A stretch of 64,000 bases of DNA from Octopus sinensis (GCF_006345805.1 NC_043022.1:6324001-6388000); one strand, 5' to 3'. Positions 1 to 64,000 are shown, counted from the first letter of the stretch. Program-made: numbers and translations. Notes: generated by a model not told the origin, from the letters alone.

Positions 1-505
1 TACATATATATATACATATATTATAATATATATATACATATATATATAGACATATATATATATACATTATATATATATGTATATATATAATATATATATA
101 TATACATACATATATACATACATATATAATATATATATAATATATATATATTTATGTGTGTATGTATATACATAGATACGTGTACATGTGTATACATATG
201 TGTGTGTATGTATTTGTGTATATATATATATATATTATACATACAGATATATATGCACATGCGTGTGAAAAAATATATATATATACATACATATACATAC
301 ATGCATATACATGTACATTTATATACAGTACATATATACATGTACATATATATATATGTGTGTGTTTTGTATGTGTACGTATNNNNNNNNNNNNNNNNNN
401 NNNNNNNNNNNNNNNNNNNNNNNNNNNNNNNNNNNNNNNNNNNNNNNNNNNNNNNNNNNNNNNNNNNNNNNNNNNNNNNNNNTATCATATATATATATAT
501 ATATA

Positions 506-536
<31 letters not shown>

Positions 537-560
537 CTATATATATATATATATCTATTA
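1..560. repeat. Compound (TA)n/(TG)n/(TACA)n microsatellite containing a 100-N assembly gap (383-482)
   Basis: Directly visible dinucleotide runs. The overlapping Y/I/C/V-rich ORFs are translation artefacts. Confidence 0.95.
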
Positions 561-566
561 TACATA

Positions 567-735
567 CGCGCGGGAGTGGTGTGTGGTAAGTAGCTTGCTT
601 ACCAACCACATGGTTCCAGGTTCAATCCCACTGCGTGGAACCTTGGGCAAATGTCTTCTAGTAGGCATTGTTTGGTAGACGGAAGCTAAAAGAAACCTAT
701 TGTGTGTGTATGTGTGTGTGTGTGTGTGTGTAAAC
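567..735 (+). mobile_element. 5' part of a tRNA-derived CORE-type SINE (octopus OR-like family)
   Basis: Head GGAGTGGTGTGTGGTAAGTAGCTTG...GGTTCAATCCC (A/B boxes), then CCTTGGGCAAATGTCTTCTA. Same family as the copies at 10048 and 60535. Confidence 0.8.
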
Positions 736-894
736 AATTTGTTTCTTTTTTTCCATGTCTGCGACATTCAGCAACGAGGAACTTTCTTTCACTCGATTGA
801 TTTCTAGTGAAATATTAAGTTCCTGCCAGACGTCCATTTGATGTGGAAACTATTTATAAGACACAGCTTACTCTCAAAACCAGATATATGCATT

Positions 895-2196
895 TGTAAT
901 GGCCGTGGATGCGTGTTTTGAGTCAGTTCATCAATTTGCAAGGACCGTACGGGTCGCCAATTTGTAATGGGCCGCGCGATGGTTCTAAGTCGGGGTCACC
1001 GATTTGTAAGGGACCGTGCGATGTGAGGTGACGAGGATGGCTCTTTTGTACCACATCACACAGCCGTTACAATAAAGAGGGACTAACAGAACAAATAAAC
1101 GCAAGATGGAAAGAGAAAACCGCGTAAGAATGATTAAAAAAACATTTATTGATGAGATAACGTGTGTGTGCGTGCGTCATGTATACGGAATAATTGAGAG
1201 GACGTCATGAGAACAAAATGTACTTGTATGTGTCGGCATAGATGTATTCGCGTGTTAAGAACATTTAAGGATGACAGTGAAGAAGACAGTGAAAGGGTCG
1301 ACAGCCATCGAGAAAGATGAATAATACCAGTTCGTAGTCAGTCGTACGCGCGAGTTGAAATACTGTATTAAGAAGTCGCGGCAATGATGCTGAACCGGTT
1401 ACAGAAATTAAACATCAGAAAGTGATATAATAAAACGAAGAACTGAGAACGGTGGCAGGACACGATCGTCTGTCCTGCATTCTGGGTATGGCGCCTAAAG
1501 AAGATCCCATAATACCTGTACATTCTAAATTCCAGTGATGTGCTCTGTACGAGAAATCGTGGCTGTGATGCCGCTGCCTGGGTCACTTGTACAGGAGTTC
1601 ATGTTGGTCGTAAATTCGCTGTTGATCCGTAGTGAAATAATTCACGAACAGTGAACTGTTGGAACCTGGGTGAATTTTGTTGCTGAGCTGTGTATGTAGA
1701 GAGAGGATGTTGACGGCGTTAAGAAGGAGATGATGGTGGTGACGAATGCGAAGGAGGTTGCCTCAGTGCTATTGAAGGTCCTGGTGAGAAAGTTGGTAAG
1801 TCTCAACGTAGCTGCGGTGGTAGTGGCATTGTCTCTTGGAGTGGCCGTGTCTTCATGGTCAGCGGCTAGACCTTAAAAGGTCTGGAACCCAAGACATCGG
1901 AACGAGGAAACGCGGGGTTTTTATAAGGAGCTGTAGGCTGAAACAGGGTAGTAAATAGGCTGTAAATAGGCTGAAACAGGGTAGTAAATAGGCTGTCCCA
2001 CGTGATCCTAGGACTGGTTATCCGCGGCAAACTGGCACAACCGAGTGGGAGAGAAATAGCGCCAACTCCAACCAGAGTCGTGGACACAACGTGATCCAAA
2101 TAGCGGTCAAAGGTTAGCTGTTCCCTGCTACGTTCGAATGCTCGTATATATATATAATAATTGGGAGAGGGGAATTTCACCTGAGTCGACGCTACA
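895..2196 (-). mobile_element. Solo-LTR-like element (about 1.3 kb)
   Basis: TGTA...TACA termini; 4-bp flanks CATT/CATC (one mismatch); minus-strand TATA-like TTATAAAA near 1920-1927 and AATAAA near 1145-1150; duplicated enhancer-like repeats at 1935-1995; PBS-like motifs at 922-1000. Confidence 0.6.
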
Positions 2197-3062
2197 CATC
2201 GGAATGACTTTTGAGTAATTAAGGAAATTCAGTCTCTAAATCTATCTGATTTGGATTGGAAGACTAAGATTCGCCTCCTGTCTCTATGGAATCTATCCCA
2301 GTTTGGCTGAAAAAGATTTCCCGTACGTGAAGCCAGCAGCTTCTACAGTGTGTTTTAAGGGTCATCATGAAATCGACCAAATATGCACTTATACTGGTTT
2401 TGAAAGTAAGCTCTGTGGGTAAATAAACTCACTCCTAAACACGTCGGTCCCTGTCTGACATTACGTTCCGATTAAAGTTCCTAATGAAAGATCATTATTT
2501 AAAACATTAATTACTATTTCTTCATAGAATGTTTAAACAATGGCAATGAAAGCCTGCGAGACAGCTTCACCTAAACATCTTCCTCGGTTGCTCCCGTGGT
2601 TGTTTACACCCAGGTTAATCCTAAACAAGCCGACCCTGTGATCAAAAGTATTCCAATCATGACCATCCCGTTTTTTCTTAGGTGCAGGAAACCTACGACC
2701 ACATTATCCAATGTATTCTTTTCTAAGACAGCAGTGAGTGATTTGAAGGAGATTTGGCTGCAACTTCTAGCAAGTCGAGTGACCACGAAGAGTCTCCTTC
2801 GTTATATCACCATGGAGTTAATATCTAAAACGGCACACAAAGGGATAGAATAGGGGTATATTTGCTATAAATACCTCCACCCCGTGGGAAACGATGATGT
2901 GGACAATCTAGTAGATTCCAAGAACATTGGTTCTCTCCAATTCGAGGAATCCGGGGCTAGAATTAAGTTTTGGGAAAATGTTCCTATCGTTGTCATAAGT
3001 CTGACAATTTCTTTTACGAATTTAGAGAAGCAGATTTTCAATTCTAGTAATTCTTCCTACTT

Positions 3063-3260
3063 TTGGCACAGACCCAACTATTTTGAGGGGAGGGGTAAGT
3101 CGATTACATTAACCCTTGGTGCGCAATTGGTACGTATTTCACCGACCCCGAAAGAATGAAAGGCAAAGTTGACCCCGGTGGAATTTGAACTCAGAACGAA
3201 AAGACCCAGGAGAAACGCTGCTGACCATTTTCTCCAGTACAGCAATGATTCTGCCAGCCC
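3063..3260 (-). mobile_element. tRNA-derived SINE, older 'type A' subfamily
   Basis: Central GAGGTCGACTTTGCCTTTCATCCTTTCGGGGTCG-like domain on the minus strand with a GCTGGCAGAATC head. Confidence 0.8.
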
Positions 3261-4367
3261 TCCCCCCCCCCGATTTTTTTTCTCCATTTATAATAATACT
3301 AGACATAAGCTTCATAAACTACAAAATATGAATATCCACGCTACCACACTTGAAACCTCCCTCTTATAACTCTTTATCTCGATTGAATGTTCGTGAAGGT
3401 ATTTTAGAATGACCAAACTTATTCCTGCAAATGTGCCAAGCACTGATGCTGCTCATTGTTTAATCAGTAAGCGTAGGGGAAGGTCAGTGAGACCCCATTT
3501 AAGCGGCCCTTCAGATATTGAATCTCCTTACGATACTCCCTGGGAGTTCATGGTATGAATTTCATTGTCATTGCTCCGATTTGGTGGCCAATGACATGTA
3601 TTTAGTTTAAAATGCAGTAAAAATAGGGCGGGTCAGTGGGGCCCCAATTAGGCAGCCCTTAATAAAAATAGAACCCACCCCTTAGGACATTCCCTGGTAT
3701 TAGGGGAGTTGCTGGTTCGAGTTTCGCTCGAAGAAGACAGTGAAAGTGTCGACAGCCATCGAGAAAGATGAATAATACCAGTTCGTAGTCAGTCGTACGC
3801 GGGAGTTGAAACACAACATATGAAAATATATAAATTCATAAATCTATAAAATACAGAATTTAACAAAAAATAATAAAAGAAATGAAAACCTACGGTCCAG
3901 GAGGAGTTAACGAACATAAAAGCGTAATGGACAGAGAAACATCACTCCAATTTATAATAGGATATTCTCTTTCGAGGTCCCAATCAACAACAATCCTGTC
4001 TTTAACAGAAGACAGCAGGAATATCAAATCCTCTTTGACAGGTATTGTGTGATTGGGGACAGCGTAGAAAATGTGGGCTCCAGTCATCCAATGCTTTGGG
4101 AAATTGTAGAATTGCTTCATCTGACAGCCATTAGACTGTGACCATGCTGGAGCACTGCCTTCAATAATTTTTTGCCGATTGAATTGAACCCAGTGCTTAT
4201 TTGGGTTTTGGGAGACTTTTTTTTTCCAAGCCTGATACTTATTCTATCAGTTGTCTTTTGCCGAACCGCTTAGCTACAGGGACGTAACACACCAAAAGCG
4301 GTTGTCAAGCGATGGTAAGGGACAAACACAGACAGAAAGACATACATTATATACACATACACACACA

Positions 4368-4411
<44 letters not shown>

Positions 4412-4868
4412 CTTGAATTCTTCATCTGAGTTGAGAAAATAAAGGAAACTAACGTTTTCTTGCTTATTCAGAGCGACACACAGACTTTGTTATTTCAATG
4501 TTGTATCTGGTTATTCCAAGTCATCTCATTGGAATGGGTCTCCGTCGGTTTCGGTTGGGAGGATTTAGTTGTCCCATTCGAATAAACAACTTCCTCATTG
4601 GATTAGTATGCAAGCGGCTGAGTATTCCATAGAAACGTGTACCCCTAAAGTAATCTGAAAATCGAACAAATGCCTCAAAGTGTTTTGTCCAATGCTCTGA
4701 CCATTCACAGCTAATTCACGGTTATTAATTCGAAACTCAAATATCAAGTTCTCAATATACAAAGATTAGTAACGAACTCTCAAAACAATTGTTGCTCTGA
4801 AAGTAATCTTTACACTCATCCGGCACACACCACACACACACCACCACCACAACACCACAGCACATACC

Positions 4869-5080
4869 AAACGTTAGCACGCCGGGCGAAATGCGTAGCC
4901 GTATTTCGTCTGCCGTTACGTTCTGAGTTCAAATTCCGCCGAGGTCGACTTTGCCTTTCATCCTTTCGGGGTCGATAAATTAAGTACCAGTTACGCACTG
5001 GGGTCGATATAATCGACTTAATCCGTTTGTCTGTCCTTGTTTATCCCCTCTGTGTTTAGCCCCTTGTGGGTAGTCAAGAA
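4869..5080 (+). mobile_element. tRNA-derived SINE, young 'type B' subfamily
   Basis: Body CGTTAGCACGCCGGGCGAAATG...GAGGTCGACTTTGCC... with B tail TGTCTGTCCTTGTTT...GCCCCTTGTGGGTAGTCAAGAAAT. Confidence 0.9.
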
Positions 5081-6139
5081 ATGCATATTGATGTATGTGC
5101 ATTCCAGAAGTTCTGAGAATTTTTTCGGGAGAGACCTTAATTAATTACAAAGAAGTGCAAAACCCTAATCTCTTTTAAAGTAGGGCCCTTTATCTTCAAT
5201 GCACGTGTTGTTATAGCGTTCCAACCATTTTGTGAAGGCGTCGCGTAAGTCCTCTAAAGTGAAGGTGTCTCGGAGTCATGTGACAGCCTCCTTCATCTCT
5301 AGTTTGGGGAACAAGCAAGGGTTACAGGGGGCAAGGTCTGGACTTTAGTGAGGGTGGGGGACATTTTTTTTTTTTTTGTTGCTCATCTCTGTCAAGTAGT
5401 TTGTTCTGGCTCTTAATGTTCTGAGTTCAAATCCCGCTGAAGCTAACTTTACATTAGTCCTTTCGGGGGTAATAAAATAAAGTACCAGTCAAGTACTGGG
5501 GTCAATGTAACCGACTCGACCCCCTTCCCTCAAAACTGTTGGTCTTGTATCAAAAACAAGAACCATTATTTGTAGAAAAGCTTTAGCAGAGATTCCTTGC
5601 TTTAACAAATATAATTTTGTCTGATCCTTGCGTCATGGTTCAACGAAATCGATACAAAATGGATTAAACTCGATTCTTCATTTACATTTTATAGAAACCA
5701 GGAACGAAGTTACTTTGGAAAAGATTTCCTCCCTCCGTCACCGAAATTGCACGGATGAACAATCAAAAGGGATTTGCTGTTTCATCTTGTGGTTTAATAT
5801 TCAGTTAATTCGTTAAAAAATATCTCTACAAAGACGAGATGGATTTGGAAAAGATCCTAATGAATTTGCTTCATAAAGTAAATCAGTTTTAGTCTTGACG
5901 CGAGGTCAGAGATGATGAGAGAGCGTCTTAAGTCGATCTAATCGATGTCAACCCTTGACGGATATTTATTGGTTCTGAAATGTTGAAAGTCAATCACAGA
6001 TGGAAAATATTAATTGTAAATGATTTCATAAAACAGAAACAACCAACAGAAAATTAAAAATATGAATTACAGCGTCCGTTTCCGAAAACCCTTTTTATTT
6101 CGTTTCCATTCTCTTCGCTTGTACTTAGGTTTTATTTAC

Positions 6140-6558
6140 TCTTTTTTACTCTCTTTTACCTGTTTCAGTCATTTGACTGTGGCCACGCTGGAGCACCGCC
6201 TTTAGTCGAGCAAATCGACCCCGGGACTTATTCTTTGTAAGCCCAGTACTTATTCTATCAGTCTCTTTTGCCGAACCGCTAAGTGACGGGGACGTAAACA
6301 CACCAGCATCGGTTGTCAAGCAATGCTAGGGGGACAAACAGACGCACAAACATATACACACACATACATATATATATATATATACACATATATACGACAG
6401 GCTTCTTTCAGTTTCCGTCTACCAAATCCACTCACAAGGCATTGGTCGGCCCGGGGCTATAGCAGAAGACACTTGCCCAAGATGCCACGCAGTGGGACTG
6501 AACCCGGAACCATGTGGTTGGTTAGCAAGCTACTTACCACACAGCCACTCCTGCGCCT
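6140..6558 (-). mobile_element. Full-length CORE-type SINE with internal (TA/TG) microsatellite
   Basis: Reverse complement of the 10048-10470 and 60535-60930 copies; (GTAAAAGA)n-like tail. Confidence 0.9.
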
Positions 6559-6698
6559 ATTTTTTTTTTTTTTTTTTTGCCTTTTCACACTTTTGCTATT
6601 CGTGTTTTACCTCCGTCTGTTTCCACATTGAGTTTGTTGTAAGAACTGTTTTCATTTCTTTTATTATTTTTTTGTTAAATTCCGTATTTTATAGATTT

Positions 6699-7076
6699 AC
6701 TAGCAGTATCGCCCGGCGTTGCTCAGGTTTGTAAGGGAAATAACTATAAAGCATTTTTAGACAGTTATAGTCAAAAAATAGCAAAAAAATGGAAAAAAAA
6801 TTATGGTAAATTTTTTTTGAGAGTTAAAAAGGTCGAGTTGCGTCCCCTAGACAGCCTGTGGTTTGTGTTTCTGATTCTCGACCCCATGTCGAATTTATCG
6901 ATTTTTTTCAGAACTGGGGAAACTTTTCAAAATTTTCGCTGCGTTAGTTTTGAATTATGACATTGGGTTATGTGTGTGTCAAGTTTCATCAGAATCAGTT
7001 GAAAGCCATGGTCAGGGAGAGGGTACAACCTAACAGACACGCAGACAGACAAACTGCCGTTTATATAGAGAGAGAT
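6699..7076 (+). mobile_element. Helentron-associated (HINE/DINE-1-like) non-autonomous element
   Basis: 5' ACTAGCAGTATCGCCCGGCGTTGCTC with a short palindrome; 3' ACAGACAGAC...TTTATATAGAGAGAGAT; no TSD; 5' end shared with 13068 and 44132. Architecture matches known HINEs. Confidence 0.65.
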
Positions 7077-7347
7077 GAATTTATATATTTTCCTATGTTG
7101 TGTGTGGACAGAAAGCGAGATAGAGAGACTGGCAGGTCCTACATAGGTAACATAAATCATACTTTGACCCTGTATGGACTGAGATCCCATCGACAGGCCA
7201 CTCATATTTAGAAATAAAGTGGCCTCTCTCGCAAGAAAGAGGCCATGGGCCAACGGGTTTTAGGGTCTGAAGAAACGCTGTAAAGCTTTATGGACGCGAA
7301 ACCCAGAGTAACCCCATTGACAGGCCATATCTATCTTTATCTAAATA

Positions 7348-8130
7348 CCCGACTGCTCTGAGCTGGCAGAAACGTTAGCACGCCGTGCAAAATGCGTAGC
7401 TGTATTTCGCCTGCCGTTACGTTCTGAGTTCAAATTCCGCTGAGGTCGACTTTGCCTTTCATCCTTTCGGGGTCGATAAATTAAGTACCAGTTACGCACT
7501 GGGGTCGACGTAATCCGTTTGTCTGTCCTTATTTGTCCCCTCTGTGTGTAGCCCCTTGTGGGTAGTAAAGAAATATATAACTTACGAACGGACATAATGT
7601 GTAACGTTTACTTTGGCGGGGGGAAAATATTACTTTTTCGTTTTTACGAATATTCATTACCTTACAAAAATTATATCAGCTAAGCAAATGACCTTCTTTG
7701 AATGCATTAAAACCCTCTACGGCATAATGTGAACCGTGACCCGACTGCTCTGAGCTGGCAGAAACGTTAGCACGCCGTGCAAAATGCGTAGCTGTATTTC
7801 GCCTGCCGTTACGTTCTGAGTTCAAATTCCGCCGAGGTCGACTTTGCCTTTCATCCTTTCGGGGTCGATAAATTAACTACCAACTACGCACTGGGGTCGA
7901 CGTAATCCGTTTGTCTGTCCTTATTTGTCCCCTCTGTGTGTAGCCCCTTGTGGGTAGTAAAGAAATATATAACTTACGAACGGACATAATGTGTAACGTT
8001 TACTTTGGCGGGGGGAAAATATTACTTTTTCGTTTTTACGAATATTCATTACCTTACAAAAATTATATCAGCTAAGCAAATGACCTTCTTTGAATGCATT
8101 AAAACCCTCTACGGCATAATGTGAACCGTG
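7348..8130 (+). repeat. Head-to-tail duplication of a 392-bp unit (type B SINE plus unique 3' flank)
   Basis: Units start at 7348 and 7740 and differ by only a few substitutions. Confidence 0.9.
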
Positions 8131-9015
8131 TTTCGGAAAATTATCACCGTTCTTTTTGAACATATAAAGACAAAATTTAGCCAGAGCAAAATGAGTAAGA
8201 CAAGATAAGATAAACTTGCCACTTCAGTTCTTCAGAATTGCTTTTGGAAAGAAGCTCATACATATCGATATCCATCGTTAGACATCAGAAAGATCGGAAA
8301 TGAAAAGAAAATATATTTTTTTTTATATCTGGGTCAAATGAAAGAGGATCAGGAGAAAATGGCACGTGATATAAAATTAATGAAACTCAAAATATTCTCT
8401 ATAACTCATCTGCTGGAGTGCCTCTCTTCCTGATATATTTTCACGACATGCAGTTAAAGAGAAGAAATTATTGATTTTTTTTTTTTTTTTTGGAAACTTG
8501 AAAATTATCATGGGGAAAAATTGACTTAGGATCCAGAGAAAAGAATATTGATTGTTAAACCCCAAAATTTATTGTTATTTTATTACCAACCTCAAATTCA
8601 ATGGGGTCAATGTTGAGGAAAAATCTCTAAAAAAAAATCTACCCGTCAGCTATATTTGAAAGTCGCTCAACTTCAACAACAATAACCAGGCTGATCAATA
8701 AAGGTGAGGCAACTGCAGAAAATAATGATGCAATTCTTGCAGTGTAATGATTTCAAACAGGTAAAGAAGAAAATAAAGAGAAATCAGGAATTTCACATTT
8801 TGCTCCACCCCTGCACCGTTATTTGATTAGAAGGATGCAGCACGAAACGTTTGGCCCTTGAGTCACGTTTGTAATTTTCTGCAATACTCATGCATTGATT
8901 TCTGGTTCTCCTGTTGGTTTTACTACCGCCGCCTCCCCCCTCTCTCTCTCCCTCTCTTTGTATTCTACTTGTTTCAGTCATAAAACTGCGGCCATGTTGG
9001 GGCACTGCTTTGAAA

Positions 9016-9516
9016 GGTTTAGTCAAACAAGTCGACCCCAATATCTAAGTTTGTGGCTATCGTGATTCTGCTACTGTCGTTTGGTGTCAGCTGGACATCG
9101 AGTTATGCACACATGGAGGACAGACGCGAACATAATATATTTTATTATATTAAAAAGCGGCGAGCTGGCAGAAACGTTAGCACGCCGGGCGAAATGCGTA
9201 GCCGTATTTCGTCTGCCGTTACGTGTTCTGGGTTCAAATTCCGCCGAGGTCGACTTTGCCTTTCATCCTTTCGGGGTCGATAAATTAAGTACCAGTTACG
9301 CACTAGGGTCGATGTAATCGACTTAATACCTATGTCTGTCCTTGTTTGTCCCCTCTGTGTTTGGCCCCTTGTGGGTAATAGAGAAATAGGTTTAGTCAAA
9401 CAAGTCGACCCCAATATCTAAGTTTGTGGCTATCGTGATCCTGCTACTATCGTTTGGTGTCAGCTGGACTTCGAGTTATGCACACATGGAGGACAGACGC
9501 GAACATAATATATTTT
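9016..9516 (+). mobile_element. Type B SINE (about 9153-9388) flanked by 128-bp direct repeats
   Basis: 9016-9143 and 9389-9516 match with 3 substitutions; both begin GGTTT. Confidence 0.9.
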
Positions 9517-9574
9517 GTATGGTTTGTAAGATTTATTGAACAAGAGAACTATTGAATACAAACAACCAAAAATA

Positions 9575-9905
9575 GGCGCAGGAGTGGCTGTGTGGTAAGT
9601 AGCTTGCTTCCCAACCACATGGTTCCGGGTTCAGTCCCACTGCGTGGCACCTTGGGGAAGTGTCTTCTACTATAGCCTCGGGCCGACCAAAGCCTTGTGA
9701 GTGGATTTGGTAGACGGAAACTGAAAGAAGCCCGTCGTATATATATATATGCATGTGTGTGTATGTGTGTGTTTGTGTCTGTGTTTGTCCCCCTAGCCTT
9801 GCTTGACAACCGATGCTGGTGTGTTTATGTCCCCGTTACTGCATGGCCGCAGTCAAATGACTGAAACAAGTAAAAGAGTAAAAGAGTAAAAGAGTAAAAG
9901 AGTAA
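9575..9905 (+). mobile_element. CORE-type SINE with an internal deletion
   Basis: GGCGCAGGAGTGGCTGTGTGG head, internal microsatellite, (GTAAAAGA)n tail. Confidence 0.9.
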
Positions 9906-9984
9906 CCAATGCCTGCTGGTCATGAAGGAGATCGAAACCGAACATAACGATGGCTAATAAGGCCCGAGATACCAGAAAGAGTTG

Positions 9985-11057
9985 GAATCTTTTCCTTTTG
10001 AACGGCAGACAATTTCTAGTTAACTAAACACTTTTAAACTTCGTATATAGGCGCAGGAGTGGCTGTGTGGTAAGTAGCTTGTTTACCAACCACATGGTTC
10101 CGGGTTCAGTCCCACTGTGTGGCATCTTGGGCAAGTGTCTTCTGCTATAGCCCCGGGCCGACCAATGCCTTGTGAGTGGAATTGGTAGACGGAAACTGAA
10201 AGAAGCGTGTCGTATATATGTATATATAGATATGTGTGTGTGTTTGTGTGTCTGTGTTTGTCCCCCTAGCATTGCTTGACAACCGATGCTGGTGTGTTTA
10301 TGTCCCCGTCACTTAGCGGTTCGGCAAAAAAGAGACCGATAGAATAAGTACTGGGCTTACAAAGAATAAGCGCCGGGGTCGAGTTGCTCGATTAAAGGCG
10401 GTGCTCCAGCATGGCCGCAGTCAAATGACTGAAACAAGTAAAAGAGAAAAGAGAAAAGAGAGAAAAGAGATACTGGTAGAATGTGTCAAAATAAAACATT
10501 TTTTTCTTTTGGCTTTCTTGAGAAAATTGTAATTTGTTTGTTTAACGTAGTTTAATTTTTCGAATTTTAACCAATCCTATGCTCTCTTTTGAGCTGAAAT
10601 CATTTGCTGCGTCTAAAACTGAGACAACATCCTGTAACTAACCCTAACCTCCCCCCTAACCCTAACCCTAACCCTAATTTTTCTTTTCTTAATTGTTAAA
10701 TTAATTTAATTGTTACGCGTGTAAAAAAACTAAAGCAATGGAATTAAATTAATTTAACAATTAAGAAAACAATTTAGGGTTAGGGTTAGGGTTAGGGGGG
10801 AGGTTTAGGGTTAGTTACAGGATGTTGTTTCAGTTTAGACGCAGCAAATGATTTTAGTTGAATGGAGATAATCGATTGGTTAAAATTGCCGAAATGCTCG
10901 GATTTTCAAACGAAATATCTTACAAACTATAGAATTTTCTCAATAAAACCAAGAGAAAATGATGTTTTATAAACACATTCTACCAGTATACGAAGGTTAA
11001 AAGTGTTTAGTTAACTAGAAATTGTGTTGACATCTGCCGTTCAAAAGGAAAAGATCC
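9985..11057. mobile_element. Foldback non-autonomous DNA transposon (Merlin-like) with about 300-bp inverted arms containing telomeric repeats
   Basis: Termini G(G/A)ATCTTTTCC; 8-bp TSD AAGAGTTG (9977-9984, 11058-11065); arms complementary except for a SINE inserted in the left arm; (CCCTAA)n near 10637-10678 and (TTAGGG)n near 10774-10814. GG termini plus an 8-bp TSD are Merlin hallmarks. Confidence 0.75.
10048..10470 (+). mobile_element. Full-length CORE-type SINE inserted in the left arm of the foldback element
   Basis: Interrupts CTTCGTATA/CTGG, which is intact in the right arm (CCAGTATACGAAG). Confidence 0.9.
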
Positions 11058-12029
11058 AAGAGTTGATCCGAAGTTATAAAGAATTCTTTTCATTTTTCAC
11101 TGGATTCAGCAAAGGATAACTCAAAGTGGTTTCTGCTATACTAGGCCGTGCTCTGGCTTGGTTGCGACGAGACGGGAAAATGTGTGTCGTCTGGAGGCTG
11201 TCTCTGCAGCTCCCTCTGCTGGGGGTTTGCCTTAATACTAAGATAAGCGCGCGAAAAAGTCATAGAACTTTTCACTAAGTTTTATATGGCGTGGTATCGC
11301 TGCAAGCTGATTGGTTGATAATCAGGGCGCGTCGCTTGACCCGAATGTGGACTGAACCCAACTATCAGGGTTGTAAGGTTTCGATTCTAGGTCTCGCTAG
11401 AAGTTTTTAACCGCTAAGTTACGGGGATGTACACAAATCAACACCGATTGCGGAAGACAGTAAAAAAAACAAAGACACACACGTACACATTTATTTTAAA
11501 ATACGCTTAACCGTTTTTCACATTTGTAAGATTTTCAAAAGTGTAAGTTTAGAGGAAAGTGGAGCTGCGACGCAAACTGTTTGGTTCTTGAGAAACGATA
11601 CTTTTGAAAATCAAATAAACGTGAAACCGGTTAAGTATATTAATTTTAATTTTAATAAATCTTCATGCAGTATACTGTGTGCATTTTAAACTTCATTTGT
11701 CTGTCTCACACACACACACAATCAATCGGACTACCAGACTCGTTGAATTAACATATCAGTGGCTGAATATTCCACAGACACTTGTACCTTGAACATAATT
11801 CTCAGGCAGAATCATTGTGACGAAGTGTAATAGGTGAACCGTTTCAATTCCATATACAATCCACCCAATGCGCTTCTATGCAGTTTCCATCTACATAATT
11901 TCACTCACAAGGTACGAGTCAACCGAAGGTTACAGGAAATGGCATTTTCCCACAATCGGCACTTCATGATTGTAAAGCGAGCTTCTTAGCTGTTTGGCAT
12001 ATTTTGTGCGTGCGTGCGCGCGTGTTTGA

Positions 12030-12630
12030 AGGCGCATGGATCATTGGTTAGAAAGTCTGGCTTACAATTGTGAAGTTGTGGGTTTGATTCCCGGACCAGG
12101 CTTCGTGTTGTGTTCTTGAGCAAAACGCTTAACGTTTCTCCAGTTCATTCAGCTGTGGAAATGGGTCGCAACAACACTTGTTCCAAGCTGTATTGGCCTT
12201 TTCCTTTCCTTTGGATAAGATCGGTGGTGTGGAGAGGAGAGGCTGGTATGCATGGGTGACTGCTCATCTCTGTCAAGTAGTTTGTTCTGGCTCTTAATGT
12301 TCTGAGTTCAAATCCCGCTGAAGCTAACTTTACATTAGTCCTTTCGGGGGTGGTAATAAAATAAAGTACCAGTCAAGTACTGGGGTCAATGTAACCGACT
12401 CGACCCCCTTCCCTCAAAACTGTTGGTCTTGTATCAAAAACAAGAACCATTATTTGTAGAAAAGCTTTAGCAGAGATTCCTTGCTTTAACAAATATAATT
12501 TTGTCTGATCCTTGCGTCATGGTTCAACGAAATCTATAAACGACCTTGTCGGGACTTGTGCCTTGGAGAGGAACATTCTAGGTGCAATTCCATAGTCATT
12601 CGTGACCAGAGGGATTCTTAACCCTTTTAA
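12030..12630 (+). mobile_element. Second CORE-like SINE family copy, interrupted by a 274-bp copy of 5380-5650
   Basis: Head GGCGCATGGATCATTGGTTAG...GGTTTGATTCC; family also at 41575-41910 and 59205-59465 (minus); insert occupies 12261-12534. Confidence 0.8.
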
Positions 12631-12687
12631 CAACTTCGTTACAGAGAGTACAGTCTTACAGTGGTATCGAAATCAAAACCACAGGCT

Positions 12688-12720
12688 TATAAACCCAACT
12701 CGCTGCCTCCTCGCCCATTC
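12688..12720 (+). promoter_or_regulatory. Candidate Pol II core promoter of gene 1 (TATA box and initiator)
   Basis: TATAAA at 12688-12693 and Inr-like CCATTCC with A at 12717, 29 nt downstream and about 100 nt upstream of the ATG. An upstream untranslated exon elsewhere cannot be excluded. Confidence 0.45.
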
Positions 12721-12818
12721 CTCTCTGTACTTTAGACGTTCCTGAATGAATTACAAAATAATTCTTTTGTCCGTTCTGTTTTTGTTTTTTTCTTGCAGGC
12801 CTCCTCTCCTCCCACAAA

Positions 12819-12942
12819 ATGTTCGCCCAGAAACAATTAGTTGGATTGATGTTTATGTGTGTCTGTCTCTCATTGATTACTCATGCTTACCCATGCGGAA
12901 CGAATCCGCTCCAAGTCGTTCAAAAAATAGCCGATGCCAAAG
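12819..12942 (+). CDS. Gene 1, coding exon 1: signal peptide and start of a putative prohormone (MFAQKQLVGLMFMCVCLSLITHA-YPCGTNPLQVVQKIADAK)
   Basis: Acceptor TTTTTTTCTTGCAG at 12798; CAAAATG start context; hydrophobic h-region with a THA/YP cleavage motif; donor AAG/GTAAGC at 12942 (phase 1). Confidence 0.85.
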
Positions 12943-13067
12943 GTAAGCAGTACTTTTCTCATTTACGCATAAACATTGTCGATCTTTTTTTGTTTTTCAT
13001 TGATCTGCTTCTGAAGCTGTTAATTGTTAATAGTTCCGTTTTTAAAGAATACATTTACATATAATGA

Positions 13068-13581
13068 ACTAGCAGTATCGCCCGGCGTTGCTCGGGTTTG
13101 TAAGGGAAATAACTATATAAGCATTTTTAGAGAGTTACTTCCCTTATAGATGCCAATTCGGGCTTTCTTAGCCATTTCTGTTTTGGTGTCTTCAAGCCAT
13201 GAAGTCGTTGTTCTAAAAGAACGCTGGTCTCCTTGACAACGCTTTACAACGTTGATTTCCTTACACTCCCTTCTCCAAGCTTCACGAGGGAGGGAAGAAG
13301 GGGGAGAAGCAAACAGGTGCAGGTGTGACCATGGACGCCAACTCTGCCGCCATCGACACACGAAAAATTATGCATTAAAATGGAATAAAAAATGATGTTA
13401 AATTATTTTTTAAATCGTAGACTCATCGTAGACGCGCGCTAATACTCAGACGGGCTCGATATGAATCACGACTATAAGATACCCGAATTTGGTTAAACTG
13501 CACCGCAAAATGTGGGAGTAGTTAGGAATCTAAATCGAAGGGGACAGACACTCACACAACTACAGTTTTATATATATAGAT
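13068..13581 (+). mobile_element. Helentron-associated (HINE-like) element in intron 1 of gene 1
   Basis: Same 5' end as 6699; 3' end ACAGACACTCACAC...TTTTATATATATAGAT. Confidence 0.65.
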
Positions 13582-13599
13582 ATTATGTAAAGATGAGGC

Positions 13600-14200
13600 A
13601 GCAAGCTGGCAGAATCATTAGCACGCCGGGCGAAATGCTTAACGGCATTTTGTCCGTCTGAGTTCAAATTCCGCTGAGGTCGACTGTGTCTTTCATCCTT
13701 TCGGTAAAAATAAGTACCAGTTGAGTACTGGGGTTGATGTAATCGGATTACCCACTCTCGAAATGGTTGGCCTTGTGCCAAAATTTAAAACCAATATTAT
13801 GTAGAGGTCGGGCGTTGAGCTGGTAGAATCGTTTCTGCATTGGGGAAAATGGTTAGCGACATTTTGTCCGTCTTTACGTTCTGAGTTCAAATTCCGCTGA
13901 GGTCGACTGTGTCTTTCATCCTTTCGGTAAAAATAAGTACCAGTTGAGTACTGGGGTTGATGTAATCGGATTACCCACTCTCGAAATGGTTGGCCTTGTG
14001 CCAAAATTTAAAACCAATATTATGTAGAGGTCGGGCGTTGAGCTGGTAGAATCGTTTCTGCATTGGGGAAAATGGTTAGCGACATTTTGTCCGTCTTTAC
14101 ATTCTGAGTTCAAATTCCACCGAGGTCGAATTTGCCTTTCATCCTCTCGATGGACTTTCTCCCTCCTCCTCGTGCCAAAATTTGAAACGAATATCTAAAT
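13600..14200 (+). repeat. Tandem array of old type A SINEs with a 223-bp near-exact duplication
   Basis: Units in register at 13671, 13894 and 14117. Confidence 0.85.
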
Positions 14201-14451
14201 GTTTTTATACTATAAACTGATTCTTTCAATTGAATGAGATGTTTTGGGGAAAATAGCAGAAAGTGCCAAAATGTGGTAACTGTGCCAGGTAAGGATCAAT
14301 TCCATTCAGATAATTTGATTGCTTCGATTACGGAAGGGAAATAGAAGAATAGAAGGGAATATATTTTTTGTTGATATTCTTGGAATACAAACCCAGAACA
14401 TAATGTAGGCAACTGCACTGCATTGACCAACGCCTTTTTCCAGTAGACTAT

Positions 14452-14840
14452 GGGATGGAAGCACTCCGTCAGTTACGACGACGAGGGTTCCGGTTGATCC
14501 GAACCAACGGAACAGCCTGCTCGTGAAATTAACGTGTAAGTGGCTGAGCACTCCACAGACACGTGCACCCTTAACGTAGTTCTCGGGGATATTCAGCGTG
14601 ACACAGAGAGTGACAAGGCCAGCCCTTTGAAATACAGGTACAACAGAAACAGGAAGTAAGAGTGAGAGAAAGTTGTGGTGAAAGAGTACAGCAGGGATCA
14701 CCACCATCCCCTGCCGGAGCCTCGTGGAGCTTTAGGTGTTTTCGCTTAATAAACACTCACAACGCCCGGTCTGAGAATCGAAACCGCGATCCTATGACCG
14801 CGAGTCCGCTGCCCTAACCACTAGGCCATTGCGCCTCCAC
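14452..14840 (-). mobile_element. Full-length tRNA-derived SINE (third family) with 13-bp TSD
   Basis: A box TGGCCTAGTGG and B box GGTTTCGATTC on the minus strand; TSD TCCAGTAGACTAT at 14439-14451 and 14841-14853. Confidence 0.92.
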
Positions 14841-14959
14841 TCCAGTAGACTATATCCGTAAACAGAGAGAGTGAATCTTTGTGGCTTCTAAATCTAATGT
14901 TACCATCACTGCCTTGCGCCGTCTCTGTATAGAACTCTATAAATCTATTTTAAGATATT

Positions 14960-15190
14960 GCTTGATGAGGCTGGGGTCAACTGGGATCCTGCCAGGTTCG
15001 TGTTCCCAGAGACGTCCTCATGCGTAGATCCGACCAGGTAAACCAGTGCTCTCTATCGCTGACCGTCCCACACCAGTCTCTCTGCATCCTCCAAGGGGAC
15101 GTCGAGCCCCTGAAGATCTGCCCCAATCACGCCCAGCCATTTGGTGCGGGGTCCGCCACAAAACCTCTTCAAGCCCGCAGCCGCTGCATC
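14960..15190 (-). mobile_element. RTE-type LINE 3' fragment
   Basis: Minus frame reads GLKRFCGGPRTKWLGVIGADLQGLDVPLEDAERLVWDGQR*RALV, matching the RTE ORF C-terminal R..GRP...W.D....DL...A.DR..WR pattern. Confidence 0.65.
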
Positions 15191-15312
15191 GAATCAAAGT
15201 TAAAATATTTGGTCCTGTTTGTTCTGTTGAGTTCAATTGTAATTGGTGTGGATATACTTGTTCTAGCAGTTACATTATATACATACATGTGTACACTATA
15301 CACACTTACACG

Positions 15313-15344
<32 letters not shown>

Positions 15345-15899
15345 ACACACACACACCACACACACACACACTCACACATTCAAGGAAAATGGACAACAAA
15401 ACCAAGGCTGGACGAGTATCTCAGATCATTTAGAAGATTTAATAAGAATAAGGTGAATAAAAAAACGGAGAAGTAGAAGTAATTAATGTCTTACATCTGC
15501 TTCTAGGATATCCCAGGTGATGGGTCAACATCTCATGACCCGAGATACTCGTCCTGCCTTGGTTTTTGTTGCCCTTTCCTCTCTAATATATACCTGCTAA
15601 CTCGGAAGCCTACTACAGATCCCAAACTCCAACCTCAGCTGTGAACTTGGAACCTAACGGATGACCAATTATAGCACTTACACAGCGTACTATTCGTTTG
15701 GATCACCAGTGAGCCAAATCCCTCATATTCTACATACAAACTTTCAGGGCTTGTGCATTTACAATCCAAGAACAGGAGATTGCTACAAAATCTCCGGTAA
15801 ACAAAAGAGATCCAAGATGCAACTGAAAATGTAGATTTTGTCATATTTTGTGACAGACATCATACATGCGATTAGCGGTCGCCCCAAAATGCCGTCGAG

Positions 15900-16440
15900 G
15901 TACTACCTCCATTTGCGACGTGACGTTAAAACAATATACAATGTCATTCGGAAAAAAAGACTGTCCTGGAATAAACATAGAGAATCTCCCTGTTAGTGAA
16001 TACATTCAAAAATATGGACACCAGGAGTACTAGTGGAATACTCCTATCAAAACCCTCAAATGTTAACCTAATAGGCTGGATAGACAAGTAAAACTACGTA
16101 GTCTCATCCAGGCCAGCTGCCCCGTGAATATCTCTTTGAAAACCAAAGCGAAAGAAGATAATTATGGACAACTGCTTCGAAAGCTCCAGCTTCTGTATCC
16201 AGATTATAAGTCACATAGTAATAATAGTTGGTGATTTTGGTTTTGTGAGTAAATGCCCAAGCGATAATCTGGATAAGCTAGGAGTTTCAGAAACAGAAAT
16301 CAACTGATTCGCACATTACAAATGCAATCTGTAAGGGGAACAGTAATATTATGCAAGACTTTTCTCAAGTTTGAAATGTGAATTTGGTTTTGCTCTCTAC
16401 ATTCCAAAGATGGAGTTTTGTGCCTTTGTTAGAAAGCAGC
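15900..16440 (+). mobile_element. Decayed 3' end of a restriction-like-endonuclease (RLE) non-LTR retrotransposon
   Basis: Fragmented frames LQLLYPDYK / IIVGDFGFVSKC..DNLDKLG / LQMQSVRGTVILCKTFLKFEM-stop, typical of the RLE C-terminus of R2/R4/NeSL-like elements. Confidence 0.6.
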
Positions 16441-17486
16441 TCCTCCTTTTTTACAGGAAGATTTCAAATAATTAAAGGCAAATAGTCAGAGACTGAGTAT
16501 TTATAAAGCGTCTTCAAAACGGAATTGGATTATTTTTCCTTTGTAGTTCCGTCAAGTTATTTTAATATTTCTCGAAATATTTCTATGCTCAGAACCTTCA
16601 AATTCGCCTTCTTCCGTCGCCGTGCGTACCACAGGAATAGCACAGACATCCAATGGCTTACATTAGCCAGAAATGGGTACGGAATTGAATTTCGCTGTTT
16701 GAAACAAGTTCTTTGAATATAGAACGATTCTCAAACGAACTGGAACTCGCCCAGGCTAAAAAAAAATGGCATATTATATTCTAACGAGAAGGACAGATAT
16801 GAATTTTGTGAGAGGAGTTTGGGTCTTAAGAAGCACAGTTTAGGCTGTTACTCCGACCACCGCCGTTGTCACTGTTGTCGTCGGATATGCGCCTTCGGTC
16901 ATTTAAGTCTGACGAATCGCCTATACTGTTAAGCGCTTTACAGATGCGAAACCAATGGTCAGTATGACCAGCCTTAACATTTAACTTCCTAATGGATAAT
17001 CAAATGAGATAGACGAGTTAAAGAAAGCAGATACTGTTACACATTCATATCTATGTGTTTGCGTATGCCAAACTACATCCCCACTCTTGGCACTATTTGT
17101 TAGTGAACAGTACAACTGTGTGTAAAGTATATAATGTATCACTACGCTGAATGTCGTCGTCCGTGTAACATGTAAAGTCAATAAACACGTAATAATAACA
17201 ATGGTTTTCAATTGGTTGTCTATCCCATTACAACGCAAACTACACATAACAGATACGTATATATTTGACAGTTCAAAGCTCGTTATCTTACATACGCCAG
17301 GATCGTTAAAAGAAAGTCCCTATCAAATAGCGTGGCCAGTGGTATCGATTAACCCCACACTCTTCAAAGTGTTAGCCTTGTGCCTAAATCGAACATCATT
17401 TCTAAAGCAGCAGTTTGTTTCTAGTACCGAACAATTACAATATCATTCAGAAATACTGTTTTGTTGTGTGTGTTGTCTTCTTTTAG

Positions 17487-17682
17487 GTGTGACCTACAAA
17501 CAATTACTGTCCAACTTAGAATTCCGAAGACAAGTAAACTATCTGTATAAGAAATATGCCAGATGTGTTGGAATTGTTGAAACAGGTACTTACAAGCGTT
17601 CAATGGAGCCCCAGTTGTTGCAAAGCAGTGAGAGTTCGATGATGGATCCAAGTAATTACCAAGACCACGGAGACATATACCG
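17487..17682 (+). CDS. Gene 1, coding exon 2 (GVTYKQLLSNLEFRRQVNYLYKKYARCVGIVETGTYKRSMEPQ...DHGDIY)
   Basis: Acceptor GTCTTCTTTTAG at 17486; donor CG/GTAGGT at 17682; 196 nt, phase 1 to phase 2, open and matching both neighbouring exons. Confidence 0.85.
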
Positions 17683-17789
17683 GTAGGTGTCACTTGAACA
17701 CCATCAGGGGGGTGGGGTGCAAAGGTAAATGAAACCAGCCAAAATCAAATATTGTTGTTGTTTGTTCCTTCTCGAGCCATACCTGGCTC

Positions 17790-18022
17790 GTTTCATTGGC
17801 GTATAGGTTCCCCACCTGGACGGGACGCCCGTCTGTCGTAGGTGAGCTGCAAGATGCAAGAAGAAAGAGTGAAAGTTGTGGCAAAGGAGTCAGCAGAAGT
17901 TCGCCATTACCTTCTGCCGGAGCCGCGTGGAGCTTAGGTGTTTCGCTCATAAACACAAACATCGCCCGGTCTGAGATTCGAACCCGCAAGTCCGCCACTC
18001 TACCCACTAGGCCATGTACCTC
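17790..18022 (-). mobile_element. SINE sharing the head of the 14452 family but with a different 3' half
   Basis: Shared GGAGG...TGGCCTAGTGG head and GCTCCACG.GGCTCCGGCAG segment; divergent tail. Confidence 0.7.
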
Positions 18023-18270
18023 CAAATATCGTTATACGGTCAATAAATCCCCAAATGCAGCTGTTGCCATTTCCACTTGTCGTCCTTATATGTATGAGGT
18101 CTCCACAAGTCAATACTGAATCAGTCTAGCTTTAAAGATTTCCGATTTGTCCCTACTTTAGGGAAAGTACTCAAATGTTTATCGAGGAACTCAACGCTGT
18201 AAAAGTTGTGTTAATTGAACGTTAAACAATGGAAACGAACGACCTAAGAATAAGTGTCTGGTTTCTTTGA

Positions 18271-18502
18271 AAGGCGGCGAGCTGGCAGAAACGTTAGCCC
18301 GCCGGGCGAAATGCTTAGCGGTATTTCGTCTGCATTACGTTGTGAGTTCAAATTCCGCCGAGGTCGACTTTGCCTTTCATCCTTTCGGGGTCGATAAATT
18401 AAGTACCAGTTACGCACTGGGGTCGATATAATCGACTTAATCCGTCTGTCTGTCCTTGTTTGTCTCCTCTGTGTTTAGCCCCTTGTGGGTAATAAAGAAA
18501 TA
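18271..18502 (+). mobile_element. Type B SINE with 10-bp TSD in intron 2 of gene 1
   Basis: TSD GGTTTCTTTG at 18260-18269 and 18503-18512. Confidence 0.9.
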
Positions 18503-19081
18503 GGTTTCTTTGCACGGCAAGATGTCTGCAAGATACAAAATGAACCATTCAAATATCGATGGAAGAAAATGTATTCTGCAACTGATTTAGTCTATTTATT
18601 CATAGTTGAAATCCTAATCTTTCTCTCAATTTGGAAGGCAGCTTATTACAGGGAAGGATGGCTTCCACTAAATGTTCCACAACCCAATTCTACGTTTTTC
18701 ACTTATGTAATTAAAGTGGGAAAAGAAATGAAAGCCACCTAAAAAAACCGAACCACTTCCTCCCAGTCCTCTGATCAAACTGTCAGGTTAATTAATGTTA
18801 ATGAATTCTTTAACCAACAAAAATTATTTGCAGCGTGGAAGGTGTTTGTAAGCCATTTAAGAAACACACAAAAATTATTTGTTGTCATTAAATCTAAACA
18901 AAATGGCGATTAGCTTTTTACTTATAGCCGTATGCCAAATTCGATCAGAGGATATGTAGCCCTTTACATCTTTTTTCCTATTCTAGAAAACAGAAATAAG
19001 ATAAAGACAAACAGTTGTTGGTTACATATCAGAAAACAATTTTTCCAAGACGTTTACATTTATTTCCATCTTTTTTTGCAG

Positions 19082-19169
19082 ACGATCTGACAGTTTTTAC
19101 AAGAGAGCTTCATTACTGAAACGTCAAGACACAAACAATCCGGGACAACCTTTCTACTTCTACAAATGA
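19082..19169 (+). CDS. Gene 1, last coding exon (R-RSDSFYKRASLLKRQDTNNPGQPFYFYK-stop)
   Basis: Strong acceptor CATCTTTTTTTGCAG at 19081; the phase-2 frame gives RR/KR/KR sites and TGA at 19167-19169; total CDS 408 nt = 135 aa. Confidence 0.85.
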
Positions 19170-19355
19170 ACTAGGTCGTACTTCTGCCTTAAATCTAACT
19201 AGTTTCCAAGGTAACAAGCCGGATGATGATGTCACTTCCGGAGGAAGTTCATTAATCATCCTCCTGTCCAACAACCATTCCTCGTTTAACAAGAAACTTT
19301 AAAATCGATTTACAAAACATCTGTAGGACTTCTTTTGTCAGAAATTTCACGGAAA

Positions 19356-19428
19356 AATAAAAACCAAGTTGGAAAGTTATTGTCTTTATTTCTATTCTAT
19401 TGTTTCTTGTATTTATTAAAACAATAAA
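19356..19428 (+). terminator. Candidate polyadenylation signals of gene 1
   Basis: AATAAA at 19356-19361 and 19423-19428, followed by T/GT-rich sequence. Confidence 0.55.
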
Positions 19429-20659
19429 TATGTATTTTTCTGGATTTCTTTCGTCTTCTCCATAAACATTATTGCTGTTTTGTTGTTGTTGTTGTTGTTG
19501 TTGCTATTGTTGTTTAACCTCCGGTCAACGTAGAGCAAATGGGCTTATGTGTACGGAAACATTTCAACCGTGACAATTCCGACTTTGTACATGTGTTTCA
19601 ACGATTATCTTTTTAAGGCAATCCTTCGGTATTAGCAGACCGCGTCGTTCGTCATTTTTCAGCCTAACCTCTATGTCATGAGAGAATATCGCGAGTTTAT
19701 GTTTTCCAGTTTCAGCTCTTGAGCTGTGGCCATGCTGGGGCACCGCCATTGATACTATTTCATATGTAATTTCCTTATCTAAGGCTGTAGACAATGATTT
19801 GGTTATGCTTTCAAGCAGTGAAACCGGCTCAAAGTTGCCGGAGATGTATTTAACCAAAGTCATTATGAAAGACTATAAAAGGAGAAATGGAATGGAATGA
19901 AAACGCTGTCTTCTTAAAGGTCCTGCTTCCACAGTTCCAAATAGTTACACTATCTTCTATCCCACCCGCTCCCCTCCACCATCCTCATGGTAGAACTGGG
20001 GTCTATATTTAGCCAATCATATTGAATCAAGGATGTCACATAACTTATTCTCTACATAGTGAGGAACTTCAGTGTATATCATAAAATGGGTTTTGAGGAA
20101 GGCCGAGATTTCGTGAAAGAAAATTCTGCGGCTCCGCAACATAAAAGGTCCTTTAAATAAAAATTAAAATGTATTGTTATATTTGGTGGGGACGGTCATT
20201 TTGCCAATAAACACACACACTATTTATTTGATCTTCAGTTTAGCTTTATTATTATTAGTTTATTGAAGGTGTCGACCTGGCAGAATCGTTAGCACGCTGG
20301 GCGAAATTCTTAGCGACATTTCGTCCGTCCTTACATTCTGAGTTCAAATTCCGCCGAGGTCAACTTTGCCTTTCGTCTTTTCGGGATCGATAAAACAAGT
20401 ACCAGTTGAACACTGGGATCGATGTATTCCACTTAACCCCCCCAAAAAAAGTTTCAGGCTTTGTGCCTTTAGAAGAAAGGGTTATTATTATTAGTAGTGG
20501 TGATTGTTTATTTGTCAGCTTTCTTTCGTCACACATTCTGAGACCTCTTCAATGATTTCCCCTTCTTCTCTGTGTCCCTTCTCTTTGTCTGGGCCATCTT
20601 CTCTATGTGGTATCCCCATCCATATAACAATGTATCTTACTTTTTTAAAAGATATATAC

Positions 20660-20694
<35 letters not shown>

Positions 20695-20876
20695 AAAAAG
20701 GAGATGTGGAACACGAGTTGTGATATATAAAAAAAGGAAATGAAGAAAATGCTGACAAAATAATTTAAGTAAGGGAGAGTGTATTTAATTAGGTGAAAGT
20801 TCTTTTTACCGGTTGCGCATTTGTTATGCTTATCAAAAGATATTTTTTTAAGAGAGATAGAGTTCCTTTCTGATAG

Positions 20877-20940
<64 letters not shown>

Positions 20941-21121
20941 TGCGCATGCGCGCTGGTCGAAATGCTTCGCAGTTTTTCGTCCGTTCTAAGTTCAAATTCC
21001 GCCGAGGTCCACTTTGCTTTCCATCCTTTCAGGGACAATAAAAAAATAACCAGTTGAGCATTGGGGTTGATGTGATCGACTATTCCCCTCCCTAAAAATT
21101 TCAGGCCTTGTGCCTTTAATA

Positions 21122-21145
21122 GATATTATTATTATTATTATTGTT

Positions 21146-21193
<48 letters not shown>

Positions 21194-21196
21194 GTT

Positions 21197-21244
<48 letters not shown>

Positions 21245-21247
21245 GTT

Positions 21248-21312
<65 letters not shown>

Positions 21313-21715
21313 GGCGGAAAGCTGGCAGAAACGTTAGCACGCCGGGTGAAATGCGTAGCCGTATTTCGTCTGCTGTTACGTTCTGAGTTCAAATTCCACC
21401 GAGGTCGACTTTGCCTTTCATCCTTTCGGGGTCGATAAATTAAGTACCAATTACGCACTGGGGTCGATATAATCGATTTAATCCGTTTGTCTGTCATTGT
21501 TTGTCCCCTCTGTGTTTAGTCCCTTGTGGGTAGTAAAAAAAATAGGTATTTCGTCTGTCTTAATCTTCTGAGTTCAAATTCCGCCGAGGTCGACTTTACT
21601 TTTTATCCCTTCGGGATCGATAATTTAAGTACCAGTCACGCACTGGGGTCGATGTAAACGAATTACCTCCTCCCCACGAAATTGCTGGCCTCGTGTCAAA
21701 AAATTTGAAAGCGAT
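21122..21715 (+). mobile_element. (TTA/TCA)n array followed by a type B/type A SINE dimer
   Basis: One head, a B tail, junction AAATAGGTATTTCG, then a more diverged A body and tail. Confidence 0.85.
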
Positions 21716-22139
21716 ATTTAAAACAAATTTTGAGTGAAGTAAGGGGAGACTACTATTGTTAAGCGACAGGGGAGACTACTTGATTAAGAAGTTGGTGCGA
21801 AAGGTTATTAGTAAAAAGGAGAAGAGGTCGTAGGTTTTATTTAAACACTAAAGAAGTGTTTCTTGGCGCCGGGTTTGCTCTGATTGAACAGACCTATAAA
21901 CAAGGACGTTACAGCCGTGACACTCTTGTTTTTCTTGTCAGTATGTCCAATGTGTCCTTAATTTGAAAGAGATTTGGGTTATTTTTAACTACGTAGAAGG
22001 ACTACGTTGAAAGCCCCGCCACGGGTTCGATGAAAGAACTTTGTTATTAGCTGTGATGACTTAAGGGAGTTGGCGAGGTTGGAGGGGCGCTGGGGGGGAC
22101 TAATGATGTTGCAGGGAGTGAGGAGACGATATCCCATGA

Positions 22140-22425
22140 CAGCTCCCATGACTTCAGGAAACATTTTTTCACGCTGAGAGTTGCTGAAGCATGGAACAAA
22201 CTGCCGGCATCGGAGCACTGCATCCTTCAAAACTTCCATGCTTCCTGAAATTCGCCAACACTACACCTGATTTTCTCCCCTCCATACACACGCAAACATG
22301 TATCTGACTCATACATTGTTCGCTTTCCAGACATTTCTACATTACTGCATGTACTTTATATGCACTTTCTGACAAGTTGTGGTGCACCTGAGCACTGTAT
22401 ACAATAATTTCATTATTATTATTTA
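22140..22425 (+). mobile_element. CR1/L2-type LINE 3' end
   Basis: RKHFFTLRVAEAWNKLP motif followed by a 3' UTR and (ATT)n tail; inverted copy at 44270-44590. Confidence 0.75.
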
Positions 22426-22739
22426 TCCCGAATGGGCTGGGAACTGTGGCTTATGACGATACTCGGACAATTAAGGGTGGAATTTGAAGAACCTAGAATC
22501 TGGTCGGTAATGCTCCATTGTCAGTGTGTAGCGGTATGTATGTATATGTATGTATGAACGTATATATGAATGCATACACACGCTCGTGCACAAGTACACA
22601 CGCACATACTCGGCGGAATTTTGATAGCTAATGATATATGTTGCAATCCTTCGGTATTGGTATCTCTCCTCGTGACATGGATAAAGACACTCTGGAGACC
22701 AATACCGAAGAAATTCCCAATAAGGGTTTCTAGGTAAAG

Positions 22740-23430
22740 AAAATGAAGAATTTAGTAAGATGTGCTCCTGGATTCCGAGACCTTTCTGGTCTAGATGCTC
22801 ACACCATCATCCTTCTCTACTCCACTTTTGCCCGACCCCACCTTGAATACTGTTGCCCCTTATGATCTTCCCACACGAAGCAAAGCATTATAAAAGTGGA
22901 AGTACTCCAGAAGTCAATAACAAGAAAGATAGACGGCATTAACAAAAGAAAAACTGAATCTCTACTCTCTCCAACGTCGCCATGAGCGCTACATCATTTG
23001 TCTGATATGGAAAATATTCCATCAATATTGCACAAATGATGCTGGTATCAATTTTAAAATCCACCCAAGACTTGGCCTCCCGTGCTATCCGCCCACGACA
23101 AAAATCGAACTGAAGACACATATCCTTATGACTTAATTACTTAACCTCAACCGGTCCAGCTCTCTTTAATATCATACTGAAATACATTAAAACGGAAACA
23201 GATCCCATAAATTTCACAAGTTCTCTGGACAAATTCCTCCAAAAAATTCCGGACCAACCTCCTACATTCGGATGTGTCTCCAAAAATAAAGACTCTTTGC
23301 TCGAGTGGGCCATGATGTCCCGTACATGACTGAGGTGTGAATCACGATCTAAAAGACTCCACCAGGTGGTGCTTCTAAGTCAGACATGGCCTGGGCCTTT
23401 GCTGGCCGAAACCTAAAAGATCGAAGTTAT
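22740..23430 (+). mobile_element. CR1-type LINE reverse-transcriptase C-terminal fragment (decayed)
   Basis: LLYSTFARPHLEYC, EVLQKSITRKI and YSLQRRHERYIIC motifs. Confidence 0.7.
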
Positions 23431-23777
23431 ATATAAAAAAAAATAATACTTTGGCAATTCTTCGGTATTGGTAGACGACATCATTCCCCCACACAACCTT
23501 CTTCTCTCATGACATAGACAAAGAGGCCAGGCAGAAATAAAGGGTCAATTACATGATCTCTGAATGCTGAAACTCTGGAAACCAATACCGAAGGATCGTC
23601 ATAGATGTTATTACAAAATATTTCATTGAAAATAAATGAAACAGAATATGTATTTTAAGGTGTGTTGATATTCTATCACGATACGTAAATGTGTGTGTGT
23701 GTGTGTGGAGGGGGGCGTATAGTTGTTACAAATGTCTATCGACACTGAGACGAAAGAATAAAAGATAAAAGCTAACC

Positions 23778-24209
23778 GGTGATCTTTCGTCTCTAGTAGA
23801 CCTTTCCGTCGATTTCCGTAAATTTTTTTTTTTTTTTTACATATGGGCTTGCGGGAACTTTTGAAGTAATATACATACATATACACATACACCGAGTAAA
23901 AAATTTCAGTTATCTCTCTCTTTCACACATTACTCTGTCTCTTCACACACACTAACAGAAGCACTTCACTTACACAACATACTGTCTGTCTCCCACACTC
24001 CATCAAACACACACACACGCACACACACACATGTACATCAATGCTTGCCATGCACGGTAACTTCAAAAGAATTTCCCTCGTCATATAATCGCTTTCTCTT
24101 AGTCTCTTTCGCTCTCATTACTTCAAAAGTTCCCGCAAGCCCATATGTAAAAAAAAAAATTTTTTTTACGGAAATCGACGTAAAGGTCTACTAGAGACGA
24201 AAGATTGCC
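23778..24209. mobile_element. Merlin-like MITE, 432 bp, with about 95-bp TIRs
   Basis: Termini GG(T/C)(G/A)ATCTTTCG; 8-bp TSD AGCTAACC at 23770-23777 and 24210-24217. Confidence 0.75.
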
Positions 24210-24484
24210 AGCTAACCTAAGCACAAAGTCTGTTGTCTGACGCTCTACCAATTCTGTCAGGCACTAATCTAAGCGAAGAATAACCATGATTGACTTTGAA
24301 AATATTCCGTAAAGTCTTTCTTCGTGCCTCGACTCGTTCCCAAATTGTCGTTGACACGGAAGTAGACATTTCGTTTGTTTTGAGCTGCTTATCTCTCCCT
24401 TCGGATATATATTGAGATTTATTATTGATATAGATATATAGAGATATAGATATAGACAGACATTCTGTTATCTTCGTTGAGCTT

Positions 24485-24517
24485 ATACATATGTGTTTGT
24501 GTGTGTGAGTGTGTGTG

Positions 24518-24568
<51 letters not shown>

Positions 24569-24793
24569 TGTGTGTGTGTGTGTGTTTGTATGTGTTTGTG
24601 TGTGTGGTTTGTGTGTGTGTGTGTTTGTGTGTGTGGTGTGTTTTGTGTGTGTGGGTGTTTGTGTGGTGTGTGTGTGTGTGGTGTGTTGTGTTTGTGTGTG
24701 GTGTGTGTGGTTTTGTGTGAGTGTGTTTGTGTGAGTGTGTGTGTGTGTGTGTTGTGTTTGTGTGTGTGTTTGTGAGTTTGTGTGTGTGTGTGA

Positions 24794-24828
<35 letters not shown>

Positions 24829-24837
24829 TGTGTGTGT

Positions 24838-24870
<33 letters not shown>

Positions 24871-25035
24871 TTGTGTGTGTGAGTGTGTGTGTGTGTATGA
24901 GTGTGTGTTTGTGAGTTTGTGTGTGTGTGTGAGTGTGTGTGTGTTTGTGTGTGTGTTTGTGTGTGTGTTTGTGTGTGTGTGTTTGTGTGTGTGGGTGTTT
25001 GTATGTGTGTGTGTGTGTGTGAGTGTGTGTGTGAT
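24485..25035. repeat. Interrupted (GT)n microsatellite, about 550 bp
   Basis: Directly visible; explains the His/Thr and Cys/Val ORFs. Confidence 0.95.
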
Positions 25036-25209
25036 TGCATGTTTTATCTCTGCTGTTTCTTTTGCATTGCCCAAAGTGGACGGAGCTTTGCCGAGGGGGA
25101 CCAGATGCCATCAGGAGTTTCGACCCTCAACCTTAACACCCACCTTATGCTAGGTTAGCAGGGGTGGCCAAATCATTGCTTATCTCCTGGATGTATTTTA
25201 TTCTTGTAT

Positions 25210-26250
25210 TTTTTCAGTCATTTGACTGCGGTCATGCTGGAGCACCACCTTTAGTCGAGCAAATATCAACACCAGGACTTATTTTTTGTAAGCCTAGAAC
25301 TTATTCTATCGGTCTCTTTTGCCGAACCGCTTGTCAAGTGATTTTGGGACGACAAACACACACACACACACACACACGACGGGCTTCTTTCAGTTTCCGT
25401 CTACGAAATCCACTCACAAGGCATTGGTTGGCCCGGGGCTATAGTAGAAGACACTTGCCCAAGGTGTCATGCAGTGGGACTGAACCCAGAACCATGTGGT
25501 TGGTAAGCAAGCTACTTACCACACAGCCACTCCTGCGCATATCATCATCATCATCGTTTAACGTCCGCTTTCCATGCTAGCATGGGTTGGACGATTTTGA
25601 CTGAGATCTGGCGAACCAGATGGCTGCACCAGTCTCCAATCTGATCTGGCAGAGTTTCTACAGTTGGATGCCCTTCCTAACGCCAACCACTCCGAGAGTG
25701 TAGTGGGTGCTTTTACATGCTACCGGCACGAGGGCCAGTCAGGCGGTACTGGCAACGGCCACGCTCAAATGGTGCTTTTTATGTGCCACCTGCACAGGAG
25801 CCAGTCCAGTGGCACTGGCAACAACCTCACTCGAATGTTTTTTCATGTGCCACCAGCACAAGTGCAAGTAAGGTAACGCAGGTAACAATCACGCTCGAAT
25901 GGTGTTTTTAACATGCCATCGGCACCGAGGCCAGTTTGTTGCTCTGGGCACAATCTCACTCGTATGGTACTCTTAGCGCTCCACTAGCACAGATGCCAGG
26001 CATCGAATTTGATTTCGATTTTGATTTCACTTGCCTCAACAAGTTGCGACCGCGTATGTACCGTTGGCGATTTTTTTTTCCTCCGTCTTCCCTTCCTTAG
26101 ACTTTTCCTTTTACCTATGTTTCTGACGAAGAGCTCCACTCGAAACATTAAATCCTCCTTCTTTCTTTCCTTTCCTGAGCGTCCAATAATACTATATTTG
26201 TTCCACGTCCTCACATTGTTGCGTTTTCTCTTTGTGTTTTCATGTTTGGA
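25210..26250 (-). mobile_element. CORE-type SINE (25210-25540) abutting a longer (GAT)n-tailed retroposon (25545-26250)
   Basis: The same junction ATCATCATCGTTTAACGTCCGCTTTCCATGC recurs at about 33600-33790. Confidence 0.7.
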
Positions 26251-26255
26251 TTAAC

Positions 26256-26293
<38 letters not shown>

Positions 26294-26660
26294 AAATATA
26301 TACACACACACACACACACATTTAGACAGACAGGAAGGCAGGCAAGCAAGCAGGCAGGTAAGTCATCCCTATTATCCTCATTCAGCATCCACTTTCTGAG
26401 CTGACATGGGTGTGACTAATGACAAAGGCTTAAGTCCGAGCATATTCAGGAAGGCAGTTCTCATCTAGAAAGGTCACAATGCCTCATCTTGCTCATGAAA
26501 TTCACTTTCGGTTTCTGCAACTGGACGCCATCCTAATGCCAACCACTTTGCAGAGTATACTAGATATTCTATTCATGGCACAGCACAACAGAGGCAGCCA
26601 TGTTTACAACATGTGTAAACATGGCCTCTAAGGTTATCCTTTGCTTTTTGTATTGAGTGA

Positions 26661-26755
26661 GAGTGATAAGTCATGCCATGAGTGATAAGTCATGCCATGA
26701 GTGATAAGTCATGCCATGAGTGATAAGTCATGCGAAGAGTGATAAGATGACTCAG
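26661..26755 (+). repeat. 19-bp tandem repeat GAGTGATAAGTCATGCCAT, about 4.5 copies
   Basis: Units at 26661, 26680, 26699, 26718 and 26737. Confidence 0.9.
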
Positions 26756-26787
26756 TATTCTGAGACAAATACATTCAATCAAGTTTA

Positions 26788-28583
26788 TGAGGTGGTATCA
26801 AAGGGTTCCCCGACTAGTTGTGTGGCGTGCCAACAGATGGCAGCACATGGTTGCGTGTACAGTGAGAGCTAGCAGTGACCTCTATGGGGCAGTGTGTCAA
26901 GTGACATTGCTGGGTTTACTTCACAAGTTGTAAAATTTGTGATTTTGTGATGTGGTGTCTGCTGTAGTCTGCAATTTTTGTCATGGACAGGAAGTTGGAA
27001 CAAAGAGCCAACATGGAACTTTGTGTTAAACTTAGGAAGTCTGCTGCAGAGACATTGAGCATGCTTTGGCAAGATTACGGCGATGAAGCAATGGGTCGTA
27101 TGCAATGTTTCGAGGGGCACGGGTGCTTCAAAAGTGGAAAAATGTCCCTGGAAGATGATGAGCGATTTGGAAGACATGTCACGAGTGTCAGCCCCGGAAA
27201 TGGGGAGGAAATTTATCAGCTTGTGCATGAGGATCGTCCAAGGACAACCGTTGACATTGCTGATGTTGTTCGTCTGTCTTATAGGTCCATGCAGGCAATC
27301 CTAACGCCTGAATACGCAGCATGTCTACCAGTTTTGTCCCCCGACTTGCTGACCCCTGAGTAGAAAGAATATCATGTTCAAGTTTGTCAAGATCTCTGCT
27401 GATGCTGATGACCCCTTCTTCAAGTTGAGGATCATCACCGGTGACGAGAGTTGGGTCTACTGGTACGACTCTGAAATTTAAGGCGGTGAGCTGGCAGAAA
27501 CGTTAGCACGCCGGGCGAAATGCGTAGCCGTATTCCATCAGCCGTTATGTTCTGAGTTCAAATTCCGCCGAGGTCAACTTTGCCTTTCATCCTTTTGGGG
27601 TCGATAAGTTAAGTACCAGTTACGCACTGGGGTCGATGTAATCGACTTAATCTGTTTGTCTGTCCTTGTTTGTCCTCTCTGTGTTTAGCCCCTTGTGGGT
27701 AGTAAAGAAATAGGTATGACCCTGAAAAAGGCGGCGATCTGGCAGAAACGTTAGTACGCTGGGCGAAATGCTTAGCGGTATTTCGTCTGCGTTACGTTGT
27801 GAGTTCAAATTCCGCCGAGGTCGACTTAGCCTTTCATCCTTTCGGGGTCGATAAATTAAGTACCAGTTACGCACTGGGGTCGATGTAATCGACTTAATCC
27901 GTCTGTCTGTCCTTGTTTGTCCCCTCTGTGTTTAGCCCCTTGTAGGTAATAAAGAAATAGGTATGACCCTGAAATGAAGTCGCAGTTACTGCAATGGAAG
28001 AGGCCCTTATCCCCTTGACCAAAGAAGGAACAGAGTCACAGCTCAATCACGAGCATGCTCTTCGATTTTTGGGGGTTTGTTTTTTCGACATCTGAGGTAT
28101 TGTGCAGACAGTCAATCGAGGGTTCTACTTTGATGTTTCGAAGCGTTTGGGTGAGAACATTCGACGAAAGTGACCCCGATCTGTGGACCGTGAAGAATTG
28201 GATTCTTCATGACAACAATGCACCCTATCACCGGACTCTCCTCACTCGGAAATTTCTCGCCAAAATACATAGTATTGCTTCCGCACCAGCCCTATTCGCC
28301 AGATCTAGCACCTGCAGACTTCCATCTCTTTCCCAAAATGAAAATGCAACTCAAAGGTTGCCGGTTTAACACTATTGTCGAGATCCAGAACACATTGCAG
28401 AAGCACCTCGACTCACTTTTGGAAAGCAACTTCCAGGCCAGATTCCAAAAGTGGTGGGAACGCTGGGACCGGTGTATTGCTGTGCAAGGTGTGACAATTC
28501 CAAAGGAGATGATGTTATAACTTAGGTAAATAAGTAATTTTCCATTAAAATAACTAATCCTGGAACTTTTTCATATCACCTTG
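26788..28583 (+). mobile_element. Full-length decayed mariner (DD34D) transposon split by a SINE dimer
   Basis: Imperfect TIRs of about 31 bp flanked by TA (26786-26787, 28584-28585); transposase motifs EQRAN, DDERFGR, ITGDESWVYWYD, HDNNAPYH and PYSPDLAPADFHLF with frameshifts. Confidence 0.92.
27478..27960 (+). mobile_element. Two complete type B SINEs, each bounded by the same 15-bp target sequence
   Basis: GGTA(C/T)GAC(T/C)CTGAAA at 27462-27476, 27713-27727 and about 27960-27974. Confidence 0.88.
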
Positions 28584-28793
28584 TAAGAGGACAAGAGTTC
28601 AAATCTCACTAAGGCCAACCTTCTCTTTTATGCTTTTTGCGGTATTTCTTCTAATTCATTATATTCTGAATTCAGGTTTGCCTTTCGTCCCTGCAGGGGT
28701 CAATGAAATAAATTACCAGTTAAGTAATGGATTCAATGATAATGATGAAACGTCCCTCCTCTACTGCCCTTATGCCTCAATTAGAAATTATTA

Positions 28794-28844
<51 letters not shown>

Positions 28845-28854
28845 GACGATTTGA

Positions 28855-29620
28855 CTTGGGTTCGTTCTTATTCCTGGTAGAATTTATGTGGGCATCAGGT
28901 CACTGCCTGTAACCTGATGGGTCCACAAACTTTCAATAGTCTTTCAAGTGCTTAGAACCCTCCTGATAATCTTCCCTGTCCCTAAGAGGCAGACTTTCTG
29001 TAGAAGTTCTACAGGACATTCCATTCTATTCCAATCTCTGACAATCATTTGTCCATCTTTACTCGAATCTGAATTGATCTTATTCCTGCTAGAATTTATG
29101 CAAGTAGGGGGTTTCTTCCTGTAACCTTAGATATCCATACGATTTCAATAAGCCTTCAAGAACTTGAAACCCTTATGATGACCCTTCCTGTTCTGAAGAG
29201 GCAAACCTTCTGCGGAAGTTCTATAGAACATTCTATTCCAATCTCCTTTAACCATTTGTCTATATCATTACTCACAGTCCCTTAATAAACCAATTATCCC
29301 AAGTACCACCTTTACAGATTTCACATTCCTGATCCTTGCAATCTCTGCTTTTAAGGGATTGTATTCTTTTAACTTTCATCAAAATCCTAGAATCAAACAG
29401 ACATAAGGGATCGATTAGTAAGCACCTTGGGCTCCCTGTTTCTTATAACCATTGCCCTTTTGCCTACCAAGCCAGATGTTTGTTCCATATACATCCTCAG
29501 AGACTTTCCAAAACTGACCATGCAAAAGGTTCTCTTTAATCTCTTTAACATGTTCTCTTTGAATTTCAATGTCTTTTTCTCCGATTCCACTCGTGATCAC
29601 CTTATCTCTATTTCTCATAT
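28855..29620 (-). mobile_element. Decayed CR1-type LINE RT fragments with a duplicated 3' segment
   Basis: Minus-strand fragments such as ESMSKYIYNWFIKG, VRPHINST and PHIRPLV-like motifs; two similar 3' blocks at 28870-29080 and 29080-29260. Confidence 0.5.
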
Positions 29621-30027
29621 TCTTTTACTCATTTCAGTCCTTTGACTGTGACCCTGCTGGAGCTCTGCCTTGAAGGATTTTAGTCAAATCAACCAACATT
29701 TTTTAAAACTTGATACTTGTTCTAACAGTTTCTTTTGCCAAACTGCTAAGTTACAGAGACAAACATACCCACAGTGGTTGCCAAGTGGTGGTGGGACATT
29801 TCACACATACACACAAGTGCACGCACACACAGACGCAGGGCTTCTTTCAGTTTCCATCTACCAAATCTACTCACAAGGATTTGGTCAGCCCGAGGCTATA
29901 GCAGAAGACACTTGCACAAGGTGTCACATAGTGGGACTGAACCTGGAACCATGTGGTTGGGAAGCAAGCTTCTTACCACACACCCAAACTTGCCTTTAGT
30001 AACTATTATTATTATTATTATTATTAT

Positions 30028-30719
30028 TAAGGTAGCAAGCTGGCAGAGTTGTTAGCACACCAGACAAAATGCTTTGTAGCATTTCATCCGTCTTTATGTT
30101 TTTCTGAGTTCAAATTTCACCAAGGTCAATTTGCCTTTAATCCTTTTGGGGTCAATAAATTAAGTACCAGTGAAACACTGGGGTAAGGAAATTCACTAGT
30201 TCCCCGACCCCAAATTTCAGGCCTTATGCTTATAAAGGATTATCATTATTAAGAAAGGTGGCAAACTGGCAGGGTCATTTAGCACACCAGGTGAAATGCT
30301 TAGCGGCACTTTGCCAGTCGCTACATCCCGAGTTCAAATTCTGCCAAGGTCAACATTGCCTCTTAACCTTTTGGGGTCGATAAATTAAGTACCAGTGAAA
30401 CATTGGGGTCAGTGTAATTGACTAGACCCCTTCCCCACAATTTCAGGCCTTGTACCTTTAGTAGAAAGGATTATTATTATTATTATTAAGGTGCTGAGAT
30501 GGCAGAATTGTTAGCATGCCAGGCAAAATGTTTCGCAGCATTTTATCTGTTCTTAGGTTCTGAGTTCAAATTCTACCGAGGTCAACTTTGCCTTTTATCC
30601 TTTTGGGTTTGTTAGACTAAGTCCTTGCCGAGCACTGGGGTCAACGTCATCGACTTACCCCTTGGGCTTGTGCCAAGATCTGAAACCATTATTATTATTA
30701 TTATTATTATTATCATTAA

Positions 30720-30750
<31 letters not shown>
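30028..30750 (+). mobile_element. Train of three old type A SINEs joined through their (ATT)n tails
   Basis: Heads follow ATTATTAAG at about 30028, 30250 and 30486; each unit ends in GGATTATT or CCATTATT. Confidence 0.8.
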
Positions 30751-30753
<3 letters not shown>

Positions 30754-30959
30754 GCTTGACACACTTTGAGAAATTCAGTGCAAATTACTTGTCTGGACAG
30801 GAGCTGACAAGAAACAAAATCTGGCAGCTGTTCTGATTAAAGACAACTGATTATTAATTACTTATTCGTTTGTTTTCCCCCTCTACCCCCAACCCCTAAC
30901 TTTTTTTTCAGCATTTCTTTCTCCTCAAAAGGACAGTCAGTGACTGACACCAGAGGGAG

Positions 30960-30990
<31 letters not shown>

Positions 30991-31449
30991 ATCCTTATGT
31001 AACAACTCAAGAAACACCGGATACTTAAAAAGAAAATAAGGAAAAAACAAAACAAAACAAAACAAAACAAATAAAAAAACATTGGATTAAACTAATGCAA
31101 ATACAACTATTTCGAATGCTGGAATAATAACAACAACAACAATAATAACAATAACATTTTCTGCCCTGGTGATATAAGATTTCTTCAATTCAGTTTTCTC
31201 GGGTAAATTTTGGTGAAACTAAACGTTACAAGTCATTTCATTCTTTAGCTTCCATTGCTTAACTTTCCAACAATATATATTACAAATATATACATATATA
31301 TACATATATACATTTATATATATAATATATATATTATATATATATATTATTTTATAGAAGGAGCTTCTATAAAATAAATTACTTTACTCTGCTATGTATT
31401 GAGAACACATTATTTACTGTGGTTAACTCCGACTCAACCCGGGACCTAC

Positions 31450-31488
<39 letters not shown>

Positions 31489-31710
31489 TATATATTAGTC
31501 TTATGATGGCTTGGATGGCCCAACTTTCAAAGGCACTATTAATACTAATCTTTTTACAGTAGAATAAATTTGTACACTACAAAAGTATGGAGTAACACTT
31601 CAGATTAATGTAAAAAATTTTTTAATTACATCTGAACATAAAAACAAACATTATTATATATATATCTCATCTCTCTCTCTCACTATATATATATATGTGT
31701 GTATATATAT

Positions 31711-31741
<31 letters not shown>

Positions 31742-32009
31742 AATGTGAAGGCATCCTAAAATACACTTCTACCGATCCGTTTCTTGTTGTCTCCTTTACG
31801 GAAAGAAGAAAACGTTCACAGATTCCATCACCAAAGAAGAGAAAGGAGCTCAAACTGAACGAAGGTATTGTGATTTTTAAAATCTTTACTCGAAGGGCAC
31901 ACACACACACACCTACCCATACACACACTTATCCACATCTCCCCTACAAGGGAGTTAAAAGCAAAACCACAGGGTTGTGAAAATGCAAATCCATTTGAGG
32001 GCCTCCCAA

Positions 32010-32585
32010 CATGCGTGTATGTGTGTGTGTGTGTGTATGTGTGTGTGTGTGCGTGTATATGAATATATGTGTGTATGAATGTATGTGTGTATGTATGCAT
32101 GTGTGTATGTATGTGTGTATGAATGTATGTGTGTATGTGTGTATGAATGTATGTGTGTATGTATGTGTGTATGAATGTATGTGTGTATGTATGTATGGGT
32201 GTATGTGTGTATGTATGTGTGTATGTATGTGTGTATGAATGTATGTATGTATGTATGTGTGTATGTATGTATGTGTGTGTATGTATGTATGTATGTGTGT
32301 GTGTATGTATGTGTGCATGTATGTATGTATGTATGTATGTGTGTGTATGTATGTATGTATGTATGTATGTGTGTGTGTATGTGTGTGTGTATGTATGTAT
32401 GTGTGTATGTAAGTATGTATATCAATATATACACACACACACATCTATGTGTGTGTGCATGTGTATGTATTTATATTTATATACACACATACACACACGT
32501 ATGTGTATATGCGTGTGTGTATGTATTCATGTCTATATATGTATACACACACATACACACACACACACGTATGCATATATGTGTG
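32010..32585. repeat. (TATG/TGTG)n compound microsatellite
   Basis: Directly visible; similar arrays at 33180-33400 and 43510-43985. Confidence 0.95.
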
Positions 32586-32984
32586 TCCTATGAGTCCTTT
32601 GACATCCGAACAGAACAACTGATGATCGTAGAGCAGATAGTGTTACGTATGATTGATTGATTGATTCTAGTTTCAGCTCATGAGCTGTGGCCATGCTGGG
32701 GCACCACCATTATGGCAAGATAAAGAGAAGGTCTCCCAACAGACACTGTGATAAAAGAATAGCAGAAAGGAATTGAAATATGTTGAATTAAAAGTAGGCG
32801 TTGGCAGTGTGGTGAGAAAATTGCTTCCCCACTACACGGTTCTGGGTTCAGTTCCACTGTATGGCACCTTGGGCAAGTGTCTTCTACGATAGGCTTGGGG
32901 CCAACCAAAGCCTTGAGATAGGATTTGGTAGGCAGAAACTGAAAGAAGCCCACCATATATACATTCTCTTTTACTCTTTTAATC

Positions 32985-33552
32985 TTTTACTTGTGTCAGT
33001 CATGTGACTGTGGCCATGCTGGAGCACCACCTTTAGTCGAACAAATTGACCCCAGGACTTATTCTTTGTAAGCCTAGAACTTATTCTATCGGTCTCTTTA
33101 GCCAAACTGCTAAGTTACGGGCAAATAAACACACCAGCATTGGTTGTCAAGCGATGTTGGGGGGACAAACACAGACACACAAACACACACACACATATAT
33201 ACATATATGTATGTGTGTATGTATGTGTGTGTATGTATGTATGTAAGTATGTATGTGTGTGTGTATGAATGTATGTGTGTATGTATGTGTGTATGAATGT
33301 ATGTGTGTATGTATGTGTGTATGAATGTATGTGTGTATGTATGTATGTATGTATGTATGTATGTATGTATGTATGTATGTATGTATGTGTGTATGTATGT
33401 ATGTTTCTGTCTACCAAATCCACTCACAAGGCTTTGGTCAGCCCGAGACTATAGTAGAAGACACTTGCCCAAGGTGCCACACAGTGGGACTGAACCCAGA
33501 ACCATGTGGTTTGCAAGCAAGCTACTTACCACACAGCCACTCCTATGCCTAT
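32985..33552 (-). mobile_element. CORE-type SINE whose internal microsatellite has expanded to about 230 bp
   Basis: Both SINE halves are intact on either side of (TATG)n at 33180-33405. Confidence 0.85.
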
Positions 33553-34467
33553 ATATATATAAATATATATATAGTAGAATAAAGAATAGAAAGTCCTTGG
33601 TATCATCATCATCATCATCATCATCATCATCGTTTAACGTCCGCTTTCCATGCTAGCATGGGTTGGACGATTTTGACTGAGGGCTAGCGAACCAGATAGT
33701 TGCACCAGTCTCCAATCTTGATTTGACAGAGTTTCTACAGCTGGATGCCCTTCCTAACGCCAACCACTCTGAGAGTGTAACCACTCCGAAAGTGTATCAT
33801 ATTATATAATTGAAAAAAGGAATAGAAATGGTTTTTTCTTATAACTTTTCCACTTTAATAATTGGATGTTTACAAGATGTGAATCCCCAAGAACCACTGG
33901 AATTTTCTTTGAAGTTGCACAGAATATTATGATCGTACTTCCTGGTAGACTGACAAAATTGGTATCAACAATAAAAGTACCCACAAATGTCTACATGAAA
34001 GAAACTGAAGTAAAAGGACCTTTTTTTTTTATCTTCCCCATTGGCATGTATCCAAATATCAACTTGTGAAGGGTTCAGATGCATTCAACAAAATGTAAAA
34101 TGAGCAAAGACCCACATTCTGTGAACCTTTGACCAGGCCACAGGAAATTGCAGTTAAATTTTTCCTTTTCGAGATATCTGTAACTACAGTTTCTGCCAAA
34201 GGAAGAAGGGGGGGGGTGCATGTACTGGTCGAATAATGCCCCATGCACGTGATATGGGGTTTTCCAATGTCAGGGATAATCTAAAGTGTTTGAGGAAATA
34301 ATACTCATATACAACCAATGGCCTTTTTGAACAACCAACATAATATGAGAGAATTAGTTTGCTGTGATAAAAGACTTGAAGTGTTATATACGTATATGTA
34401 TGTGTGTGTGTGTGTGTATATAGAGAGAGAGAGAAAGAGAGAGAAATACATATATGTATTGTGTTGT

Positions 34468-34521
<54 letters not shown>

Positions 34522-34598
34522 TACATATATGTATATGTGTGTATGTGTATATATATAATATATATATATAGAGAGAGAGAGAGAAATACATATATGTA

Positions 34599-34648
<50 letters not shown>

Positions 34649-34703
34649 TAGAGAAGAGAGAGAGAGAAATACATATATGTATGTGTGTGTGTGTGTATAT
34701 ATA

Positions 34704-34748
<45 letters not shown>

Positions 34749-35204
34749 AATACATATATGTATGTGTATATATATATATTATATATAAGAGAGAGAGAGA
34801 GAGAGAGAGAGAATACATATATTATGTGTGTGTGTGTTGGTATATAATATTATATATATAATATATATAGAGAGAAGAGAGAGGAGGGGAGAGAGAGAGA
34901 GAGATAGAGAAGAAAATACATATATGTGTATATACATATATACATATTAAAGATAAATAGAGAAGACAGAATGTTGGTACGTTCCATCTGGTCTTCATTA
35001 TTAAATATATACTCATCTTTCACCCTGAATTCCCGAAATTCATACAACGATCATTGCAAACTATTGTTGATGATGCCTGGTACCCATAAGTGGTGAAGAT
35101 GCTCCGTGGACACACAACCCGGACTTACCCTGAAATAAGGTTTCCATACTGCATTCAATGCATACTTCCTAAACCTTAATTCTTAACTCTAAATTTTCAC
35201 TTAC

Positions 35205-35277
<73 letters not shown>

Positions 35278-35289
35278 ATATATATATAT

Positions 35290-35363
<74 letters not shown>

Positions 35364-35392
35364 ATATATATATATATATATATATATATATC

Positions 35393-35443
<51 letters not shown>

Positions 35444-35649
35444 GCATGCATGTAAGTATTTCACTTCGGTATTATTTTGATACTAATAACCTGGTGTAGA
35501 ACTCAATACACATATGCTTGTGAATGAAGTGTTACTCATGTGCAGAATGGTATAAGAGCTGCCAAACGACAATACATACATATGTGTATAATTATGTGTG
35601 TACATGTGTATATATATATATATATATAATATGGGTGTGTGTGTGTTTT

Positions 35650-35705
<56 letters not shown>

Positions 35706-35800
35706 GTGGTTTTAATAATAGAGTTTATTATAAGTAAATTTTTATTTAGATTATATAGATATTTATATCTTAAAAATATTGATTATATTTTAGGTTTTGA

Positions 35801-35854
35801 AACCACCTGAAGAATGTCTCAAAGATGTGCTGACACGAAACGATCGTAGTGGTT
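35801..35854 (+). ncRNA. Minimal type I hammerhead ribozyme motif in a Penelope-like remnant
   Basis: Stem I AACCAC/GTGGTT; core CTGAAGA; stem II TGTC/GACA; GAAA; stem III C-GATC-G (palindromic); cleavage triplet GTA. The 10.1-11.1 pair is A-C (degenerate). Confidence 0.7.
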
Positions 35855-36040
35855 ATTTATAATTGTTAAATTTTAATTTATATAAATTATTTTATGTATT
35901 GGCTTAAGTCTTTCTTTGTTTGATTTGCAAAATAGTGGTTTTGTCTCTAATTATTATAATATAATATTTTACTATAAAATTGGATTCAATCCTAAATCTG
36001 ATTTTTCCCTGTAAATTTGGATTTATTCCCTAATATTTAT

Positions 36041-36080
<40 letters not shown>

Positions 36081-36330
36081 GAAAAGGCTGAGTTCGTTTT
36101 CATCCTTTACTTTGGAGGGTTCCAAAGTTAAAATTAAAATTTTATAAAACTTTTAACATCTTCTCTTCTCCATCTTTGATTGCTTGTTGAGTTTCTATAA
36201 GATATATCTTCTATAGATGCTCATAACACACCTTATATATACATATATATATACACATATACATGTATAGTGCATACATATATATATATATATATATAGT
36301 GTGTGTGTGTGTGTGTGTATATATTTATCC

Positions 36331-36660
36331 TTTTCGATTCCCAGACCGGGCGTTGTGAGTGTTTATTGAGCGAAAACACCTAAAAGCTCCACGAGGCTCC
36401 AGCAGGGGATGGTGGTGATCCCTGCTGTACTCTTTCACCACAACTTTCTCTCACTCTTACTTCCTGTTTCTGTTGTACCTGTATTTCAAAGGGCCGGCCT
36501 TGTCACTCTCTGTGTCACGCTGAATATCCCCGAGAACTACGTTAAGGGTGCACGTGTCTGTGGAGTGCTCAGCCACTTACACGTTAATTTCACGAGCAGG
36601 CTGTTCCGTTGATTCGGATCAACCAGAACCCTCGTCGTCGTAACCGACGGAGTGCTTCCA
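36331..36660 (+). mobile_element. 5'-truncated copy of the 14452 SINE family with TSD
   Basis: TSD TATATTTATCC at 36320-36330 and 36661-36671. Confidence 0.88.
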
Positions 36661-37139
36661 TATATTTATCCCTCCTCATCACTTGACAAATGTTATATGT
36701 GTGTTTCTGTTCCTGTGACATAGCAGTTCAGCAAAATATTTATCAGGCTTAAAATAGAGAATAAGGACTGAGGTTAATTCATTCGACTAAAATTTTTCAA
36801 GGTGCTGCTCCAGCATGGCCGTACTCCAATGACTGAAAACAAGTAAAAGAAAAAAAAAGGTAAAGATATGAAGGAGGAGGTTTAATCTTGTCTAAACTGT
36901 AGAATATGGATGAGATGGTCAAGCGGAAGAAGAGAGAGAGGTGGATGGTGGTAAGTGCCAGGGCATCCCCTTGAGGTAGAGAGGTGATGATATAAATGGC
37001 AGGGCATTGCCAAAAAAGCGTGAGTAGAAGGGGAGGGGAATGCCGTGAGTGGTGAAAACCTGGGTCTATAGAGAGGTGGGGCAACCGGATAGCAATGATA
37101 CAATGAATACGGGGCCACGAAGACAGGATTGGGGAGTGA

Positions 37140-37640
37140 GTGAGTGTTCCACTGGTACTTAATTTATCTACCCCAAAAGGATGAATGGTAAAGTCAACCT
37201 TGGCAGGAGTTGAACTCAGAACAAAGACCGATGAAATACCTATTTCGTTATTACCCACAAGGGGCTAAACATAGAGAGGACAAACAAGGACAGACATAGG
37301 TATTAAGTCGAGTACATCGACCCCAGTGTGTAACTGGTACTTAATTTGTCGACCCCGAAAGGATGAAAGGCAAAGTCGACCTTGGCAGGATTTGAACTCA
37401 GAACAAAGACAGGTGAAATACCTATTTCTTTATTACCCACAAGGGGCTAAACATAGAGAGGACAAACAAGGACAGACATAGGTATTAAGTCGAGTACATC
37501 GACCCCAGTGTGTAACTGGTACTTAATTTATCGACCCCGAAAGGATGAAAGGCAAAGTTGACCTTGGCAGGATTTGAACTCAGAACAAAGACAGGTGAAA
37601 TACCTTTAAGTAATGCTAATGATTCTACCAAGTCACCATC
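37140..37640 (-). mobile_element. SINE array: old type A host carrying two type B bodies
   Basis: All three units share a private variant CCTTGGCAGGA(T/G)TTGAACTCAGAACAAAGAC..TGAAATACC. Confidence 0.85.
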
Positions 37641-37917
37641 TTAATAATAATAATAATAATAATTCTTTCTAATCTGAGCACAAGGCCAGTAATTTTAAGG
37701 GGGGGGTTCAACTGGTATTTTATTGACCCTTAGAAGCTGAAAGATAAAGTCGACCTCGGAAGAATTTGAAATCAGGACATGATGAGTCACAAGAAATACT
37801 GTTAAACATTTTATCTGGCATGCTAACCATTCTGCCAACTTGCTGCCTTTAACAGCTTCAAATTTTGGCTCAAGGCCAGCAATTTTAAGGTTGGGGCATG
37901 TCTATTACATCAACATC

Positions 37918-40900
37918 AGTGGTGGTGGTGGTGGTGGCGGTGGTGGTAGTGGTGGTGGCAGTGGTGGCAGTGGTGGCAGTGGTGGCAGTGGTGGCAGTGG
38001 TGGCAGTGGTGGCAGTGGTGGCGGTGGTGGCAGTGGTGGCAGTGGTGGCGGTGGTGGCAGTGGTGGCAGGGGCGGCAGTGGTGGTGGTGGTGTCGGTGAT
38101 GTTAGTGGTGGCAGTGGTGGCAGTGGTGGCGGTGGTGGCAGTGGTGGCGGTGGCGGTAGTGGCAGTGGTGGCAGTGGTGGTAGTGGTGGAGGTGGTGGCA
38201 GTGGTGGCGGTGGTGGCGGTGGTGGCAGTGGTGGTAGTGGCGGTGGTGGTGTTAGTGGTGGCAGTGGTGGCAGTGGTGGCGGCGGTGGTGTGGTGGTGGT
38301 GGTGGTGGCAGTGGTGGCAGTGGTGGCGGTGGTGGCAGTGGCAGTGGTGGCAGTGGTGGCGGTGGTGGCAGTGGTGGCGGTGGTGGCAGTGGTGGCAGTG
38401 GTGGCAGTGGTGGCAGTGGTGGCAGTGGTGGCGGTGGTGTGGTGGTGGTGGTGGTGGCAGTGGTGGCAGTGGTGGCAGTGGTGGCAGTGGTGGCAGTGGT
38501 GGCAGTGGTGGCGGTGGATGCGGTGGTGGCAGTGGTGGCAGTGGTGGCAGTGGTGGCAGTGGTGGCAGTGGCAGTGGTGGCAGTGGTGGCAGTGGTGGCG
38601 GTGGTGGCAGTGGTGGCAGTGGTGGCGGTGGATGCGGTGGTGGCAGTGGTGGCAGTGGTGGCAGTGGTGGCAGTGGTGGCGGTGGATGCGGTGGTGGCAG
38701 TGGCAGTGGTGGCAGTGGTGGCAGTGGTGGAAGTGGTGGCAGTGGTGGCAGTGGTGGCGGTGGATGCGGTGGTGGCAGTGGTGGAAGTGGTGGCAGTGGT
38801 GGCGGTGGTGGCAGTGGTGGCAGTGGTGGAAGTGGTGGCAGTGGTGGCAGTGGTGGCGGTGGATGCGGTGGTGGCGGTGGTGGCAGTGGTGGCAGTGGTG
38901 GCAGTGGTGGCAGTGGTGGCAGTGGTGGCGGTGGCAGTGGTGGCAGTGGTGGTGGTGGTGGCGGTGGTGGCAGTGGTGGCAGTGGTGGCAGTGGTGGCAG
39001 TGGTGGCGGTGGCAGTGGTGGCAGTGGTGGTGGTGGTGGCAGTGGTGGAAGTGGTGGCAGTGGTGGCGGTGGTGGCAGTGGTGGCAGTGGTGGCAGTGGC
39101 AGTGGTGGCAGTGGTGGCGGTGGTGGTGGTGGTGTCAGTGATGTTAGTGGTGGCAGTGGTGGCAGTGGTGGCGGTGGTGGCAGTGGTGGCGGTGGCGGTA
39201 GTGGCAGTGGTGGCAGTGGTGGTAGTGGTGGAGGTGGTGGCAGTGGTGGCGGTGGTGGCGGTGGTGGCAGTGGTGGTAGTGGCGGTGGTGGTGTTAGTGG
39301 TGGCAGTGGTGGCAGTGGTGGCGGTGGTTGTGGTGGTGGTGGTGGTGGCAGTGGTGGCAGTGGTGGCGGTGGTGGCAGTGGCAGTGGTGGCAGTGGTGGC
39401 GGTGGTGGCAGTGGTGGCGGTGGTGGCAGTGGTGGCAGTGGTGGCCAGTGGTGGCAGTGGTGGCAGTGGTGGCGGTGGTTGTGGTGGTGGTGGTGGTGGC
39501 AGTGGTGGCGGTGGTGGCAGTGGTGGTGGTGGTGTCGGTGATGTTAGTGGTGGCAGTGGTGGCAGTGGTGGCGGTGGTGGCAGTGGTGGCGGTGGCGGTA
39601 GTGGCAGTGGTGGCAGTGGTGGTAGTGGTGGAGGTGGTGGCAGTGGTGGCGGTGGTGGTGGCGGTGGTGGCAGTGGTGGTAGTGGCGTGGGGTGGTGGTG
39701 TTAGTGGTGGCAGTGGTGGCAGTGGTGGCGGTGGTTGTGGTGGTGGTGGTGGTGGCAGTGGTGGCAGTGGTGGCGGTGGTGGCAGTGGCAGTGGAGTGGT
39801 GGCAGTGGGTGGCGGTGGTGGCAGTGGTGGCGGTGGTGGCGTGGTGGCAGGTGGTGCAGCAGTGGTGGCAGTGGTGGCAGTGGTGGCGGTGGTTGTGGTG
39901 GTGGTGGTGGTGGCAGTGGTGGCAGTGGTGGCAGTGGTGGCAGTGGTGGCGGTGGATGCGGTGGTGGCAGTGGTGGCAGTAGTGGCAGTGGTGGCAGTGG
40001 TGGCAGTGGCAGTGGTGGCAGTGGTGGCGGTGGTGGCAGGGTGGTGGCGGTGGTGGCAGTGGTGGCAGTGGTGGCGGTGGATGGCGGTGGTGGCAGTGGT
40101 GGCAGTGGTGGCAGTGGTGGCAGTGGTGGCGGTGGATGCGGTGGTGGCAGTGGTGGCGGTGGATGCGGTGGTGGCGGTGGTGGCAGTGGTGGCAGTGGTG
40201 GCAGTGGTGGCAGTGGTGGCAGTGGCAGTGGTGGCAGTGGTGGTGGTGGTGGCAGTGGTGGAAGTGGTGGCTGTGGTGGCGGTGGTGGCAGTGGTGGCAG
40301 TGGTGGCAGTGGCAGTGGTGGTGGTGGTGGTGGTGGTGGCGGTGGTGGCAGTGGTGGCAGTGGTGGCAGTGGTGGCAGTGGTGGCAGTGGTGGCGGTGGC
40401 AGTGGTGGCAGTGGTGGTGGTGGTGGCAGTGGTGGAAGTGGTGGCAGTGGTGGCGGTGGTGGCAGTGGTGGCAGTGGTGGCAGTGGCAGTGGTGGCAGTG
40501 GTGGCGGTGGTGACAGTGGTGGCGGTGGTGGCAGTGGTGGCGGTGGTGGCAGTGGTGGCGGTGGTGGCAGTGGTGGAAGTGGTGGCAGTGGTGGCGGTGG
40601 TGGCAGTGGTGGCGGTGGCGGTGGTGGCAGTGGTGGAAGTGGTGGCAGTGGTGGCGGTGGTGGCAGTGGTGGCGGTGGTGGCAGTGGTGGCAGTGGTGGT
40701 GGTGGTGGCGGTGGTGGCAGTGGTGGCAGTGGTGGCAGTGGTGGCAGTGGTGGCGGTGGCAGTGGTGGCAGTGGTGTGGTGGTGGCAGTGGTGGAAGTGG
40801 TGGCAGTGGTGGCGGTGGTGGCAGTGGTGGCAGTGGTGGCAGTGGCAGTGGTGGCAGTGGTGGCGGTGGTGGCAGTGGTGGCGGTGGTGGCAGTGGTGGC

Positions 40901-41040
40901 GGTGGTGGCAGTGGTGGCGGTGGTGGCAGTGGTGGAAGTGGTGGCAGTGGTGGCGGTGGTGGCAGTGGTGGCGGTGGCGGTGGTGGCAGTGGTGGAAGTG
41001 GTGGCAGTGGTGGCGGTGGTGGCGGTGGTGGCGGTGGTGA
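37918..41040. repeat. 3.1-kb triplet-based minisatellite, basic unit GGTGGCAGT, with higher-order blocks
   Basis: Built from GGT/GGC/AGT with recurrent GGTGTCGGTGATGTTAGT, GGATGC and GGAAGT variants; long blocks recur near 38090, 39130 and 39530. Confidence 0.95.
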
Positions 41041-41314
41041 GAGCGGCAGTTACATCATAAATTATTCAGGGATTACTTATCAGTAACATCAAATTTGTCA
41101 TCTTTCCAACATTGATCATTATCATTGATTGCTAATTACCTCTCATTAACTCTAATTACTTGTAATTACAAAATACAAAAAAAAAAAATACTGTTTGATT
41201 TCTCTCATTTGCATAAAGTCAATATTTATGGAGACAAGCTGATCAATTGATTATTGATTAGATAACTGAATTTATTGATTTACCAATTCACTGATTGTTG
41301 TTCATATTTTACAG

Positions 41315-41393
41315 ATTTGCCCCAGAATGTTAAAAGAACATCTCTATGGCTGGTACCCAGCTGTTAATGGGGACAGCAACATGTCCACTTACC
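41315..41393 (+). CDS. Gene 2, first recognisable exon (ICPR-MLKEHLYGWYPAVNGDSNMSTY); candidate ATG at 41327
   Basis: Acceptor CATATTTTACAG at 41314; donor CC/GTAAGT at 41393; only one frame open, ending in phase 1, which matches the next exon. Confidence 0.7.
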
Positions 41394-42381
41394 GTAAGTA
41401 GACCCTCTGAATGTCTTTGGCTCTCCCCCTTCTTTTAGAGTCACAGTTCTTGTCTTCCTGGGGACTCTTGTTAATTCCAACATTCCATTAACTACGCTTC
41501 CGTATTTGAAACCATAACATCTCCTGTTACTGTGGGAGGGGTTAAATATAGAACATCATGGTATCAAGGTAAAAAGTAAAGGGTAAGGAACCCCTTCAGT
41601 TGCAATTTACCATGGGATTGCACCTGGAAAGTTCCCCTCTGAGGCACAAGTCCAGGCAAGGTTGTTTATGGAAGACCAGCAGTCACCCATGCATACCAGC
41701 CTCCCACCTCTTCATACCACTAATGTTATCCAAGGGAAAGGCAAAGGGGCAGATACAGCTTGGCCCTAGTGACATGGCAACTCATTTCTACAGCTGAGTG
41801 AACTGGAGCAACGTGAAATCAAGCGTCTTGCTCAAGAACACAACACACAGCCTGATCCAGGAATTGAACTCACTACCTCATGATTGTGAGCCTGGTGCTC
41901 TAACCACTGAGCCATCTCATTGTGACCAGACAATCACAATGCACTTTGCATTGTATATTAGCTGTCAAATGATGCCACCCTGCTGGCTAGATGAGGAGGG
42001 GGGGGCACATTTCCCCTCAGCAGAAGGTTAGACTATCACGGGGGTTGCTCCTTTTTGCTGGCTGAGTGGACTGGAGCAATGTAAAATGAAGTGTGTTGCT
42101 CAAGAACACAATATGTTGCTTGATGTGGGAATCAAACCCACAGTCTCACAATCATGAGTGCAGCACCCTAACCACTAGGCCACGCACATTCAGAAACATA
42201 ATTGTATAGAATTGATAAAGATTAATGGAGTTTGGCATAAAGAATGAAATTTGCTTAGGGGCTGCAACCTCAGGTCCAAAGTTTATTTACAAACAAGGTC
42301 AATTTTTGTCAATCTTAATATTAAAACAAACACAGATTTAATAACTTATTACTATTATTATATTATATTATTATTACTATA

Positions 42382-42417
<36 letters not shown>

Positions 42418-42419
42418 CA

Positions 42420-42830
42420 TGAAGGCAGCGAGCTGGCAGAAATGTTAGCACGCCGGGCGAAATGCTTAGCAGTATTTCGTCTGCCGTTACGTTCTGAGTT
42501 CAAATTCCACCAAGGTCGACTTTGCCTTTCATCCTATCGGGGTCGAATAAATAAGTACCAGTTACGCACTGGGGCCAATGTAATCGACTTGATCCGTTTG
42601 TCCGTCCTTGTTTGTCCCCTCTGTGTTTAGCCCCTTGTGGGTAGTAAAGAAATAGGTATTTCATCCTGCTACATTCTGAGTTCAAATTCCGCCAGGTCAA
42701 CTTTTCCTTTCATCCTTTCGGGATCGATAAATTAAGTACCAGTTGCGTACTGGGGTCGATGTAATTGACTAGTCCCCTCCCGCAAAACTTCAGGCTTTGT
42801 GCCTAGAGTAGAAATGATTATTATCATTAT
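42420..42830 (+). mobile_element. Type B/type A SINE dimer
   Basis: Single head, B tail, AAATAGGTATTTC junction, terminal older A unit. Confidence 0.85.
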
Positions 42831-42834
42831 TATA

Positions 42835-43260
42835 TTCAAAGCCACAGTCGAACCAATTCTACTATATGGCTCAGAAACCTGGACGTTATCAAAGAAGCTT
42901 GAGAGGCGGTTGGATGGAACCTACACTCGCCTCCTTATGAGAGCTCAAAATCTCTCATAGAAGCGTCATCCAACCAAAGTACAAATATATGGGAAACTAC
43001 CACCTGTGTCATATCTTGTGAAAGGTAGGAGAGTCCAGTTTGCTGGACATTGTTGTAGAGCTGAAAATGAGGCAATTTCTACTCTTCTCCTCTGGAAGCC
43101 ATCTACTCTTGATACCAGAGGACGCACACTCTCTTACCCTGATGTAATCTCCAGGGATACAGGCATCCAGCAACAGGACCTCCGTAATGCCATGATGGAC
43201 CGTAAAGTCTGGCGTAGCATGGCAAATTCCATTGTCTTGACCACGGTCGAACAATGGGCC
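42835..43260 (+). mobile_element. RTE-type LINE 3' fragment
   Basis: FKATVEPILLYGSETWTLSKKLERRLDGTYTRLL...FAGHCCR...MMDRKVWR motifs. Confidence 0.85.
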
Positions 43261-43508
43261 ACAGCTCTGAGCTGGAACAAGAAGAAAAAAAAAATATATA
43301 TATATATATACACACACACACATGGTTAGATATACAGGTATAGATTATTTGGTAGTGTGGGTATGTTGTTCGTATTCAGCTACTTACATGCATGTATGCA
43401 TCCATCCATCTATACCCTGTTGTGTTGAAATTCCAATGAAGGAACCTTGGATCTAGGTTAGAAACCGGTTCTTCATTGACAAGAAATCTTAAAATAAACT
43501 GAATAATG

Positions 43509-43544
<36 letters not shown>

Positions 43545-43719
43545 ACTTACATACATACATACATACATACGTACATACATACATACATACACACACCACA
43601 CACACATACATACATACATACATACATACGTACATACATACGTACGTACGTACGTACGTACGTACATACATACATACATACATACATACATACATACATT
43701 CACATACATACATACATTC

Positions 43720-43752
<33 letters not shown>

Positions 43753-44269
43753 CATGCATACATACATACATACACACACACATGCATGCATACATACATA
43801 CACACACACATACATACATACATACATACATACATACATACATACATACATACATACATACGTACATACGTACATACGTACATACATACACACATACACA
43901 CATACATACATACATACATACATACATACATACATACATACATACATACATACATACATACATACATACATACATGCATGCACACACCCGAGTACATAGA
44001 TATTTGACTAAGCCATAAATGTAGGGGACGCAACTCTGCCTTTTCCGCCATAAATTATGCTTTATTAAAATTGGTTCGGGTTGTTCTACGAAGGAAGTAT
44101 GGAATATTTTCAAAACTAATAAATATAGTATACTAGCAGTATAATCCGGCCTTGCCCGGGATTAAGTTACGATTATTAAGCTAATCGAGTTCCTTATTTC
44201 AAACCAAACTAAGAAATATCGACGTCATATTTGGGCGAAATCCGTTGAAATTAGTTATAATAATATAAT

Positions 44270-44590
44270 AATAATAATAATAATAATAATTGTGTACAGT
44301 GCTCAGGTGCACTACAACTCATCTAAAGTGTATATATAATCAGGTGTAGTTTCGGCGGATTTCGGAAAGCATGAGGGCCTTAAAGGATGCAGTGTCATGG
44401 CAGTCAACAACTGACGCAGGCAGTTTATATCCATGCTTCAGCAACTCTGAGCGTGAAAAAATGTTTCCGAAAGTCATGGGAGCTGTGTTGTTTTCTGACT
44501 TTGTAGGCATGTCCACGTGTGTTAGACACATGGAGATCAAAAAGGTGTTCAGTGTTGTTGTGTGGTGAGGTGGTTGATAACTTTGTGGGT
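44270..44590 (-). mobile_element. CR1/L2-type LINE 3' end
   Basis: Inverted copy of the 22140-22425 family with an (ATT)n tail. Confidence 0.75.
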
Positions 44591-44629
44591 GTTTACCAAG
44601 TCCATCGCCAGACGCCGGAGCTTCAGTAT

Positions 44630-44660
<31 letters not shown>

Positions 44661-44980
44661 GCATAATTAAATCTCAGAATGAGATTGAAACAGTAATCGC
44701 TCGATAATGTAAGTATAGAAGCCATCTTATCATGGCAACAATCCCGAAACAGTTCGAGCGTATCACTCAGGCTTGCGAGGAAGGGATGGCCTCCCTTTGC
44801 AAATACTCCAGGGACACTGATATTGTGTCTAAAGCCAGCTAGAGACGAAGTTCTCTTGGGGCTATAAAGCTACAGTAACACCCCCTCCCCAAAGTGGTTA
44901 GCCATGATAAGATGGCTTCTATACTTTACATTATATATATATTATATATATGTATATATTATATATATATATATACTTTA

Positions 44981-45105
44981 TTTAAAGCAGCAGAAAATTC
45001 AACAAATCTGTTACCGAGTTTCTCGTTGCCGAGCAAAAACTGTCTGATGAACGGCAACGAGAAACTCAGAGTAACAGATTTTGTTGAATTTTCTGCTGCT
45101 TTAAA
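44981..45105 (+). ncRNA. Penelope-like inverted repeat containing a minimal type I hammerhead motif (45040-45077)
   Basis: Arms 44981-45031 and 45052-45105. HHR: stem I CTGT/ACAG, CTGATGA, stem II CG-GCAA-CG, GAAA, stem III CT-CAG-AG, GTA triplet. Confidence 0.65.
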
Positions 45106-45348
45106 GCATATTACTCTACCACTGGTATTTGAGTACTCTTTTTTCCACCTTGTTTCACATTTATGTTTTACTCCGGTATATATATATATATATAATATAT
45201 ATAATATATATATATTATTATATATATATATATAATAAATATTAGGGAATATTAGTGGCGCGGTTTTTTTTGACTATTTATTAAAATTTTATGTATTGAT
45301 TAAGTCTTTCCTTGTTTGTTTTGCAAAATAGTGGTTTTGTCTCTAATA

Positions 45349-45403
<55 letters not shown>

Positions 45404-46064
45404 TTATATATAATATATATATATACAATATATATATTATAATATATTATTATATATTATATATATATAATATGATACAATATAAATATATATGGGCAAT
45501 AGACACGAACAAACATACACGTACGTACGTACACCTATTGCATGTTTTGTGCACGCATACATGTTCATAAACAGAAATGAATGGAGAAAATGTTGTTAAA
45601 TTTGTAGATTAACACTCGCCCGATTTTCACTATGAAAAAAATGGGGGGCGGGTTGCGTGGAATCAACTGCTCTGGCCTCAAAACCCTTTTTGTGGTCTGT
45701 GAAACGGAGTGGTGTGTGGTGGAAGCCTCGCAAATTGTACTCATTTATATTGTGTAATTCACTGACAAATTATTACTCACCTCTTTGTTTCTTTGTTGTT
45801 AAATAAATGAATTGTCAACAAAACACTTTTTTACTCAGCGTAAAATAAAAACAAAACTCTTTCGCACCCAAAGTAATGTGTGTGTGAGGGAGAGAGAGGA
45901 GGTAGAAAGATGAACGATTTAAAATAAATAAATGATTTAAAATAAATATATTGTAATTATTGTGTGAGAAAGTATATATACTATGATTATAAAATATAGT
46001 GTCTTTCAAAAACAAAAAACAAAACATTTTACATTTTGTTTTTTATGAACGTCGTCACTTACTT

Positions 46065-46105
<41 letters not shown>

Positions 46106-46631
46106 ACTTTCTCTTTCTCTACTTTTCTTTCTGTCTCTCAGCTTCTCTACTTCTTTATCTTATATTTTTTGTTTGACGCCGTCAAAAAAGCTAAGGCCGA
46201 TATTTTTTCTATGGCTAAAAGCTATGGCTGAAAATAGATTTTTACGCTATCCGCGGGTGCCTCGGGAAAAAATGAATTGACAAAACCCAGATAGGATGTT
46301 GACGAATATCCTCCTAAAATTTGAGCGACATGCGTACTAATTTGTGGACGTGCTTAAATTACAATCACGTACACACACACACTAACACATCATGCCTTTT
46401 ATAGATATGGTACATAATTTTTGGTTTGCAGTGAGAAGAAAAAGATAGTGGTTCCCCACCCCACAGTCGATTTTATTTCTCAGTGGACAGAAAAGAAACG
46501 GAATCAATCTAATGAGATTTTAGTTTAATTCGAGAAAAAATAGCCATTCGCACTAGTTTAGACGTTAATAGTTATCTTTATTGATGGAGTCTACAACGAG
46601 AGAGACGGCAGACAGAGAGTAGGGGAGAAAG

Positions 46632-46666
<35 letters not shown>

Positions 46667-47805
46667 ACTATATATAATGAAGGGGTAAATGATATAGTCA
46701 TCTACTTGATGCTGTTCAACCAATTAGCCCTCAAAATGGAACTTCAGGAATATAAAATTAAGGAGAGAAGCAAATTTCAGAGATCGGTGTATATATTCAT
46801 TCAGTCCATTTCAAATTATCGAAATTCTCCACAGTATGTATAGATGCGTTCACATACATGAACCACGATAACAATTTATAAGAATTTATAAATATATAAA
46901 CATACGAAGATTTATAAATACACAAAAATTCATAAAAAACTGCAAGGGGAATGTCAATTAAATACTAAAGTATGTAGTCCTACCTATCGATTACATTTCA
47001 ATTGTTCGCTTTGCGTATTAAATGAAAGACTTTGAAAATTAAAGGTGTCTATTTACTTCCCGCATGTCTGTGTGTGTATATATCTACATACAGAGAGAGA
47101 GACCGACAGACAGACAGATTGTTAACGATATTTCTGCACAATTCTGGGACTTCTGCTGTTATTCACAGATGCAGACACCCTTGACTTCATTATAATATTG
47201 ATTTCATATTTTGACACAAGGCCAGCAATTTCGGAGTACTTATTTTTATCGACCCCGAAAGGATAAAAAGCAAAGTCGACCTCAGAGGAATTTGAACTCA
47301 GAACGTAACGGCAGACGAAATACCTATTTCTTTACTACCCACAAAGGGCTAAACACAGACAGGACAAACAAGGACAGACAAACGGATTAAGTCGATTATA
47401 TCGACCCCAGTGCGTAACTGGTATTTAATCGACCTCGAAAGGATGAAAGGCAAAGTCGACTTCGGCGGAATTTGAACGCAGAACGTAAAGACAGACGAAA
47501 TACCGCTAGGCATTTGGTCCGGCGTGCTAAACGATTCTGCCAGTTCACGACCTTGAGACCACAATTGGGGCAGAGCGCACGCACGCACACACGCACGCAC
47601 ACATACATGCACACAGATACACACAAACACACACACTCACACACACAAACACACACACACACAGATTATACCTGGACTAAGAATGGAATTGGTTTACGGA
47701 TGCTTTCTTTTTCTTTGCGAGAGTGAGGAGTGTGGCGTGGGGTGTGTTTGTCTTTTCGTTCTTTCTTCCTTTCTTTCTTTACCGTTATCAAAATTTATTT
47801 TTCAG

Positions 47806-48472
47806 TGACCGAGTGCCTCTACCGGAACCAAAGACCCAAGAGCTGTAGACCCTTCAACAGTGGAATCCCGACCATTGGTGGAATAATTCGCCAGAAAACT
47901 GCCCTTCAAACAGAGCTGGAAATGACACCCAAAGAGTTCCTCAGTCGTTGTAAAAGTGCCCCTGGCTCCAGCAGGTCCAGTTCCAAACCATTTGTTTTCC
48001 AAAGACAATCCACATTTCATCGAAGTCAATGCCGGGAGTACCGGGTTCCAGACCAACCTAAACGGCCCAGTACTTGCCATGTTGTTTCGTCTGTTCAAAA
48101 CAAGCACCTTTTCAACAAGACACGATCACCAAAAAGAAGCGAAGGTTTGGTCTTAACAAATGAACAGCTGAACCAATCGAGGAAAACTCCTCATAACGAT
48201 GTTGACTTCTCTTCAGCAGATCATAGAATTTCGCAAAATGACTCACCGGGGAATTCTCTTACAGAAGCTATTTCTAAAGAAAGATGTGATGACGAAAAAA
48301 ACAGGATTTCTGTGTTGAACTACGAGGAAGGTCAAGAAATAACGTTGACATGTAAGAAAGTCCGATCTTTAGCCTTGAAAGAAGCTGAGTTATACAATCC
48401 AGACAGCTACAGGCAGAATCTGAGAAAAAATGGCTGGTTGATGCAAGTGGAAGGAAATATTTTTGGACTGAA
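47806..48472 (+). CDS. Gene 2, large internal exon (TECLYRNQRPKSCRPF...NGWLMQVEGNIFGL), uncharacterised basic/disordered protein
   Basis: Acceptor TTTATTTTTCAG at 47805; donor AA/GTAAGT at 48472; 667 nt open, phase 1 to phase 2; non-repetitive composition. Confidence 0.88.
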
Positions 48473-48741
48473 GTAAGTTTCTCTGTAGAACAAATCTGGG
48501 TTGATGTCTAACGTTAGTTGTTTGTTAATGTCAGGTGTAACTTATCAAAATTGTATTAGGGGATAAAATTGTATTCGAATAAACGAAGACAACTGCAGTC
48601 GAATATAAGAGCCGCCAGAAACTGGATGCTTGTACACAATAAGTTTAATGGGGATTAGAATATTATTGGCCAACTATTCCCAGGTCTGGGACGGCATAGC
48701 GATTCCATACACGAGACAAGTTCGACGGCATTCAAAAGCTA

Positions 48742-50030
48742 CGAGGGGCGTTCAATAAGTAATGTCCCTGACCCACTTCCCATAGCAGTAGAGCAACGAA
48801 ACTTGGCACAGTTATTAGTCTTTTTCTACATAGGAACCACCCAGAGTTACGCATTTCTCCCATTGTTTGATGCAGCTCTGGAGACCGTTTTTGTAGAAGA
48901 CCCCCAGCTTGGTCCTCCAACCACGACGTGACTTCAGAAATCAAGGCTGCATCATCTGGGAAACGCTTTCCTTTCAAAAACAACTTCATGCCTGGGAAGA
49001 GGTGAAAATCAGAGGGTGCAAGGTCAGGAAAGTAGGGGGATGGGGGAGGAGTTCATAGCCATACGCCTGTGCCTCTGATCTGGCGACAAGCGAGTTGTGG
49101 ACCGGAGCGTTGTCCTGCAGGAGGAGGATGCCTTTGCTGATCTTGCCCCGCCTCTTGATTTTGATAACTTCTCTTAATTTCCTCAAAAGTGAAGCATAAT
49201 AGGCTCCTGCAATTGTGGTACCCTTTGCCAGAAAATCTGTCATCACTACTCCGTCCTGGTCCCAGAAGACTGTGAGCATGACCTTGCCAGCGGAGGGCTG
49301 CACCCTTACCTTCTTTGGAGGGGGTGAGTCACGGTGCTTCCACTGCATTGACTGGGCTTTGATCTCTGGATCATCGTGATGGACCCAGGTTCATCCTGTG
49401 TAATCAGTCTTTTGAAAAATTTTGACTCATCTTCTTGGCACATCTCAAATTCACCCTCGAGCACTCGACGCGTTCTTGCTTCTGGAAAGGCGTGAGCAAC
49501 CTGGGAATCCATCTGGCAGACACCTTTTGCATATGCAAATGGTCATGAATGATAGTTTCCACAGACCCGGTACTAATTTTGACCTCATGGGCTATTTGGC
49601 GAATAATTATGCGTCGATCTTCCAAAATGGCAGCCTCAACTTGACGGACAGATCCATCATCAATGGCAGAAGGGGCGACCAGATCTGGGAGCTGTTTCCA
49701 CAGAGTTCTGATCATGTTTGAATTCACGATGCCAGCGTTTTACAAGGTCATATGATGGGGCATCATCACCATAAGTTACTTTCATTTCATCAAAAGTCTC
49801 CCGTGGTGTGCGTCCTTTCAAATACAAAAACAGGATCACTGCTCGACACTCAACAGGCTCCATTTCACACTTGACTCGGTTCAAACACCTGTAAATCAGA
49901 AACCACAATTAATTCAGAGCTGTAATTTGCCACTTACTCTATAGAGATATAAATGATTGCACATGCAAAATTTCAGCTAGATCAAACAACTGCAAGTGGG
50001 TCAGAGGCATTACTTATTGAACGTCCCTCG
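48742..50030 (-). mobile_element. Full-length (1289 bp) mariner DD34D transposon with frameshifted transposase, antisense in the last intron of gene 2
   Basis: TIRs CGAGGG(G/A)CGTTCAATAAGTAATG flanked by TA; HTH region, WIPRLL, ITQDE, LQDNAPVH and Y(F)PDLAPSDFHLFP motifs. Confidence 0.95.
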
Positions 50031-50034
50031 TACA

Positions 50035-50790
50035 TCATTTCCAGAGATTAGCTCAGTTAATATTGATATCTCCCTTCGCAATGATTCAATTTCAGTTTCA
50101 ATTCTACTCCTCCAGTTTGATTTTCTTTTCGAATTTGGTATTGTTGGCTTTTTGGGTGTTAAACAGCATCTTTCGATTGCCTTAGCGACAGAGTAAATAA
50201 TTTCATTTCGGGTTTTAGTTGTTGTATGATTTCTTGTGTAACGCAGTTGCCAATTTTTATTTGTGTTTTATGTTGGTGTGCATTTGAGAGTTTATGGAGT
50301 GGTTCCCTATCATTCATAGTTGTATGCCCTACAACTACAAGCTCATTCAGAACTTCTTGCTTCATTTCAATGATAGATTTTCTGTGTTGTTTAACAAACA
50401 TGTGGTCTTCAAATTCTGTTTCGACATCATTTTCCGGTCTGTTTTTTCTAGGGTCATTACATTTTCCTTTTTCTTCAGGATCTTGAGTCGTTTCGGCAGA
50501 TGGTCGCCTTTCAGTTAATGCTTGTGGCCCAACATTCCTCTCCTCAGCTTCGTTATTTCTTTCCTGACTTACATTTAGGTCATTCTCTACCACTTTTTTA
50601 ATAGAGGTTAATTCTGCATCTGTGAGTTTGGTATTTCTGAAGATATCTCTTCTAACATTTGCTAATCTGTTTTCATCTAGGTTTGGTCTGGATTCCGGCT
50701 CCTCCAAATTCTGTAGGAGTTTGCGGTGTGTTTCTCTTGGGTTGGCCTACTTAATGCAAAGTAATAAGCATATATTACTTCTTTATATTC
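50035..50790 (-). mobile_element. R4/Dong-type non-LTR retrotransposon, N-terminal ORF fragment
   Basis: DENRLANVRRDIFRNTKLTDAEL matches the conserved pre-RT segment of R4-clade ORFs. Confidence 0.6.
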
Positions 50791-51094
50791 TTCCCGATTC
50801 CATTTAGTTTTTTACTTTTTTGATTTTCTGGTCGTTGTGGTGGTGAACTTTGGGGGCTTAATTTGGGACAAATCCCGTTTAAGTGACCTTCCAGGTTCGT
50901 ATTCGGGGAAGATATTCTGCCATTTGAAAAATTTTCGCCATCAGTCTGGCAGCCTCCTGACGGGCGCGCTTCCTGTATAACCATTGGACAAGCGATTCGG
51001 TGTACTGTTAGAAATTTTCTTTTCAAGTAAAGTTAAATTATTAAGTTTTCATTAAAAAAAAAAAAATTACCACCAATCTTCATACAGGAGCTTC

Positions 51095-51185
<91 letters not shown>

Positions 51186-51186
51186 C

Positions 51187-51248
<62 letters not shown>

Positions 51249-51265
51249 CTTGTGATTTGTTTCAG

Positions 51266-51470
51266 GCAACTTCCAGTCCGACTCCCTTATTGGGTGCCAG
51301 TGGAAGTAAGAAATACCAGAACAGATCCTCCAGTGATTCACGTGAAAGATTCCCGACCATTTTTCTACAATACCATTCCCAGCCAACCAAAAACGGTTTC
51401 CATCGCAGCTCACTGGAATTCGGAGACAATTTGCCGAAAACATCGAGAATCTGTGCTACGTTCTAAATGA
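51266..51470 (+). CDS. Gene 2, terminal exon (QLPVRLPYWVPVEV...KTVSIAAHWNSETICRKHRESVLRSK-stop)
   Basis: Acceptor GATTTGTTTCAG at 51265; phase 2 completes AA/G = Lys; TGA at 51468-51470. Confidence 0.85.
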
Positions 51471-51481
51471 GCAAATGAAAT

Positions 51482-51503
51482 AATAAAGGTCTTTGATAAT
51501 AAA
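51482..51503 (+). terminator. Polyadenylation signals of gene 2
   Basis: AATAAA at 51482-51487 and 51498-51503, 12-30 nt after the stop codon. Confidence 0.65.
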
Positions 51504-51689
51504 TGATTTTATTCCAAACTTTAGCAAATAAAGGGGGGTTGAGGGGGTTGGTCGACTACACTAACACAAATAGTCGACTCGGACTTTATCTTATCGAACA
51601 CCTCCCACCCCACCCCGAAAGGATGAAAGGCAGGATTTGAACTCAAAACTTCGAGCCGGAAGAAATGTCGCTAAGCATTCTTATAATTA

Positions 51690-52100
51690 TTATTTTCCGA
51701 TTAATTTGCATTTTATTTCATCTTCTGACCGAGTCTCAACCAAAGATCTAAGAAATGTATGAGATGGAAAGAAACTGACTGAGAATGTGATGTCGGCGGC
51801 TGGTGTCAACACAATTCCTTGAGTCTCAAAGATTGTTGGTTTCCCAGGGATCCGGTCAAAAACATTTGTCACTGCCTTTCATCATTCCCAGGGTACCCAC
51901 AACAACAGGGGTGGTTTTGGTTTTTAAATGCCATACCCCAGATATATCAATCTCAAGCTCCTTATAGTTCTACATTTTTTTTTGAGAAACTGTCGAAATA
52001 TTACTATTATTATTATTATTCTATGTTTGACTTTTGCTTTATGTCTGTACAAGTTGGCTCCAAGTCTCACCCAGAGACCTCAAGAGACAACAGGTTGGAA
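51690..52100 (-). mobile_element. R4-type LINE 3' end fragments
   Basis: PVVVGTLGMMK...IPGKPTIFETQGIVL motif and a GTCTCTTGAGGTCTCTGGGTGAGACTTGG 3' UTR. Confidence 0.55.
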
Positions 52101-52458
52101 GTTCTGTGCCATATATTTGGGGGTTTTTTGTTTGTTTTTTTTTGGGGGGGGGGGGTTGTGTTGTACATAAAAATTATTTTTAAAAAAATTATTAAAAAAA
52201 TTAAAATAAAAAAAATTAAAATAATAATAATAATTATTATTATTATAACTAATATTGTTGTTGTTGTTATTAGTTGTATTTTGGGAGAACTGGTGCCTTC
52301 AAAGGGATTACCAGAAAGATTACCTCGCTTCTGTTTAATCAAAACAAGCTTTCGAACATTTTCATATCCCAACTATATTTCCCTGTCATCCCGTTTGCCC
52401 TGAGATCGAAAAAGAAGACATTCTGTCATTAAGCCTTAAATATATATATATATATATA

Positions 52459-52886
52459 TACAAGATAAGAAAATGGAGAAATACATCTAAATCAAATATC
52501 AATTACCAGATAATACTCAATCACATACTTTATTGAACCACCACATAAGAGACTGTAGGGTTAAATATAAAAAGCAGAACAAATCAGTGTACATAAAGGA
52601 ATATACATAAAAAAGTGTACCGAAACAGCTATAAGATATAATCTATACTTATATTTATATTTACTTATATTTATATTCTCTTTTTTATATATATTCTACT
52701 TATTATACAACATTACTCTTTTATGTACACTTTTTTATGTACATTCCTTTATGTACACTGATTTGTTCTGCTTTTTATATTTAACCCTACAGTCTCTTAT
52801 GTGGTGGTTTAATAAAGTATGTGATTGAGTATTATCTGGTAATTAATATTTGATTTAGATGTATTTCTCCATTTTCTTATCTTGTA
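52459..52886. mobile_element. 162-bp inverted repeat with 104-bp spacer, Penelope-like
   Basis: Arms 52459-52620 and 52725-52886 are near-perfectly complementary; CGAAACAGCT follows the left arm. Confidence 0.6.
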
Positions 52887-53559
52887 TTAGTAATTTGTGG
52901 TAAATCATTTTACCTTTGCCCATATAATACAGTAAATGAATTGATTGCATCGCAATCATTAACATTTATGTATTAACTTTGTTGGGTACTTCATTAGCAG
53001 TATATTGGATATATGTTATCCCATGGAGGGTTGCATTTACAACCCCTATCTCAATTTGTATATATATATATTATATTATATTATATTATATTATATTATA
53101 TTATATTATATTGAAAGCATTCGTTTGCTTATATATTAATGTGGTCTATTCCACCGAGGTGGCGGTAAGCGAGGCTAACCGAAAAGGTAAGTAATGGGTT
53201 CGTATCTGTCCCTTTTAAGATTTGAAGATATTTTCGAAAATTTTGTAAAGAAAAGCATCATTTTTCTTTTTTTAATAAAGCTGACAAAGTAAAGTGACAA
53301 AACAAATATTCACATTTGTCCTGATCTGGCGGCAGTCGTGAATATTTCACGGAATTAATGGTAAGCCTAATTGGTTATTTCTGAAAACTTTATCTAAAAA
53401 AGGAACAGAAAACGTAGCCTCTGTTGTGTCTGAGTCGTTCATCTGCTACACATTGAAAACTGAAAGAAATTGGAATACGATGATTACTTGATGCACTTTG
53501 TATATACACTTTATGCATTTTGTATATACACTTTATGCACAATTTTATAGACTTATAAA

Positions 53560-54050
53560 TCTTCATGGATTGATTATAAAAAAGCCTTTGACAGCATACC
53601 GCATTCGTGGATTCAGAAATCGCTGGACATTTTCAAAATTTCTCCTGTGATTTCAGATTTTTTAAAGTATAATATATCACTATGGAACACGAAGTTCCAA
53701 TTATATCATTCTAATTGAGTATTGTGCTCAAACAACATTAGCATAAACTGTGGAATTTTCCAAGGTGACTCACTTTCACCACTAATTTTCTGCATAGCAC
53801 TAATACCGCTCTCAAGTGAACTGAATAGAACAGGATATGGCTACAAAATTGACAATAGGAAAATAAGCCATCTATTTTATATGGATGATTTAAAGCTATA
53901 TGGCAAAGATGATGAAGAGCTTGAAGGATTATTACATACCGTGAAAGGATTCAGTGATGATATCGGGATGGAGTTTGGCCTTGAAAAGTGTGCCAAAGCC
54001 ACTTTTAAGAAAGGGAAATTGGTAAAGTCAAAATATGCACTCTCAAAATA
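53560..54050 (+). mobile_element. R4/Dong-type reverse transcriptase fragment
   Basis: DYKKAFDSIPHSWI, GIFQGDSLSPLIFC, HLFYMDDLKLY and GMEFGLEKCA motifs. Confidence 0.9.
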
Positions 54051-54364
54051 ATTATTCACTCTTAGTTTTCCGTTTTTCCCTATAAACAAAACAAAAATAT
54101 CCCATACGTATGATACGACCTTTATATAAATTGCATATATCTTCCACGTAAATAAGCGTGAATATTTCATGGAATAGCACTTATGCGCATGCGTTAGGCG
54201 ATGGGTGTTATAAAAATGAGTTCAATTAAAAGAAAATACACTTTTCCCAATCCAACGATTGGGAAATTGATTATTAGAAACTAAACCCGATGCATTGAAA
54301 GGTGTTATTTCCATGGAACGAAGAAGATGTAGGGGAGAGTGTGACTAATGGCCATAACGAAAGG

Positions 54365-54870
54365 CACTTATTTGATCGACCCCGAAAGAATGAAAGGCAA
54401 AGTCGACCTTGGCGGAATTTGAACTCAGAACGTAGCGGCAGACGAAATACCTATTTCTTTACTACCCACAAGGGGCTAAACACAGAGGGGGCAAACAATG
54501 ACGGACAAACGGATTAAGTCGATTATATCGACCCCAGTGCGTAACTGGTACTTATTTAATCGACCCCGAAATGATGAAAGGCAAAGTCGACCTCAGCGGA
54601 ATTTGAACTCAGAACGTAGCGGCAGACGAAATACCTATTTCTTTACTACCCACAAGGGGCTAAACACAGAGAGGACAAACAATGACGGACAAACGGATTA
54701 AGTCGATTATATCGACCCCAGTGCGTAACTGGTACTTATTTAATCAACCCCGAAAGGATGAAAGGCAAAGTCAACCTCGGCGGAATTTGAACTCAGAACG
54801 TAACGGCAGACGAAATACCGCTAAGCACTTCGCCCAGCGTGCTAACGTTTCTGCCAGCTCGCCACCTTAA
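54365..54870 (-). mobile_element. Type B SINE trimer array
   Basis: One head plus repeated 184-bp units joined at AAATAGGTATTTCG. Confidence 0.88.
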
Positions 54871-55762
54871 ATGATGGTGGTGTGTCACACATCTGCGTAC
54901 CATTCGCTGCTTCGATCTGTGGCCTTTAGAAGGCAAAAGATGACAGAGATACTGGAAAGGACAGAGAATTTTGGTTGGTCGCTACCTTCACGGCGCACTC
55001 TTGGCAGCTTTTGCCCGTCGACATACTGTTACCGTTGGTTGCGGGTGTGGCATACGAGTTCTGACGATCCCCGATAACCAGAAAGATATTTAAGAACTGC
55101 ACCGTATCGTTGGTGCAGAGAGAGAATCGGTAAGACTGGTTGTTGCAGGGCAGAAAACCCCTGCTGTTACCTGTGTAACAATAAAATCCACTTGGTATTG
55201 GGGAGAGGTTAATTTTGCGGGGCTAGAAAGGCAGAGGACGAGGAGAGGGGGCAATGGACAGCAACAGAGCCAACAACAACAATAACAGGAGAACGAAGAG
55301 AGGCGATCGACTACAACAAAAAAAACAAAAAAATAGAAGGAGCAGGACCCAGAAATTGTAGTCTCCAGAAAACCCACCGGTCCAAAATCTGATGATGGCT
55401 GAAAAACATTCCTCGGGTTAGGTGTTGGGTGCCGATGCCTTAGAGACCGACCAGGGCCAGACAGGGGCCTCCTCGCACCACTACACCCACCACCTTGTGA
55501 TGACAAAGAACTAATAGAGGCTGAAGTGACAAGAAAGGACTGATGGCAAAAAGGTAAAAAAAAAAGAGCAAAAACCGTAAATATGAAGCGAAACCAAAGT
55601 TGTTCAAGACGTGCCGGAATATTTCCAGTTGTCTTTCAGAACGCGAGAAATACACAGATTTTCCCATCACAGCAGCGCTCCCCATTGATTAGCTGAAGAA
55701 CCTCCAGTTTCCACTTAGAGTATTGACTACCAAGAAGATGAATGTCACAACACAGGAGTACC

Positions 55763-56170
55763 TATTTCTTTATTACCCACAAGGGGCTAAACATAGAGGG
55801 GACAAACAAGGACAGACATAGGTATTAAGTTGATTACATCGACCCCAGTGCGTAACTGGTACTTAATTTATCGACCCCGAAAGGATGAAAGGCAAAGTCA
55901 ACCTCGGCGGAATTCGAACTCACAACGTAACGACAAGCGAAATACCCATTTCTTTATTACCCACAAGGGGCTAAACATAGAAGGGACAAACAAGGACAGA
56001 CATAGGTATTAAGTCGATTACATCGACCCCAGTGCGTAACTGGTACTTAATTTATCGACCCCGAAAGGATGAAAGGTAAAGTCGACCTCGGCGGAATTTG
56101 AACTCACAACGTAACGCAGACGAAGTACCGCTAAGCATTTCGCCCGGCGTGCTACCGTTTCAGCCAGCTT
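55763..56170 (-). mobile_element. Type B SINE dimer array
   Basis: Internal junction at GGTATTTCG; the outer 3' flank begins GGTAC. Confidence 0.85.
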
Positions 56171-56724
56171 GCCAATCGATTATTATGCGTCGACGAGGAA
56201 TGACTGGAAGGTGAAGTAGGAATTGTAATCGATGGCCAAAAAGAGAAAAAAAGGAAGGTAGAAAGAGAAAAGAAATGGACCCAAACAAAATTTTACCCAG
56301 GAACTGGAAACTGGGAATATTTACTTTAAAAGATCCGACAGGAATGTTGATACAGTTTCTGGAATTTCCTGGTTGTTGAGTCGAGCGGACGATTAACCAT
56401 AACTTTGATCTCTCTATTGCCCAAGACCCACCAACCAACTGCAGAAATTTCAAAAAGCATTCACCAATAAACAGCGCTGGATTAACCGTTGAGCTAAATA
56501 AGCACGTGTTTAGGGCATCAAGGGAAGGGGGAAGGGCATCACAGAAATAGTAAATGGCTTACAGCACAAAAGAAATCACTTTAAATTTGCTAAATTACTC
56601 AAATCAGGCGAACAAACATTTGTATTTCTATCCAAAATGTAAATAATGGGAACCTAATTCAGTTGGGATACAAATATAGGGCTCTGAAGTAAACTGGATT
56701 TCTAATCTTTTCTACTCTAGGCAC

Positions 56725-57275
56725 AAGGCCTCAAACTTGGGGGAAGGGATTAAGTCAATCACATCGACCCCAGTGCATAACTGGTACTTATTTTATCGAC
56801 CCCGAAACGATGAAAGGCGGAATTTGAACTCAGAACGTAACGGCAGCCGAAATACCTATTTCTTTACTACCCACAAGGGGCTAAACGCAGAAGGGACAAA
56901 CACGGACAGACAAACGGATTAAGTCAATTACATCGACCCCAGTGCGTAATTGGTACTTATTTAATCGGCACCGAAAGAATGAAAGGCAAAGTCGACCTTG
57001 GCGGAATTTGAACTCAGAACGTAGCGGCAGAAGAAATACCTATTTCTTTACTACCCACAAGGGGCTAAACACAGAGAGGACAAACAAGGACAGACAAACG
57101 GATTAAGTCAATTATATCGACCCCAGTGCATAACTGGTACTTATTTAATCGACCCCGAAAGGATGAAAGGCAAAGTCGACCTCGGCGGAATTTGAACTCA
57201 GAACGTAACGGCAGACGAAATACCGCTAAGCACTTCGCCCGGCGTGCTAACGTTTCTGCCAGCTCGCCGCCTTAA
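56725..57275 (-). mobile_element. SINE array: two type B units ending in an older type A unit
   Basis: Same architecture as the 21311, 42420 and 63390 arrays. Confidence 0.85.
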
Positions 57276-58166
57276 ACTGAATTTCTAATACCCTATAAAT
57301 TGCCAGCATTCTAAAATAAGCCATAATTCTCTTATGCGCATACAATTACTTATATGTAAGTGTTATTCTTCTTGTTTGAGACATAAAATGTTGGATAACC
57401 TCATCGTACAACGAACCACTTTGTTATTAGTTTTGAAAACAAATTGAGATCGAAGTTATTGGATGATATTGGAAGAAAAAAGTTACTGTGAAACAAATTG
57501 GTTTTACTTTGTGAATCTTGAATTGATTTAAACGTACGACTTCTCGGCACGAAAACGAACATGCGACCGTGCTTGTCAAAGCTGTCGCACACCCTTTGCC
57601 AGTAATTCTTTGCCATTCATCCATTATCCTACGATTCACGCGGTACCATATTATGATACAATGCGCTGTGAGTTGTGAAGTGTTATTTGAGGACTCCCAA
57701 TGCCAGCAAATTTCAAGCAGAGGTATAATGAATTTGCCATTTTCGATGGGTGAGCAGCACACACCTAGCACACCCGGAGTATCCACCCATGAGTCTCTTG
57801 TACAGTTGTACAAATGCCTCCCAAACTGTGAACAAAGCTTAACCGAAGTTCCTCATGGACTCTCGCCCCGATGTGGCCAGCTGTAGCAACAACGTAATAT
57901 TAACGAGGGATTGGTTGTCTTGTTAGATTAATGTTGAGTTAAATCCTTCTGCATGGAAAAAGTTGACTTCGAAAGACTGGGTCCCTAGCCAGGAGAAGAT
58001 TTCTCTCTCATCAACTTAATGCCTCGGAAACCACCAAATAAACAAGCAACAATCCATCAGCAACTAAACGGCACTTGGACATCTTTTGCAAAATGGCACA
58101 AAAAATTCTGAGGTTTTGGCTTTTACTGTTTCATAATCATCATCGTCATTATTATTTTTATTATTA

Positions 58167-58630
58167 AGGCGACGAGCTTGGCAGAATGGTTAGCACATCG
58201 GGCGAAATGCTTAGTGCTATTTCGTCTGTCGCTACGTTCTGAGTTCAAATTCTGGCCAGGTTGACTTTGCTTTTCGTCCTTTCGGGGTCGATGAAATAAG
58301 TACCTATTTCTTTACTACCCACAAGGGGCTAAACACAGAGGGGACAAACAAGGACAGACAAACGGATTAAGTCGATTATATCGACCCCAGTGCGTAACTG
58401 GTACTTATTTAATCGACCCCGAAAGGATGAAAGGCAAAGTCGACCTCGGCGGAATTTGAACTCAGAACGTAGCGGCAGACGAAATGCCGCTAAGCACTTC
58501 TCCCGGCCCACTAACGATTCTGCCAGCCCCTCGCCGCCTTACGATGAAATAAGTAGCATTGAAACCCTGGGGTCGATATAGTCGACTAGCTCCCTCCCTC
58601 CCTCCCTCCCCCAAATTTCAGCCCTTGTGC
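58167..58630. mobile_element. Type B SINE (minus, 58305-58541) inserted antisense into a type A SINE (plus)
   Basis: 16-bp TSD CGATGAAATAAGTA(C/G)C at 58289-58304 and 58542-58557; the target reads GGTAC on the minus strand. Confidence 0.88.
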
Positions 58631-59169
58631 CTTCAGTAGGAAGGATTATTACGCATAGAGAGATAATTTGCATCTAAGAAAGGGCAGGAATTGAACGTTG
58701 AACGAAGAGCAAAAGATGAATAATGTGTGCGTGCGCGCGCAGATACACACACGCTCGCACCTGTATATAAAAGATTCTCGTGAAGGACGGAGTTCTTTTA
58801 TATTGTCCATTCCTCACCCAGACGGACAGACACAAGTCTTCCACAAAAAAAAAAAAAAAAAAAAATTATCTATCTTCCCCCACCCCACCCCAAAAATATT
58901 TATTTATTCGGAAGACAATATTTGTTGACTTTACTCGCAGAACCATGAGGAACGCCGTTGCCAGTAAGGCTGACCACTTTTTTTTTTTCCAATTCATTCA
59001 GTTTATTTCTTCACTTTCTGTTTTCTGTTCTCGGTTCAGTCAGATATCGATTAATGTGTTCGATAAAATAACTTGACTTACGGCCAAATACTGGAACTGA
59101 GTTGATCGAGTGTCCTGTATTCCACTTCTCCTTCAAATATGTCACTTTCTGTCTCAAAATCCATATATC

Positions 59170-59203
<34 letters not shown>

Positions 59204-60534
59204 AAGGGTAAAGACCCCCTTCGGTCATGAATGACCATGGGATTGCACCTAGAAAGTTACCCTCCTAGACACAAGTCCAGGCAAGGTTGTTTATGGAAGA
59301 CCAGCAGTCGCCCATGCATACCAGCCTCCCCTCTCCACGCCACCAGTGTTATCCAAGGGAAAGACAAAGGTCGATACAGCCTGGCACCAGTGACGTCGCA
59401 ACTCATTTCTACAGCTGAGTGAACTGGAGCAACGTGAAATAAAGTGCCTTGCTCAAGAACTCAACACATATATATATATATTAAGCATGTATATATTGTC
59501 GTGACGAATCCATACTTCCGCTGTTAATGTCTCGAATTAATTTATAAATGTTTTACTATGTTGCTAAGAATCTCACTTTAAAACCAGGAAGTGGCGTAGC
59601 TAGAGTGTGTGCGACTAACAAAGTAGACACGAAAGTGCCTCCCGCATTGAAGTGCCACCTGGGACTGATAGTCTCTATTGCCCCTGCACCGTTACCTACG
59701 CTCTTGCAACCACATGGTTGTAGGTTCAAGCCTACGATACGGCATCTTTGACAAATGTCTTCGGCCGTATCCTCAGATTGGCCAAAACCTTGCAACGAAA
59801 ATCTGGTAAACGGAAACGATGTGGAAACCCATCAGAGCAGACCTTTCCCTTTGTTTATGTGTGATTGGCGTTAACCTGGTTTAACACCACCACCCTGTCT
59901 TTGTATATCTTTATTGGAGTCCACTCAATGGCTGGTCTTCAAACCAGGTCCCTTATTTAAAGACACTTACCCCATACATACGGCAACACTCGAAGACCTG
60001 GCATTGGGTTTCCACCTTTTGAATGTTCTTTGTTTCTAAACTATACTGATTGGGTTTTTGTTTTTCATTTTCCTGTGACACACACACACACACTGATTTC
60101 ACTAAGTGATACTAATAACCGGATGTTCAATATCCATATGCTTCAGGAAGAAGCGTCAGTTGAGAACAGAACGGTAATAAGGAACTCGAATGACAAAAGA
60201 GTAAACAATTCTGTTATGTACATCATTAGCTGACAGCTGTTTCTGCTATGAGAAGCAATGCACTCGTAGTTGGATACTTGAGTATTGCTCCAGTGCTTCA
60301 TCAGAGCTTCAAACACGAAGTGCATTTTTGGGAAAGCATTTACACACACACACAAGCATTAACCAGCAAAAAAGCATAACATATGTAGAAAATGCCGACA
60401 CAAATTTCATGTTACCATTCTGTTCTCGACCGACGCTTCGTTCCGAAGCAAACGTACATTGACTTCTGACCAGGTTATTAACAGCACAATTCCCACGCAA
60501 AACATTAATGTATGTATATATATATATATATATA

Positions 60535-60928
60535 GGCGCAGGACTGGCTGTGTGGTAAGTAGCTTGTTTACCAGCCACATGGTTCCGGGTTCAGTCCCAC
60601 TGCGTGGCACCTTGGGCAAGTGTCTTCTACTATAGCCTCGGGCCGACCAAAGCCTTGTGAGTGGATTTGGTAGACGGAAACTGAAAGAAGCCTGTCGTAT
60701 GTATGTATATATATATATATATGTGTGTTTGTGTGTCTGTGTTTGTCCCCCTAGCATTACTTGACAACCGATGCTGGTATGTTTATGTCCCCGTAACTTA
60801 GCGGTTCGGTAAAAGAGACCGATAGAATAAGTACTGGGCTTACAAAAGAATAAGTCCCGGGGTCGAGTTGCTCGATTAAAGGCGGTGCTCCAGCATGACC
60901 GCAGTCAAATGACTGAAAAGAGTAAAGA

Positions 60929-60930
<2 letters not shown>
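60535..60930 (+). mobile_element. Full-length CORE-type SINE
   Basis: Near-identical to 10048-10470. Confidence 0.92.
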
Positions 60931-60973
<43 letters not shown>

Positions 60974-61154
60974 TACATCAGCTCTGAGCTGAAACTAGAG
61001 AGAAAGATATACACATACACACACACATTTAATATTTCGCTCATAGGTGGAAACCCAATCTTTTTCTGGGTACATGAAGTACATGACCTCAAAGTAGTTT
61101 ATATGGGTGGGGCGTGGTGGGATTGAATTGGCTGTCACTGTATTATCACTATTA

Positions 61155-61408
61155 TTGGGTTGGTGCATAATTATTGCGGCTTTTTTTCAACAAATTTTAT
61201 TCCACAAAAACAACAACATGTAACAAAAACATCTTGAAATGATTATTCCGGAGCATATTCACCATCTACTTCAATTGCTGCTTCCCATTTGCTTGGCAGA
61301 CGGTCAGACTGTCATTTAAAGATGTCTTTGTTAAATATTTTTATTGTTTTTGTTGAATAAAATTTGTTGGCAAAGAAAAAAAGCCACAATGATTATGCAC
61401 CAACCAAA
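61155..61408 (-). mobile_element. Internally deleted mariner (MITE), 254 bp
   Basis: TIRs TTGG(G/T)TTGGTGCATAAT(T/C)ATTG flanked by TA; retains transposase C-terminus RLPSKWEAAIEVDGEY. Confidence 0.85.
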
Positions 61409-61788
61409 TAGTTACTGTTGATGACCATCACGTCGAAAAGATGAAGCACAAGATGGATGAACCCTTGTAGTTTTGAACTCAATGTAAACGGCTACAATTA
61501 AACATCCTCAATGAGTGTGTGGTCCTGACGGGGTGCGGTTAATTGATAAGCTAGCAAGATTTAAGCTGTTTTAATTTGACATTTTGTCGTAACTTTTTGT
61601 AGTTTCCATTTGATTAATACCAGATTTAGCTTTATCTTATCTTGAGTGGATATAATTACTGTTTCATGGGGGCTTTAGCCCTTAATGATCCCAACGGTGA
61701 GTAGCCCAGACCTTACCTACCAAATGGATAAAATTTCAAAAGCCATTTTTTTTCTAAAAAAAAAATACCGTCAGAGATTTTAACTACC

Positions 61789-61998
61789 TATTTCTTTATT
61801 ACCCACAAGAGGCTAAACACAGAGGGGGACAAACAAGGACAGACATAGGTATTAAGTCGATTACATCGACCCCAGTGCGTAACTGGTACTTAATTTATCG
61901 ACCCCGAAAGGATGAAAGGCAAAGTCGACCTCGGCGGAATTTGAACTCACAACGTAACGCAGACGAAATACCGCTAAGCATTTCTGCCAGCTCGCCGC
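61789..61998 (-). mobile_element. Type B SINE with 17-bp TSD
   Basis: CAGAGATTTTAACTACC at 61772-61788 and 61999-62015; the target reads GGTAG on the minus strand. Confidence 0.9.
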
Positions 61999-62346
61999 CA
62001 GAGATTTTAACTACCGAGCACCCCTTTGCGTATTATGTCCCTGCTTTTTGGAAAGACCACACTAAGGATATCCCATCCTATTTTGTGTTCGCGTGTGTTG
62101 GAGGATTCTAGAAAATCTTGTCCCTAACTTTCGCATGCAAAAACAAGTGATAACAACACTCAAGTCTGATTGCACAAACTGATGATCAACGGCTTTCCAT
62201 CCATGAGCACTCCATCATATTTATCCGTGACTGCATTATCCAGCGTGACCTATTTTCAGTGGCAGATTGAGATTCGAGATTTGCTGCTATTCCTAGCAGG
62301 TCGAACGACCATACATAGGTTAGTTAGGGTTAGTTCGTATTGGCTA

Positions 62347-62732
62347 TGGAAGCACTCCGTCGGTTACGACGACGAGGGTTCCGGTTGATCCGAATCAACG
62401 GAACAGCCTGCTCGTGAAATTAACGTGTAAGTGGCTGAGCACTCCACAGACACGTGTACCCTTAACGTAGTTCTCGGGGATATTCAGCGTGACACAGAGA
62501 GTGACAAGGCCGGCCCCTTGAAATACAGGTACAACAGAAACAGGAAGTAAGAGTGAGAGAAAGTTGTGGTGAAAGAGTACAGCAGGGATCACCACCATTC
62601 CCTGCCGGAGCCTCGTGGAGCTTTTAGGTGTTTTCGCTCAATAAACACTCACAACGCCCGGTCTGGGAATCAAAACCACGATCCTATGACCGCGAGTCCG
62701 CTGCCCTAATCGCTGGGCCATTGCGCCTCCAC
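62347..62732 (-). mobile_element. Full-length copy of the 14452 SINE family
   Basis: About 95% similar to 14452-14840 by eye; possible TSD AGTTCGTATT (62332-62341, 62735-62744). Confidence 0.9.
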
Positions 62733-63389
62733 CAAGTTCGTATTAATAAATGTAGAAAGATAGTGAAAGGCCGACTTCCGACCTTCTGCGTTCAAATCCA
62801 GCTACAGTTGTCTTGGCTCTTTTTTCTTTTCTTTTTTTCTTTTTTTTTTCTTTTTTTTTTACCTTCCAGATTTCATTTAAAACGGGTCCAGGGCAGGTAG
62901 ACATGGTTTTACGCAAAGAAATACCCCGAAATGTTTGAATGGTCTGTGGGCTCGTGAAGGGTTAACACGTGGTTAACACAGCTAGTGATAACAACCACCA
63001 CATGTCACTCTAAGGAACTCGACCTTTTTTCCTACTCCAGGTACATGACCTCAAAGTAATTTTGGTGGCTAGGGCACGGTAGGATTGAATCGACTGTCAC
63101 TATATTATCACTGTTATTGGTTATTGTCGAAAAAATGGATGAACCCTTGTAGTTTTGAATTCGATGTAAAAGGCTAGAATTAAACATCGCAAGGTATTTA
63201 GACCCTCAATCCATTTCGCCAGTCCACCCGTGACCTAAATATTAATTCTTAATTTAGTCACAAGACAAAACTCCAATTTTGGTGGTGGGAACTTGCGGAT
63301 TATATCGGTTCAACTGTTTGCTTGGCAACATTAGCAGACTTGTTGGAGCATCGAACCAAAAAGAGTTTCAATGTTTAGTAAAGAAAAGA

Positions 63390-63965
63390 TAGCGAGCTGG
63401 CAGAACCGTTAGCATGCCGGGCGAAATGCTTAGCGGTATTTCGTCTGCCGCTACGTTCTGAGTTCAAATTTCGCCGAGGTCGACTTTGCCTTTCATCCTT
63501 TCGGGGTCGATTAAATAAGTACCAGTTACGCACTGGGGTCGATATAATCGACTTAATCCGTTTGTCTGTCCTTGTTTGTCCTCTCTGTGTTTAGCCCCTT
63601 GTGGGTAGTAAAGAAATAGGTATTTCTTCTGCCGCTACGTTCTGAGTTCAAATTCCGCCAAGGTCGACTTTGCCTTTCATTCTTTCGGTGCCGATTAAAT
63701 AAGTACCAATTACGCACTGGGGTCGATATAATCGACTTAATCCGTTTGTCTGTCCTTGTTTGTCCTCTCTGTGTTTAGCCCCTTGTGGGTAGTAAAGAAA
63801 TAGGTATTTCGGCTGCCGTTACGTTCTGAGTTCAAATTCCGCCGAGGTCGACTTTGCCTTTCATCTTTTCGAGAGTCGATAAAATAAGTACCAGTGACAT
63901 ACTGGGGTCGATGTAATTGACTTAACCCCCTACCCCAACTTGCTGGCCTTGTGGCAAAATTTGGA
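63390..63965 (+). mobile_element. SINE array: two type B units ending in an older type A unit
   Basis: Junctions AAAGAAATAGGTATTTC; terminal tail CTTGCTGGCCTTGTGGCAAAATTTG. Confidence 0.88.
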
Positions 63966-64000
63966 GCCCATGTTTAGTTATGACCGTCTGTGTTCTGAGC

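What the first reader, a model, noticed from the sequence alone, without database searches (positions are those of the whole stretch)
21311..63965. Self-targeting SINE subfamily: GGT-specific insertion generates single-head tandem arrays
Seen: wherever a type B TSD can be read, the target begins GGT (GGTTT at 9016 and 18260, GGTAY at 27462, GGTAC at 58304 minus, GGTAG at 62015 minus; the 3' flank at 55762 is also GGTAC). The SINE body itself contains GGTATTTCG and GGTAC. At least eight arrays (21311, 37140, 42420, 47230, 54365, 55763, 56725, 63390) have one head and B units joined at AAATA/GGTATTTC, and most end in an older, more diverged type A unit. At 37140-37640 every unit repeats about 50 bp of the host's private variants. 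Inference: new B copies prime at GGT inside resident relatives and resolve their 5' end by homology, growing SINE satellites in place. This is a self-homing mode I do not know to be described for cephalopod SINEs. Two B copies (5075, 7575) do not show GGT.
Basis: partly seen in the sequence, partly recalled or inferred. Interest (0 to 1): 0.7.

Follow-up and report, generated by a model that had tools for sequence, protein, structure and literature searches.

The report
GGT-primed octopus SINE forms mobile multimers
A young SINE subfamily in this octopus-type DNA almost always inserts in front of the three bases GGT. The same GGT inside the SINE is where head-less 184-bp copies are joined into short arrays, but at least some of these arrays moved as ready-made composite elements rather than growing where they now sit.

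Summary
The window has 22 type B 3' ends. Twelve are array junctions reading AAAT(A/G)|GGTATTTC. Seven of the nine independent non-array ends are followed by GGT (P = 6e-12). All five readable target-site duplications (TSDs) start GGT in the 3' copy, and four of five also in the 5' copy. GGT(A/T)-specific integration is therefore real. One site (27462) was hit twice by different B subtypes.

The idea that arrays grow in place by homing into older type A residents is only partly supported.
- Arrays 56706-57273(-) and 63395-63969(+) are collinear copies of one three-unit composite. They share unit-specific variants, have unrelated flanks, have their own TSDs and carry different tail ends, so they were retrotransposed whole, with a tail swap.
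- None of 10 free A heads has GGT at the junction site.
- Terminal "A" units resemble the B core more closely (88-94%) than any free A copy does (76-89%).
- Young A tails occur only at array ends.
- Only array 37.1-37.6 kb looks like an insertion into an old resident, here with a 47-nt duplicated host segment. Its second B unit is a local duplicate.

Best reading: junctions are made during retrotransposition by GGT/ACC priming, and the single-promoter multimers then spread as composite SINEs. This is a new variant of known kinds and of moderate interest. The sample is only 64 kb.

The parts
21311..21725 (+). Array A21311: B1-type head plus B unit (21311-21544), junction AAATA|GGTATTTC at 21545, terminal unit with A1-type tail. 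Preceded by 190 bp of (TATTAT)n.
37120..37640 (-). Array A37: old, deleted head; u1 37423-37604; u2 37241-37422 (3/166 differences from u1); old A-like terminal unit about 37120-37240. The first 47 nt of u1 and u2 are host-type and the rest is B2-type.
42422..42815 (+). Array A42422: head plus a B3-like unit, junction at 42655, terminal unit with A2-type tail (GTGCCTAGAGTAGAAATG) followed by (ATT)n. (ATT)n also lies 5' of the array.
47190..47543 (-). Array A47: A-like head, one B unit (47325-47504), terminal A1-tail unit with an internal deletion.
54363..54868 (-). Array A54: head, u1 54636-54819, u2 54452-54635, u3 54363-54451 truncated at its 3' end. All units are B3-type. u3 shares variants with u2 of A56 and A63.
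55763..56173 (-). Array A55: 5'-truncated head plus two B2 units (junction AAATG|GGTATTTC at 55946). It ends in a B tail followed by GGTAC. The units differ 9/184 from each other and 6-7/184 from dispersed copy S61787.
56690..57289 (-). Array A56 with its TSD: TSD ATTAGAAATYCAGTTTA at 57273-57289 and 56690-56706; head; u1 57041-57224; u2 56857-57040; u3 with A2-type tail end.
63371..63978 (+). Array A63 with its TSD: TSD ATGTTTAGT at 63371-63379 and 63970-63978; 11 extra nt; truncated head; u1 63435-63618; u2 63619-63802; u3 with A1-type tail end. Collinear with A56 (562 bp, 92%).
27462..27975 (+). Double hit of one GGT site inside a mariner-like ORF: TSD1, older B1 copy (27480-27712), TSD2, younger B2 copy (27728-27959), TSD3. 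TSD2 matches TSD3, and TSD1 differs at 2 nt.
18260..18512 (+). Dispersed B2 monomer flanked by the 10-nt TSD GGTTTCTTTG.
9016..9516 (+). Dispersed B monomer (9154-9388) flanked by a 128-bp TSD starting GGTTTAG, with 12 extra nt at the 5' junction.
58289..58557 (-). B3 monomer inserted in inverted orientation into an A-type SINE (58166-58585 +) at that SINE's GGTAC. An ordinary nested insertion with both heads kept and a 16-nt TSD.
61772..62015 (-). B2 monomer (head with an internal deletion) flanked by the 17-nt TSD GGTAGTTAAAATCTCTG.
4869..5083 (+). 5'-truncated B1 monomer without GGT at its 3' junction (AAATG|CATATT).
7347..8130 (+). 392-bp tandem DNA duplication (99%) carrying a B copy without GGT (AAATA|TATAAC). 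Counted once.

Best explanation
Type B is a young subfamily (subtypes B1, B2, B3) of a tRNA-derived, CORE-type octopus SINE. It integrates by target-primed reverse transcription under a three-base rule. The bottom-strand primer ends ...(A/T)ACC-3', so the TSD starts GGT(A/T) directly after the element's ...GAAATA end.

The SINE carries the same motif at nt 49 (GC|GGTATTTCG), between its A-box and B-box regions. A DNA end finishing in ...ATACC-3' at that position is accepted as a primer on a B RNA 3' end. That end can be the nicked strand of a resident SINE, or the growing cDNA that has just copied nt 49. The result is an out-of-register join, AAATA|GGTATTTC, and a head-less 184-bp repeat.

Only the first unit keeps the head, so a multimer remains a single Pol III transcription unit. 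It is then retrotransposed whole as a composite SINE through whatever tail its last unit carries (B tail, or A1/A2 tails acquired by reverse-transcriptase template switching). Occasional local DNA duplication adds units.

Shown: the GGT rule, the invariant junction, transposition of one composite as a whole with tail exchange, one insertion into an old resident, and one local duplication.

Inferred: the priming chemistry, Pol III transcription of whole multimers, and the relative share of cDNA re-priming versus nicking of resident DNA.
For: 1. GGT rule. Seven of nine independent non-array B ends are followed by GGT (P = 6e-12), as is one more copy in an Octopus sinensis contig. In four of five TSDs the GGT is also in the 5' copy, so it comes from the target. 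Site 27462 was used twice, by an older B1 copy and a younger B2 copy.

2. Systematic junction. All 12 of 12 junctions are AAAT(A/G)|GGTATTTC, across B1/A, B2 and B3 arrays. Both units of A55 carry all the B2 diagnostic sites and those of A54, A56 and A63 carry the B3 sites, so the junction arose more than once.

3. Units as old as dispersed copies. A55 u1/u2 differ 9/184, against 5-7/184 among dispersed B2 copies. The join was therefore made at or near insertion, not by recent crossing-over.

4. Composite mobility. A56 and A63 are collinear over 562 bp. Identity is 180/184 for the u1 pair and 178/184 for the u2 pair, with u2-private variants shared and 0/105 core differences. The flanks are unrelated. 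The TSDs are 17 nt (16/17 matching) and 9 nt.

5. Template switching. The first ~65 aligned nt of u3 show no substitutions between A56 and A63 (apart from a 15-nt deletion in A56), including the private TTTCGGCTG. The rest is about 16% different and ends in A2 versus A1 tail ends.

6. Hosts. Zero of 10 free A heads have GGT at nt 49. Terminal A-tail units are 88-94% identical to the B core against 76-89% for free A copies. No free young A monomer is present.

7. Excess. There are 806 GGT[AT] sites in the window but only 8 head-context GGTATTTC, and yet 12 of 22 B ends sit on that motif.
Against: - The sample is one 64-kb window plus 10.6 kb of O. sinensis. Composite transposition rests on one clear pair (A56/A63), with A54 as a looser relative.
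- A37 shows that insertion into a resident does happen.
- Arrays A21311, A42422 and A47 are each unique here, so in-place formation cannot be excluded for them.
- Terminal units of A21311 and A47 share a T5 run and A42422 has a T4 run, which could stop Pol III before the tail.
- No partner LINE carrying the B tail was found, so it is unknown whether the rule comes from endonuclease specificity or from primer-template pairing.
- Nothing here separates re-priming on nascent cDNA from nicking of resident DNA for the first formation of a junction.
Confidence: 0.5

Rival explanations
1. New B copies nick GGT inside resident SINEs. The staggered-cut overhang, or longer homology, pairs with the homologous part of the cDNA, so no second head is added. 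Arrays grow unit by unit where they sit.
For: - A37: the old host has GGT at the site. B2-type sequence is joined to 47 nt of host-type sequence that is repeated like a long TSD. A 128-bp TSD at 9016 shows that long staggered cuts occur.
- The one inverted-orientation hit in a SINE (58289-58557) is a normal two-head nested insertion, while all eight direct-orientation cases have a single head. That is what homology-assisted 5' joining predicts.
- The double hit at 27462 shows that a GGT next to a resident B copy can be re-used.
Against: - A56 and A63 are copies of one composite at two loci with different tails.
- Zero of 10 free A heads offer GGT.
- Terminal units are not like free A copies.
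- In A21311 and A42422 the head and the first nucleotides of u1 are B-type rather than host-type.
- The second unit of A37 is a duplicate of the first, sharing B-part private variants, not a new hit.
- Random GGT use predicts about 1-2% of hits at this site.
Confidence: 0.25
2. Pure DNA-level origin. Unequal crossing-over, or replication slippage between the internal GGTAT and a GGTAT in the 3' flank, makes and expands the arrays. Retrotransposition plays no part in the junction.
For: Local DNA duplications exist in the window: A37 u1/u2 (3/166), the 392-bp duplication at 7347-8130, and the 223-bp A-type array at 13596-14149. Many B flanks begin GGTA, which gives 4-5 nt of microhomology.
Against: - The identical junction recurs in at least three subfamily backgrounds.
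- Units in A54, A55, A56 and A63 are no closer to array neighbours than to dispersed copies.
- The same composite sits at two loci, each with its own TSD.
Confidence: 0.08
3. GGT is simply the last three bases of the B element, homologous to the ...AAAGG end of the A2 tail. There is no target preference, and the arrays are unrelated to it.
For: The B tail aligns with the A2 tail so that B's terminal GG falls on A2's GG. Source copies would all be followed by GGT, so read-through RNA would carry it.
Against: Four of five TSDs have GGT in the 5' copy too, upstream of the head, where element sequence cannot be. Overlap of element end and target is the known microhomology situation, not an alternative to target choice.
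Confidence: 0.04
4. Assembly artefact: arrays are mis-joined or collapsed reads of dispersed SINE copies.
For: The window contains an N gap at 383-482, and repeats are hard to assemble.
Against: Units within arrays carry distinct variants. Two arrays have matching TSDs across their whole length. The junction is identical in 12 cases in both orientations.
Confidence: 0.02

Closest known systems
3'-junction overlap and TSD-start rule of RTE/CR1/L2-related LINEs and SINEs (Nishiyama and Ohshima 2018, PMC6007223; Ichiyanagi and Okada 2008 as cited there)
   Same: The first nucleotides of the TSD are fixed and match the 3' end of the RNA template. This is explained by choice of cleavage site and/or base pairing of the nicked target with the RNA.
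   Different: Here the rule is three specific bases (GGT, then A or T) rather than one or two. No T-stretch lies about 10 nt upstream in the five sites read. The tail is not a microsatellite. The same motif lies inside the SINE and is used as an internal junction.
SINE-derived satellites of squamates (Vassetzky et al. 2023, PMC10702118) and tandem-like SINE structures in bivalves and potato (PMC11481361)
   Same: Tandem units correspond to part of a SINE, starting inside or just after the head. Arrays of 2-3 units are the common case.
   Different: Those are attributed to unequal homologous recombination or repeated insertion at one locus. Here the junction is a single fixed point that coincides with the element's target motif, there are at most three units, and one array type is itself retrotransposed.
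Target-site triplication of Alu (Lee et al. 2015, cited in PMC11481361)
   Same: At 27462-27975, two full elements share three copies of one TSD.
   Different: The two copies belong to different subtypes and have different ages. This points to two hits of a sequence-specific site rather than recombination between TSDs.
VNTR composite retrotransposons (SVA, LAVA; PMC4432496) and dimeric or complex SINEs
   Same: A non-autonomous element with an internal tandem-repeat domain of variable unit number is mobilised as one unit.
   Different: The repeat unit here is the SINE's own body plus tail (184 bp). The likely promoter is Pol III in a single head. The mechanism of unit gain appears tied to the integration rule.
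Mosaic SINE evolution by reverse-transcriptase template switching (Kramerov and Vassetzky 2011; Akasaki 2010; discussed in PMC4758252)
   Same: A56 and A63 have one body with two different tail ends and a switch point inside the shared core.
   Different: Template switching usually exchanges modules in register. The array junction requires an out-of-register switch or priming at GGU/GGT.
Target-specific LINEs whose insertion recreates the target and builds head-to-tail arrays, for example Dong in (TAA)n (from my own knowledge, not tested here)
   Same: The type A copies here end in (ATT)n and stack head-to-tail through it (30011-30657). B recreates GGT at its 3' side.
   Different: B's internal-site arrays lack heads. 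No partner LINE was identified.

Membership tests
tRNA-derived SINE, CORE-SINE superfamily (octopus OR1/OR2 type) | Short non-coding dispersed repeat flanked by variable TSDs | tested here: met
   44 core matches in 64 kb. TSDs of 9-17 nt, and one of 128 nt.
tRNA-derived SINE, CORE-SINE superfamily (octopus OR1/OR2 type) | tRNA-related head with Pol III A and B boxes | tested here: inconclusive
   A B-box-like GAGTTCAAATTCC and an A-box-like TAGCACGCCGG can be read in the sequence. ARAGORN finds no tRNA and Rfam gives no tRNA match.
tRNA-derived SINE, CORE-SINE superfamily (octopus OR1/OR2 type) | Conserved CORE central domain | not tested
   TTTCATCCTTTCGGGGTCGATAAATTAAGTACC resembles the MIR core as I recall it. 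OR1/OR2 are listed as CORE-SINEs (PMC4824008, PMC4758252). No reference sequence was available to align.
tRNA-derived SINE, CORE-SINE superfamily (octopus OR1/OR2 type) | 3' tail shared with a partner LINE | not testable with these tools
   All 22 tail matches in the window are attached to SINE bodies. The one RT fragment (53560-54050) has no such tail nearby. No octopus genome could be searched.
Sequence-specific TPRT (fixed TSD start) | The TSD begins with the same nucleotides in independent insertions | tested here: met
   5 of 5 TSDs start GGT in the 3' copy, and 7 of 9 non-array ends are followed by GGT, P = 6e-12.
Sequence-specific TPRT (fixed TSD start) | The motif is present in the target before insertion | tested here: met
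   GGT is in the 5' TSD copy in 4 of 5 cases (GCT in the fifth). No true empty alleles were available.
RTE-type insertion signature (Nishiyama and Ohshima 2018) | T-stretch about 10 nt upstream of the TSD start | tested here: not met
   The upstream 20 nt of the five sites read show no T run.
SINE-derived satellite | Tandem units derived from part of a SINE | tested here: met
   184-bp units spanning nt 49 to the B tail end.
SINE-derived satellite | Long homogenised arrays (at least 4 units) | tested here: not met
   The maximum is three units. Only A37 u1/u2 are locally homogenised.
Composite SINE retrotransposed as a unit | The same multi-unit structure at two or more loci with unrelated flanks and a TSD around the whole | tested here: met
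   A56 versus A63: 562 bp collinear with unit-specific shared variants, unrelated flanks, and TSDs of 17 and 9 nt.
Composite SINE retrotransposed as a unit | Many copies genome-wide; transcription of the whole unit | not testable with these tools
   No octopus genome or transcript data could be reached. There are no T4+ runs in A54, A55 or A56, but T4-T5 runs occur in four other arrays.
Target-site triplication | Two adjacent elements sharing three copies of one TSD | tested here: met
   27462, 27713 and 27960.

The most novel reading that the evidence does not exclude
The B machinery accepts any DNA 3' end finishing in ...(A/T)ACC as a primer. A GGT inside the SINE therefore acts as a built-in re-priming site. 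Satellite-like SINE multimers would then be produced by the retrotransposition reaction itself (cDNA re-priming or self-nicking) and spread as single-promoter composite elements. That would be a programmed, RNA-mediated route from SINE to tandem repeat, rather than recombination.
Probability: 0.3. Interest if true: 0.65.

Novelty: new variant of a known kind. Interest (0 to 1): 0.45.

Why it matters
SINEs make up about 12% of the Octopus vulgaris genome (PMC13282606), and most of its recently active SINE families are unclassified. Three things follow if the reading is right.
- A three-base integration rule gives a handle on which LINE drives the young subfamily and where new copies can land.
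- If multimers are made during reverse transcription and then amplified as composites, this would be a clear case of tandem repeats seeded by retrotransposition chemistry rather than by recombination. That bears on how SINE-derived satellites start.
- For annotation, these arrays should be modelled as composite families. Scoring them as nested or fragmented SINE hits would distort copy counts and age estimates.

Tried and rejected
Attempts to enlarge the sample all failed.
- A protein search with a SINE-junction ORF gave one 543-bp ENA contig.
- A mariner query gave a single O. sinensis protein. Its 10.6-kb contig holds one B2 copy, again followed by GGT.
- An RT-fragment query gave hits at 70% identity or less. 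The one contig fetched has no SINE.
- Exact-pattern scans of JGI metagenome contigs (two) and viral contigs (one) gave 0 hits.
- Ten window ORFs are not in the protein collection.
So no genome-wide logo and no orthologous or polymorphic empty sites could be obtained.

Ideas considered and rejected or left open.
- Segmental duplication as the source of A56/A63: rejected, because similarity stops at the array ends.
- Simple nested insertion for the arrays: rejected, because no second head or internal TSD is present.
- tRNA or Rfam identification of the head: nothing found.
- Reconstructing the empty site of A63 suggested an old degenerate SINE head as its target. The match is weak and the window ends 22 nt later, so this is left open.
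- Subfamily homogeneity of arrays as evidence for same-RNA re-priming: only 2-3 independent arrays (my hand estimate from the subtype counts is P about 0.07), so it is too weak to use.

Full report
WHAT IS THERE

The window is AT-rich animal DNA dense in microsatellites. It contains 44 copies or units of one SINE core. The only outside sequence that shares the SINE is an Octopus sinensis contig, so this is octopus-type DNA.

All copies share a head of about 50 nt and a core of about 120 nt. They differ in the tail.
- Type B ends ...CCCTTGTGGGTA(G/A)TAAAGAAATA.
- Type A ends in one of two related tails, A1 (...TTGCTGGCCTTGTGCCAAAATTTGAAACC...) or A2 (...CAGGCCTTGTGCCTTTAGTAGAAAGG), followed by (ATT)n.
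- The B tail aligns with the A2 tail apart from an insertion of about 25 nt (read).
- B splits into subtypes B1, B2 and B3 by linked diagnostic sites.

I regard the element as a tRNA-derived CORE-type SINE like octopus OR1/OR2. The basis is box-like motifs and a resemblance to the CORE sequence recalled from memory, plus the listing of OR1/OR2 as CORE-SINEs. ARAGORN and Rfam give no formal support.

CHECK OF THE OBSERVATION

The B tail motif occurs 22 times against 0.01 expected.
- Twelve occurrences are internal junctions in eight arrays. Every one reads AAAT(A/G)|GGTATTTC.
- Ten are terminal ends, nine of them independent. Seven of the nine are followed by GGT (P = 6e-12).
- The O. sinensis copy is also followed by GGT.
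- Five TSDs can be read, of 10, 15-16, 16, 17 and 128 nt. All start GGT in the 3' copy and four also in the 5' copy. The GGT therefore belongs to the target, and the base after it is A or T.

At 27462 one site carries three TSD copies and two full B elements. The upstream element is B1 and more diverged (13/185 from its nearest relative). The downstream element is B2 and younger (5/184). TSD2 matches TSD3, while TSD1 differs at two bases. These are two independent hits, the second at the GGT recreated by the first.

WHAT THE ARRAYS ARE

The repeat unit is 184 bp, running from nt 49 of the SINE (GGTATTTCG) to the B tail end. Only the first unit has a head. Six arrays end in a unit with an A-type tail, one ends in a B tail followed by GGTAC (A55), and one is truncated (A54). 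Five lines of evidence bear on their origin.

1. Unit relationships
- Only A37 has units closest to each other (3/166).
- The two units of A55 differ 9/184 from each other and 6-7/184 from dispersed copy S61787.
- A54 units are as close to A56, A63 and S58303 as to each other.
- A56_u2 and A63_u2 are each other's nearest relative (0/105 in the core, 6/185 overall), and so are A56_u1 and A63_u1 (4/185).
- Pure local crossing-over is therefore not the rule. The joins are about as old as the dispersed copies.

2. A56 and A63 are one composite at two loci
- They are collinear from head to tail (562 bp, 92%).
- Identity is 180/184 in u1 and 178/184 in u2.
- They share unit-private variants and their flanks are unrelated.
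- Each has its own TSD: ATTAGAAATYCAGTTTA, and ATGTTTAGT.
- The first ~65 aligned nt of u3 show no substitutions between them (apart from a 15-nt deletion in A56), including the private TTTCGGCTG. The rest differs by about 16% and ends in A2 versus A1 tail ends.
- This is the footprint of a whole multimer being retrotransposed, with its 3' module exchanged by template switching. It cannot be two in-place growth histories.
- A54 is a looser relative. Its third unit carries variants of the u2 of the other two.

3. The supposed hosts do not fit
- Zero of 10 free A heads have GGT at nt 49. They read GGCAT, GACAT, AGCAT or CAGTAT.
- In the whole window, GGTATTTC in head context occurs only in B2/B3-type or array heads.
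- Terminal A-tail units all begin GGTATTTC. They are 88-94% identical to the B core, against 76-89% for free A copies.
- Their tails form sublineages not seen among free A copies: GTGTCAAAA plus TTTTTATCC in A21311 and A47, and CCTAGAGTAGAAA in A42422 and A56. Every young A-type tail in the window is therefore at the end of an array.
- If these were residents hit by B, essentially all susceptible residents would have been hit. If composites are the transposing form, this pattern is expected.

4. Quantity
- The window has 806 GGT[AT] sites and 8 head-context GGTATTTC sites.
- Random use of GGT would place only 1-2% of B ends at that site, not 12 of 22.
- This needs extra homing specificity, or formation inside the retrotransposition complex, or amplification after formation.

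- It has an old head with a deletion and an old A-like terminal unit.
- Its two units have a host-type first 47 nt and a B2-type remainder.
- This is what standard TPRT predicts if the bottom strand is nicked before the host's GGT and the top strand is cut 47 nt downstream. The top-strand overhang is then homologous to the cDNA, pairs with it and primes second-strand synthesis. The head of the incoming copy is never incorporated, and the 47 nt become a TSD.
- The 128-bp TSD at 9016 shows that such long staggers occur.
- The second unit shares private variants in the B part with the first, so it is a later local duplication and not a second hit.
- The single inverted-orientation hit in a SINE (58289-58557) is an ordinary two-head nested insertion. 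This fits, because no homology-assisted joining is possible in that orientation.

MECHANISM

Shown:
- B integrates in front of GGT(A/T).
- The array junction is that same motif inside the SINE.
- Composites move as units and swap tails.
- Insertion into a resident and local duplication both occur.

Inferred:
- TPRT is primed from a bottom-strand end ...(A/T)ACC-3'.
- A cDNA that has just copied nt 49-57 of a SINE RNA ends ...CGAAATACC-3'. It therefore mimics a target primer and could re-initiate on the 3' end of a B RNA.
- A nick before GGT in resident SINE DNA gives the same junction.
- The A-box region is only in the head and each unit keeps a B-box-like motif, so a multimer has one promoter and can be transcribed and copied whole. 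A54, A55 and A56 contain no T4+ run. Four arrays have T4-T5 runs in their terminal units. This is a weakness, although the T5 shared by A21311 and A47 shows that elements carrying it did transpose.

My estimates:
- GGT rule: 0.9.
- Junction made during retrotransposition rather than by recombination: 0.75.
- Most arrays seen here arriving as composites: 0.55.
- cDNA re-priming versus resident nicking for first formation: undecided.

COMPARISON WITH KNOWN SYSTEMS
[quoted passage not shown] Here the rule is longer (3 nt), and the RTE T-stretch signature is absent.
- SINE-derived tandem repeats are known in squamates, bivalves and potato, and are attributed to unequal recombination or repeated insertion.
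- Target-site triplication is known for Alu.
- Composite elements with internal VNTRs (SVA, LAVA) move as units.
- SINE modules are exchanged by template switching.
- New here is the coincidence of the integration motif with a single internal junction point, together with the evidence that the resulting multimers are themselves mobile.
- I found no paper in the held library describing this for octopus SINEs.

VERDICT
The GGT rule and its link to the junction hold. In-place growth on old type A residents does not hold as a general explanation.
- This is a new variant of known kinds, of moderate interest, and it rests on a small sample.

Noticed in passing
10632-10826: A palindromic, MITE-like element of about 190 bp. 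Its inverted termini carry telomere-type repeats: (CCCTAA)n at 10638-10677 and (TTAGGG)n at 10774-10814, with outer inverted ends ACAACATCCTGTAAC.
   Followed up: partly
37919-41039: A 3.1-kb (GTGGTGGCA)n minisatellite with GC 0.68 and strong GC skew, directly beside array A37.
   Followed up: no
30011-30657 and 13596-14149: Type A SINE copies stacked head-to-tail with their heads kept. One stack has three diverged copies joined by (ATT)n. The other is a 223-bp-period array at 97% identity. A-type insertion seems aimed at (ATT)n, and the TSD of A56 starts ATT.
   Followed up: partly
26983-28600 (+) and 48986-49348 (-): Remnants of mariner-like transposase genes. The first has an HTH_48 match and frameshifts, and is broken by the two B copies. 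The second matches Transposase_1 at E = 8e-22.
   Followed up: partly
53560-54050 (+): A LINE reverse-transcriptase fragment with a YMDD motif and a stop codon. Its closest database proteins are only about 70% identical. No SINE-like tail was seen next to it.
   Followed up: partly
63380-63394: Eleven extra nucleotides (AAAGAAAAGAT) lie between the TSD and the truncated head of array A63. Together with the TSD's TAGT they match the B tail (TAGTAAAGAAA). This may be a short template jump onto another SINE RNA tail.
   Followed up: partly
63240-63379 plus 63979-64000: The reconstructed empty site of A63 weakly resembles an old SINE head, with the insertion close to the nt 49 region. The window ends too soon to confirm this.
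   Followed up: partly
383-482: A run of 100 N (assembly gap) inside an (AT)n tract.
   Followed up: no
6150-6560, 10047-10447, 60532-60929; and 14455-14840, 36332-36661, 62346-62732: Two further dispersed repeat families of about 400 bp (91-98% identity between copies), not classified.
   Followed up: no
5418-5600 and 12299-12480: Two old A-like SINE cores have identical tails and identical downstream sequence. They appear to be part of a larger repeated segment.
   Followed up: no
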